Below are positions 1 through 64,000 of a DNA stretch of 64,000 nt, piece by piece (position 1 is the first letter of the stretch; every line of letters starts with the position of its first letter). The DNA is taken from assembly GCF_030684315.1 (NCBI RefSeq), contig NC_081354.1:55332259-55396258 (forward strand). Direction: 5' to 3'. Position numbers and translations under genes: made by a program. This DNA is from Stegostoma tigrinum. Taxonomy: Eukaryota. Below the pieces are notes generated by a model. That model saw nothing but the letters and a program-made list of their open reading frames with translations. It did no database searches and was not told where the DNA came from.

Positions 1-189
1 GGTGTTATGTCGATGTGGGACAAAGATAGGAGATTGGGACAAGGGATTAGAACTAGTGCGGCCTCAGTTGGGTTGATTGGCCTTCTTCTGCACTGTAACA
101 ATTCCGTGGCTCCAAAATAGCAAATGTAAACCTTTTTGTTCAAGAAGGAAGAAGGCAGAAAGTCTAATATCTGATGTGGGAAAGACGCT

Positions 190-960
190 AGAATCAATTG
201 CTAAGGAATTAATAGAAACATACTTAGATGATCAAAATGTTGTCAGGGATGCTAGCATGGTTTGTGGAAGGAAAACTTAGTTAACTAATCTATTAAGGAC
301 TTTTGATAAAGTAGCATTCATGTTTTATTGAGGAAACCTTATAGATGTTATGCATATTGATTTCCACATGGTATTCGATAAGGTGTCATATTAAGGGTTG
401 CTGCACAAGATAAGTGAACATGGTTTAGGTCAGGGATTTACCAAGAGTGGGTCAGGACTGAGTGGGTTGTGAGTCTTGATGCAGCAATGACTGCAGGGGA
501 ACTTTGACAAACCGTACTCCTACTCTAACAGAACTGCCACACTCATAGCACCAACTCAGTTCTCACTGAGAGCTGCAACAATTTAAGCCTCGAAATGAGG
601 TCACATTGGGAAAAAAAGGTTGGGAATCGCTGTGTAGGGAATAATATATTCACAAGGATAAAGGGTTGGTTAGCTAACAGGAAGCAGAGAGTAGGGATAA
701 ATGGGTCTTTTTTGGATTGGAAAATTGTAACAAATGGAGTGCCCCAAGTATCATTGTTGGGGCCTTAACTATTTACAATCAATATCAATGAAATGACACC
801 AAGATAGGCTGGACAGTAAATCGTCACGAGGAGGAAAATTGTCTGCAAAAGGATATAGACATCTAAAGCAAGTCAGCAAAAATTTGGCAGGTGGTATTTA
901 ACATGGGTAAATGCAAACTTCTCCACTTTAAGAATGGAGCCACGGTTTAAGAACAAATGA
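190..960 (+). mobile_element. Degraded CR1-type LINE RT fragment
   Basis: Remnants of the D(F)..(A)FDKV(P)H, GVPQ.S.LGP.LF and FN..KC motifs, with stops and indels; interrupted by an insertion at about 431-632. Confidence 0.75.
431..632. mobile_element. Putative hAT/Charlie-type MITE
   Basis: Termini cagggatttaccaa ... ttgggaatcgctg resemble CAGNGNTTCCCAA inverted repeats; it splits a CR1 fragment; imperfect 8-bp TA-centred flanking repeat (gtttaggt / gtgtaggg). Confidence 0.5.
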
Positions 961-1275
961 TCTCCTGTTTCAGTCGAATGGAACCAATTATGTTGAGAAA
1001 TTGTTGTGGAATCTTTTGACTGCAATTTGATTCAAAGTAAATCATTATATCCCATCACTAGTGCGTGATGTCATTTTAAAGACGGTAATGTTGGCTTTCA
1101 GAATAGTATTATCCTCTGTGGTAGAAATAGTGCCACCTACAATTATTTTCTCATGAGTTATGCATTAATGCTTTAAATTTTGCATCAACTAATACTGTTT
1201 GAAAGCAAAAGTGTGCTTAATGTTGAACACTTAAACTGTTAATTCTTGACAATCAGTTGTGTGTTTTTTTTTCAG

Positions 1276-1409
1276 TAATCCAGTGCTCAGCAGCTATTGA
1301 CATTTTATTGCTGATGGATGGATCCTACAGCATAGGGAAAGGAAGCTTTGAGCAGTCAAAGCACTTTGCTGCTAATCTCTGTGATATTCTTGACATTAAT
1401 CCTGACAGG
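1276..1409 (+). CDS. VWA2/AMACO-like gene, internal exon (start of VWA domain 1)
   Basis: ttttttcag acceptor and gtaaga donor; 134 bp, phase 1 to 0; translates IQCSAAIDILLLMDGSYSIGKGSFEQSKHFAANLCDILDINPDR with a DxSxS MIDAS motif; closely resembles recalled human VWA2 (CSAAVDIMFLLDGSNSVGKGSFERSKHFA). Confidence 0.93.
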
Positions 1410-1929
1410 GTAAGAGAGAATGAATGAAACAAAATTAGCTGGAAAATTGAAGTATCACATTTATTCTAAATCCCAATTGATTTGTTAAAGTACCTGATAT
1501 ATGCTTCTAAACGCAAAAAGCCATCACCTTAAATATGCTGGTGAGATCACAGCTAAAATGTTTTATCCATTAAGCTTACATAAATCTGAAACAGGCAATT
1601 ACTACGCTTTTCACTGCTGTCCCTCAAATTCAGATTTAAATTTAGCAATTGAAACACACTGTTCATTACATGTAGCACCAAGGCCTTAAACTAGATATTC
1701 CACAATCATTTGCAAGGCTTTCATTATGTCAGTGATTTCAAGCTTTCCTGGGTCTCAGTTATCTGAACTTTTTTTTTCATATCAGGTTTTAAAAACTGCT
1801 CTCTTTTGCAGCCTAACCCTCTCACCAACTGCCTCGTTGCCACCTTTTCCTACCTTGTCGCAGGTTACTCCTCCACTCCAATTCTTGTTGCACCCTCCTG
1901 TTCCTCTGGGATAGGGCTTTGGTGATACC

Positions 1930-2440
1930 CCATTGATACAGTTTCAGTGTCCTTGCTTGATGAAGCATTTAACTGAGTCGTTCAGAGAAAGTTCACCTGA
2001 CTTATTTCTGGGCTGAAAGTCTTATGAAGTAAGGCCATTGCATTTGAGGTTTAGAAAATTGGGTGATCTTATTGAATCATGTAGGGTGCCAAAGGGACTT
2101 GGTGGGGTGGCTAGGGAGATGATGTAACCTCTCCAGGGGAGACAAGAGCCTGGAGAACACAGTTTGAAAATAAGAAGTCTCCATTTTTAAGATGGAGATG
2201 AGAAATGTCTTCTCTCTGAAGGGGGTTAGTCTGTGGAAGTTGCTTCTCTAGAAAGAAGTGAAGGCAGGGCCATTGAATGTATGTAAGGCTGAGCTAGATA
2301 GATTTTGGATGGAGAAGAGAATCAAGGATTGGGGCACACAGTTAAGTGCAGCTGAGGTCATAACCAGATTAGCCATGATCTTATTGATTGTGGCAAATCA
2401 GGGTCTAAAGGCCGAATAGCCTCATCCTGCTCTGTGTTCC
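1930..2440 (+). mobile_element. CR1 LINE 3' fragment
   Basis: Remnants of the ORF2 C-terminus (GDLIE, W..L) and a 3' UTR ending ggccgaatagcctcatcctgct. Confidence 0.7.
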
Positions 2441-3296
2441 AATGAAGTCTGGTTATCACTATCTGAAAACGTGACAAGTGTCCTTTCCTGTCCTTAATAC
2501 ATCTTCAGTGTTTCACATCCAATAAATTATTCTTCAGGTTTGGTCACTACTGTTATACAGGCAAATGCAGCAGAAAATTTGCACATACTATGATCTCACA
2601 GACAGCCTGTTTGGTAATTGTGGAAATAGTATCAGTTTCTGAGAAGTTGATGAGGCAGAAATCTTCTTAACATTTCATAATTGCTTGGATATGCAATTGA
2701 ACCTGCAATATCACGAAGCTGGAATGTGGGATTGGACTGGATGGCTGCTTGTCAGACAGCACAGACCTGATGGGCCAAATATTCTACTTCTGTGATGAAA
2801 ATATCATTGTTTCGATGGAAAATCCTTTGCACTTTTTCGGATAGTGCCAAGTGATCTTGAATTGAGGCTTGAGCGACAGCATCCTTGTCAGGAAAGCTAT
2901 CACCTAAGTTAAGCTAATAAAGAGATGTTCTGAAAGATGCATTTCAGATGTATTTCATATGAATACATGGGATAACCTTTAGAGGTTTACCCTGAAGTCC
3001 CTCAATGTAAGGAGGAAATTGCTCTCGTTCAAATGAATTCAAATCAGCTTTATCTTAACATGAAGTGAGTTGCCCTGTGGCTTACTGCTCCTTAAACTTG
3101 AAATTCAGCATATGTTAATTTTACGTGCAAAAGATTACATTTGTCATATAGTTAAATTTACTTGTTACTAGGTCAACCTGTACGCAAATTATGCACTTAA
3201 ATCCCACAGCACAGTAACAATGGCTAAGGTCATGTATCTGTCTATCTTCAAGTTTCATTTTGTACCTTGCTGAAGGCATGTTTTCATCTCAAATAG

Positions 3297-3406
3297 GTTC
3301 GCATAGGAGTGATCCAGTTCAGTTCAAAACCAAAAGTAGAATTTGGGTTAGAAACCTATTCCACAAGAGAAGAAACAAAAGAAGCTATCAAAAAAATTTT
3401 CTTCAG
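3297..3406 (+). CDS. VWA2-like exon (VWA1)
   Basis: aaatag acceptor; VRIGVIQFSSKPKVEFGLETYSTREETKEAIKKIFF(R); 110 bp; ends at a non-canonical AG|gcaagt donor, which is the only nearby donor that keeps the frame. Confidence 0.9.
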
Positions 3407-3559
3407 GCAAGTATGGTCACTGCATACGTAGTAGGAAATAGCACAATTTTACCTGGGCAGCATTCCTGGAGGATAGAACCATAACTTTATACTGAACTCC
3501 AAATTTCAACAGCTATCTTAAAGAGTAAACCTGTCATTTTCCCTTAATATTTTGTATAG

Positions 3560-3751
3560 GGGTGGTGGCACAGAGATTGGTACAGCAATAAAGTACGTGC
3601 TACATAAAGGGTTTCATGGAGGGCGGCAAGATGTCCTGAAGGTCATTGTAATTCTCACGGATGGTAAATCACAAGACAATGCAACAGTGCCTTTGAGGTT
3701 TGCTAAGAACAGTGGAATGACAATATTTGCCGTGGGAGTCAAACATCCAGG
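3560..3751 (+). CDS. VWA2-like exon (VWA1)
   Basis: gtatag acceptor, gtaaga donor; GGGTEIGTAIKYVLHKGFHGGRQDVLKVIVILTDGKSQDNATVPLRFAKNSGMTIFAVGVKHP, containing the MIDAS Thr and LTDG motifs. Confidence 0.93.
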
Positions 3752-3846
3752 GTAAGAATAATTGTGCTGAGAGAATGATGTGATATTTTGTGTGGACAAC
3801 ATTTGCCATGTGGTTCTTCACTAGCTGCTTTTGGTGTCTTCTGTAG

Positions 3847-3980
3847 GTGGAAAGAATTGGCTAGTTTAGCCAGTGTTCCCAGTGAGATGCATATGTTCTA
3901 TGCAGCACACTATAATGATGCTGTTAATGGTTTGTACACTACACTGACACAGTCTGCAGTCTGCTCTGATGTACACCCAG
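3847..3980 (+). CDS. VWA2-like exon (end of VWA1)
   Basis: ctgtag acceptor, gtgggt donor; WKELASLASVPSEMHMFYAAHYNDAVNGLYTTLTQSAVCSDVHP; phases fit both neighbouring exons. Confidence 0.92.
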
Positions 3981-4369
3981 GTGGGTAACACTGCTTTTAA
4001 TTTTCTTTCTGATACAATGCAGTAAATTTCTACAGGTGCTTGACATGTTCAGGGATATTACAGGTTAATTTCCAAACTTTGCACACGCATTGAATACCTG
4101 GGTGTGCGCATTTTTGATCTTCCCCTAGTTAAAATCTTCATTGTGCTGTCAGATTTCCAAAAGGACAGACCACCAGGTATTCCTTGTGGAGAGGAAACTC
4201 TGCCTTCACCTAGGGGATACTTTCTGTTGTTCATTTTAGCACTATCAATGTTCTGAATGGTGTGGATTATGAAGCGATCCGTCAACACAAGATTGGGCCT
4301 CCATGGAGTGTAGTGAATCATCAGCAGCAAAATTGTATCCAACCTCAATAAATACACAAAAAGCAGGAG

Positions 4370-5060
4370 AGTTTCAACCAGTCAATTACTGCCTGATCAT
4401 TTCAACCTCCTCCATCAGTAAAGTAATGGAAGGTGTCATCAACAGTGCTATCAAGTTACATTTCCTTATCAATAACTTGCTCATTGATGCTCAGTTTGGG
4501 TTCTAACAGGGCCCCTGACCACATTGCTGCCTTGGTTCAAATATGGCCAAAAGAACTGACTTCTAGAGGTGAGGAAAGAGAGCGATTACCCTTGACATCA
4601 AGGCTTCATTTGACCAAGTGTGGCATCAAGGAGCCCTAGGAAAATGGGAATCAATGGGCATCAGTGGGAAAACTCTCCAGTGGTTGGATTATATCTGGTA
4701 CAAAGAAAAATGGTTGTGGTCATTTAGTGCTTGTCAGCTTAGCTCCAGGACATCTCTTCAGACATTCCACAGAATAATGTCCTAAGCCCAACCATTTTCT
4801 GCTGCTTCATCAATGACCTTTTCTCCATCATAAGGTTAGAAATAGGGACGTTTGCTAATGGTTACACAATGTTCAGCACTATTTGCGACTCCTGAGATAC
4901 TGAAGCAGTCCATGTCTAAATGCGACATGATCTGGACTATAGCCAGGTTTGGGCTGTCATTTGGCATGTAACATTCTTGTCAGAAAAGTGCCAGACGATG
5001 ACCACCTCCAGCAAAAGATAATCTAATAATTGTCCTCTGATGTATATCCAGCACTGAAAC
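4370..5060 (+). mobile_element. Degraded LINE RT fragment (CR1/L2 clade, second family)
   Basis: NY..I...SISKVMEGVIN, DAQFGF, LDIK..FD.VWH remnants; same family as 43750-44240 and 45283-47230. Confidence 0.75.
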
Positions 5061-5784
5061 CCATTTGTCGATAACCCCCTCTCCCTGTATCCTTCATCTC
5101 TTACCTACTCGCTGCTGGTTCCCCTCTGAATTAGGTTTCGGCTAATAGCCCTTACAACCCGGGGTGAAATATTTGCCTATATGCTGTCTAATCACTCTTA
5201 ATGAGCTGAATGACGAGTGATCCAGTGAGTTAACTCACACCATGTGTTAGCCATCACCAAATATCTTGTTCCAACACTTAGAACAAGAGAGGAAAATATT
5301 GACCATATACTGTTGCCAACATTCAGATTCTTGATTCATTACAATCAAAGGTTTCAGAGAAGAACTATGCAAAATGGCCAGATCAATTTCAATACCTTTT
5401 CCTCCAATTGGAAATTAAGTTTAGCTTAGTGACTCTCACATCCAAACATTAAAAAATACGATTGATTTTAGCACTAAGTTTGCAGATACTTTCTGGTTTT
5501 AAATTTTTTTGGGAGATTTGGTGCAGGACCGCATGAAGCTGGTAATTAAAGCAGTGGTGCTGGAATCCGATGACTTGTGGGAGGTGGACAGAATGGGATT
5601 GCTGGAATGGAGCCTGGATATTGGACGGAGCCAGAAAATTTGATCTTTTCAATTTCTATCTGTTTATTCTATTTTGGATGAAAAATCCTGTGCCACTGAA
5701 TTATCTTTCAATACTTGTCTTTAAAATGCACAGCCAAATTTAGAAACATTTAGTTCAGTCACATTTGGTTCTCTGATTTTGCAG

Positions 5785-5929
5785 CCTGCAAGGTGGTATC
5801 ACAGTTTTGCAAGAGAACAACAGTCAATGCTGAGAAGAAATACCTTGGAAGTCATATTTGCTGGAAAGGCAAAATTGACAGCCTAAAAGGACATGGAAAA
5901 CCTCTGACTACCTTCTGTCCTTTCTACAC
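5785..5929 (+). CDS. VWA2-like exon (cysteine-rich linker)
   Basis: ttttgcag acceptor, gtcagt donor; CKVVSQFCKRTTVNAEKKYLGSHICWKG...TFCPFY matches the Cys spacing of the VWA2 Cys-rich region (C..PC..CW.G..CPFY). Confidence 0.88.
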
Positions 5930-6174
5930 GTCAGTTTGCTCAACTCTTTATAACAACAGATGCTTTCAAGAGTGTGACCATTTCAGCGGAAAGTGATTTA
6001 ATCAACAATCATCCTGCTAACCCATTAACAGGACAGCTGATGGAAGGGATGTGGCCAGGAATCAAAGCACAGAGATGTTTACAATGACCTGGGAGTAGAT
6101 ATTTATTTCCATAGGGAATGGGTGTACACAAAAGGCAAGAGTATATTGGCACCACGAACCCAAACTCATTTAAT

Positions 6175-7955
6175 TTACTCATATGTGAGGAATAAGAAAA
6201 TGATCAGGGAGAAGGTAGGGCTGATCAGGGATAGCATAGGGAACTTGTGTGTGGAGTCTGAGCAGATAGGGGAAGCCCTAAATGAGTTTTTTGCTTCGGT
6301 TTTCACTAAGGAAAGGGACCTTGTTGTGAATGAGAACTTTGAGGAGCAGGAAATCAGGCTTGAACAGATCAAGATTGAGGAAGTTGATGTGCTGGAAATT
6401 TTGGCAAACATTAAGATTGATAAGTCCCCAGGGCCAGACCAGATTTATCCTAGGTTGCTCCGGGAAGCGAGAAAGGGTGTTGCTAAGCTGCTGGCGAAGA
6501 TCTTTGCTTCCTCACTCTCCACGGGAGTCGTACCGGAAGATTGGGGGGAGGCAAATGTTGTTCCTCTTTTCAAGAAAGGGAATAGGGAAATCCCTGGAAA
6601 TTACAGACCAGTCAGTCTTACGTCTGTGGTCAGCAAGGTTTTGGAAAGAATTCTGAGGGATAGGATTTATGACTATTTTGAAAAGCATAGCGCGAGTCAT
6701 GCCTTACAAATCTTATTGAGTTCTTTGAGGAAGTCACGAGACAGGTTGACGAGGGTCGAGCAGTGGATGTGGTGTACATGGACTTCAGCAAGGCATTTGA
6801 TAAGGTTCCCCACAGCAGGATCATTCATGAAGTCAGGAGGTATGGGATACAGGGTGATTTGGCTGTCTGGATTCCGAATTGGTTGGCTGACAGGAGGCAG
6901 AGAGTGGTTGTAGATGGTAAGTATTCTGCCTGGAGGTCAGTGCTGAGTGGTGTTCGGCAGGGCTCTGTTCTTGGGCCTCTGCTCTTTGTAGTTTTTATAA
7001 ATGACTTGGATGAGGAGGTTGAGGGGTGGGTTAGTATGTTTGCTGATGACACAAAGGTTGGAGGTGCCGTTGATAGTATCGAGGGCTATTGCAGGCTTCA
7101 GCGAGACATTGACAGAATGCAGAGCTGAGCTGAGAAATGGCAGATGGAGTTCAACCTGGATAAATGCGAAGTGATGCATTTTGGAAGGTTGAACTTAAAT
7201 GCTGAATATAGGATTAAAGGCAGGATTCTCGGCAGTGTGGAGGAACAGTGGGATCTTGGTGTTCAAGTGCATAGCTCCCTCAAAGTTGCCACCCCGGTGG
7301 ATAAGATTGTTAAGAAAGCATATGGTGTTTTGGCTTTCATTAACAGGGGGATCGAGTTTAAGAGCTGCGAGGTTATGCTGCAGCTCTACAAAACCCTGGT
7401 GAGACCACACGTGGAATATTGTGTCCAGTTCTGGTCGCCCTATTATAGGAAAGATGTGGAGGCTTTGGAGAGGGTGCAAAGGGGGTTTACCAGGATGCTA
7501 CCTGGACTGGAGGGCTTGTCTTACGAGGAGAGGTTGACTGAGCTCGGACTTTTCTCTTTGGAGAGAAGGAGGAAGAGAGGTGACCTGATCGAGGTGTACA
7601 AGGTAATAAGAGGCATGGATAGAGTCGATAGCCAGAGACTTTTCCCCAGGGCAGGATTGACTGCCACGAGGGGTCATAGTTTTAACGTGTTAGGAGGAAG
7701 GTACAGTGGAGACGTCAGAGGGAGGTTCTTCACCCAGAGAGTTGTGAGCGCATGGAATAGTTTGCCAGTGATAGTCGTGGAAGCGGAGTCATTAGTGACA
7801 TTTAAGCGACTGCTGGACATGCACATGGACGGCAGTGAATTGAGGGGAATGTAGGTTAGGTTATTTTATTTTTGGATTAGGATTATTCCACGGCACAACA
7901 TTCGTGGGCCAAATGGCCTGTACTGTGCTGTACTTTTCTATATTCTATGTTCTAA
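6175..7955 (+). mobile_element. 5'-truncated young CR1 (HER1-like) LINE, RT and C-terminal region
   Basis: ORFs 6122..6913, 6763..7128 and 7144..7854 carry KSPGPD, NYRPVSLTS, DFSKAFDKVPH and FADDTK; one deletion/frameshift near 6690 and one stop at 7126; ends in a tattctatgttcta tail. Confidence 0.95.
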
Positions 7956-9445
7956 ATTTTAGAAATGGCTTCCCAAACATCTTGATGTAAGCTGCAGGCT
8001 GGATTAGAAGGTTAGGCAGCTGACCTGGGAAGACCTGAAGAGGATGTGGATGTTATGCCCAAAGCTTAAAAATGGAGATTAAAATAAAATATCTTTCCTG
8101 TCCTGAAACCTCACACCCCTTATTTCCAATGCTATCTATCCACATGTCCTCCATACCTTCCTTACCAACCTATATTCCTGTACTGACCCCCAGTTCCTAT
8201 GTCAACTAGGTGCCAAACCTTGCCAAGCCACAATTCCAGTTACAATCCTTTGCCCTTCGCCAATCCTGCCAATTCACCTAGTGTCCCTCAGAGGTAGATC
8301 TCAGGGCCTGTGCACAGATAGGAAGAAATAACATTCTAATGAATTAGGTGTATTGCAAATACACGATAAATTGCAAAGAACTCATTCACTCATAGAAACA
8401 TTTCCACTGCATTGAAAATCCTTCACTTTAAAAATGCCTTTATGAAAATAAACATTTAATGCAAGTGGAACAAACATTGCAAATTACAGTCCACACCAAG
8501 GAGCATAAAATCACTTGTAGCTGTCAATTGAACTTTGAAGTGGGAGACACTAAACAGTGATACCTGCTCCTTGTGAGATCAGCCAGACTGCACCAATTTA
8601 GTAATACAGATCATCAGGCTAGAGCCAATACATCAAAAGAGAAAGCTACTTTTCTTCACACTCCTCATTTTTTTTCAAATATTAAGTGGTGTGAAGTTTT
8701 AAAAGCATTGACAGTTTAAGCAGATAGCTTTGACAGTGCCAATGAGTTAATGTACTTCTTGTGTACAGACATGCCTACATTTAACAATCCTGAAGGAAAC
8801 CTGACTTCTCTTAAAGGGTTAATTATCTTCACCAAAGGACAGATTATCTCCCCTCAAAGGCATGCCAGGACCAGATCAAAAGAGGTAACTTACCTCTTTG
8901 TAAAGGTATGTTCACTTTCCAAATGAATCCGTGAGATTTAGACTTGTTGTTACTTTGTCTAATCTGCACTGTTGAGGTTTCTTATAGTTCACCAAACTCA
9001 AGCAGAAAAACGAAGCAGTTGATGATTTAAACAGTCAGTTGCCTCCGTTAACTATAGATGCACAAGCCCAAACCAAATCCTTCGAAAGTGAGAATTACTG
9101 TGTTATTGGGTAAAACTTAGGATTTCTGATAATTTCTGCTATTTTCGCCATGTTGGAGAGTTTCCCTGATGTTGTGAAAATCTGGTCCTTAATGTCAGTT
9201 CTGTAAGGTATAAGTTCTAAAATAATGTGGTTGAGAATTCAGTTTTACTCCACAACAGTCAAATTTTAGCTGACTGATTTTTTTAAAAATAAATACCAAT
9301 TTGGAACAGGAATGCTATCATGATGAAGAGATATACACATAAACTACTTTGTAAAGACTAATACACTGTGGAGGTTTTTCTCTTAGAGATCACTGAGAAA
9401 TGTAGCTGCTCAATATTAATATGGATTTTTTTTCAATTCATGTAG

Positions 9446-9501
9446 CTGGAAAAGGACATACAGTCAGATTCGAACTCGCTGTGCCCGCACCCTGTGCCCA
9501 G
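9446..9501 (+). CDS. VWA2-like exon (cysteine-rich linker, 56 bp)
   Basis: tgtag acceptor, gtaaat donor; WKRTYSQIRTRCARTLCP resembles VWA2 WKRVF...CYRTTCP; phase 2 to 1 fits. Confidence 0.88.
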
Positions 9502-11013
9502 GTAAATAGCAATGTCTGGAATTTCTACACGATTTTTCCAAACTTCAGCCAAAGTTAAATCAGAAAATTATCGAACCTGTGTGGAAGTATGACCTTAACT
9601 AATATGAGCATTGTGTTCTGTCATTGTTTTGTATGTTTTCATTACTTTTACCTCCTGCCTTTTTATGTTACTTATGAGAGAACACATTTTATTGCATAAG
9701 ATGTTGCAATGCCTGATTAAATGGTACACAAATATGTCTGGAACAACCCGTTATCTGCTTTACCTTCATTTCTCAGGGAAGTGACTTGTATCAGCTTGAG
9801 TCCTGGGGTTCCATTATTCTAGGTTGCAGACTCCATGCATAGCCCCATTACCTTAACCCTCGGCTATGAGGTTGAGGGAGTCCGGTTAATATGGTTCACG
9901 GGCTGAAGGTGGGAATTCTGCTCGTCAAGAACCTCTGGAGACCAGTTGGCCAGGTGGAGGTCACCTGAGCAGGTGCTTAGGGACAGGGGCATATGGGATT
10001 TGGTCAGAATTTGGGAATGTGGCTGGGTGCAAAGCTGGCAGCGGGCTAAGGAGTACAGTGGGGCTCGAGAGGCAATGGCAGGAGGTCAGCCTCAAGAGGA
10101 ATCACCTGGATGGGTGGCGGAGGGCTCCTGATGTGCTCATTGGGCCTTGGAGGATGGGGCCTACCTACTGCCTACCTCCGGTGTGGAGAAATCTGCCAGG
10201 CTGACAACATGGCATGTGCCTCTGGTTAAAACACAGAGGATATAAATTGAGGAATTTAACACAAGCCATTAAATGCCCACATAAGGGCTTGACTTGGCTG
10301 GTTGGTGGATGGACTATTCATTGTCAACTCTGATAAAACTGGGTGAGACAGATGGATGGTGGTTAGTGGGCAGACCACACATTGGTTATAACTGAGCCTC
10401 CTGCTTTGAAACTCACCAGTGGATGAGCATAAAACGCAGCCATTTGTTACAGCAACTCAATTTGAATGAGAATGAGGTATTTTTCACTTGATTATGGTGA
10501 GATTAACAAAATATATTGGAGGGAAGGAAATGCTTGGAACAGTATTCATTAGAATGTGTGAATGTCAACAATGGCCTGTTTAATCATCTGCTCCTGGTTA
10601 TGTCTGCTGAAGTACCTTCAAGAGAAGCTTAACAGAAGCTGTAGCGAAAACAGTATCAGTGGACAAGAATCCTCAGACTGCCCGTGTGCTTTCAGACCAG
10701 TGGATACCAGAAACAGAATACTTACACTTTGCTGGGGAAAACGTGAGATATTGGGCAGCACAAAGAAAAGCGGTCTGTTCAGTGACAAGAAAACATTTTA
10801 TGCAAAAGGAAAAATATTGCAGATGGTAGAAATTTGACACCTAAAAAGTTCCAGTTTTATTTTATAAATTCTTTTATTTTGAATAAATCAAGGATTTGAT
10901 ACATGTTTGAATATACCAAAATGTTTGCATTTTTATTGTGTTAATGCTAAACCATCCTTATCTCTTCATATACTAACACAAATATGAAATGTATTTTCTG
11001 TATATTGTTACAG

Positions 11014-11121
11014 ATCCCTGTGATTCAGCTCCATGTCATAACGGAGGCACGTGTGTTTCAGAGACCGTGGATGAGTACAGCTGTTTGTGTCCCCTCGGTT
11101 ATGGGGGGGACAAACACTGTA
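11014..11121 (+). CDS. VWA2-like exon (EGF-like domain)
   Basis: ttacag acceptor, gtgagt donor; 108 bp phase 1-1 exon; DPCDSAPCHNGGTCVSETVDEYSCLCPLGYGGDKHC, a six-Cys EGF module. Confidence 0.93.
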
Positions 11122-11710
11122 GTGAGTACCTTTTATAAGATATTGAATTAAAATCCTTATTTTCAATTATGTGACTTGTTTTCATATAAAATGCAAAAGC
11201 AGATAACTCCAGGAAAGTGAACGGTTTGAAATGGGATAATGGGATATGTTTCAGGGGAGAAATCGGATTGAAGGATTAAATGAAAGAATTGGTAGACCTC
11301 AAGAATCTGACCTCAAGACTAATGACAAGCATCTGTGATACTTTTTCAAAAATTCCTTTCCTAAAAATTCTTACTTCTCAGTCTGAAACTGATTCTGCAA
11401 TTTCAAACATTTTGTGCAGAATTTTAGTTTGACCAAAGGTTCAGGCTTGGGCCAGGGGTGATGAAAGCTGTGCTCCTGGGTCAGAAAGCTGAAGGGCTCC
11501 CAACCATCACGTCCACAATTAGTCACAGTGAGTTGAAAAGTAGATGGGAAATTAATGTGGAGCCACTGGGTAAATAATTTACAGATTTAAACAGGCAATT
11601 CCTTTGGAATTAAACCTAAGATTGTGTCTTCAGCAGTCAGAGAACAGGTTCCCCAAACTTTGCGGAATTTGCCAAGGGAGAACACAATGGGCAGCATTGT
11701 TTATTAACTT

Positions 11711-11850
11711 CAGTGATAATGGGAACTGCACATGCTGGAGAATCCAAGATAATAAAATGTGGGGCTGGATGAACACAGCAGGCCCAGCAGCATCTCAGGA
11801 GCACAAAAGCTGACGTTTCGGGCCTAGACCCTTCATCAGAGAGTTTATTA
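11711..11850 (-). mobile_element. Penelope-derived short element, single arm plus tail, with hammerhead core
   Basis: Near-identical to the arms at 25664 and 47268; - strand CTGATGA-agggtctaggccc-GAAAC-GTC at 11812-11839; flanked by an attgtttatta direct repeat. Confidence 0.85.
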
Positions 11851-13139
11851 TTGTTTATTAGCTTCTCAGGTTTTGAGTAACAACATTTCATTGCTAGTGG
11901 GCTAGGCTTGGGCTCACTGCTCTTGGTTTGAGGTTGTGGTTTTGTTGCTTCACAGTGATTTACAACCTTCTGAAAGCAACTCTTCCTCCTTTGATCCACA
12001 ATTTGCCTCCTCCAGAGCTCAGTGCTGTGGAACAGCTGCTTACACAGTGTTCCATCTCACACCTCAAACACGGGACCACATGAGCAGCACCAGTTGCCTT
12101 AGCTTAAGCCACATGCTGCCGCACAGTACAAAGCGCGTAGACACGGAGATCTCTCACAAATACTAGTGTCAATTCTGCCATATGTTGTCCATTCCTTTGG
12201 GCTAGATCATTTGGATAGAGTTGAAAACTTCAGTTTTTTATAACAGGAGAATGGGGTTGAGAAACGTATCAGTCAAGATTGAATGGTGGAGCAGAATGGT
12301 TTATTTCTGCTCATATATCTTATGGTCTTGATGGACAGAAATTTGGAAGTTTCTTTGGCATGGATTTTTGCCTATCATTCTTTATCAGTTATTTGTTAAT
12401 TGACAACATATTGATTTCGTTTTAAAAGCTGAAATTCTGACAGAATGTTAAAAATGTGCCAATCCATGTTCAGGTACTTGATTTCCCTTTGTTGGTTGTT
12501 TTATGCTGTCTGAAGTGCCAGTCTAAGAATCTATATAGCAATGTAGTGCCTTTCTATGTTTGCATCGACTCCACTAGTCCTATTAAAAATTACTGGCTTG
12601 TAGTAACAGACGTTTGCCTGTTGGTGGCAGTCGTACCCATAAAAAGGGAATAATGACCGCCTTGTTTTCAAAAAATGTTTTGGGGAAAAGAGACCGGTGG
12701 AATCAACCGATGTGTGAACACAGGTGCAGATTGGTTTGTATTATTTGTGTGTTTCTATAAATACTCTTTCGAGGAGCAATTTTATTTTCTGTCATTCAGC
12801 ACTTTTAACCACTGTTTACTTTAAATTGGATCAACAAAAGCCTCTTGTTTGTTTTTGTTTCAAAGAGTTACCAGTGGTAGCGTGCTCACTGTGCTTCAGT
12901 ACATAATGTAGCGCTGTATTTCAGGCGCAGTTATAACTACAGCTCGAAACTCACACAGATTGATGGATGACTGTTAGAAAATGAACAGTCACATTTCTGT
13001 CATCTCTCAGCCTTTCGCATCTACTTACTGTCAGCTTTTAGTGCCCACTTGCTACCAACATAGTGTTTATTGTTTCAGATATGTAAGTACACATAATACG
13101 TACCACAGATAGTCAGTTAGCTTCTGTTGAGTTAGATAT

Positions 13140-13268
13140 CAGGCCAGGTGGATCGGCCTGTAGTGTTCAGGGGTGTGTGGGTTATAGGGGGAATGGGTCT
13201 TCAAGGGGCAGTGTGGACTTGTTGGGCTGAAGGGCCTGTTTCCACACTGTAGGGAGTCTAATCTAAAC
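13140..13268 (+). mobile_element. HE1-like SINE / CR1 shared 3' tail fragment
   Basis: gtgtggacttgttgggctgaagggcctgtttccacactgtaggga tail, also seen at 22555-22600 and 27627-27670. Confidence 0.65.
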
Positions 13269-13269
13269 A

Positions 13270-13885
13270 GAGACCACGGATGGAAGGCTGGCTTTCGTGA
13301 TGGTCTGCGCTGTGCACACCACTTTCTGTAGTTTCTTACGGTCCTGGGCAGAGCAGTTACCATACCAGGCCGTTATGCACCCAGACAGTATACATTCAAT
13401 GGTGCACCTATTGGTGAAGGACCTTTATGAACATGTCAAATTTCCTGAGCCGCTCGAGGAAGAAGAGGTGTTGTTGTACCTTCTTGACTGTCACATTTAT
13501 GTGGGATGTCCAGGACAGGTTGTTGAGTATAATCACTCCAAGGAATTTAATGCTGTTTGCCCTGTTAACCTCAGTTCTGTTAATGTAGCTGGGGGTGTGT
13601 TCTCCTCCTTTCTCTGTGAAGTTGATGATCAGTTCTTTAGTTTTGCTGACGTTGAGAGACTGTTTTCATTGCACCACTTCATCAAGCCCTCTATCTCCCT
13701 TCTGTGGTTTGACTCAACTAATCAACTTTGTTAGATACCCGTCCCACTGTGGTGGTGTCATCGGCAAACTTGTAGATGGCTTTCATTTGGAATTTGGCAA
13801 CGCAGTCGTGGACGTACAGGGAGTACAGGAGGCGGCTAAGGACACCTCTTTGAGGGGTTCCAGTGTTGAGTGTTATTGTGGAGGT
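13270..13885 (-). mobile_element. Rex1/Babar-like non-LTR retrotransposon RT fragment
   Basis: ORF 13718..13936 has TLNTGTPQ.GVLS.LLYSLYVHDC...KFADDTT.VG, typical of Rex-Babar RT; downstream A.QHLFFL.RLRKF-like remnants. Confidence 0.8.
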
Positions 13886-14499
13886 GATTGGGGTGGTGGG
13901 AGGAGGGAGGTGCAACCTTCCCAGGGTTCTATCCATTCTCTTGGCTCTTCAGGAAACAATGGAGATTCCAACCATTCTGACCCCACGCTCTCCCTCCCTT
14001 ATTGATCTGGAAAGATGGGAAGCTGGAAGTGGTTTGCAAATGACGTGGCTGAGTGTCTGTAAAGCCTGCTGCTACAGCAAATAGGCTACCAACCTTCTGG
14101 CTGGCTCCCCACCCCACTGTGAGCCAATCTTTTTTTTAAAAAAAAGTCTCCCTGCTTTGTTGCTTTAGTTTCAGAAATTGCAGGCAGCAGCATTAAAGAA
14201 TATAGCGCAGAATATAATCTATCACATCACCAATCATACCTCTCAGTGTCATCCTTAGAATGCATCGGTCCGACAAAGCAGACATCAAACATCAGGTACT
14301 GTCATAGCATTGTGTATGTGGTATACAGATCTGAGCATATAAAGTAATCTTAGTGTTTCAAATATATCAGGAACATCACTGTCTGTAGCCTGGACAACTA
14401 GCAAGTGTGGGGAGGGGCTTAGTTTGCAAAAGAAAGGTCAAGTGATCTGATACAAACTCTAAATATTGATGGAAATAACAGTCTGGTTCCCTGACAAAT

Positions 14500-15105
14500 T
14501 GGATCTTGGTTAATTGAACAAAAATGCTGTATATGAGAAATGATTTAAACTTATTGTTGAGAATTGTGAGGTAATGTATTTTGGTGAAAGAAACACAGAG
14601 AGACAATCCAGGCTCTAGAGTACAACTTTGAGGGGAGTACTGGATCAGAGGGACCTCGGGGCTCATGTCAATGAAGAATTTTAGATGCAAGGAAAAATTA
14701 GAGAAATTGGGCTTATTCCCCTTGGAACAGAGCAGATTAAGAGATTAGTGAGGTGTAAAAAATTATGAACAATTTTGACAGAATAAAGAAGGATATTCTG
14801 TTTCCTATGTTATTCAGTTTGCTATGTTAACAACTAGGGATCACAATTTCAAGAGAGCTAGGAGTGAGATGAGGAAAGTGTTCATTTCTCAGAATTGTTA
14901 GGATTTGGAATTGCTGCCTGGGAGAGTGGTGGAGGCAGATTCCATAGGAGGTTTCAAAGGAAAGCTAGATATTTATTTGAAAGTGATAAATTTAGAGGGC
15001 CGAGGAGATAGGGCTGTAGAAGGGGATTAGCTTTTTCGGGAGTCAGTACAAACATGATTGGTCAAATGGCCTCCTTCTGTACTGTAAAATTTCATGATTC
15101 TATGT
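14500..15105 (+). mobile_element. CR1 LINE 3' fragment
   Basis: CEV.YFG, QRDLG and LEKLGLF remnants, and a 3' end aaatggcctccttctgtactgtaaa. Confidence 0.7.
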
Positions 15106-15358
15106 CTTTTGATAACTGTGCAATTAATATCCTTCATAGACTATAATTAATAAAGGGACTATGGTTGCTAAAACCTGCACAATTAGCAATTGTATCAATT
15201 TTCATGAACTTTTCTTCACTAATTATCTTTTATTGTTTTGTTATTCAGCTGGAAACAGGTACCTGAGTAAGTATCAGACTAACACAATTCATTAAATGGA
15301 ATGTGCCCATTTCAAAGCCATGTCCTAATGAAACAATGGATTTACCTTCCCCATGCAG

Positions 15359-15922
15359 TTCCTGCTGGCATTACGGACTGTTCTGTTAACTTGATGTTTT
15401 TGGTGGATGGTTCATGGAACATGGGCCTCGAGGGATTCCTTCAAGCTAAAGCTTTTGTTAAAATACTTCTTCAGTCCATCACAACTTCTTCAGCAAGACT
15501 CTTAGTGGGATTTGCTCAGTATAGTGACAACGTTTGCATTGAGATTGGAATGGGACAGTACAGTGACTTCAATGGTTTGTTTAAAGCAATAGATAACATA
15601 TCCTTTAATGGTGGAAAGACATTCACTGGAAAAGCCCTGCAATATGTAGCTGACAATGGTTTCGGTGAAGTCTCTCGAATGAATGTTCCTCATGTCCTTG
15701 TAGTGTTTTCCAATTCTAAATCTCATGACTCAGTGCTACTCGCTGCACAACACACTAAAGAAAAGGAGATACTTGTTTTGTCCATTGGAAAAAAATACGT
15801 TCAAAATCAACTAAACCGCATAGCTGGAGATGCTCAGCTTGTATTTGCATATAATGAACCACAAGAACTCTACGGTAAGGTTTTGGAGCTCAGGAGAAAG
15901 ATATGTGGATTTAACACACCTG
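15359..15922 (+). CDS. VWA2-like exon (VWA domain 2)
   Basis: ccatgcag acceptor, gtaagt donor; 564 bp phase 1-1; lies in ORF 15301..16059; DCSVNLMFLVDGSWN...GGKTFTGKAL...KICGFNTP. Confidence 0.93.
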
Positions 15923-18619
15923 GTAAGTTGTCCTATTTTCTGTGTTGGTGCTTAGGGTTTAATAATGTGCTTTTTAGTACAGGCCACATCTGGGTGAGAT
16001 GTGGGTGTGTGCATGATGAGGTGACTTGCTACAGCAGAAATGCGGCTCCTGTTATTTAAATTAGAGACAATGGCAATACATGCACCCGGTTTGAGGCAAT
16101 CATAAGAGAATAAAAGGTAATCCTGACAAGCTCTGATTCCACGATGGAAAGTGACATGTCCCCAAGTCTAATTCTGTATCTAGATTTTCAATGGGGTATA
16201 AATTCTCAGCATCATATTGCCCTAATATCTTCAGTAATGTACAGTAAAGTCAAAAAGTGAAGTAGAAAAAAAGTATGAATTAGAAGCCAGGAGACACTCG
16301 CTTTCATTCATAAAGAAGAAAATTGCACAGAGGAAATTTTCTGATGTGCTATAGATTTGAACTAACAGGAAGAGGTCAGACAAAATTCAACTCAAAACAT
16401 AAAAGATTTATCTTGGTTCTTAGAGTTCTTAGCGTCCACAGGCTATAATCACTGTAATTATGCTGGGTGCTGTTCAATGGTGATCTGTGGCAGCAAGCTC
16501 ACAGTATATTTTGGGAGCAGTAACAAGTGATCTAATTTGAAAGTCTAAGGCAGGTGTCTATCCATTAGAGATACATCTCAGTTAATCAACAGCCACTGAC
16601 TTGCCTTTGGCTGTCCAAGCTACTCCTGGTTGCTCCAGGATCGTTCTGCCTTTACCGGGGAACGGTCAGTCTGTGCCTACTGATTGGGTTCCAGGAAAGT
16701 CAAGGTTACAAAAATTTCCTGTAGTTGGTTGGAGATGCAGGTGTGGACACCTACTTTTCCATCATCTCGACCATATTTGAGGAAAACCGTTTACTGCTGG
16801 CTGCACAAGTATTTGATTCTGTTGCCACACTGTCCTTTTGAAGATTAGATCTCAAAGATGTGGGTTCCTTTGCTCCTCAGAGGAGGGTAACCATTTCTCT
16901 GCTTGGAGGAATGACAGTACTGTGTTTGTATTCCCGCTTGTGCTCGGTGAAGCACCTGAGTATGACCTTTCTGATACTTTAATTGATTTTAATGAGTGAG
17001 CACCTTTTTGCTGGTGCAAGTAGATGCCCAAGATGTGGTTGATGAGAATGTGGATCAGCAATTGGATAGGCAGTCATTAGGATAGTGGACCTCTTCCTCC
17101 AAGGCAGCCTTTTTGATGTGAAACCTAGTTTAGCTGTGAGCACAGTTACATTTGCCTCTGCTTTGTAATCCAGAAAGGAAGCTCAGGGTGCTTAATTTGC
17201 ATTTGATGAACCTTTGTCAAACTTCTCCTGCTCCCTTGGTTCTAACCCGCTCTCCCCACCTGATCTCTAATTGTCTATTTTTGTATCTATTGCTTCTCTC
17301 TCTTCTGTACACTTGGGGCTTTCAGTGGTGATGATACTCCACTTGTCAATTTTGTAAGGTTGTACGTCACTGCTGGAGTTCATCTGTCGCTGAAACCCCC
17401 AACCATTTGTTAGCTCCAGATTGAATGATTCCAGCAACCTCCTCCCATTTTCCACTGTCTGACTGTGAAAACTGCAGACTAAATTAAGATCAACCTGGTG
17501 TAACTGCTCATATTTGGCTTGCTGAACTTGTCCAATTTCTGCTTCCTCAGTTGCTGCAGTCTTTTCCTGTCAGTAGTCACATTTCGGTTGCAGGCTAACT
17601 GACTGACTGACTGTGTATTCCTAAAATGATAACATTCTGAAACGAGTAAGCTCAGTCAGTCTTCAATATTTTCTTTGTCTGGATCTTCTGTTCCTCAGAA
17701 AGTCGAATCTGTGTTGCTGGTCACCAAAGGGTACTTTCCTGATTGCCATCTCATGCTTTATGCCACCTCTGCCAATATGTGGATCAGAGTGAGGGTTGTT
17801 AGAGATAACTCCCTGCTACCAATCCTCCTTTCATCATTAGACAGATTCTAGACAAAATATTGATAGCCATACAGGATACACAACCATAGAGTCTACAGAA
17901 AGCTCACTGATCTTAGTTAACAAGAAGATTAATTGCCTGACAGCAATAACTCCAACTACATCAAAAAGCAGACATTATTACTAGGATTTTCAGGATCTGT
18001 AGCCTACCATAGAATTCACTGCCTCCAGACAGTGACTGTGTCACCTCACCGGAAACTCAAGATAATGTAAACATTAACATCTTCTTCAAAATCTTATACA
18101 TATTCCGCTGCCTATCTCTGCTATTCTCACCTCTACCAACACTTGCCAGTGCTCAGGAACCTCTGTCACTAAGATTGAGAACATATCACTTCAATCCCTT
18201 CTTCTACCTCACTCTTACTAAAGTTTCCCCTTCCTTAGCTGTGACCTTCTAACTTTCTCTAATGTCTCTCCAAACTCCCCTCAGGCTCAGGTCATCCAAA
18301 AGATTTATTTCCTGATCTATCAACCCTCTTTCTCACTAATTAACTGGACATCCAAATTCTCTTTCTAACTGTCATGTTAGTCAATATTTTTAGTGCTTTT
18401 CTCTTGCTAATTAGTTTTGCCTTCAAACCTGCTATCATTAGCTATCTCCTCATAAAGTCCTTTCATCTCTCCAACATTTCAAAGTGCCATCTCTGTCTTC
18501 GCTTCCTAATGTCCTTGAATCTTTTTCACTTCCTAAATCCATGTACTTCATGCTTGTATCTTTCCGTTGAGGTGTCAACTCCTGCCATTGTGCCATATTG
18601 GCTCTTAGCAAAGTCAAGA

Positions 18620-18850
18620 AACAGCCTCTAACATGACTGGAGGCAGACTATCATCCCCACTCTTTCTTGACCTCACACCCAGCTTTAGTCACAGTTCACT
18701 ACACCCTCCTCCTCCAATGCCATTCTGCCATCATCCATGTACTCTCTCATATTTATATTCTTATTGATCTAACCATAGCCTGAGAACGGTCGGTGGTGGT
18801 TCCTCTTCCTAGTCCAGCACTGTTACTCCTTGTATTCCCTACAACACCGA
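18620..18850 (+). mobile_element. Ancient L2-like LINE fragment
   Basis: Degenerate FLDL..AF.TV.Y.LLL motif in C/T-rich sequence. Confidence 0.4.
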
Positions 18851-18974
18851 CAACATTCACCCTTCCAAATCTGTTTCTGTGAAAGAAAATGAGCGCTTAT
18901 GCGAAAATTCAGTGAAAACATGAAGAATCCAGAGACATCCTTTGTTTTATAAGACAAAGACCTATGGGAGATGG

Positions 18975-19130
18975 AGATTTGAAGCAAAAACAGAAACTGC
19001 TAGTGAAACTCTGCAGTTCTGGCAACATTTGTGGGGAGAGAGCAAAGTTAATGTTTCAAATTCTGACAAAGAGTATGCTAAATCTGCTGAGTTTTGCCAG
19101 TAAGTTCTTTTCCTGTTTGACATCTTTTGT
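18975..19130. mobile_element. Old fold-back Penelope-derived short element
   Basis: aaacagaaactgctagtgaaactc...gagttttgccagtaagttc imperfect inverted arms; related degenerate copies at about 49060-49230, 52655-52770, 54415-54500 and 60330-60485. Confidence 0.55.
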
Positions 19131-19326
19131 TTGAAATCTGTATCACCTTGGGGTTTATAACAGCTGGAAGCTGGAAAGTAAAGATTCATGTACAAAATGC
19201 TATTAATGGCATTGATGTAAATGTTGTTGTGTTCACAGAAACTCTGGACAAATTGAAAGAGATTATTTTACCATATGGTGCAATATAAACTAGAATACGT
19301 CAGTGTGTGACTTCATTGTTTTACAG

Positions 19327-19878
19327 ATTGTTTTTCCAAGTCTTTAGATCTAGTATTTGCAGTCGATGCTTCTGGTCAAGCTGGAAGACAGAATTTTCGA
19401 CAAATAAAAGGGTTTGTGAGGAACATTGTCTCACATTTTGACATTGACAAAGACCTCACACAGGTTGCTATGGTGATCTACAGCGACAAGCCCCGAACTC
19501 TCTTTAACTTGGATTCATTTGACAGTGAAGGAAAAATTAAAAGGGCAATCAGCTCAGGCCCATTTCTAGACGGGAGTGCTCACACCGGGAAAGCTCTTAA
19601 ATATATACAGGAGGATACCTTAAGTATCCAGAAGGGAGCAAGGCCAGGAATCAACAAGGTCGTTGTGGTGATTACTAATGGGCAGAGTTCAGATGATATT
19701 GTTCCGAATGCTGAAGAACTCCGACACAGTGGGATTACTGTAATTGCACTGGGAATGGCAGACACTCGGGCAACAGCACTCCTCAGAATTGCAGGAAGCC
19801 GCAAATTTGTGATTCCTGTTCATTCCTATGAAGATTTTAAACATCATGAAATCAACTTGGTACGGAAAATATGTGAAG
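19327..19878 (+). CDS. VWA2-like exon (VWA domain 3)
   Basis: ttacag acceptor, gtaagc donor; 552 bp phase 1-1; DCFSKSLDLVFAVDASGQ...QKGARPGINKVVVVITNG...KICE, compare VWA2 QRGARPGVPKAVVVLTGG. Confidence 0.93.
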
Positions 19879-20149
19879 GTAAGCTGCGCCTATCCTGTTT
19901 TTAAACTTGCAGAGTACTGTTATATGAGATTTAATTTTAGCACTGTGCATGGCTGAAAATGAGCTATGTTTGAGAAGCCTTAGTTGTCAATAGAGTCTGT
20001 AGCATAATATCTCATCTTGGTCTATAACTTCTTATAATCTTCAGTCTCACTGTCACCATATATATATATATGTCCAATATTGAAATTTGGAGTCTGTTTT
20101 GAAGCAGTTAAAGACACAGCATCAGCTTTTGCTGAAAGTCTTTTTAGAG

Positions 20150-21435
20150 TCATAAAGTCATAGGGATGCAGGGCATGGAAACAAATCCTTCAGACCAACT
20201 TGTCCATGCCAGTATCCTAAATAAATCCAGTCCCATTTTCCCAGCATTTGGCCCATATCCCTCTAAACCTTTACTATTCATGTATCCATCCATATACCTA
20301 TTAAATGTTGTAATTGTACCCCCCTCCACCACTTCCTCTGGTAGCTCATTCCACATATGCACCACCCTCTGTGCGAAAAAGTTGCCCCTTAGGTCCGTCT
20401 TAAATCTTCCCCTTTCATCTTAAACTGTTGCTGTCTAGTTTTGGATTCCCGCACCCTGGGGAAAAGGTCTTATTTATTTACCATATCCATGCCCCTCATG
20501 GTTTTATAAACCTCTACAAGGTTATCCCTCAGCCTCTGAAACCCCAAGGAAAATAGCCCCAGCCTATTCAGCCTCTCCCCATAACTCAAACCTTCCAACC
20601 TTGGCAACATCCTTGTAAATCTTTTCTGAACCCTTTCTAGTTTCACAACATCCTTCCTATAGCAGGGAGACTAAAATTGCACACAGTATTCCAATAGTGG
20701 CCTAACCAATGTCCTGTACAGCCTCTGCTACTCAATGCACTGACAAATAAAGCAAGCATACCAAATGCCTTCTTCACTACCCTATCTGCCTACAACTCCA
20801 CTTTCAAGTAACTATGAACCTGTACTCCAAGGGCTCTTTGTTCAGCAACACTTCCCAGGACCTTACCATTAAGTGTATAAGTCCAGCCCTGATTTGCCTT
20901 TCCTCAAATAAAGCTTAATTAAAGTCCATCTGCCACTCCTCTGCCCATTGGCCCATCTGATCAAGTAACCTCCTTCCTTCACTGCCCACTACACCTCCAA
21001 TTTTGGTGTCATCTGCAAACTTACCAACCGTACCTCTTATGTTCATATCCACATCGTTTGTACAAATAACAAAAAGCAGTGGACCCAGCACCAAACCTTG
21101 TGGCACACTGCTGGTTACAGGCCTCCAATCTGAAAAGCATCCCTCCATGACCACCCTCTGTCTTCTACCTTTGACCTAGTTCTATACCCAAATAGCTAGT
21201 TTTCCTTGTATTCCGTGTGATCTAACCTTGCTAACCAGTCTACCATGAAGAACCTTGTCAAACGCCTTACTGTAGATCATTGTAGGTCATGTCCAATGCT
21301 CTGCCCTCGTCAATCCTCTTCATTACTTCTTCAAACTCAATCAAGTTAGTGAGACATGATTTCCTACACACAAAACCATGTGACTATCCCTAATCAGTCC
21401 TTGCCTTTCCAACTACATGTAAATCCTGATCCTCA
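20150..21435 (-). mobile_element. CR1 LINE fragment (RT to 3' end)
   Basis: ORFs 20915..21154 (VPQG.VLGPLLF, KFADDTK) and 20150..20365 (WNELPEEVVE). Confidence 0.9.
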
Positions 21436-21439
21436 GTTA

Positions 21440-21990
21440 TACAAGTATTGAAGATGTGGCCACATCTGGAATACTGAGTACAGTACCGGTGAGTGTACTT
21501 ACAGAAGGATGTTAATGTGTTGAAAGCAGTTCAGAGAAATTTTAGTGCGCTAATACCTGGAATAACTGCATTGTCTTATGACGAAAGGCTGGGCAGACTG
21601 GATCCCTATCCCCTGACAATTAGAAAAGTCAGAGGTGACTTAATTGAAACACAAGAGCCAAATGGGACTTGACAGAATGGATACTGAAAGCATTCTTCTT
21701 TTTGTGAGAGAATCTAGAACTAGGGGTCAAAGTTTAAAATTAAGATAGAACCCTCTTAAGACAGAGCTGAGGATTTGCTTTTTCTCTCAGACAGTTGTGA
21801 GTGTTTCGATTTCCCATCTTTGTAAGACAGTTATATAGATTCTTGAGTACAGAGGAGATGGAATGTTATCCATGATATGCAGGAATGTAAAATGGTGGTT
21901 AAAACCAGATCAACCGTGACATTATTGAATGGTGGTGCAGATTCGCAGGGTTAGGGTTGAATGGCCTACTCTTGTTCATTGTTTATACGT
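21440..21990 (+). mobile_element. CR1 LINE 3' fragment
   Basis: PHLEY and RGDLIE remnants plus a 3' UTR; head-to-head with the preceding - strand CR1. Confidence 0.7.
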
Positions 21991-22409
21991 TCATATGTTT
22001 TTTGGAGCAGCCATGAAGCCTATATCTTTGCAAATTCTCATGTTACTGCTGCATTTGAGGGGTGAGACAAGTTGCAAGGGAAGTTATTAGCAGAGAAGAA
22101 CTACACTGTGTGGTCATGGTTCTGACTGTTGTGCGTTCCTCTGACTGACCCAGAGCATTAATACAATGTAGCCCATTGTTTAACTAGGGCCATTGTGGAG
22201 CAGATGACAGGCCTCCTGAAGATATGGTTCTGATGCTTGGATCAGTCTGGTGAAGCCTTGCCAGATACTGTGGGCTACATAACCCTGGCATGCTGTCCTC
22301 TGTATACCTCAACCAGGCAATGAGGAGATATGGTGGCTGAAGAGCTGGGAGAACAGAATCAATCTTGCATGGAGGAAGCCGGGAACATAGAGCTAGAGGA
22401 ATATCCAAA

Positions 22410-22612
22410 AATGCACAGGTTAGGTGGATTGGCTATGCTGATTTGCCCCTTGGGTCCAGGGATGTGTAGGTTAGGTGGATTAGCCACGGGAATTGCAGGA
22501 TCACAGGGATAGGGTTGGAGGGTAGTCTGGCTGGGATGTTCTTTGGAGAGTCAGTGTGGACTTGTTGGGCTGACTGGCCTGTTTCCATACTATAGGGATT
22601 CAATGGCTTCTA
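22410..22612 (+). mobile_element. HE1-like SINE 3' portion
   Basis: gcacaggttaggtggattggc...gatgtgtaggttaggtggattagcc repeat and a CR1-like tail. Confidence 0.65.
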
Positions 22613-23220
22613 TGGAACAACAAACTCTTCATGATAGAGAGTAGCAGCATCAGAGGCCATAAGCTAGAGAGGAGTTAATTGACACTGAGGACTCCCAGTT
22701 CCTGTGAGCTTGGTGCAGTGATCACTCAATGACTATAAGTTTGTTGTTGCTTGAACAGCGAGCAGTGTATTCCTGTTGGAAGAGGCAAATACATTGTTTT
22801 TGCTGTTGCTGAATAAAAGTATTTTGAACTGTTTGAAAGCATTCCAGTATGTGAATGTTCCATACTGAACAATGAAAAGATATTGGGCATTGGAGAAAGA
22901 TTAACACTCCCTTAGACAGACCTGTAAGATCAATATGGCTCAGGATGGATAAGCTCTGTAGATTGGTTCTTCAACAGTGATGGATGTAAGAATATGCATT
23001 TGTGTGCACTTTGAAATGTCAGCCATACCACCGATGTGCACAAAGAAGCTTTGCTTTGTAATTGCTGTCCTGCGAAGTGCATGAAGGGCAGGTCTGGACC
23101 TCCAACCCATGATTAAGTGTGATGCTGTACTTCGGAGATGGTGCCAGAGATCCCAAGGTATCCAGACAGTGATGAGAACTTTTGCTCAAGCCAAATGGGA
23201 AATTTGATGGTGTTGGTTGC

Positions 23221-23250
23221 GGGGGGTGGGGGGGGGGGGGGGGGGGGGGG
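23221..23250 (+). repeat. Poly-G tract
   Basis: G6-T followed by a run of about 23 G. Confidence 0.9.
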
Positions 23251-24889
23251 CGGAGAGCCCACCATAGTTATTTCGTAATGAGGTGAGTTTGGTAAGATAG
23301 CATAAGAAAACCCATTAGTGCTCACGAAGAGAAACTTCCTGTGAAACTCACCAAAAATGACAGTTAGTCAATTTCTGGTAAGAATCAGTTCAATATGACA
23401 TTACTGCAGGTGGTGCTTGAAGCAATCACCAGCATTAGCCCTTTCAGACCCTTACACTCATTTACAACATTTTCCTCTACCTGGATACTGGACAGAGTGT
23501 TCAAAATGCATTGCGCCTGCCTCTTAGATAACACAATAGTAGCTACTATCATTGTCATTAGAACCCTCTTATCATTGAATCTAGCTGCTGGGTCTCTGTA
23601 AATCACTGAAGGTTTCTGCCATGATTGTAATGAGATCAGCCAGCTGGACCTCAGAGAATGTGAGTTCCCCAATTTTGGAACTGTTAATCTGGTCCAATCG
23701 AGGAGCCCTCGCTGACATATAAAATGGACAAGTGTCAGAAATACTGACACTCTTGTACCTGACTCTCTCTGAGGCAAGGATTGGCCAACTGTAAATGAAG
23801 GGTGACTTGATGACAGGATACCAGCTCTACAGAGTTACATCAGTTTTGAATCCTTTTTGTCAGTAACTAAATTCTGTGATGTTCAATGAACAGGATTAAA
23901 TATTTCCATTCAACTATCCTTGTGTTTTGAATGCCTTCATTAAAAGTTTTACTTGAAGCCTGTTCTAAACTCCTAGGTTATTTTCATCCAGACTTGTGAC
24001 TCTGAACTGAATTTGAATCCCATACTGTCAGTATGTACCTAATTTATAAAGATGGAGTAACACTGGTCAGTCCGCTCTCCTGATGCAATGTCTTTCTTTG
24101 TTTCCTTGCAGTTCCTGCTTAGTGGCATTATTTCTCATTGCCTCAAAAAACAAAAGGACAATTTCAAAAGCTATACTAAGGTATTTATTTTCTCTACTTT
24201 TTCTTGAAAGCAACATAATCTGTTTGAGAATTAGGAAGCAGAGCTGTTATAGGTTTTCTGTTTTATAAACTTTAGAAAATGGAAATGAATTTAAATAACC
24301 TTTCCTCCTGATTTCAAAACAAATTAATTGAATTTTGAAGCCAACTAATTATCTTGCTTTGATGATCAGAAAGTATTAATGCTAATGGATTATATCACTG
24401 TGATTCTAATAACCAAGAAGGTCAGGAATACTAAAAGCATCTGTTCTATATTGGCATTTAACTTTTTTTTGAGTAGGCAAGTTTGATTTTGAAAAAGGCT
24501 GAAACCTCCAAGGGAAACAGGAAGGGGGACTAGATAAAGAAGAAACAAGCTGGTTGAGGTAATAAGGCCATAACAGTACTGTGTATCATTTTATGAGATA
24601 CATTGCAGAAATTCATCAATGCTGCTTTGGCAGTCTTTCTAAACCTGCAATATCTTTCTTAGAAGAATAGGACATTAAGAGCACCGCATCTGTAGTAATT
24701 TGTTCCTACCGCCTATAAGTTCGCCTCCAAGCTGCATACCATCCTGACTTGGAACTGTATCACCATTCCTTCACTTGTTGGCTCAAAATGCTTGACTTAC
24801 CTCTGAGAGCATTGGAGTCTAACCACACCCCAATGACTGCAGTCATTGACAGACATAAGACAGCAGCTTACCACCACCTTCTCAAAGGC

Positions 24890-25228
24890 CCTTTTTTATT
24901 AATTCACCCACAGGATGTGGACATCACTGGCTGGGCCCACTACTAATTTCCCAGAGAGCAGTTGAGGGTTATCCACATTGCTGTGGTCTGGAGTCACATG
25001 TAGGTAAGGATGGCGGACTTCCTTCCCCAAAGGACGTGAGTGAATCCAGATAGTTTTTACCCCTGACAATAAGCAATAGCTTTAGGGTTATCGTTATGTC
25101 CTTAGTTCCAGATTGTTTGTAACTGAATTCAAATTCTACCATCTGCCACAGTGGGGTTTGAACCCATGTCTCCAGAGCATTAGCTGAATTCTTGAGGGTT
25201 AAAAATACCACTAGACCATTGCCTCCCT
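24890..25228 (-). mobile_element. tRNA-derived SINE with L2-like tail, nested in a related 3' fragment (about 24620-25320)
   Basis: - strand gggaggcaatggtctagtggta (A box) ... gggttcaaacccc (B box); same family as 53605-53930. Confidence 0.75.
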
Positions 25229-25626
25229 AGGGAAGATAGACATTATAGGGATGGACTTAAGAATGGACAATAAATGTTGGCCTCTAATGACACTATATTC
25301 CATGAAAGCATAAAGAAAAGGTATAAAAGATGCATCTGTTTGCAGCACAAGTGTTTATTAGTAAATATCCTGCAATAGTATCGAAGTTTAGGTCATTATG
25401 TGGAGTACAGTTCACCTATATTGATAGTTTTTTTTGATTTAACAGGGCCTCTTCGACAATATTCACAACAACCAGTCTCTGAGATATCCAGAAAATAAGA
25501 AATTTTGTTCAGCTGAAGAAAAGCTGGAAAAATGGGAATGACGTTTAGATTTTCAATCGTTAGAACTCCTACCTTCTGCATTTTGATGCAAGGCATCTTC
25601 AGATTGAACACAACTTAAAAAAAATC

Positions 25627-25859
25627 CAGAGATAATGGGAAATGCAGATGCTGGAGAATCCAAGATAATAAAATGTGAGGCTGGATGAACACAGCAGGCC
25701 AAGCAGCATCTCAGGAGCACAAAAGCTGATGTTTCGGGCCTAGACCCTTCATCAGATGAAGCCTCTCTGATGAAGGGTCTAGGCCCGAAACGTCAGCTTT
25801 TGTGCTCCTGAGATGCTGCTTGGCCTGCTGTGTTCATCCAGCCTCACATTTTATTATCG
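25627..25859. mobile_element. Penelope-derived fold-back element with hammerhead cores
   Basis: 93-bp inverted arms (25664-25756 / 25766-25858, one mismatch), 9-nt spacer, left-side tail, 14-bp TSD taaaaaaaatccag. Confidence 0.92.
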
Positions 25860-26399
25860 TAAAAAAAATCCAGCTTATTGTTTTGAATACTTGGAAAAAG
25901 TCCCCAGTACAGAAATTTACTTTCTATTTTTCACAGCCTGCATTTTTGTGTAAATAAGCATGTTCAGTTTTTGTCTTTTGCCGCAGTTGTTTGCTACAGA
26001 GACCATCAGTTGTAAAATCGCTGGGCCAGCACCACAACTTCAGGTCTTATACTGAGCTATTTTAGTACAGTTGTAGTTGTATTGGACCTGACGACAGAGT
26101 CCAGAATACACAGCAGTATACTCAGAAAAATTTTGCATTTATTTCTTATAAAATGTCCAATAATTTGTAATGCTTTTCACTTTTTGCACAGATACAACTT
26201 GACGGTTGTGTTTTAGCACTGATTTTGCAATATATTTGCTCTCTTTACTCATTAGTAAACAAGTCTGAAGAATAAGTCAACACAGAATTGCATCACCAGA
26301 ATTTATAAATCACATTTAACCTAACTTAGTAACATGCATTAAAATTTAAATCATTTTCTTTTGAGATGTATGCAGTTATTTTTATCAAAACATTACCAG

Positions 26400-27175
26400 A
26401 ATGCCCAAGGGGACTTAGACAGGCTAAATGGGGAGACAAGACTTTGACAGCTGGAATGTAATGTGGATGTGTACAGGTTATCTGCTTTGGTAAGAGGAAT
26501 GAAGGTATTTTATAAATGGTGAGAGATTGGAAAAGTTAATGACCAAAGACGCCTGAGTGTTTTTGTTCATAAGTCACAGAAAACTAGTAGGCAGTGCAAC
26601 AAGGCAAACGATATGTTGGCCTTCATCACAAGAGAACTTGAGTACAGGAGTGAAGGTGGCTTACTTAAATTGTATCAAACTTTGTTCAGACTATTTCTGG
26701 AGTGCCGTTCTGTGGTTCTGGTTCTCTTACCGAAGAAATGCAGCAGGAGTTCATCAGATTGACCGCAGATGAGATGGGGGACATTGACCCTACATTCAAT
26801 TGAGTTTAGAAGAATGACAGGTGATCTCAGTGAAATGTACAAGTTTCTTAAAGGGCAAGACAGTGTAGATACAGTAAGGATATTTTCCTAGGCAGGAGGG
26901 TCTGGAACTAGGGGACTCAGGCTCAGAATAAGGGACAAACTATTTCAGGAGTGAGGTAAGGAGGAATTTCTTCAATTAGAGGGTAGCGAATCTTTGGAAT
27001 TTCTTTCCCAGAAAGGGCTATGAAAACTCAGTCATTGAGTATATTCAATAGATTTTGATGCCCAAGGGATGTGGGAGTAGTGTAAGAACATGGTATTGAG
27101 GTGAATGATCAGCCAGGATACAGCATGGCAGAGTAAGTTCAACAGGCTGAATAGCCTCCTCCTACTCCTGCCTTC
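26400..27175 (+). mobile_element. Degraded CR1 LINE 3' fragment
   Basis: Q.DLDRL, LY..LV, GDL.E remnants and a 3' UTR. Confidence 0.7.
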
Positions 27176-27486
27176 ACATACAATACTTTATCTCATGCCA
27201 ATACTGCTGTCTGCACATTGAAGTACTAGTCTGGAGTTTCAGGCTGTGGGTGCCCCTGACGCTGATTGCTCCTTATCGCAGAGTAAGGCTCTTTAGCTCC
27301 TTCTGTGCTGTAACACTCCCTTATATTTACCTCCTAGGCACAGCTCTCCATTGCAAGGTCTAACTCCTGATCATTCGATACTGGTATCTTCTCTCCTACT
27401 GATGTCAGAGTCATGGGATCAACAGCATCATAATATACATGAGTCTCATTATTTCATGTGTACTCTCTCAAAAACACTTCACAATA

Positions 27487-27682
27487 TCACAGTGGCTCAG
27501 TGGTTAATACTGCTGCCTCACAGCGCCAAGGACCAGGGTTCGATTCCAGCCTTGGGCAACTGTCTGCATGGAGTTTGTACATAGGGTGGAAAATGCATTG
27601 TTAGGGTAGGCTGCTTTTGGAAGGTCAGTGTGGACTCGATGGGCTGAATGGCCTGCTTCCACACTAGGGATTTTATGATTCA
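27487..27682 (+). mobile_element. HE1-like tRNA-derived SINE (internally deleted)
   Basis: A box gtggctcagtggtta, gcctcacagcgcca, B box ggttcgattcc, V-domain-like tggagtttg, and a CR1-like tail. Confidence 0.8.
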
Positions 27683-28419
27683 TGACGACAATGTCAAGTA
27701 GAACAAATCTTATAATCATATTTGTCATCTTAAAGTTATATCATAATTTTCGGTTTGAAAGGTATATGCCATTAGTTGTTGATCACTTTTCCTTAAGATG
27801 CAAAATCCTTTCAAGTGATACGTTTTTATTAATGTTTTAAAAGATATAGAAATTCAAATTACTCAACACTTGCTGGTTTAAATGGGAGTTAATGTTGCCC
27901 ATTTCAGTGCATTTTGAAGCTCGTAGAACAGATCAAGGTTAGAGTGCACTAAAACACTGCACACCATTTTTTGTCTAATCCAAAGGTTCTGCAATCACAC
28001 TGTTCTAAACCCTGAATAGTTTAGCTAGTACAAACAGCATTCCATTACTCAACAGTTACTCAACTCCTGGCCCACCTCATCTCCTACCCTCTGTGAATTT
28101 GAGTCAATCCAAAATTTGGCTGCACAGCTCCGAATTGACTGTTCATATAGTACCCTTGCTTGACAAACATTGGCTGTATGTTAAAGCAATAAGTCAATCC
28201 TGAAATTCTCTTGTTTACAAATCACTCCATGTGCTCAGCCCTCCCAATCTCAATAGTTTCATTTATCTTATAAACCCCCCAATTATCAGCATTCATCTAA
28301 TTCTGGCTTTGAGCATCTCAATTGTTGGCTATGTCTTCAACTGATGAAAACCTAAACTCTAGAATCCCCTCTCTAAACCTTTCTTTTCTCCTTCAAGATG
28401 CTTTTAAAGCTTAAAATTA

Positions 28420-29060
28420 TTTACAATCTGTATTAATGCCCTGAATGACAGGGTTGAATGTACTATCATTAAGCTGACAGATGACAAAACAAAAATAGAA
28501 GGGAAGTCAAACGGTGAGGATAACTGAAAGGACCTCCAGAGCAATGTGGCTAGATTAAGTGAGTAGGCAGATAGAAAGCAATGTGGGGGACAAGTCAGGT
28601 TTATACTTTGGCAGGGAGAATCCAAGAGATGAATACTATTTAAGTGGAGAAAAACTAGAGGAAGCTACAGCAGAGAAGGACTTAGGAGTCCTTTTGTATA
28701 AATTACAAAAATTCAAATAGAGGTGTCAAATGGAACATGGGCCTTTATTTTAAGAGGAATCGAGTATAACGAAAGAGGTGACTTGCTAAAACTATACAAG
28801 ACACTAGTAGACCACACCTAGAATATTGTGAGCATTTTTATGTAAATTATAAATTATAAAATTATATAAATTATATAAATTATTCTAAAGAAAGATGTAT
28901 TTGCACTGAAAGCAATGAGAAGCTACTTCACCAGGCTGACCCTGAATGTGAAGGATGTTTTTTACAATGACGAGAGAGCAATTAACTTGGGCAAATACTC
29001 TTGGAAGAACGAGTGGAGACCGATAGAAGCAAAGAGGGGCTTGACAGGACAAATGTAGAG
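28420..29060 (+). mobile_element. Degraded CR1 LINE fragment containing an AT microsatellite (about 28843-28883)
   Basis: K..DD.K, KDLGV and LYKTLVRPHLEYC remnants; (taaatta)n-like run. Confidence 0.7.
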
Positions 29061-29284
29061 ACATTTACATATGCAATCTGGAAGTATAGCAGGACAATGG
29101 TGAGAGGAGGAAACATGATTAAGCATCAAACAAACCAGCATCCTAACCAAGCACACAAACTGACAGAATCATTATGGCCTAGGAATCTGTAAAGTCCATG
29201 CCAGCCTGCTGTAGAGCGATCCAGTCATTCCCAATCCCTCGCTTTATCTTTGTAGTTCTGCAAGTTTATTTCCCATTGATCTAG

Positions 29285-30231
29285 TATTGCAAAGTTGGGT
29301 AGAGTATTTCTGGATTGGGAGGCAGGATGGTAGAACTTGGTGTTTGTAAAATGTTAGGGTGGAACACATTGTGAGGTCCCTTTAAAAGATCATGTGCTTT
29401 TTCCATACTTAGATTTTAAAATGGATGTCAGTGAGCAGTAGCTTGAAAGTCTGTAGTACACTCAGAACACCCGAATTACAACATTTGTAGTGAAAGGCTG
29501 TAAAGTTAGCAAGTCAAGCACCAGTTTTTACCAAGACAACAGGCTTTTGAATTTAACCAATCAATTTGAACCTGGCACTTGGATACCAAAAACTTATTAA
29601 ATTTAAGTCTTATGGTTTTGACAATATAGGACCAATCCTATTGTAAGAAATATTGATATGTCATCAAGAGTATAAAAAAGGGGCAGTTGGACAAAGGCCC
29701 AGAGCTAATTGCCATCCACAAGAGCTAACGACCCTCAGTTCTCAACAGAGAATTGCTGGCTGTTACAGCCTCCTCAATGTCTTAGAGAAAGCACCACCTA
29801 AATAACAATGGTATCAGCCACTAGTTAATATTCCTGACAGAAGAATCAATGGGGAAAGCACAGAACACTCCAGAAGACATGTAACCTGGCTCAATTTTTG
29901 AGAGAATAAATTCTTTATTTGTACATGGGACTTGTATTTATTGGAACAGCATACTATTAGAATCTTGCTTTATCTGGAAGTAGTTAGTCGCTAGAAGGGA
30001 TTTACTCAGTTTGTTAATAGGTTAGTTAATTTGTTCACTGTTAGAGTTAAATAAATTATTACTTGATTGTAAAGTGACTGTCAGGGTTTTATTTTATGCA
30101 ACTACTATAAGTTACTAAAAAGACTGGTTACAACACTTTTCACACTCCTTTTACGTATTATGGGGCAAGGTGCACCTCTTTAGGTGTTTTGGTTTTAGTT
30201 CTCAGACAGGGATCAACCTCTGCTTTACAAC
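29285..30231 (+). mobile_element. Putative solo LTR
   Basis: About 950-bp insert splitting a - strand CR1; degenerate inverted termini tattgcaaag / ctttacaac, TATA-like tataaaaa near 29671, aataaa near 29905 and 30050. Confidence 0.4.
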
Positions 30232-30880
30232 CCCACTTATTTTCTTTTGAAATAATCATTGTTTCCACTTCCACCACCCTTGTAGGCCACAAGTTCCGGC
30301 CCATCACTGTATGCTGCATAAAAGAACTGTTTCCTATATCACCTCAATACTATTCCTTCAAAAACTCTTAACTCTCTGTTCCCAAGTTTTTATACCAACA
30401 GTTAATAGAAACAGCTTTTATCTGTCTACTTTGTCTAAACCAGTCATAATCAAATATAACTTCAGTCAGAGAAACTGCAGTTGTTCTTCTTAGAGCAGGA
30501 GGAATTGAAGTGAGATCTGACGAAGTCTGTAGTGAAATTCCCTCAATCCTGGAATTATTTTGGTAAATCTCCTTTGCACCCTCACATTCTTCCTGAAATG
30601 TAATGACCGGAACAACATATTCCAATTATAGCACAAACAAAAAGAGTTTTCACAAGTTCAGCATAATTTCCCTACTTTTGTACTCAATGCCACAACTTAC
30701 AAAGCTTCCGAATCCACTACCTTGCTAATTGCTCTTTCAATATGTTCTGCCAAAGATTGATGCACACGAATCTCCAAGTCTTCTGTACCTGTACTTTCTT
30801 TAGAATTGTCACTAAGTTTATATCATCTCTCCTGCCAAAGTGCACTATTCTTTTTTTAATTACATTTTCCCTTTCTGCTC
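30232..30880 (-). mobile_element. Degraded CR1 LINE 3' fragment (continues at about 29160-29280)
   Basis: - strand LEY.V.F, ...IPG and W..L..VVE remnants. Confidence 0.6.
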
Positions 30881-33719
30881 ATCTATGTCCCATTGGTTGA
30901 AAAAAAAATGACTGAAAGTATCAGGCCATATGTAACAAGGCAAGTAAATGATTGATGCAGGTTCAGGTGCAGAATTAAATCTCTGAAAGTGAAATCATGT
31001 TGGAAATTTGGCATCATTCGATCCACTTCTCTCTCTACACATACTGCTGGACTTGTTTCTGTCAGCACTCTTTTTGTTTGAGCCAGGTTGGTTTGGGGGC
31101 TTTGCACATGTACAGGGAGTATTGTGTGTAAGCTATCTTGTGACTCCTGCTAAGGTGATCATGTATGCGCTTCATTTTATCTTTGGCAATCACAGATTTT
31201 CACACCTCCAGACCACCTCAGCATTGAGCTCCTGGGAGACCAGGCCAGTCTCTAGACACAAGGCCTCAATTGGGTTGAGAGTCAGTGGGAAGACAACAGA
31301 ATGGTCACACAGGTAATTTAAAAATCACACACCCACAGCCCTCCCCACAAAGTCACCAGTGGCAGGACGCTTAAATTAAGATCCATTAATGAAATACTTC
31401 TTCAGACTCCTATCTAGTGCAAACCCTGTTATGTCAGCTGAGATTCTAGCCCAACCCACACCCATATACGGGAAGCCTCAGTCACTGGGTAAGAGACAGC
31501 TGGGTGACTCAGCCTGGAGTGAGGGGCAGGAGTTGGGAGTTAGCAAGGGAGACCCACATGAGAAGTAGATTCAGCACCAGAACAGTCCATACTACAATGT
31601 GCACTTACTCTCCATTTTACCTCTTATAGCCCACTGGCTCCTGCCAACCAAAGCAGTGCAAATGTCACTTGTGCTGAGAGATAAAGCCCTTCAATCTCTC
31701 TAATTAACCTCACTGTCTCCTGGAAATGCTGATAGCAGCGTGCACACACACAATACCCAAGGTGGTTTGCACGTTTGCCTTTTCATCGATAACCCGAGTT
31801 CAGAACCTACATCCAGTTGCGCAGAGCTTGCAGTGCACTGTGTTCTCCACCGTGACTGTTCACTGCTGTCTATGTTTCCACATGACAATCTGTAAAGACA
31901 GTATCATTTCATTATCCACATTTTTGATTGTGGACTAGAGTGGGAAAAGAACTGTTTAAAAACAAAAGGATTGTTGAAATGTTACTGCACCTCTTAAAAG
32001 TAGTAACTTGACACTGATTAAGTATTGCTTGTCTGTTCAAGCAGCACCAGAAGCCTAGCTACAGACGAAACAAAACTTTTGCTAATGTTTGAACAGAGGT
32101 TTAGCTGGCAACAAGTTGCTGATTGATAACTAGGCACCATTTCACAGACCAATGTCAAAGGCCTTCTGTCAGCCAACAACAATGTGATTGGCTCCCAAGA
32201 TACTGAACAATTTTGGGGTGAGAATGTTTGGTGTGGAAACCATCAGATGTCTGGGAGGGAATGAGCTATGCCTCCTCTGCAATGAAAAGCATTTCAAGCC
32301 TCACAATAACCAGTTTATTTCTCCTATTGGTTACTGCAAACAGTAACTTAATTACATGTTACAAACTTTCATAGATGTGACCCAGTCACCCTGTGCCTTC
32401 TGCAAATAGGTACAAGAAGTAAAATTGAGAAATAGTATTCTAATCAGAAAAGATTGTTTCAGATTTTATTGCAGACAAGGATCACTGAATTGCCTTCCAC
32501 AGTCATTCTCTCCATCCGTACCACTTGTTATTGTGTGGGACTACCTTTGTGTCAGGGAAGGTTTTATAAGGAAATTAGAGTTTTAACCAGTGCAGTTAAA
32601 ATTGTTTATCTTTAGGTAGAAAGTATTGTAATAAATAATTATTGATGAATGCAGAAAGCTGGTTCATGCTTTGTCAACCTGGGTCTAAAAATCCAGTAGA
32701 TTTCAGAATTTTGCACACTTTTTAAACTTCTTATTTCTTGTGAGGATTCTGGAAATAGCAGGGTTTGACTTGTGACAATGCATTACCCCAGTGATACATA
32801 ACAAACCCAAGTCTCTCTACTGCAGCAGTCATAGAGGTGTTTCTCTGTGCTGGTGGATGGCATGCAAGTACCATGTGATGGTGCATCCTTACTGCATACA
32901 TGCGCCCCCCCCCACCGCCCCGCCGAGGACTCCTAAATCGGATAACTCAGGAAATGCTCCAAGATTCACAAAGGGTCTAGGGGAAAGTGAATGATGGAGC
33001 TTGTGCTGACATTGAGAATGGGCCAGTTCAGTTAATGATTACATCAATTCAACATGAAGCATTGTTAAATGTGAACTGCCAGACCTCTTCATTTAATGTG
33101 GTCATTTCCAGAAGGGCCCCAACCCAAAACGTCAACATTCCTGCTCCTCTGATGTGCTCTTCCAGCTCCACACATCTGACTCCAGCATCAGCAGTTCTCA
33201 CTGAGTCTGAAAGTATTTCAATTTTTGTCTTGAAAATTTTAATTGGCCGACCTTCAATGGATTGCTGCTGAGGGAAGATGGATGCTGCATGAGGTTTCCA
33301 GATTTTCTTTATCCTTTGTGTGACAAGTGTGCCTCTTCACTTCAGTTCTAAATGGATCAGCTTTAATTCAGAGTTTGTTTACTCTTGATCAGAATTCCCC
33401 ACCAGACAAAATCGTTTATCCACATCTCAAATCTCTATCATGTTAAATACCTTCAGAAGATCACCCATCAGCCTTCTGAACTTGGTGAATGTAATTGGTG
33501 GAAATAGATTAATCATTGAAAAAAGGTCAAACTTTACAATATAAACCATAGCAAAGAAACAACACCACTGGGTTACTTCTTTTTAAGATTATCAATATTT
33601 CCTATACCAAAAAAAAGTGCAAAGTAGCCAAAAAAAGCACAGCTCTGCATCCAATCTCTATTTAAAAAAGGTGGAAAAATAAATAATTGGAAACTTGAAC
33701 AACACAATAGATGAGTCCT

Positions 33720-33853
33720 AAAAAAACCTGAAAGAACTGCAGATGCTGTAAATCAGGAATAAAATCAAAGTTGCTAGAAAAGGTCAGGTCTGGCTGCATC
33801 TGCGAAATGAAAAACAGTTAACGTTTCAGGTTCGGTGACCCTTCCTCAGAACA
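33720..33853 (-). mobile_element. Penelope-derived terminal fragment with hammerhead core
   Basis: - strand gtt-CTGAGGA-agggtcaccgaacct-GAAAC-GTT-aac at 33820-33849, followed by a cagcatctgcagttc tail shared with the fold-back family. Confidence 0.7.
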
Positions 33854-34688
33854 GAACATACAAGTCAACAGTCAGATTCCGATAAATGAAGAGCATTTAT
33901 TTGCGATATTTGCCTACATTCAGAATAGTTAGAGTAGCAAGCAACTGTCTTCTCCCTCAGTTAAATTTCTCAATAGTGCTATTCAGCTCATCAAGAAACA
34001 ATACAATATTCCTGAAGTGTTTAGAACCAAATTGTGCAATGTCTGTAAAATAGCAATCTCTCCAAAATTAGTGATATTGACAAATAAAAAAGGTATTTTC
34101 AGTGTTATTCATGATTGGACACACTTAAATGAATGTGACCTGGGTTATCTCCCTGTGCAGCAAGTGTGAACCTTACCAGACAAGTGGCTCAGTCATCAAA
34201 ATTAAGAAAAATAGAAAAGAGGAAAAAAATAAATGAGGAAGCAACAATAGAGGAAGGACCTTGCTCAATGCAAATGACAGCAATGTCACTGCTTAATACT
34301 GATATTTTAGCTATTTTTCATTCTCTCAACTGCTGGTGCATCAGAATAATGAACTTGTTCTTTTATACGTTTTTGTTTGTGTTCTATTATAAAACTGTAT
34401 AATTAGAAATAATCCTTGCAAACATTTATAAAGAAAACAGAAACAAGCCTAATCTTTAAATTCACATTTTTTGCCCCCTGAAGTAAAATGTTTCTCTGCC
34501 GTGTCACTGGCTGGCTGTAATCTCAGTTTCATTCTGCAGGAAGACAAAGTGAGACAAGAAAAAGGTGGTGAAACCAGAAAAGGAACTTAAGTTCAGTAGT
34601 TTACGTTTAGCACCCATATGGAATGATCACATCCTTGTTAGTGTCCCTTGCAGCAAATTGTTCTGAAGCAGCAGCATAGTCCCTCTGT

Positions 34689-34955
<267 letters not shown>

Positions 34956-36863
34956 TTAAAAAAAGTTGCATCACATTGTTGAATAAGGAAGAGACAGTCA
35001 TATGGAAGAAAGCATCTGCAATAGCTCTCCTTTGTATGTACTGTTTTAACACCAGAGTTTGTACTACTGCTGTGGGAAAGATACAACAGCCAAATTTTTA
35101 AACACAAAACTAAATTTTCTCAAGAAGTCCCCCCTTTATTGTTGGAGGTCAGCACTATTTTCCTATTGCATTTCCACCCTCATCCATATTGCATGGGCCG
35201 GCAGGCTCTCAACACAGAGTTGCTGGTTAAGGATGTTGACATCAACCAATGCAATAAGTGTAGAAAACTAAAAGATCTGCTTGGTATATGTGGTAGAGGG
35301 AAAATCACTTCCTGGTCTAACTAGAATATGCTTGTAGATATGGTTAGCGATAGTTATTGATGTTATTAGGAGATTATGAGGAGGACCAGATCATAAGTCT
35401 CAAGCCTTTGAGATACTAAGCCATTCTGCTCACAAGTCCTTATCACACCATCACAGTGAATGACTGCTAATGGCAATCCTCGGATTCAACCTTTTCAGAT
35501 CTACATACAGGATTAAAAACAACTAACTGACCTTTTCTTGACATATTTAATCGACCATAAAAATCCTTTACTGCAGCTTATGCTTGTGACAATTGCAGGA
35601 ATTTTTTGAATCTAGAGAAATGGTATTTCCAACCCTTTCTCTGTAGTTTTCATCTATTTCCAGGCAAAGTTATGGTGGGAGATCAGGGGATCCTTGTAGA
35701 AATTTCCACTGCTTATTGGTTGCACCTTAAAGTAATTAGCATGCATTCACGAAAGATTAATCATCGCTCCCCCTATCCTGGATGGCTTCTTCAAAAAAAT
35801 TAATAAGCTCTTATGAAGATTTTTCTTTCATGGTTTGACTTCTCTGCTATTTTGATCAGGATTTCACTTTTAGACAATTCTAAGACAAATTTGAGATTAG
35901 TAAATCTCAAAACAATTAATTTGTGTTATGTCTTTATATTTTGCTGGAAGCTTTTTGAAAGTATTTTTTCAAACTTTTCTCTGGCCTTAGTATCTAAACA
36001 TTTTCTGTTCATTAAATTGGATAGTGCAAAATTTAAAACCAGGGTCACTGTCCCACAATACAGGTTCAGCCATTTTGGACTGAGATGAGGAAACACTTCT
36101 TCACTCAGTGACCAACTCGTGGAATTTGCTACCACAGAAGTCTATGGAGGCCAGTTCACGGAGTATATTCATGAAAGAGATTGATCAATTTTAGATATTA
36201 AAAGCATCATAGGGAGAAAGCAGGAATATGGTATTGAGACACAACATTGGCCATGATCATATTGATGGATGAAGCAGGCACAAAAAAGGCCAAATGGCCT
36301 ACTCCTACTCCCTGTTTCTATGTTAATTGCCCATCAAAGGCTCTCTGAAACACATCATTAAGTTAGGCCTCAGAGCAACAAAGATAAATTAGGCAGTGTA
36401 CAGCTTCTTCTAAACACAGGAAAAAAATAATTTTGCTTCATAAATCCAACCCTACTATTATGGCACAGCGCATAAGACTGTAAAATCAAACTGGGAAAAA
36501 GGCAGACCTCTGATCCCCAACCTAAAACTATCTGGCTAGCTTTGCAAGTATTATGTCATCATACCAGTACAGAATGTACGTACTCACTCACTCTATACTG
36601 CTCGACCCAAAGCTAGGTCTACAGCTCAGGGTCTGCTGATGCTTCATCCTGAGGCATTTTTCCTGGCAATTTTTGTCTATGGTAGTTTGCCATTGCCTTC
36701 CACTTCCAGGAGCAGGGCACAGAGACAGGTCCAAGTCTACCTTAGCCATAGTGGGAATTAAACCCATGCTACTGGCATTATTCTGGACCATACATTATCC
36801 ATTAAGTGCACATCTGTAGAAGCCAATAATCTGTTTCAATCATATCACTACAATCTCTATTCA

Positions 36864-37178
<315 letters not shown>

Positions 37179-37669
37179 TTAACGTTACATTGAGATCATC
37201 ACTATTGGGAGGGTTAAGTGCTGCTGCACATTACTGCTTGCACACTGCTTGCAGGCCAGAGATTTCAGGCCCTTTCAATATACTGCTGCAACAATGCCAG
37301 ATGAATTTCACTGATGCTCATCACTGCTGAGCACAGATTTCCAATGGATCTTCAAGGCTTCCTATAGTTGTTTCATACCCAAAATTTCAAAATTGTCCTT
37401 GATATTTTGTAGTAAATACTTTTTGAAGACAAGATGGGGTAAAGTAGCAGCACTACATCCGTTGCTCTTCCAAACCCTACCCCACATTAACTAATAAGTC
37501 AACTAATACAGGTGAATTCTTGATGAAATCACATTATCTAAATGTAAAATATTAATGCTTATAAAATTCAGACTCGAAGTGTTGATGTATGAACCATTAA
37601 ATTCTAAATGCCATACACAAAAGAAAGTCAAACAGAAAAAAAAACAAGAATCCCCACATGTAACTGCAG

Positions 37670-37800
37670 GCCATGATGTGGAGGTGCTGGTGTTGGACTG
37701 GGGTAGACAAAGTCAGAAGTTGCACGACACCAGGTTATAGTTTACCAGGTTTATTTGAAATCAAGCTTTCAGAGCTTAGCCCCTTCATCAGGTGAAGTGT
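37670..37800 (-). mobile_element. Penelope-type terminal fragment with hammerhead core (third family)
   Basis: - strand cac-CTGATGA-aggggctaagctct-GAAA-gctt at 37763-37791, then aataaacctg...ctataacctggtgtcgtg. Confidence 0.6.
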
Positions 37801-38443
37801 GAGCACTTCTGTGCACTCAGGCACAGAATTTATAGGCAGAGAGATCAAAAGGATCAAACAAATGGGGTGTGAAGTGTCAGACAAGACTCTGCAAGACTAA
37901 GAGATCACCCATTCAATAGAAAGAAAAAAAAGGAATGTTTCCTTTACGAAGATAGTGAAACTGTGGAATTTGGAGAGCTGTTGAGTCTGGGTTTTTAAGT
38001 ACATTTGAGGCCGTCACAGACAGATTTTTAATTAGGTTTATGGGGATAAGACAGGAGAGTGGGGCTCAGTTTTATCAGATTAGCCATGATCTCACTCAAT
38101 GGGCCAAACAGCCTACTCCTGCTCCTATATCTTACAGTTTTATGAGGCACAATTTAGCATTTAAAAATTAATCACCAAGCTGTGAAGTTACATGGAGGAA
38201 TAAATTTTGTTTATTACATTAGAGTGCTGGGGCAGAAAGGATATTGCCAGTGCAGATTAAGTGATCAGACTGTGAGAATGGCAGAACAATATAGTGTGTC
38301 TAACTGCCAGATTTGAAAGAACACATACAGTTTGCACTGGGGTAGGGGGAAATGGAAGGCAGGACATGGTACAGAGAATGTAAGTAGTAAAGCAAAAAGA
38401 AAAGAAAGGGAGAAATGGAAATTGGCTCACAATTTAAAAGGTG

Positions 38444-38654
38444 ATCAGTGATAATGAGAATTGCAGATGCTGGAGCATTGAGCTCAACACCTTTAAATTG
38501 TGACAACAAAAAAAGCGTGGGGCTGGATGAACACAGCAGGCCAAGCAGCATCTTAGGAGCACAAAAGCTGATGTTTCGGGCCTAGACCCTTCAGCATTTC
38601 TGCTGCTAAGATGCTGCTTGGCCTGCTGTGTTCATCCAGCCCCACACTTTGTTG
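38444..38654. mobile_element. Penelope-derived fold-back element, centrally deleted
   Basis: Same arms and tail as the 25627 and 47268 copies; TSD tcacaatttaaa(a)ggtg at 38427-38443 / 38655-38670. Confidence 0.85.
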
Positions 38655-39010
38655 TCACAATTTAAAGGTGTTGAGCTCAATGTTAAGTCTAGAAGACTGT
38701 AAAGTGCCCAGTCTGAAAATGAGATGTTGTTCCTTCAGTTTGCGCTATGATTCACTGGAGCACTACAGCATGCCAAGGACAGACAGGTGGGCGTGAGAGC
38801 AGGATTTGTTAAAATGACCAGCTACAGGAAGATCAGGGTCATACCCAGTGTCTACAAAGAAAAAAAAAGTTGCCTAGTGCATATTTGGTTTCCCCAGTGT
38901 ACAGTAGACTACATTGGATGCAGTGAATTCAATACATGACGTTGGGAGGTGGTACAGGTGAAATGCTGCCTCACCTGGAATGACTGTTTAAGCCCTTGGA
39001 TGGTGAGCAG
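38655..39010 (-). mobile_element. Penelope-like element GIY-YIG endonuclease remnant
   Basis: - strand translates IQGLKQSFQVRQHFTCT..NVMY*IHCIQCSLLYTGETK ... CSSES*RKLKEQHLIFRLGTLQSSRLNIE (with frameshifts), which are PLE GIY-YIG motifs. Confidence 0.85.
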
Positions 39011-39244
39011 GGAGGTGCTGAACAGGCAGGTTTTGCACCTTCTGCAGTTACTTGAGAAGGTGCTATAGAAAGGGCTTCCCTAATCTTGCCTGTCTTCTAC
39101 CAAAGACCTCTTTTATTCTTTCTCTGTATTCCCCTCTCTTGCTTGGATAAAACTGAAAACATTTCTAAATTCTCCCAGCTTTGACAAAAAGTTATCAACC
39201 TACAATGTTAAATCTGCTTTTCTCTACACAATGGAGAAACTTGG

Positions 39245-42200
39245 TAAGGGAGCATCAGGATTGGCAGCTTAACATTCCAGGATACAGATGTTTCAGTTGG
39301 CATAGAGGGCGATGTAAAAGGGATTGCATGAGTTAAGGAGAATATCACAGCTGCACTGCAGGCAGACACCTCAAATGGCTCATACAGCTAGGCAATATGG
39401 GTAGAGCTCAGAAACAGGATGGATGCAATCACAATATTTGGGGTTAACGACAAGCCTCCCAACTGCTAGCATGAGATAGAACAACAGATATGTAGGTAGA
39501 CTTTGGCAAGATGTAGAAGTAACAGGGTTGTTGTCATAGGTGACTTTAACTTCCCACATATTGACTGGGACTCGGTGTTTGGGGCGCCAGAGCACACCAA
39601 GTACACCCTTCAGCCCACGATGTTGTGCTAACCTATTATTCTAAGATCAATCTACCCTGTATACCCTACATTGTACTATCCTCCAAGTGCCTATCCAAGA
39701 GTCGCTTAAAAGTCTCTAAAGTATCTGACTCCACTACCACTGCTGGCAGCATATTCCACATGCCCACCACTCTGTGTGAAGAACCTACCACTGACATCTT
39801 CCCTATATCTTCCTCCAATCATCTTAAAATTATGCCCCCTCGTGATAGTCATTTCCACCCTGGGAAAAAGTCTCTGACTATCCACACCTCATCATCTTGT
39901 ACACCTCTATCAAGCCAACTCTCATCCTTCTTCACTCCAACGAAAAAAAAGCCCTCATTCCCTCAACCTTTCCTTATAAGGAACTGCCCTTCAGTCCAGG
40001 CAGCATCCTGGTAACTCTCCTTTGTACTCTCTCTAAAGCTTCCACATTTTTCCTATAATGAGGTGACCAGGCCTGAACACAATATTCCAAGTGTGGTCTA
40101 ACCAGAGTTTTATAGAGCTGCAGCATAACCTCACAGCTCTTAAACTCAATTCTCCTGCCAATGAAAGCCAACACCCCATATACCTTCTTTACAGCCCTAT
40201 CTTGGGTAGCAAATTTGAGGGATCTATGGATCTGGAACCCAAGGTTCCTCTGTTCCTCCACATTGCTGAGAATCTGCTAGCTGGGCAGAGTTTGCAAGGA
40301 GCATCCAGGAGGGCTTCTTGAAACAATATATGTGGATAGTCCAACGAGGAGAGTGGCCACACTGGATTGGGTAATGAGCCTGGCCAGGTGGTCAACCTCT
40401 CAGTAGGGGAGCAGCTCAGGAACAGTGATCACAATTCAGTAAGCTTTAAAAGGTAATGATGGATAAAAGATAAGTGTGGCTGTCAGGAGAAGGTACTAAA
40501 TTGGGGGAAGGTAATTACTACAATATTAGGCATGAACTGAAGAACGTAGATTGGAGACAGATGTTTGAGGGCAAATCAACATATGGTATGTGGGAGGATT
40601 CTAAGTGTAAGTTGCTGAGAACTAAGGCACATTCCTGTAAAGATGAAGTATAAATATGGAGAGTTTAGGGAACCTTGGATAATGAGAGATATTGCAAACC
40701 CTGGTCAGAAAGAAAAAAAAATTGTCAAGGCCAGGACACTGAGAACACACGAAGCAAGGGTGGAATACAAGGAAGTCGAAAGATACTTAAGCAAAGGAGT
40801 CAGGAGGGCTTAAAAAGGTCACAAAAAGTCATTGGCCAACAGGATTATAAAAAGCCTAGGAATTTTTCTTACTTATATAAAAAGCAAGAGGGTAGCAAGG
40901 GAGAGGATTAGCCCACTCAAGGACAGGGAAGGGAATGTGTGTGGAGTCAGAAGAAATGGGTGAGGTATTAAATGAATACTTTGCATCAGAATTCACTGGG
41001 TGAAGGGAAGGACTTGCTGTGTGATGAGTCTGGGAATGGTATGTCAATAGTTTGGGTCATGTTGAAATCAAAAGGAAGGAGGCATTAAGGGTCCTGAGAA
41101 ATATTAAAGTAGACAAGTCCCCAGGGCCTCTTACCCCAGAATACAGAGGGGCAAGGGCGGAAATTGTTGGGGCCTTGAGAGAAATCTTTATGTCCTGAAT
41201 TGCTACAGGGGAGATCCCAGAGGATTGGAGATGGATGATCCAGCTAATTGCAAACCATTGAGCCTTACATCAGTGGTAGGGAAATTATTGGGAAGGATTT
41301 TTCAAGACAGAATTTATTCCCACTTGAAATAAGTGGGTGTATTAGCAACGGGCAATATAGTTTTGTGAAAGGGAGTTAGTATCTCACTAACTGGATTGAG
41401 TTTTTTGGGGATAGTGACAACGATGATTGATGAGGATAGGGCAGTGGATGTTGTCTACACAGACTTCAGTAAGGCCTTTGACAAGGTCCCTCATGGCAGG
41501 CTGATATAGAAGGTAAAGTCCCATGGGATCAGAGGTGAGCTTGCAAAGATGGATTTAAAACAAAAAACTGGCTCGGTCACAGTAGACAGAGGGTAGCAGT
41601 AAATGGAGGGCTGTGACTAGTGGCGTTCCTCAGGGATCAATGTTGGGACTGTAGTAAGATTTGGACGAAAATGTAACTGGTTTGATTAGTAAGTTTGCAG
41701 ATGACACAATGGTTGTGGAACTGCAGATATGGATGAGGACCAGAGGATTTAGCAAGATATAGATGGCAGTTGAAGTTTAATCCAGAAAAGTGTGAACTAA
41801 TACATTTTGGAAAGTCTAATCCAGATAGAAAATATACGGTAAATGGCAGAACCCTTAAGAGTACTGTTAGGCAGAGGGATCTGGGCGTACAGGTATACAG
41901 GTCACTGAAAGTGACTGCTAAAGGTGGAGAAGATAGTCAACAAGGCATATGGCATGCTTGCCTTCATTGGCTGGGGTATTGAGTTTAAAATTGGCAAGTA
42001 ATATTGCAGCTTTACAGAAGCTTATTTAGGCCACATTTGGAATATTGTTTAATTCTAGTCATCACACTACCAGAAGGATGTGGTGGCTTTGGTTTACCAG
42101 GATGTTGCCTGGTATGGAGGACATTAGCTATGAGGAGAGGTTGGAGAAACTTGGCGTGCTCTCACTGGCAAAACAGAGATTGAGAAGTAATCTGATAGAG

Positions 42201-42595
42201 GTTTACAAGATTATGAAGGGCATGGACAGAGGTTACAAAGTTATGAAGGGCATGGACAGAGCGGACAGTCAGAAGTTGTCCCCAGGGTAGAAGAGGGAGT
42301 TACAAGGGGGCATAAGTTTAAAGGTGCAAGTTTTAAAAGTGATGTAGGAGGCAAATTTTTTTTTTAAAAAAACAAAGAGTGGTGGGTGCCTGGAAATCAC
42401 AGCCAGGGGAGGTAGTGGAAGCAGATACCATTAGGTGACTTTTAAAGGGCGTCTTGACAAATACATGACTAGGATGGGAATAAAGGGATACGGTCCCCTG
42501 AAGGATAGGGGGTATGAGCTGTAACGGGCAGCACGTTGATGCAGGCTTTGAGGGCCAAAGGACTTGTTCCCGTGCCTTAAATTTTCTTTGTTCTT
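39245..42595 (+). mobile_element. Long degraded CR1 ORF2 (APE-RT) with a nested - strand CR1 3' fragment at about 39590-40275
   Basis: GDFNFP, SDHN, KSPGP, DFSKAFDKVPH and KFADDT remnants; nested ORF 39974..40261 has LYKTLVRPHLEYC. Confidence 0.9.
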
Positions 42596-43749
42596 CATTC
42601 TAATGCTGCTTTGTCTGGCGGGTATGGCCATTCTCTAGTGTCACAAAACAGTGTCAATAGAAGGATTTAAGGTAACAATCTAAAAGGTGATAACTACAGG
42701 AATGCTCTAGTTTAAGATTATGAGATAGATTTTGCAGACATCAAAAAATATAATTTTAACTTCAACAAATGGGATGTTAAAATAAATGACCTGCTGTACA
42801 AGTTAGCCCACCTTCAAATATATACAGTAAGAAAAAGCAATTTGAGTGGTAAACCTAAAGTACTTTACAAGATTTGACATTGCATGCATCTTTATTGCAA
42901 ATAAGCAGATACAAAACCACTTTGAGGTATCCCATTACGTTAGATGCTGACCTCTTCTTTTTAATATTGAAGAAAGAAAACGGCTCATAACCAGGCCAAC
43001 AGGGTCAAGCCCATGCAGGGCGAGATGTGGACTGGTGAATACAAGGCTCCTCATGCCTCATGAGGGGAAAAAAAGACATCTGGAATGCAATTGGAGAAGG
43101 ATGGATGTGGGAATGAAGGAATCTCAAAAGCACAATCAACTGATTAAAAGCCTCATTGTGCTGTTCTCCTCAGCTATCTCATTACCACCAACACCAACTC
43201 ATCATAAATCTTCACGAGTCTTTATCCCTTACACAACTAATTCCCTCTCTGCTCTTGTACAGGCACTAGCAGCATCCAAGAAACCTCCACCCTAAGAACA
43301 GGCCAACCCTGGAGACTCTGCAACCCTGGAGACAGGTGCACAATTCTGTGGGCACATCACTGACACATCTGGTTGAGGAAGAAATACACCAAGTTTCTGA
43401 CACTCAGAGGACCTCCAGAGACAGGCACCTACTCATCCCCAGGCAGAAGCTGACCTCTCAGTCTCAGAAAATAACTTTTTAAAAATACTCAGACTGAGAG
43501 AGAATCAGCAGGCAGGTTTGTCAGAGGCAGTAAGTAGACTGGAGCAAGGGATGGAGGAATTACTGAACATCGAGTGCTGAGAGGAACGCCAGCAAGCCCA
43601 CAGGGTATGCGAGAGGGTGCGCGTGCGTGCACAGCATGGACTGTCAGGTCAGCATATTCAGTGTCTGCTGGATGTGTGCATGGGCCTGCAGTCCACTGCC
43701 TGGAGCCCTTATGTCAAGGCAAGAGGTGGGTTAGCTTCAGAAATGGTAA

Positions 43750-44240
43750 TGACAGTGAACATCAAGGGTTGATGGATAGATTCTCTTTTGAAAGAGCTGA
43801 TCATTGTAAATTGTTTGGCATGAAGAGGTTACTTGCCACTTATCAAACCAAATCTGAACTTTGTCCAGATCTTGCCGAATACAGACACCAACAGCTTCAG
43901 CATGAGAGGTGTCACATTTAACGCTGAAAGTTGTTTGCTGATGTTTGCACATCTTCGCTTCAGACTATCATTGAGGGAACATCATTGATGAATGCAGTTG
44001 AAGGAGGTCAGGCCTAGGACACAGCCAGAAGGAACTCCTGCAGGGATACCAGAGTTGAGATAATTCACCTCCACCATCTTTTTTGGTTTGGCATGATTTC
44101 AACCAAGAGAGAGATTTCCCCCAAATTCCCACTGACTTCAGGTTTTTGATGTCACACTCTACAGGTTTACATCAAGGGCAGTCAGTGACATCTCACCTCC
44201 AGTTCAGCCTTTATGTCCACGTTTGGACAAAGGCTGTATT
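43750..44240 (-). mobile_element. LINE RT fragment (second CR1/L2-clade family)
   Basis: - strand LDV..., GVPSG.VLG, AVG...RQDLDKVQIWFDKWQV remnants. Confidence 0.7.
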
Positions 44241-44606
44241 ACACTGGGATTTATAATTAAAATGTAACTGATTTCAGAAATAAGTCCATAAAACCCTGCA
44301 TATCTTTGTTGTGATCCAACGGTCAACTTTCTGTTGTGTGCTCTGTAATCCAAAATCTAAGAGAGAGTGAGATCTGGTCTCAACGCAGACTTCAGTTTCC
44401 CTAAAGCTTGGCTCTGGCCAACTTAGTTCTAATGTTAATCTAAAATTGTCCCCAAAAATAGTGCACTCTGCCCCAAGAATTAAAGTCTAGCTCCCTGAGT
44501 TAAGGGAAATCTCCAACGTAATTCAAAAGCCAAGATAAATTTGGACATTTCATCTATTCCACTAGGCTGGTTAAAGAATAAAATAGATACAGAAAACTTG
44601 ACTTAC

Positions 44607-44757
44607 CAAGGGTCACACTGAGTGCCAGAGCAGTTTGAGCATAATCTAGTGCTTCAGAATATGTCTTCACATGCAGCAGCAGTTCTGTCAGCTTGTTACA
44701 GAGCCTGAGCTCCACTTTTGCATTTTCAACTTTGACAGCAAGAGGAAGCGCTCGATC
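44607..44757 (-). CDS. SH3TC1: SH3TC1 exon
   Basis: 151 bp, cacag/gtaagt; DRALPLAVKVENAKVELRLCNKLTELLLHVKTYSEALDYAQTALALSVTL; absent from the ORF track and read manually. Confidence 0.92.
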
Positions 44758-45282
44758 CTGTGAACATACACATTAAATCTGACAATTCACTAAGTGAATT
44801 GCAGCTCCATTTGATATGATGACTTTACAGTATAACAGGCAATATTCAATAAAATACCCGCTATACTTTATCCATGTAGGTCACAGAACATTGAAACCTT
44901 TGTTCCTTGAATCCCCTTGTAACCGTAGTATCTTTTTAAACTTTTTAAAATGACCCATTCTCTAGTTCTTCAGTCTAGAGATCAAGACATATTGGGAAAA
45001 GTCTAATTCTAACTACGTAAAACATTGGTTCAGTCTCAACTAGAGTATTACAAGCACTTCTCAGTCTCATACTTTAGGAATTGTTACAATACCATAGAAG
45101 AACAATAACCTCCAAGATCAGCTTTACTCAATGAAATTCTATAGCAACAGTCGTCAAAACAGTATCCATGTGCAGAATCCTCTCAGTTTTGCCCATAGGT
45201 CTTCAGTCTCGTCAGTGGTAGAGGCAAGTACAATCACACCATTTAAAAAGACATTTGGACATGTACGTGGTTAGGACTGACA

Positions 45283-47230
45283 CTGGCAGAAGCCAAATTA
45301 TTGGGGCGTAAGTTATTACTGAGCAAGTGCCACTTGACAGCACTCTTGATGGCCCTTCCCATCACTTTGCTGATGATTTGAGAATCGACTGATGGCGTGG
45401 TAATTAGCCAGGTTTCATATACACAGGGCTCATCTAGGCATTTTTGTATGTTTGGGAAGATGTAACTGTACTGGAACAGCTTGGCTAAGAGAGCAGCAAA
45501 TTCTGGAGCACAAATCTTCAGTACTGTTCAAGGAGACTTGTCAGGGACCATTGCCTTTGCAGTTTCCAAGGCCTCAAACCATTCCTTGATATCATGTAGA
45601 GTGAATGGAATTGATGGAAGACTAGCATTTGTGATACTGAGGATCTTAGGAGGCTGAGGTACCTTGTTAGATGTCCTCCAACCTTAAACCTACATCAGAC
45701 CCTTGGTCAGCCTTCCAGGTCATAGAGCATGGAAACACCCTTAGGCCCAAACCATCCGTGCCAGCTAGCAAAGTGATGGGAAGGGTCAAGAGCGCTATCA
45801 GGTGGCACTTGCTCAGTAATAACTTACGCCCCAATAATTTGGCTTATGCTAGCATCAGTCCTCACCTCATCAAGACCTTGGTCCAAACATGGATCAAAGA
45901 GTTAAATTCCAGAAGTGACATGAGTGTGACTCTTAAGATCAAGGTCTTACTTGACCAAATGTGGTATCCAGGAACTCAGGCAAAACTGGGATCATTGAGA
46001 ATTGGGGGATAACTCTCAGCTGGTTTGAGTTATACCCAGCACAAAGACAGATAGCTTGTTGGGGGTCTGTCATCTCAGCTGCGGGGCATCACTGCAGCAG
46101 TTCTTGAGTGTCATGCCTCAGACGCCAACACTCTCAGACTTGCTTCATTAATAACATTGCTTCCATCAGAAGGTCAGAAGGTGAGAAATTTCACTGATAA
46201 TTGCACCATGCGCAAGACCATTCACAACTCCTCAAATACAGAATCAGTCTGTGCCCATTAAAGAAAGAAAGACCTGGACAATATGCAGACTTACACAGAT
46301 GGCACAAATGTTTCTTGCCATTTATCAAAGTGCCAGGCAATGACCACCTCTATCAAGAGAGAATTAAAACATGTCCCTTGGCATTCAATGGCTTTGATAT
46401 TGCTAAATCCCCCATATTATCAACATTCTGAGAGCTTACTGTTGACCAAAAGCTAATGTACAATTTAAATACTGTGGCTACATGAGCGGGGTAGATGGCA
46501 TATAGTGGTAATATCCATGGGTTAGTAAGTCAGAGGCCCAGGCTAATGCTTTGGGGACACAGGTTCAAAAATCAATAAATTTAAAACACAATACATTAAT
46601 TTGGAATTGAAAACTCATCTTAGCAATGCTGGGTATAACAACCGATTGTCATAAGTACATCTCATTCCTTAATATCCTTTATGGAAAAAAGCTGTCAGCC
46701 CTAGCCAGTCTGGCTTTAGATCCATAAGAAGGTGCCTTGAGGAATGTTAAAGAACTGAAAAAAATAAAAAGGTCAAACAAAACCTGTCCACAACAAACAA
46801 GACATGTCAGAAGTTCAATGGACTTCTCTAAATTCACCTGAACGAATACAGCTTGAGGAACACTCAAGAAACTCAAAACCATCCAGGATAAAGCAGCCCA
46901 CATTATTTGCATAACTGCTACACAGTAAGAGCAGCTTGTGCTGTCTACAGTATGCAATGCAGCAACTCCTCAGCACTCCTACAACAGTAACTTGCAAGAC
47001 CATGAGCACTATCACTTAGATGGAGGGTACAGGGCATAGTGTTTTCATGCATTCCTTGCCTATGTCTATGTTGCACGCCATCCCAACTTGGAAATACCTT
47101 TCGGATCCTTCCCTGTTTCTGGGACTCCCTTCCTAACAGCACTGTGGATGTAACTGCACTATATAGAATGCAATAGTTCAAGAAGGCTGCTCACCACTGT
47201 CTACTCCAGGGCAGTTAGGGATGAGGGCAG
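45283..47230 (+). mobile_element. LINE (second family) with inverted 5' segment and a nested SINE (about 46490-46730)
   Basis: - strand segment 45283-45660 and + strand segment 45767-47230 (SKVMG, LVQTWIKELN); nested gtggtaat...ggttcaaa SINE head. Confidence 0.75.
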
Positions 47231-47267
47231 AAAAGTGTGAAGTAAAAAGACAGTAAGCTATAAATGG

Positions 47268-47494
47268 TAATAAAATGTGAGGCTGGATGAACACAGCAGG
47301 CCAAGCAGCATCTCAGGAGCACAAAAGCTGACGTTTCGGGCCTAGACCCTTCATCAGAGAGCTCTCTGATGAAGGGTCTAGGCCCGAAACGTCAGCTTTT
47401 GTGCTCCTGAGATGCTGCTTGGCCTGCTGTGTTCATCCAGCCTCACATTTTATTATCTTGGAATCTCCAGCATCTGCAGTTCCCATTATCTCTG
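47268..47494. mobile_element. Penelope-derived fold-back element: perfect 188-bp palindrome plus 39-nt tail
   Basis: Arms 47268-47361 / 47362-47455 are exactly complementary; 16-bp TSD aagctataaatggtaa (47255-47270, 47495-47510). Confidence 0.95.
47366..47393 (+). ncRNA. Minimal hammerhead ribozyme motif (mirror copy on the - strand at 47330-47357; identical + copy at 25767-25794)
   Basis: CUGAUGA core, stem II GGGU-CUAG-GCCC, GAAA, palindromic ACGU helix III and a GUC cleavage triplet; helix I only about 2 bp. Confidence 0.7.
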
Positions 47495-49676
47495 AAGCTA
47501 TAAATGGTAACATCTTGAGAAGTGCAGATGAGCAGAAGGATTATGGCATCCACATGCCGAAGCCCTCAAAAGGTGGCAAAGGGTGACCTGGGCTTTTCAA
47601 ATAGAAGCTAGAACTTTATACATCACTTCAACTTCTTTTAAACATTCTGGGCTCCAAACTTCAAAAGGGATATAAAGAAAAGAATACCAGGGATGAATGA
47701 TTTATCTCATCAGGAGTTATTGGAAAAATCAGGACTGTTTTTCTTCAAACAAACAGAAGTTTAAGAGATGATTCAATAGAGTAGTTTATGTTATTGTAAT
47801 ATTTCACTGGAATATGGATCAACAAGAGACCATAGATTTAAAAGCATGCTGAAAAATATCTGGAGAAAGAATTTAGAAGTTTGTTTTTCCCATTCAGTTG
47901 TTGGGATCAACAATACTATACTTGGAAAGGAAGTGGGAACTGTTTCATAAACAATTTTGAAGCATAGTTGACAGATGCTGGAAGATAAGGAGTTTCTTGG
48001 GCGATAAACAAACAGCATGAGGATAGGATTAAGAATGACTGTTCTTTTAAAGAATGAGCACAATAACAAGATTTTTTTTATTCTAAATGCCTTTTAATTC
48101 AGAAGGATGGACAACAGCCTTTATAGGCACAGACTCAAGTGTGCATGTAACTATACTGTATATAAATATACAAGTACAGGTACAAAATACTGCAGGGTGC
48201 ATAATAAGGTAGAAAATAATGTAAATTCACATCATATCAGAAAAATGCAACTTTTATCACAAGGCATTGCAGTTTATAAAAAGCTACGAAATAAATACTT
48301 CTGTGCAGACAAGCATTTTCTCTGCAGTACAAACAGTTCTTCAATACTTGTGGATTTTTCAGATGATTTGTTATAGAACCCAAGTCCATAAGCAAACATG
48401 CTTGCACAGAGGAGATAAGGTAAATCAAAGAGTAATTGTTTAGTGATGCCATGATTTAAAATCCTACAAAAATTGTCGTATGGAAAAAAAACAAGGAAAT
48501 AAAAAAAGTTTGAAGTTTTGAGCTGCGGGAAGATTAATATTAAGAATAGGAATAGATCACTCAGACTCAAGTCTGTCTGCCATTCAAGTAGCTCACGGTT
48601 GGTAGGTACTGCACCTTCATTGACACAACTTAGCTCCATTTCATAAATACAGAGCAATCAGTCTTTACATAAATCAATTTCTTTTTGTATTTTATGAAAA
48701 AAGCTTCCTACAGAAGTTCTCAAAATGTATGACAAAGCAGGCATTCCTGAGATTACTGTATCTACCAACATAATAGCACCTTCATAAATATGAATATAGG
48801 ATATCTCATCTCAACTCCTTCTTTAAAAAATATCCAAAATCAGGTAAACACCCATACCAACTTGCTACCACAAGTATACTGGTGTGGGAATCCTATCTCA
48901 AAGTCCAGAGCCAGGGGAGTTTGAGGTGATAGTTAGAGAGAGCGACCTTCACTTGTAGTAACAGAGTAAGTGATCTGTACTCCGTCCCAGCCAGTGCAGT
49001 GTTGCACTGTTTCAATGGGGGGGTTGCAGGTCACGGACAGACCTGGAGGGGGGAAAAAAAAAAGCAAAATACTGCGAATGCTGGAAATCTATAAAAACCC
49101 CCAGAAGATGACAGGAATAAAATCAGCAGGTCTGGCCACATCAATGGATGGAAAGAATTGGTTGCTGCTTCTCTCTCCACAGGTGTCACCTGCCCAGTTG
49201 ACTATTTTCAACATTTTCTGGTTTTAATTCCATGGCATTTTAAAAAAAATTCCTTAGTGAAATAAACAGTACTTTTTTGCAAAGTAACCAGTCACTTCTA
49301 CGATTGGTTATTTTTCTCTCAGGAAGTTCTAGGGCTTTAAGTAGACCATAAAGAAACTCTGGCCAGTGGACGGTTTTTTGGTCAACATCATAGTTTCGAT
49401 ATTCCGCAAGAATTCTCTCTCAGACATGCCCCATAATCATCATATGCTGGAATAAACACTTGCCAATGGACTTTCTCCAACTGAAATTTGAAATCTGATA
49501 AAATTGATCTCAGAACATTCCACCCAAATTTTGGTTCACCAAATAAGGAGGCCTGATCCCGTGTTTTTGGAATCACAGGACCGCACTAAAATTGATCATG
49601 TTATATATAAATTTGATTTCCAGAAGAGCAAAGTATAAGATGAATGAAGTCTTACAGTACAAGAGAACGTACTTAC

Positions 49677-49799
49677 TCTAAAGAATGATATAGCTTTCTC
49701 TCTGTCCCCAGGCCCATCAAAAAACACATTTCCAGCTGCTTCAAAAATTTCCAGTGCGAAGTCCAAATTTTCAGTACTCACTGCAGCATCTTGAGCAAC
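49677..49799 (-). CDS. SH3TC1: SH3TC1 exon
   Basis: 123 bp phase 0-0, ttaag/gtaagt; VAQDAAVSTENLDFALEIFEAAGNVFFDGPGDREKAISFFR. Confidence 0.92.
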
Positions 49800-51473
49800 C
49801 TTAATTTTTGTAATACAAAATATTTGCATAAATCAGCATTATCACGTTGCAAATCTTCTTACAGCCCAACTATATCCTGAACAGGTTGACATTTGTTCAA
49901 TACTGTACTGAACTGTGAGAAAGTTAAATGACTCAAATATATGATCTGAGATGATACTCTGCAGGGCTCTCCCAGTCTTATCTAACATCTAAAATATGTG
50001 CATTTTCCAGCAAGGATCGCTGAATCATTGTTCCATGACATTACTTCCTGAGTAGAGTGGAGTAAAATCTAAAGCATCTCTCATTTGTATGATCCCATAA
50101 CACATTGGATGCTGCATTTACTCATCAGCCGATTAAAGAAGCTGGTCCTATCTTTTTTGTATGTCCTAAACAAAATCAGGAACCCTGATGTTCATTCGAT
50201 TCATCAACTCTGAAAGTTAGATGGTTATATTTCCCCATGGCCATGCTAATTTTTCTCCTTAATGTGTGGTAACTATCTTCCTTTTGAAAGTTATTAAACG
50301 TGCTTCTGATACATTAAAACAAGTGTACTGCAACTATAAGTTAACAGCTTCCAAAAAAATTCACCCTTTCTTGCCTCTAGATATTTTATCATTTACTTTA
50401 AAGACATGTCTTTATTTAATGACTACCATCCTTATCAACTCTATCAAATAGATCATTTGCAATACCTTAATCATCTTTTAAGCAGGGAGAACAGCCTTAG
50501 CCAAATTTGCTAAATTGTGTTAGGTTAATGGTGCTAAATGAATGATAAAACGCTGGTCATGTCTAAAGAGGAAATTCCTTGGCTCTTCTTTGAAAGAATG
50601 CCATAAGATACTTTATATCCCCTTAAAGGAGTCAACCTGCCTGGTTTAAATTTAAATTATAATGTGGCAATTAACTGTCAGTCATCATCACCTGGTACAT
50701 TTGCTACTACAATTTCTCTACCAGCATGCACTCGTCAACTGATCAGCATGGTCTTTTCATTATTAAAAAAAAGTCTTGGTCCCCTTTATAATTTGTCTTT
50801 CAGTGAATGCAATAGCCATTTATTTGTTATGATGGTAGTACTGAAATGTTGAATAGAAAATGAATTAATAAGAGGTATTCCTTTATTCCAATACTTATGA
50901 CAAAAAGGAGTAATGATGGCACTAAAATGATGTACATCAGTGAAACTGCTCTGATCAATGACTTTCAGCTGCTAAGCTGAGGTCCATACTCCAATAATCA
51001 AAAGCCGTAAATTGAGGTTATGATAATTGATTTTAGCATTCTCTTTGATCTTGCACAAAAGTACAGATAATGAAGCATCAAAAGGAGAAAAGATACCCTT
51101 AATACATCACCATGAATAAAAATGTAGACCACATTGCTGGTTGGTCTCTAAAACACAATTTCTCTCTGAATGGCAGAGATATAAATGCAAAGCCACATTT
51201 GTGATTAATTCGAAAGGGGATGCAGCTAGAAAAATGACCATTGAGCTGTTTCAGTGAGGAACAACTGCAAACCTGCAAAACAAAACATTTTTTAAAAAAA
51301 AGGAAAATATGGACTGGTGAGAGTTCTTGGTCTCATAATTTGGCAGACCTGAAAATAATGAATTATAAATATTTCATTTGGAGAAACGAGGAGTTTGTAC
51401 ATAAACTGTACATTTTGTGGTGGATTGTTGTGAAGAGGTAGTGCCCAGCACTTGATCACATTTACTAACATTA

Positions 51474-51737
<264 letters not shown>

Positions 51738-51964
51738 TTAGGTGGTATATCAAATTACCACATTGTCTGTTCAACACTGCATTATGGGACAATAAAAAGT
51801 GAACAATTCCTGATTGCAATGGTCATACATAAACTCCTTTTAATACAATCGCAAGACAATTCTAATAGGGCATTTCTGCAGTACAGAACTTTTCATAAAA
51901 TCAAAGCAAAATCATTTACAAAATTTTACACAAACTAAAAGAACATTCATGGTCAAGTTCACTT

Positions 51965-52065
51965 GGATTCTGAGATAACAGAGTGTGTGGCTAGATGAAC
52001 ACAGCAGGCCAAGCAGCATCAGAGGAGCAGGAAAGCTGACGTTTTGGGTCGGGACCCTTCTTCCA
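51965..52065 (-). mobile_element. Diverged single arm of the fold-back family
   Basis: gatgaacacagcaggccaagcagcatcagaggagcaggaaagctgacgttttgggtcgggacccttc; a related deleted copy lies at about 33105-33205 (+). Confidence 0.75.
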
Positions 52066-52102
52066 AATAGTAAAATTAGCAAGGTCTCCTTGAGGAGCAA
52101 AA

Positions 52103-52420
52103 ATACTCCTAGGACAAGCCAAACAGAAACATGCACGAGAATTCCTAGAAGCATGGCATTCCAACCGGAACTCCATCAACAAACACATTGGCTCCAAATC
52201 AATCTACCATCCCCTGAGAAAAAGAACAGGAAATGACATCACCAACCCAAGGAAACCTAAACAGATAAATAGAAAGCTGGACATAACACCAGCGCTTCGT
52301 CGGAGGCTCACTGATGTTACCTAGAATGGTGACGAAACGTCTGAAAACTAACCTTCCAGCTCAGCGAGCAAACTCACATCCAGAACCTCAACCTGAGCTA
52401 CAAATCTTCTCAAAACTCAC
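52103..52420 (+). mobile_element. Penelope-like element 3' end (GIY-YIG tail, degenerate hammerhead, terminal region)
   Basis: ILLGQAKQKHAREFLEAWHSNRNSINKHI from 52103; tca-CTGAT-gttacc-tagaat-ggtgac-GAAAC-GTC-tga at 52308-52344. Confidence 0.8.
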
Positions 52421-53604
52421 TAACTCCTTACACCATGTAGGGGTGGGTGCAAGCATATGCACATATTTATATATGTATGTGAAACACACAGTGTCATACA
52501 TACAAAGGTATAATTATTCATTAAATCAAATCAGTAACCAGAGATCAGTTTAAATAAATTAAGCATTGAAACTTTATAATATTCTTCCAGAGATTTTGAT
52601 TGAGTGTTACATACAGAGTAGAGTATTTACTAAAAAAATTTGTAAATACTTGGAACCAAAAACGGAAATGCTGGAAATGCTTGAGCCTGCAAAAATCAAC
52701 TCCATTTCATCCTCCACCTAGCCAGCCTTTACTGCTTTGATTTCAGATTTCCAGAACCCTCAGTATTCTATTGCTCATTATGTATAAAATACCCAGACTT
52801 GTCCCCATTGGGAGATGCTGAAAAACTGCACACCACTTGGGAGGGGAATGGCAAAACTAAAAACACTACTCTTGATGTGGAATATGTTCAATATTTTATT
52901 TCATAAATCCAGTTTGCTCTGATGCCTTGCTATAGACAAAGAAAATATAAAAATTGCTTCTGCCTATCTAACTACACCCAGCAAATAAGATACACTAAAA
53001 ACATACATAAAATTCTATTGCAAACATTCAACTTTTTCTTCTCCATTTAAAATTTACCAATAGGAAAACAATAGGAGGACATGTCAATCTACATTTGATT
53101 GTAGTAATCGATACATGTAACACCACAAAAAAAACTTATGTTTCTGCTTCGTAGTCAGTTAAGATAAAAAGCTCTTCACTTATTATTACAAATCAAAGCT
53201 CTTTTCAAGAATACACTGAAACTGAAATTCAATTGCTTTTAAAGATGCTTTTAGTCTCCTCCAGTGTCCCTTTCTTGAGGTTCAATGCATAACAAGGTTG
53301 CTGCAAACCTACTGCAGATTATGCTAGTCCCTAAAGCCAATGTGACAAAAATGTACACACTCCACCCATGGAGTTTTGTCCGCTGAATGGTTTCACAGAT
53401 CACTTTAAACATTAACATTTTTCTTAAAAACTCCAGGATGTTGTATGCGTATACACATACACAGACACTATTTCTTTTAAATCTGTTAGACAAAACATTT
53501 CATACAACTCTGAAGTTCAGTGGTGTTTCGCCATGAAATGACTATGATACCAAACATACCAACCCAATCTTGTTGCAACTGGTATAATCAAATGGTATAC
53601 TTTC

Positions 53605-53930
53605 AGGGAGGAATGGCCTAGTGGTATTAATAATAGATTATTAATCCAGAGACCCAGTTAATGTGCTGAGGACCCGGGTTCAAATCCATCATGGCAGGTT
53701 GTGGAATTTAAAATCCTGGAATTAAGATTCTAATTATGACCACAAAACTGTTTCCAATTGTTGGGGGAAAACCCATTGGATCCATAAACATCCTTTAGAT
53801 TTCCTTCCATCTTTGTGTGACTTAGTCCCGCAACAGTGTTGTTGACTCTTCACTGCCCTCTTGGCAATTAGGTGTGAGCAATAAATGCTGGCCCAGCCAG
53901 TGATGTCCTCATCCTATGATCGAATGAAAA
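53605..53930 (+). mobile_element. tRNA-derived SINE with L2-like tail
   Basis: A box tggcctagtggta, B box gggttcaaatcc, tail caataaatgctggcccagccagtgatg...gaatgaaaa. Confidence 0.8.
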
Positions 53931-54029
53931 GTTGGGCAGACGGGAGTATTTCATTATTACATTAAAAGGGGTTGGGGCAGTCAATCTATTGCCTAGGTAC
54001 AGATCTAAATACATTAACTACTTATTCAC

Positions 54030-54410
54030 TAGAATGTACAATATGAAATATGAGCCAGCAATTCGGCCCTCACGCCCACTCCGCCATTTAATACAACCCA
54101 TGGCTGATGATCTCATCTCAACCTCAACTTCACTTTCCTGCCTGCTCCCCATAGACTTTTAAATTAGTAGTGGGTTAAAGGGTTATTTCCTCCTTAAATT
54201 TATTCAATGTCCCAGTGTCCACTGCATGTTGGGATAGTGAATTCCACAGATTCAAGGCCATTTGAGAGTAGTAATTTTTCCTTGTCTGTTTTAAATCTGC
54301 TGCTCCCTATCCTAAAATTATGACCTCTCGCTTTAGATTGCCCCATGTGAAAAACATCCCATCTACACGTGCTTTGTCATCTTCTTTAGCATCTTATATA
54401 TTTCAATTGG
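54030..54410 (-). mobile_element. CR1 LINE 3' fragment
   Basis: - strand LWNSL.Q..V remnants and a 3' UTR with ggccgaat. Confidence 0.6.
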
Positions 54411-55037
54411 ATCTTCTCTCCCAGAACTGGACTCAAAACACTAACCGTGCTTTCTTCCCACTGATGCTGCCAGGCCTACTGAGCTTTTCCAGGAATTTCT
54501 GTAACAATGAACTTCTGCTTTAACCAAATTAACATCTCAGGTCAGTGTACTTATCAGCTAAAATTTTGGGCCATTTTAGGAGGCGACATATGCCTGACCC
54601 AAACAATGTTCCAGTCATGAATTCAGAGACAGGCTTGTGGGTGTATTGCAGAGTTAGAGGTGGAGATTTTCTGCAACAGACCACCTGGTGCAGTGGGTTG
54701 TAGTTGTTTAAAAAGGTAGCTGCTCAACTGCCAGAGAATACAGTCTCTTTCTGTAAGGAAAATATCTTGTTGTTGGAGCCCCAGTAGGTAAAAAAAAAAA
54801 ATCATTCATTCACCACCTAAAAAAGGCATGAACATAAATTTGCACCAAATTCCTCTTTGGCTTTTTAGAAATGCAAAGTTGGAGACCCAGTAATTATTAG
54901 AACACTCGTGATAAATTTGCAAAGTTTACAGGATGCAGAATAATAAATTTGTGTACAAAAAAAAATGATTCCCCCATCACCACACACCAGTGGAATCAAT
55001 CACAATAACTGAGCATCACTTGGTTAATCTCCTTTAC

Positions 55038-55218
55038 CTTTCCGTTCCCAGGTTGAGGTAAAGCTGACTGGTGTTCTGCAAAACATGTCCCTCCAGTTCT
55101 TTGTTCGCCAGTTTACGAGCGAGGTGGAGCAGAAACTCATTGTAGATGATGCACTGGGCCTCATTAGGTAGGACTGAGTTGTAAAACTGACATAGCAACC
55201 GAGTGGCTCGTACTTGCC
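55038..55218 (-). CDS. SH3TC1: SH3TC1 exon (most 5' exon found in the window)
   Basis: 181 bp, tctag/gtaaag; QVRATRLLCQFYNSVLPNEAQCIIYNEFLLHLARKLANKELEGHVLQNTSQLYLNLGTER; no further upstream exon recognised up to 64000. Confidence 0.92.
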
Positions 55219-55749
55219 CTAGATACAAAAACAAAAACTCAAGCAAAAAGAGCCGAAGGTGCTGGAGAATAAAGGATAATGACTGCCTTACCGTTTCCAA
55301 ATCTTCCAAAAAGTTTTAAACCAAATTTGCACACCATATATTATTACAGATCCCATACATGCAGTAGGATGACAACAAGATCGAAAGCATTAGTTCACTC
55401 AGTTGCAAGAACTAACCCAGAGACAAACTCTCTATTTTCACTTGGCAGCAGGTCCAAATATTCCAAACAGTATCACAATGGTGAGACGATTGAGTAACAC
55501 TGATTTATTGCCATGAGAACAACATGCACTGTTTCCTATAGTCTGTTCCTCCACATTTTTGCACACGAGCTCTTGTATGCTTGGACATTAATTTCACAAG
55601 CTAATCCAAAAGGACGACAAGAGAAGAAAGACCAAAACAGGTATTCCGTTTTGAATACTGTTAGGGAGATGGCTCACCAGAGGAAGGCAGCAGTAGCCAG
55701 GTTCACGGCACCATGGCTGGCTCTGCTGTACAGAAGGGCAGGAAAAAAA

Positions 55750-56266
55750 GAGTGGAAGGGCGATAGTCATTGGGGATTCAATTGTAAGGGGAGTAGACAG
55801 GCGGTTCTGCGGTCGAAAACGGGACTCCCGAATGGTATGTTGCCTCCCAGGTGCACAGGTCAGGGATGTCTCCGATCGGCTGCAGAACATTCTGAAGGGG
55901 GAGGGTGAACAGCCAGTTGTCGTGGTGCATATAGGCACCAATGATATAGGCAGAAAACGGGATGAGGTCCTACAAGCAGAATTTAGGGAGTTAGGAGCCA
56001 AGTTAAAAAGTAGGGCCTCAAAGGCAGTAATCTCAGGATTGCTACCAATGCCATGTGCTAGTCAGACCAGAAATGAAAGAATAGCTAGGATGAATGCGTG
56101 GCTTGAGAGATGGTGTAGGAGGGAGGGGTTCAGATTTTTGGGACATTGGAACCGGTTCTGGGGAAGGTGGGACTATTACAAATTGGACGGTCTACACCTG
56201 AACCGGACTGGAACCAATGGCCTTGGGGGTGCTTTTGCTAATGCTGTGGGGGAGGGTTTAAACTAA
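55750..56266 (+). pseudogene. CR1 ORF1 SGNH/GDSL esterase-like domain
   Basis: IVIGDSIVRGVDRRFCG...CLPGA.V.D...VVVHIGTNDIG...DGLHLNRTG...GEGLN*; open frame to TAA at 56264-56266. Confidence 0.88.
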
Positions 56267-56590
56267 TGTGGCAGGGGAATGGGAACCAAATATTGGACAG
56301 AAAAGAGGTAGAAACGAAAGCCTGTAGGGAACTAGATAACGGAGTCAGTGTGACTAAAGGGAACAGTAGTCGGGGAGCAGATGATGAACACAAAGGGACA
56401 GGTGGTCTGAGGTGCATTTGTTTTAATGTGAGAAGTGTAGTAGACAAGGCAGATGAGCTTAGGGCTTTGATCGGTACCTGGAGGTATGATGTTATTGCTA
56501 TTACTGAGACTTGGTTGAGGGAAGGGCATGACTGGCAACTAGTTGTCCCAGGATATCGATGCTTCAGGTGGGATAGAGAGGGAGGCAAAA

Positions 56591-56915
56591 TCAGAGGGTT
56601 AGATAGGGCGGATAGGGAGAGCCTTTTTCCTAGGATGGTGACGGCGAGCACAAGGGGGCGTAGCTTCAAATTGAGGGGTGAAAGATATGGGACAGATGTC
56701 AGAGGTGGTTTCTTTACTCAGTAGTAAGGGAATGGAATGCTTTGCCTGCAACGGTAGTAGATTTGCCAACTTTAGGTACATTTAAGGCATCATTGGATAA
56801 GCATATGGACGTACATGGAATAGTGTAGGTTAGATGGGCTTCAGATCGGTATGACAGGTCGCCATAACATCGAGGGCCGAAGGGCCTGTACTGTGCTGTA
56901 ATGTTCTATGTTCTA
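56591..56915 (+). mobile_element. CR1 3' fragment nested in the APE domain of the long CR1
   Basis: RGLDRADRESLFPR...RGGFFTQ and an atgttctatgttcta tail interrupt the host DREGGK|GGGVA motif. Confidence 0.88.
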
Positions 56916-59900
56916 CGGGTGGAGGAGTTGCAGTAATGGTCAAAGACAATATCACAGCCGCACTGAAGCAGGGCCCCATGGAGGGCTCAAGCAGTGAAGC
57001 AATATGGGTAGAAGTCAAATAGGAAGGGTGCAGTAACAATGCTGGGGCTGTACTACAGGCCTCCCAACAGCGAGCGGGAGATAGAGGTACAAATATGTAA
57101 ACAGATAATGGAAAGGTGTAGGAGAAGCAGGGTGGTGGTGGTGATGGGAGATTTTAATTTTCCCAACATTGACTGGGATTCACTCAGTGTTAGGGGTCAA
57201 GACGGAGCAGAATTTGTAAGGTGTGTCCAGGAGGGTTTTCTAGAGCAGTATGTATGTAGTCTAACTCGGGAAAGGGCCATACTGGACCTGGTGCTGGGGA
57301 ATGAACCCGGCCAGGTGGTTGATATTACAGTAGGGGACTACTTTGGAAATAGTGACCACAATTCCGTTAAGTTTTACAATACTCATGGACAAGGATAGGA
57401 GTGGTCCTAAAGGAAGAGTACTAAACTGGGGGAAGGCCAACTATACCAAGATTCGGCAGGATCTGAGGAATGTAGATTGGGAGAAACTGTTTGAAGGTAA
57501 ATCCACATTTGATATGTGGGAGGCTTTTAAGGAGAGGTTGATTAGCATGCAGGAGAGACATGTTCCTGTGAAAATGAGGAATAGAAAAGGCAAGGTTAGG
57601 GAACCATGGATGACAGGTGAAATTGAGAGACTAGCCAAGAGAAAAAAGGAAGCATACATGAGGTCTAGACGACTGAAGACAGACGAAGCTTTGCAAGAAT
57701 ATCTGGAATGTAGAGCGAATCTGATAAAAAGGGATTAAGAGGGCTAAGAGAGGACATGAGATATTGCTGGAAAACATGGTTAAGGAAAATCCCAAAGCTT
57801 TTTATTCATATATAAAGAGCAAGAGGGTAATTAGAGAAAGGATTGGCCCACTTAAGGACAATGAAGGAAAGTTATATGCTGAGTCAGAGAAAATGGGTGA
57901 CATTCTTAACGAGTACTTTGCATCGGTATTCGCCAAGAAGAGGGACATGACGGATGTTGAGGTTAGGGATAGATGTTTGCTTAGTCTAGGTCAAGTTGAC
58001 ATAAGGAAGGAGGAAGTGTTAGGTATCCTAAACGACATTAAGGTAGACAAGTCCCCAGGTCCGGATGGGATCTATCCCAGATTACTGAGGGAAGCAAGAG
58101 GGGAAATAGCCGGGGCCCTAACAGATATCTTTGCAGTGTCCTTAGACACAGGTGAGGTCCCAGAGGACTGGAGACTTGCTAATGTTGTCCCCTTGTTTAA
58201 AAAGGGGCAGCAAGGATAATCCAGGTAATTATCGACTGGTGAGCCTGACGTCAGTGGTAGGGAAGCGACTGGAGAAGATACTGAGGGATATGATCTATTC
58301 CTATTTGGAAGAAAATGGGCTTATCAGTGATAGGCAACATGGTTTTGTACAGGGAAGGTCATGTCTTACCAACTTAATAGAATTCTTTGAGGACGTGATA
58401 AAGTTGATTGATGAGGGAAAGGCCGTAGATGTCATATACACGGACTTCAGTAAGGCGTTTGATAGGTTCCCCATGGCAGGCTGATGGAGAAAGTGAAATC
58501 ACATGGGGCCCAGGGTGTGCCAGCTGGATCAAAGCTAGATGGATAAAAAAAACTGGCTAGGCAACAGGAGACAGAGTAGTAGTAGAAGGGAGTTTCTCAA
58601 ATTGGAGACCTGTGACCAGTGGTGTTCCACAGGGATCTGTGCTGGGACCACTGTGGTTTGTGATATATATAAGTGATTTGGAGGAAGGTGTAGGTGGTCT
58701 GATCAGCAAGTTTTCTGATGACACTAAGATTGGTGGAGTAGCTGATAGTGAAGGGGGCTGTCAGAAATTACAGCAGAATATAGATAGACTGGAGAGTTGG
58801 GCAGATAAATGGCAGATGGAGTTCAATCCGGGCAAATGCAAGGTGATGCATTTCGGAAGATCAAATTCAAGGGCGAACTATACAGTAAATGGAAAAGTCC
58901 TAGTGGAAATTGATGAACAGAGAGATCTGGGTGTTCAGGTCCATTGTTCCCTGAAGGTGACAACGCAGGTCAGTAGGGTGGTCAAGAAGGCATATGGCAT
59001 GCTTTCCTTCATTGGGTGGGGTATTGAGTACAAGAGTTGGCAGGTCATGATGCAGTTGTATAGGACTTTTGGTTCAGCCACGTTTGGAGTACTGTGTACA
59101 GTTCTGGTCGCTGCATTACCAAAAGGATGTGGATGCTTTGGAGAGGGTGCAGAGGAGGTTCACCAGGATGTTGCCTGGTATGGAGGGTGCTAGCTATGAA
59201 GGAGAGGTTGAGTAGATTAGGATTATTTTCATTAGAAAGACGGAGATTGAGGGGCGACCTGATTGAGGTCTAAAAATCATGAGGGGTATAGACAGGGTGG
59301 ATACCAAAAAGCTTCCCCCCACCCCCCCAAAGTGTGGGGGACTCAATTACTAGGGGTCATGAGTTCAAAGTGAGAGGAGGAAAGTTTAAGGGAGATATGC
59401 GTGGAAAGTTCTTTGCACAGAGGGTGGAGGGCGCCTGGAACGCATTGCCCGCGGAGGTGGTAGACGCAGACACATTAGCGTTTTTTAAGATGTATCTGGA
59501 CAGGTACATGGATGGGCAGGGAGCAAATGGACACAGACCGTTAGAAAATAGATGACAGCTTAGACAGAGGATCTTGATTGGCACAGGATTGGAGGGCCGA
59601 AGGGCCTATCCTGTGCTGTAGGTTTCTTTGTTCTTTCTTAGCGTTTGTCATTGTGATCACAAACCAGTTAGAACTACATTTTCATCTGTCCGGTTCAGAT
59701 ATACATAAACTCAGGAAGGCAGCCAACAGACAGCAACAGCACATTATTCTACTATTTTGTACCTCTTATCCCAAAAAGTGTTGACAAGTTAGCAGTAAAA
59801 AGCTTTAAAGACTATGAAAAGTGAGTTCTAGGTGCATATTAAACACCATTAACTCTGCGAATAATTTGCTCCTGTTTTCCAATGATAATTATTAGCTTTT

Positions 59901-61599
59901 ATCGTAGTTGCAGCCTAAATTGAACAAAAGACAAACCTCCTGTTTCATACTTCAGGTGTCACAGCAGCCAGAGCTGACAAAACTGTTTTGTTTAAACTCC
60001 CTGCTATCTTTGCAAGACAGCAGAAAAATGATAGATTTGTAACACATAAAAGACTCAGGAACAATTTGAAATAATTATTTAAAGTAACCGAGAATAGTTT
60101 CATACTGTTAGCTTCACCACAAAACTCACCAAAAGGAGATGTGACCAGATGTCCGAGACCCCTGTCTCCATCTACACTCAGCCGTCATGAAGACTCAAAG
60201 GGAACAGCTGAGCTTGCCCCACTACCCTGTGTTTTTCTCATGTCAATAAGCTCACGTTTCAGAGTGAATGCAATATTTTTGTGCCTGTTGCACCAATTTG
60301 TTGAGTGGCAACAGTTACAAAGCTAACTACTGCAGAAACTGGAAATCTGAAGTTTCAAAAGCAAACCAGAAATGCTGGATACATTCAGAAGATCAGGCAC
60401 ATTTGTGGAGAGATGAACAAAGCTAACATTTCACATTAACGATATTTCAAAACATAGGTGCTGCCAGATCTGTTGAGTGGTCCATGCAATTATTAATACA
60501 GTTTATACTGCATGCTATGTGATCTGATTAAAGAATGAAATAAGGTGGAAAACAAACCACATTATTCTGACTCTGCTTTCCAAATTGTAGATCCTGAGGT
60601 TTTGTACCTCTTCCACTCTATGGTATTTCTGCCATCATTTTGTAGGTCTACTAAAGTCATAGCAGATTTCAGCAGAACCCTGCGCAATATCAGGGTTATC
60701 CTGACTGCAGACTACAGATAACCCATCACAAGTCTGCGCTTCTGTAAGCATGCTGCACACCAGACGACATCTGAGATATAATATGAGGCATCTCTGAATG
60801 GTCGAAACAATTGAACTGTGTGCAAGCATGACAAATACCTGTTTAATGAACACACTGCAGTTGAGAGGATTGGGATAGCAGGTTTGCCTTTGTGTAGGAT
60901 TGCAGACTGCTGTCATCAGACACCGTTGCAGTGCATTAGCCAGAGCTGTGCAGTAACAGAGCCTCCAGTTTTCTGCCACCCCCACTTGAAAACATTGCAG
61001 GGGTACTGCATCATCTCACAATACCAGCATTGTGGCTGTTGCCAAGTAACCAGTCTTGACGAATATAACTAGTTACTAATTTCAAATTGTCTGCACTTCC
61101 AACCAGTGAAACTCCCGTGATCAGAGTAAAGAGCAAGTATCATATAATCACAACAGGATATCAAAAACTTATAGATGCCACATACATTAGAGAAAAGGGT
61201 CCCAGTAAAATTACATCAGCAAGGAGTGTGTTAATAGGGGAACACAGCTGCAGGCAAAGTGAGTACTGAATTAATTAACATAGAAACAAGCACATCAAGA
61301 AGTCCATACATGTCTGGACAAGGTCATTACACACGCACACACACCGCAAATCATGTGAAGTATGCAGTATTGCAGAAACAAATACTTAGCATTCCCTTCA
61401 TATTTTTGCCACCACTTGTCCTGACTGACTTCCATCAATTTCACTGATGGTTTATCTTTGAAGTCTTGAGAGTAATTATAAAGGCAAGTGACAAAAATCA
61501 GAACTTACTTCAACATGATAGAGGGGTTTGTCATTAATTGAGCAGCATAGATGAAAAAAAAAATGAAGTGACAGGGCCAGGGCAGAGGTAGTGAGGGAA

Positions 61600-62365
61600 A
61601 GGGGTATCTGGATAAATGCGAAGTATTTTATTTTGGTACAAACAGAGGTAGAACTTATGCAATTAATAGCAGGGCCTTGGGTAGTGTTGTAGAGCAGAGG
61701 GACCTAGGAGTTCAGATACATAATTCTTTGACATTTGCATCAGAGAAAGACAGGGTGGTTAAAGAGACACACTTGCCTTCAGTGCTCAGTCCTTTGAGTA
61801 TAGGAGTTGAGATTGTCGAGGGCATTACTGAGGCCTCTCCTAGAATGCAGTGTCCAGTTCTGGTCACCCAGTTGTAGGAACGTATTAAGCTGAAGAAATT
61901 TGCCAGGATGCCGCTGGATGTGGAAGGTTTGAGTTATAACGAAAGGCTGAATAGGCTGGGAATGTTTTCACTAGAGTGCAAAAGGTTGAGAGGTGAACTT
62001 TTTGAAGTTAAAATCATGAGGGTACAGATAGGATTAATGGTAGATGTCTTTCCCTAGGATGGAGGATTTCAAGACTAGGGGACACATTAAGAGGAGAGGA
62101 GAGAGATTTAAAAACCACGAGGGAAAGCTTGTTTTTTGAAAACACAGAGTGGTTTGCATGTGGAATGAACTTCCTGAGGAAGTGATGGATGTGGGCACAA
62201 TTACAACATTTAAGAGACATTTGGAAATATACACAAATAGGAAAGGTTTGAAGGGATATGGGCCAGGAGCAGGCAGGTGGGATTAGTTTAGCTTGGGATT
62301 ATGTTCAGCATGGACTGGTTGGACCGAAGGGTCTGTTTCTGTGCTGCATGGCTATGACTCTAAAT
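61600..62365 (+). mobile_element. CR1 LINE 3' fragment
   Basis: DKCEV, LGSVVEQRDLGVQIH and WNELPEEV remnants plus a tail. Confidence 0.8.
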
Positions 62366-63349
62366 AGTGGTGATATCACAGTGCCACTCCACTCCTCCAG
62401 CTGTAAACTGCTTTATCAAGCCATGAAACAAGTGGGAATGGGGTGGGCTGGGCTGGGTGAAGGAAGTTGGATGATTTACCCGCCTCAATTGTAGCAAATC
62501 AAGAGTAGGGGAGAATTGCAACTTCACCTTCAGGTGTATCCCAGCTATCTTTACACCTATTAGAACCACATCACAGGTCCACAGGCAGCCACTCTGCTGG
62601 CTGCTGTCAAACATGAAATACATAAGGCAAGTGTGGAGTTAGGGTGCCAGATAGATATGGGGTAGGGTACCAGATAAGTAGCATATAAGCTGTCTAGGGT
62701 TCATCTGGTTAGACATTAGGTAGGAGGCCAAATAGGTAAATAGTAGGATACTAGAGGTATGGTGCCAGGAGGAAGGTTAGCAGTTTGGTAGGGTATCAGC
62801 ATTTAGGGTGGCAAGTGTAGGTGGGAGGAATTGTGTCCAGGGGATTGGGGAGGGGGGGGCGGGCATGGGCGTGGTGGTGAAGAGGAAAAAAAGAGGGGGG
62901 GGGCAGTGATGTTAGTGGTAGGGTTGGCCAGGTAAGGAGGAGCAGGGTCAGCACCCCGAGTACACAGGCTGGGTCTGGAGTTGGTACAGGGAGATCTGAT
63001 CCAAAGCATGGCAACAGTTAAGTATATTTGAGGGGTGTGAGAGGTCAGGGTGGAGTCTGTTCAATAGTTACTCTGGAATTGATCTATGTACTTAAAACTT
63101 TTCCCGGTGTCCCAATTTACTAATTTCATCAAAACCCTCAAAATACCCCAAATAAAATATATTCTTTGAGGGTACCAGACACTCAAGATTTTCCCAGCAG
63201 CATCTTCAATTTTCCAGCAATTCCTTTGGAATCTGGTTCGATAGAGGTTCTGCAGGAGCCCAGTGGGCAATTCCCATCTACTACGAAATAACAATTGTCA
63301 GGCCTTTCGAAAATCTGGGCTGCTTCAAAGTCAAATAAGTAGGAGATTG

Positions 63350-64000
63350 AAGCAAGAGTAGAACATAAGGCCTTTTGAGCTTGTTCTGACTTTCAACAGT
63401 ATCATAGCTGATATCTGACTTCCATCGTACTCCCCTGCCTCCCTCTCTTGATTCCCCTAGCAACCAAAAATCTGCCTGTTTTAGCTTTATTAACACTTGA
63501 TGACTGAGCAGCCACAGGCCTTTGACACCGGATTCCAAGGATTCACAATTAAGTGAAAAAATTCTGCTCCTCAGTTTTGAACGGTTGATTCCCCATCCTA
63601 AAGGTAACAGCCCCTAGTCCTAGGCTCTCTAACCAGGATGGATCAATCATTGAACATCAATGTACAGGATTCTTACAGCTATGCAGAGGTGGCTTTGGAA
63701 GGTTGGAGGGAATGGGAGATTTCTGGTGATTTCGGTGGAGGTAGGATCTAAACAGCCCTAGCTATTAGTTACCCAGCTAGTATATTTTGATATGGAAGGA
63801 AAGGAAAAACTACACAGAGTACTTTCAGCTTTGGCCTCAAAGACCTGATCAACTGCAGCATTATTTGTCCCTCCTTTACTCCAGCCATCTTTCAAAAAAC
63901 CCAATGTGAAATTCGCTTTCCGTAACATGAAAATCAAAAGATATTTAAGAGCCTTTTGGAAATCCAAATATTCTACATCCATTGGTACTTGTGGCACAGA
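63350..64000 (-). mobile_element. CR1 LINE fragments
   Basis: 63350-63640 is a 3' end fragment; ORF 63758..63997 has MDVEYLDFQKA. Confidence 0.6.

Follow-up and report, generated by a model that had tools for sequence, protein, structure and literature searches.

Insertions of endonuclease-bearing (EN+) Penelope-like elements (PLEs) are standardly described as an inverted truncated copy with a junction palindrome and a tail of 30-40 bp (PMC8557442, PMC3846280, PMC2377424). The protein of the anole Poseidon element (PAc) is reported to cut and extend both strands and to favour AT-rich DNA; it is a predicted dimer and initiates at two sites that delimit the tail (PMC11167929). How the inverted repeats and tails are formed is called undefined in the PLE papers themselves. 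In Schistosoma, dispersed single hammerhead motifs are described together with opposite-strand pairs 100-700 bp apart (PMC4209133), and non-LTR retrozymes, many of them monomers, have been found in a chondrichthyan (bioRxiv 10.64898/2026.07.22.740005). Here we analysed a window of 64,000 nt from Stegostoma tigrinum with four young copies that are very short, recent insertions of a PLE end piece, some of them as mirror-image pairs. Their architecture is already known as published PLE biology. Two host proteins encoded in the window show 100% matches to Stegostoma tigrinum.

The copies lie at positions 11711-11843 (A), 25627-25858 (B), 38446-38656 (C) and 47268-47494 (D), at the sites given in the original prediction, and there are few differences between the arms. 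Relative to the right arm of D (plus its tail where present), mismatches amount to 5/133 in A, 3/130 and 0/96 in the left and right arms of B, 0/94 in the left arm of D, and 7/90 and 8/66 in the left and right arms of C. B and D are 97% identical across 230 nt, in opposite orientations. The same prediction had seen one design in all four, and here it has to be corrected: two full arms, forming a palindrome, are found only in B and D; A is one-armed, and C is a rearranged copy in which neither hammerhead core survives. A head-to-head inverted copy with a junction palindrome is present in three of the four copies (B, D and, degraded, C). The centre sequence differs among all four copies. No ORF was found in A-D, and Pfam detected no PLE domain in them among 150 frames free of stops (146 out of 222 on the minus strand above position 20000 and four on the plus strand). 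A direct tandem of pseudo-LTRs (pLTRs) around an ORF is absent from all four, as expected for truncated insertions.

In copy D, the tailless left arm (47268-47361, minus strand) and the right arm (47362-47455, plus strand) form a perfect palindrome of 188 nt (47268-47455), with intact cores at 47330-47357 and 47366-47393. The palindrome has no spacer and is centred on a self-complementary 4-mer. The right arm continues into a one-sided tail of 39 nt (47456-47494, plus strand), of which 8 nt pair with the arm, and exact 16-bp target site duplications (TSDs) flank the copy at 47255-47270 and 47495-47510, the last 3 nt of the left one being common to the arm end. D lies in an intron of SH3TC1, with exons nearby at 49805-49653 and 44760-44599. 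Copy B sits between the last coding exons of the VWA2-like gene and SH3TC1. Its left arm and tail (25627-25756, minus strand) have their 5' end 1 nt upstream of the core and are followed by a 6-nt junction insert (25757-25762), which together with the preceding base is the reverse complement of the bases just upstream; from the centre sequence, we infer that this insert may be a snap-back scar with a 3-nt loop. The tailless right arm (25763-25858, plus strand; intact core at 25767-25794) is 100% identical to D over 96 nt and has three extra template bases at its 5' end, whereas the tail is on the left only. Because each arm holds bases absent from the other, neither arm simply copies its partner. 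The TSDs of B are exact over 14 bp (25616-25629 and 25860-25873), with the last 3 nt of the left one common to the tail end.

Copy A consists of a single arm plus tail of 133 nt (11711-11843, minus strand), 96% identical to the right arm and tail of D, with an intact minimal hammerhead core at 11812-11839 (minus strand) that matches the descriptor with a helix II of 4 bp and a helix I of 2 bp. An 8-nt stub (11844-11851, plus strand) is complementary to the tailless end of the arm, with an inverted match at 11749-11756, and also has a direct match at 11853-11860; it may come either from the tip of a second arm or from slippage within the target site. The 16-bp TSDs (11696-11711, whose last base is common to the element, and 11850-11865) differ by one mismatch. 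A is inserted in an intron of the VWA2-like gene, antisense to it, with flanking plus-strand exons at 11013-11135 and 15358-15942. Copy C, in an SH3TC1 intron (exons 44760-44599 and 37085-36885), has TSDs at 38427-38443 and 38655-38670 that match over 12 bp exactly, or over 16-17 bp with one indel. A tail remnant of 30 nt (38446-38475, minus strand; 90% identical to the tail of D) is separated from the left arm by about 29 nt of inverted right TSD and flank DNA (38476-38505, minus strand), which stand in place of about 7 nt of tail. This segment, part of a 35-nt exact inverted match between 38476-38510 and 38648-38682, is a template-switch scar. The core of the left arm (38506-38596, minus strand) is destroyed, with the changes 8A>C and 30G>A. 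The right arm (38591-38656, plus strand) has lost its inner part, hammerhead included, and begins in a TCAGC overlap across the cleavage site.

The AT-rich flanking repeats of 14-16 bp that had been predicted accompany all four young copies. Their AT content is 73-87%, compared with 59% across the window, and they go beyond 5000 random flank pairs, in which the longest matches were 11 bp exact or 12 bp with one mismatch. The expected one-sided tail of about 39 nt is likewise present, at 37-39 nt in A, B and D and as the remnant in C, on the left in A, B and C and on the right in D. The arm-tail stem shows one compensatory pair only; over the seven arms 88% of cells are paired, with no excess over shuffles (63/500 and 102/500). 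The earlier reading overlooked older single-arm relatives (E, F, G and H) and two other PLE-type ends in the window. E (51966-52063, minus strand) has 84% identity and a decayed core, F (approximately 33106-33203, plus strand) has an internal deletion and a tail, and the more distant G (approximately 33734-33852, minus strand) has a tail and a core that still fits the descriptor, with a helix I of 3 bp. TSDs were found for none of the seven candidates tested, namely E, F, G, H, the element at 37791, a Poseidon-like end, and E plus the Poseidon-like end.

The hammerhead descriptor matched six times in the window, compared with a mean of 0.01 (maximum 1) across 300 shuffles, and four of the six fall in young copies. 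Intact cores are found in four of the seven young arms (A, B right, D left and D right), with the core boxes, a G10.1-C11.1 pair in helix II, a palindromic helix III and an NUH site, which supports a minimal type I hammerhead and the minimal hammerhead foreseen in the original prediction. Helix I has just 2 bp in all four, below the 4-5 bp expected of this type. The left arms of B and C carry G>A in the helix III palindrome, and that of C also lacks A6. The motif recurs with other helix II sequences in further repeat families of the window. A search of Rfam gave four matches for the whole window (E<=1) and four for the D arm alone (E<=10), none of them to a hammerhead family; matches to miRNA, SRP and lncRNA families were under the gathering scores and were rejected as hairpins or chance. 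The best Rfam match of copy C, also sub-threshold, is a miRNA family. Differences from the right arm of D occur at 3/140 core sites and 23/488 sites in the rest of the arm (Fisher p=0.23). The termini of the core are complementary to each other over 6 bp, and in all five young arms with an undamaged inner end the 5' end is found 1-5 nt upstream of the core, which agrees with the predicted truncation point.

Folding predictions give a pair probability for helix II of 0.0000 on either strand of B and D and of 0.07 in A. For the isolated monomer, the hammerhead-like fold is predicted at -3.6 kcal/mol against -11.4 kcal/mol for an inactive fold, and the fold of a single arm is no more stable than those of shuffled sequences (z 0.62). 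The ribozyme in B and D is thus predicted to be buried within the hairpin, and in the copies as a whole it is probably silent. Insertion into introns, also predicted, applies to A, C and D and fails for B. The further idea that working ribozymes are seeded into introns is not upheld: since A runs antisense to its gene, C lacks an intact core and the core of D is predicted to be sequestered, the three intronic copies would bring no foldable intact core into the host pre-mRNA. Long dsRNA hairpins from C and D in the SH3TC1 introns are plausible.

The window holds no autonomous element with this sequence at its end. Protein searches used two frames of the arm, the third holding a stop. With one frame (40 aa, longer proteins), none of nine candidates scored; with the other (44 aa), HMMER gave one match, a whale shark gene model. 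In this model, duplicated residues enclose a related arm of about 30 codons, and the arm falls within a GIY-YIG-like stretch of the opposite strand that fits 14 of 15 positions of a motif (maximum 11 in 20,000 shuffles). This is an association, not a partnership. An exact 24-mer had no match in GTDB genomes, and blastn found none in plasmids. The publications examined hold no description of the shark family, which may already have a name in Repbase or Dfam. No shark entry was found in two supplement files of the metazoan PLE hammerhead study (PMC4209133). The supplements of the retrozyme preprint may list chondrichthyan families.

The PLE reading stands because an inverted 5'-truncated copy, a junction palindrome, a one-sided tail and a minimal hammerhead are published PLE traits; on this the original prediction was right. 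We consider it rather probable that A-D are pseudo-LTR-only insertions of an EN+ PLE, in which two target-primed cDNAs from PLE end RNA were joined head-to-head. The template would be the last 135 nt or so of the PLE end, with the hammerhead core, about 60 nt and the tail. A putative PLE protein acting in trans would nick both strands of an AT-rich target 14-16 nt apart, as the observed TSDs suggest. Synthesis of a cDNA would then be primed by each 3'-OH, in one case from the tail end and in the other from an internal site 37-39 nt upstream; two end classes are observed, and initiation at two sites is suggested by the parallel with the anole PLE. The two cDNAs would stop where the arms are seen to end, 1-5 nt past the core, and micro-annealing or repair would join them, giving a palindrome that carries a one-sided tail. 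Failure or loss of the second cDNA would leave a single arm, as in A, and later template switching and deletion would reshape the palindrome, as in C. The hammerhead would have been carried along as a passenger of the source element and would lie hidden within the hairpin.

The evidence for two cDNAs comes from B, where the left arm has a tail absent on the right, the right arm extends three bases further 5' and the junction carries a 6-nt scar. The centre of D is what would be expected if two cDNA ends had annealed. Against this account, the element has 1-3 nt in common with the primer ends in B and D, unlike the homology-free initiation of the anole study, the TSDs are longer than in the rotifer PLEs, covariation in the arm-tail stem does not exceed shuffles, and the searches gave no autonomous partner. 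The argument leans mainly on B among four copies, and later repair could have trimmed its left arm; the centres of D and C suit the snap-back of a single cDNA equally well. A fairly unlikely alternative with the same PLE origin is that one cDNA folds back and self-primes the second arm, with later resolution of the hairpin at the boundary of the tail. Published work explains PLE junction palindromes by self-priming (PMC3846280, Discussion), the complementary core ends would let a cDNA snap back right after the core, and both the clustering of 5' ends there and the centre of C, which is near a self-priming product, would be explained. However, the right arm of B holds bases missing from the left, D has no loop-sized spacer, and the centre of C could equally come from a deletion between two short direct repeats. 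It is very improbable that hammerhead cleavage shapes the template. The right arm of C does begin in the 5-nt overlap across the cleavage site, yet the other five undamaged young ends lie about 30 nt from that site, and cleavage is reported to be dispensable in vitro for the anole PLE (PMC11167929).

The original prediction also took the fold-back for a family design that moves as a unit, and a two-armed element of about 230 bp, transcribed and retrotransposed whole, would account for the likeness of B and D and their similar arm lengths. We regard this as very improbable, since B and D differ in the centre and at the tailless end, A is one-armed, and a perfect hairpin of about 94 bp is predicted to be a poor template and to hide the ribozyme. 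The four different centres and the private bases of the B arms indicate that the fold-back is not a mobile unit and is made anew at each insertion, which makes it a dead end. DNA transposons generally have short and fixed TSDs. A DNA-transposon MITE or foldback element with a ribozyme-like motif by chance would be short and noncoding with long inverted arms, as here, but it is the least probable reading and is largely refuted: there are no symmetric terminal inverted repeats and no fixed short TSD, and a chance motif is at odds with the descriptor counts and with its recurrence in other repeats. The variable TSDs, asymmetric ends and one-armed copy bear out the prediction of retrotransposition. 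Two further candidates were rejected, a tRNA-derived SINE (copies start at the hammerhead, and ARAGORN found no gene in the window) and a non-LTR retrozyme (head-to-tail tandem units in none of the four copies).

The main value of these copies is as clean footprints of PLE insertion, and ribozyme seeding is probably not the point of interest. Tabulated genome-wide, short young copies with intact junctions could separate the joining of two cDNAs from self-priming. Four copies in 64 kb would scale to about 47,000-590,000 (95% Poisson, 2.77-3.70 Gb) only if the window is typical. Such copies are open to misannotation as MITEs or miRNA hairpins. More tentatively, and with some doubt, carpet sharks may harbour a dedicated SINE-like PLE parasite, an RNA of about 135 nt with its 5' end fixed just upstream of the hammerhead core and on the order of 10^5 insertions, made by paired target-primed reverse transcription at both nicks. 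If so, each insertion would record how far apart the nicks were, where both cDNAs were initiated and how they were joined, giving a large natural data set on PLE inverted repeats and tails, and the family would be a major source of perfect intronic dsRNA hairpins of about 90 bp in sharks.

Compared with known systems, the shark copies resemble EN+ PLEs (Penelope/Poseidon, Neptune) in the head-to-head 5'-truncated copy, one-sided tail, TSD and AT-rich targets, and differ from the insertions described in having no ORF sequence, a total length of 133-230 bp and tightly clustered 5' ends; their TSDs of 14-16 bp compare with 8-10 bp in PLEs of the rotifer Adineta (PMC8557442, PMC3846280, PMC2377424). 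As in PAc of Anolis, the tail is bounded by two ends lying some 95-135 nt beyond the hammerhead, targets are AT-rich and both strands are extended; initiation is reported there without homology, whereas B and D share 1-3 nt with their targets (PMC11167929). The PAc ORF begins at stem II, while an ATG in the shark core reaches a stop after 13 codons. Core boxes, an extra base before helix II, G10.1-C11.1 and a palindromic 15.2-16.2 are shared with the minimal type I hammerheads described for metazoan PLEs, although helix II has 4 bp against 7-8 in Schistosoma, helix I has 2 bp, as in D. virilis, against 4-5 in Schistosoma, and opposite-strand cores are only 8-11 nt apart instead of 100-700 bp (PMC4209133). 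Like non-LTR (animal) retrozymes, the copies are short and noncoding, with a type I hammerhead from PLE pLTRs, but the retrozymes form head-to-tail tandems that allow dimer cleavage and the shark copies are single or head-to-head (bioRxiv 10.64898/2026.07.22.740005). They also recall MRC1 of Chlamys as non-autonomous PLE derivatives, the MRC1 type sharing 3' ends with autonomous families, whereas Chlamys PLEs, as described, form head-to-tail pLTR arrays and belong to a clade without canonical hammerheads (PMC8557442).

The four young copies, A (11711-11843), B (25627-25858), C (38446-38656) and D (47268-47494), share an arm, a one-sided tail and a long AT-rich target-site duplication (TSD) of 14-16 bp. 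D is a 188-nt perfect palindrome with a 39-nt tail and an exact 16-bp TSD; B has 93-nt arms differing at one position and an exact 14-bp TSD; and A has a single tailed arm and an 8-nt stub, its 16-bp TSD differing at one position. None of 5000 random flank pairs rose above 11 exact bases, or 12 with one mismatch. In copy C, a 30-nt tail remnant is followed by the right TSD and flank of that copy, repeated in inverted orientation, and then by the left arm, whose core is damaged, and the right arm, which has no core. A template switch at a later stage is the best explanation for the inverted flank; it would have lengthened the palindrome and homogenised the arms, which both carry 48G>A, 82T>C and 94A>G. 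The single design of the original prediction was an overstatement: arm, tail and TSD are shared, and the two-armed hammerhead is found in two of the four copies. A mobile fold-back unit was likewise an overstatement, since the centre, where the arms join, differs in sequence in every copy. An 8-bp stem between arm and tail encloses the tailless end, with 86% of cells paired and, in the older single-arm relative F (33106-33203, plus strand), one compensatory pair; this pairing is not above that of shuffles.

A descriptor requiring the core boxes, a helix II that begins with G, a palindromic helix III and an NUH site matched the window six times (0.01 expected from 300 shuffles): in A, the right arm of B, both D arms, the older relative G (33734-33852, minus strand) and an unrelated repeat at 37791. 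The last belongs to a different family of short repeat (37668-37826, minus strand) and lies in sense orientation within an intron of SH3TC1. Its core (37763-37791) is intact, but helix II is weak (G-U at 10.1-11.1) and helix I has 1 bp; a search for its TSD found none. The published minimal hammerhead of Penelope-like elements (PLEs) also has an extra base before helix II, G10.1-C11.1 and palindromic 15.2-16.2, and helix I of the shark copies has 2 bp, the length known from D. virilis, against a usual 4-5 (PMC4209133). Rfam gave no matching hammerhead model for the motif in the window or the D arm. Its weak, non-significant match of RMST conserved region 8 to 47378-47481 (minus strand, E 5.8) is probably chance.

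The original proposal that working ribozymes are seeded into introns is not supported and was an overstatement. Modelled in their genomic context, the copies are predicted not to form the motif, with a helix II probability of 0.0000 in B and D on both strands and 0.07 in A, whose hammerhead sense strand runs opposite to the host gene. For the isolated core, inactive pairing of its two ends is predicted to be favoured by about 8 kcal/mol. Differences among copies in the core versus the rest of the arm gave p=0.23. Minimal PLE hammerheads are reported to lack activity as monomers and to be weak as dimers (PMC4209133), the anole PLE hammerhead is protein-assisted and insertion can proceed without cleavage (PMC11167929), and of nine retrozyme dimers tested from Xenopus, eight failed to cleave. 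One CpG is mutated in the left arms of both B and C (30G>A; near 25730 and 38571), and older relatives have further CpG-type core changes; these are consistent with methylation decay.

Protein mapping placed the coding exons of VWA2-like at 1275 to 19877 (plus strand) and those of SH3TC1 from 55216 down to the last, 34961-34692 (minus strand), a convergent pair. The S. tigrinum proteins have 100% identity with the VWA-domain exon (19311-19901) and the TPR exon (36885-37082), respectively. Copy A lies in an intron of VWA2-like, C and D in introns of SH3TC1, and B between the last coding exons of the two genes (coding exons mapped, UTRs not). Human VWA2 adjoins AFAP1L2, so VWA2-like next to SH3TC1 may be a paralogue dating from the vertebrate genome duplications. 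The other main repeats are LINE fragments, with an RT domain detected by Pfam, which we take to be CR1-type; decayed fragments lie at 6041-7947, 20153-21400, 39332-42231, 55697-59635 and 61608-62362, and shared 3' ends also at 13204, 22547 and 27621. Within an RT-like fragment on the minus strand, an inverted repeat of ~100 bp and 89% identity (45269-45371 and 45767-45866) may reflect inversion or duplication of sequence at a LINE 5' end.

The 3' ends of the copies fall into two classes 37-39 nt apart, and the 5' ends of A and of both arms of B and D lie 1-5 nt upstream of the core. Work on the anole Poseidon protein describes a predicted dimer that cleaves AT-rich DNA on both strands and extends each of them, with two reverse transcription start sites delimiting the tail (PMC11167929). 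In the shark, each of two nicks would prime one cDNA, one per start site, and the cDNA ends would then be joined to each other. B is the best witness for such joining: the tail is on its left arm, its right arm reaches three template bases further at the 5' end, and the six bases between the arms copy the end of the left cDNA by fold-back. The D centre is the product expected from two ends annealing at a self-complementary 4-mer. Against such joining, the published account of PLE junction palindromes is self-priming, in which one cDNA snaps back and primes the second arm (PMC3846280); the core ends can pair with each other in cDNA, C is compatible with snap-back (or with deletion), and the case for two joined cDNAs rests on four copies. 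The template may be a short master RNA of its own, or else a long RNA that is truncated at a fixed point.

No autonomous partner was found within the 64-kb window. The 3' end of a different PLE, which we take to be Poseidon-like, occupies 52085-52422 (plus strand), where a GIY-YIG-tail-like frame precedes a hammerhead, near 52311, whose first box is damaged. Pfam gave no match for the frame; its best Atlas matches are unnamed (0.92) and the nearest named cluster is GIY-YIG (17% of members; 0.81), a lead only. This end stands head-to-head with the older relative E (51966-52063, minus strand) across about 20 nt, and no TSD common to the two was found, nor one for H (54440-54500, plus strand), a short decayed G-type relative starting near the cleavage site. 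Among 1.84 billion proteins, one, a whale shark gene model, matched the arm's 44-codon open frame (68% over 28 residues), with a repeated four-residue word on both sides of the match. On the opposite strand, the surrounding sequence has 14 of 15 positions of a PLE GIY-YIG motif (at most 11 in 20,000 shuffles). From these protein-level matches, a related tailless arm may have inserted into a PLE endonuclease gene of a second carpet shark, with a ~12-bp duplication; this is association, not mobilisation, in a gene model without DNA. PLEs are reported to insert into or beside other PLEs and to have expanded in whale shark introns.

The copies are real, PLE-derived and mostly accounted for by known biology. 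Retrozyme identity was ruled out by the lack of tandem units, and MITE identity was rejected. The original assignment to PLEs is right: insertions of endonuclease-bearing (EN+) PLEs show an inverted 5'-truncated copy, a junction palindrome, a one-sided 30-40 bp tail and a TSD, all matched here (PMC8557442, PMC3846280, PMC2377424). The shark copies behave as an EN+ PLE insertion; formally they are candidate members, no protein link having been found. Opposite-strand minimal hammerhead pairs and dispersed singles from truncated PLEs (PMC4209133) and non-autonomous PLE derivatives (PMC8557442 among sources) are already described. The literature searched, as far as its accessible text extends and with Repbase and Dfam outside it, gave no account of this family, PMC6155905, PMC8969392, PMC11979771, PMC12910113 and PMC5753468 included. 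Extrapolation from window density would give 47,000-590,000 genomic copies if the window is typical. What distinguishes the shark family is its extreme brevity, clustered 5' ends, longer TSDs and density.
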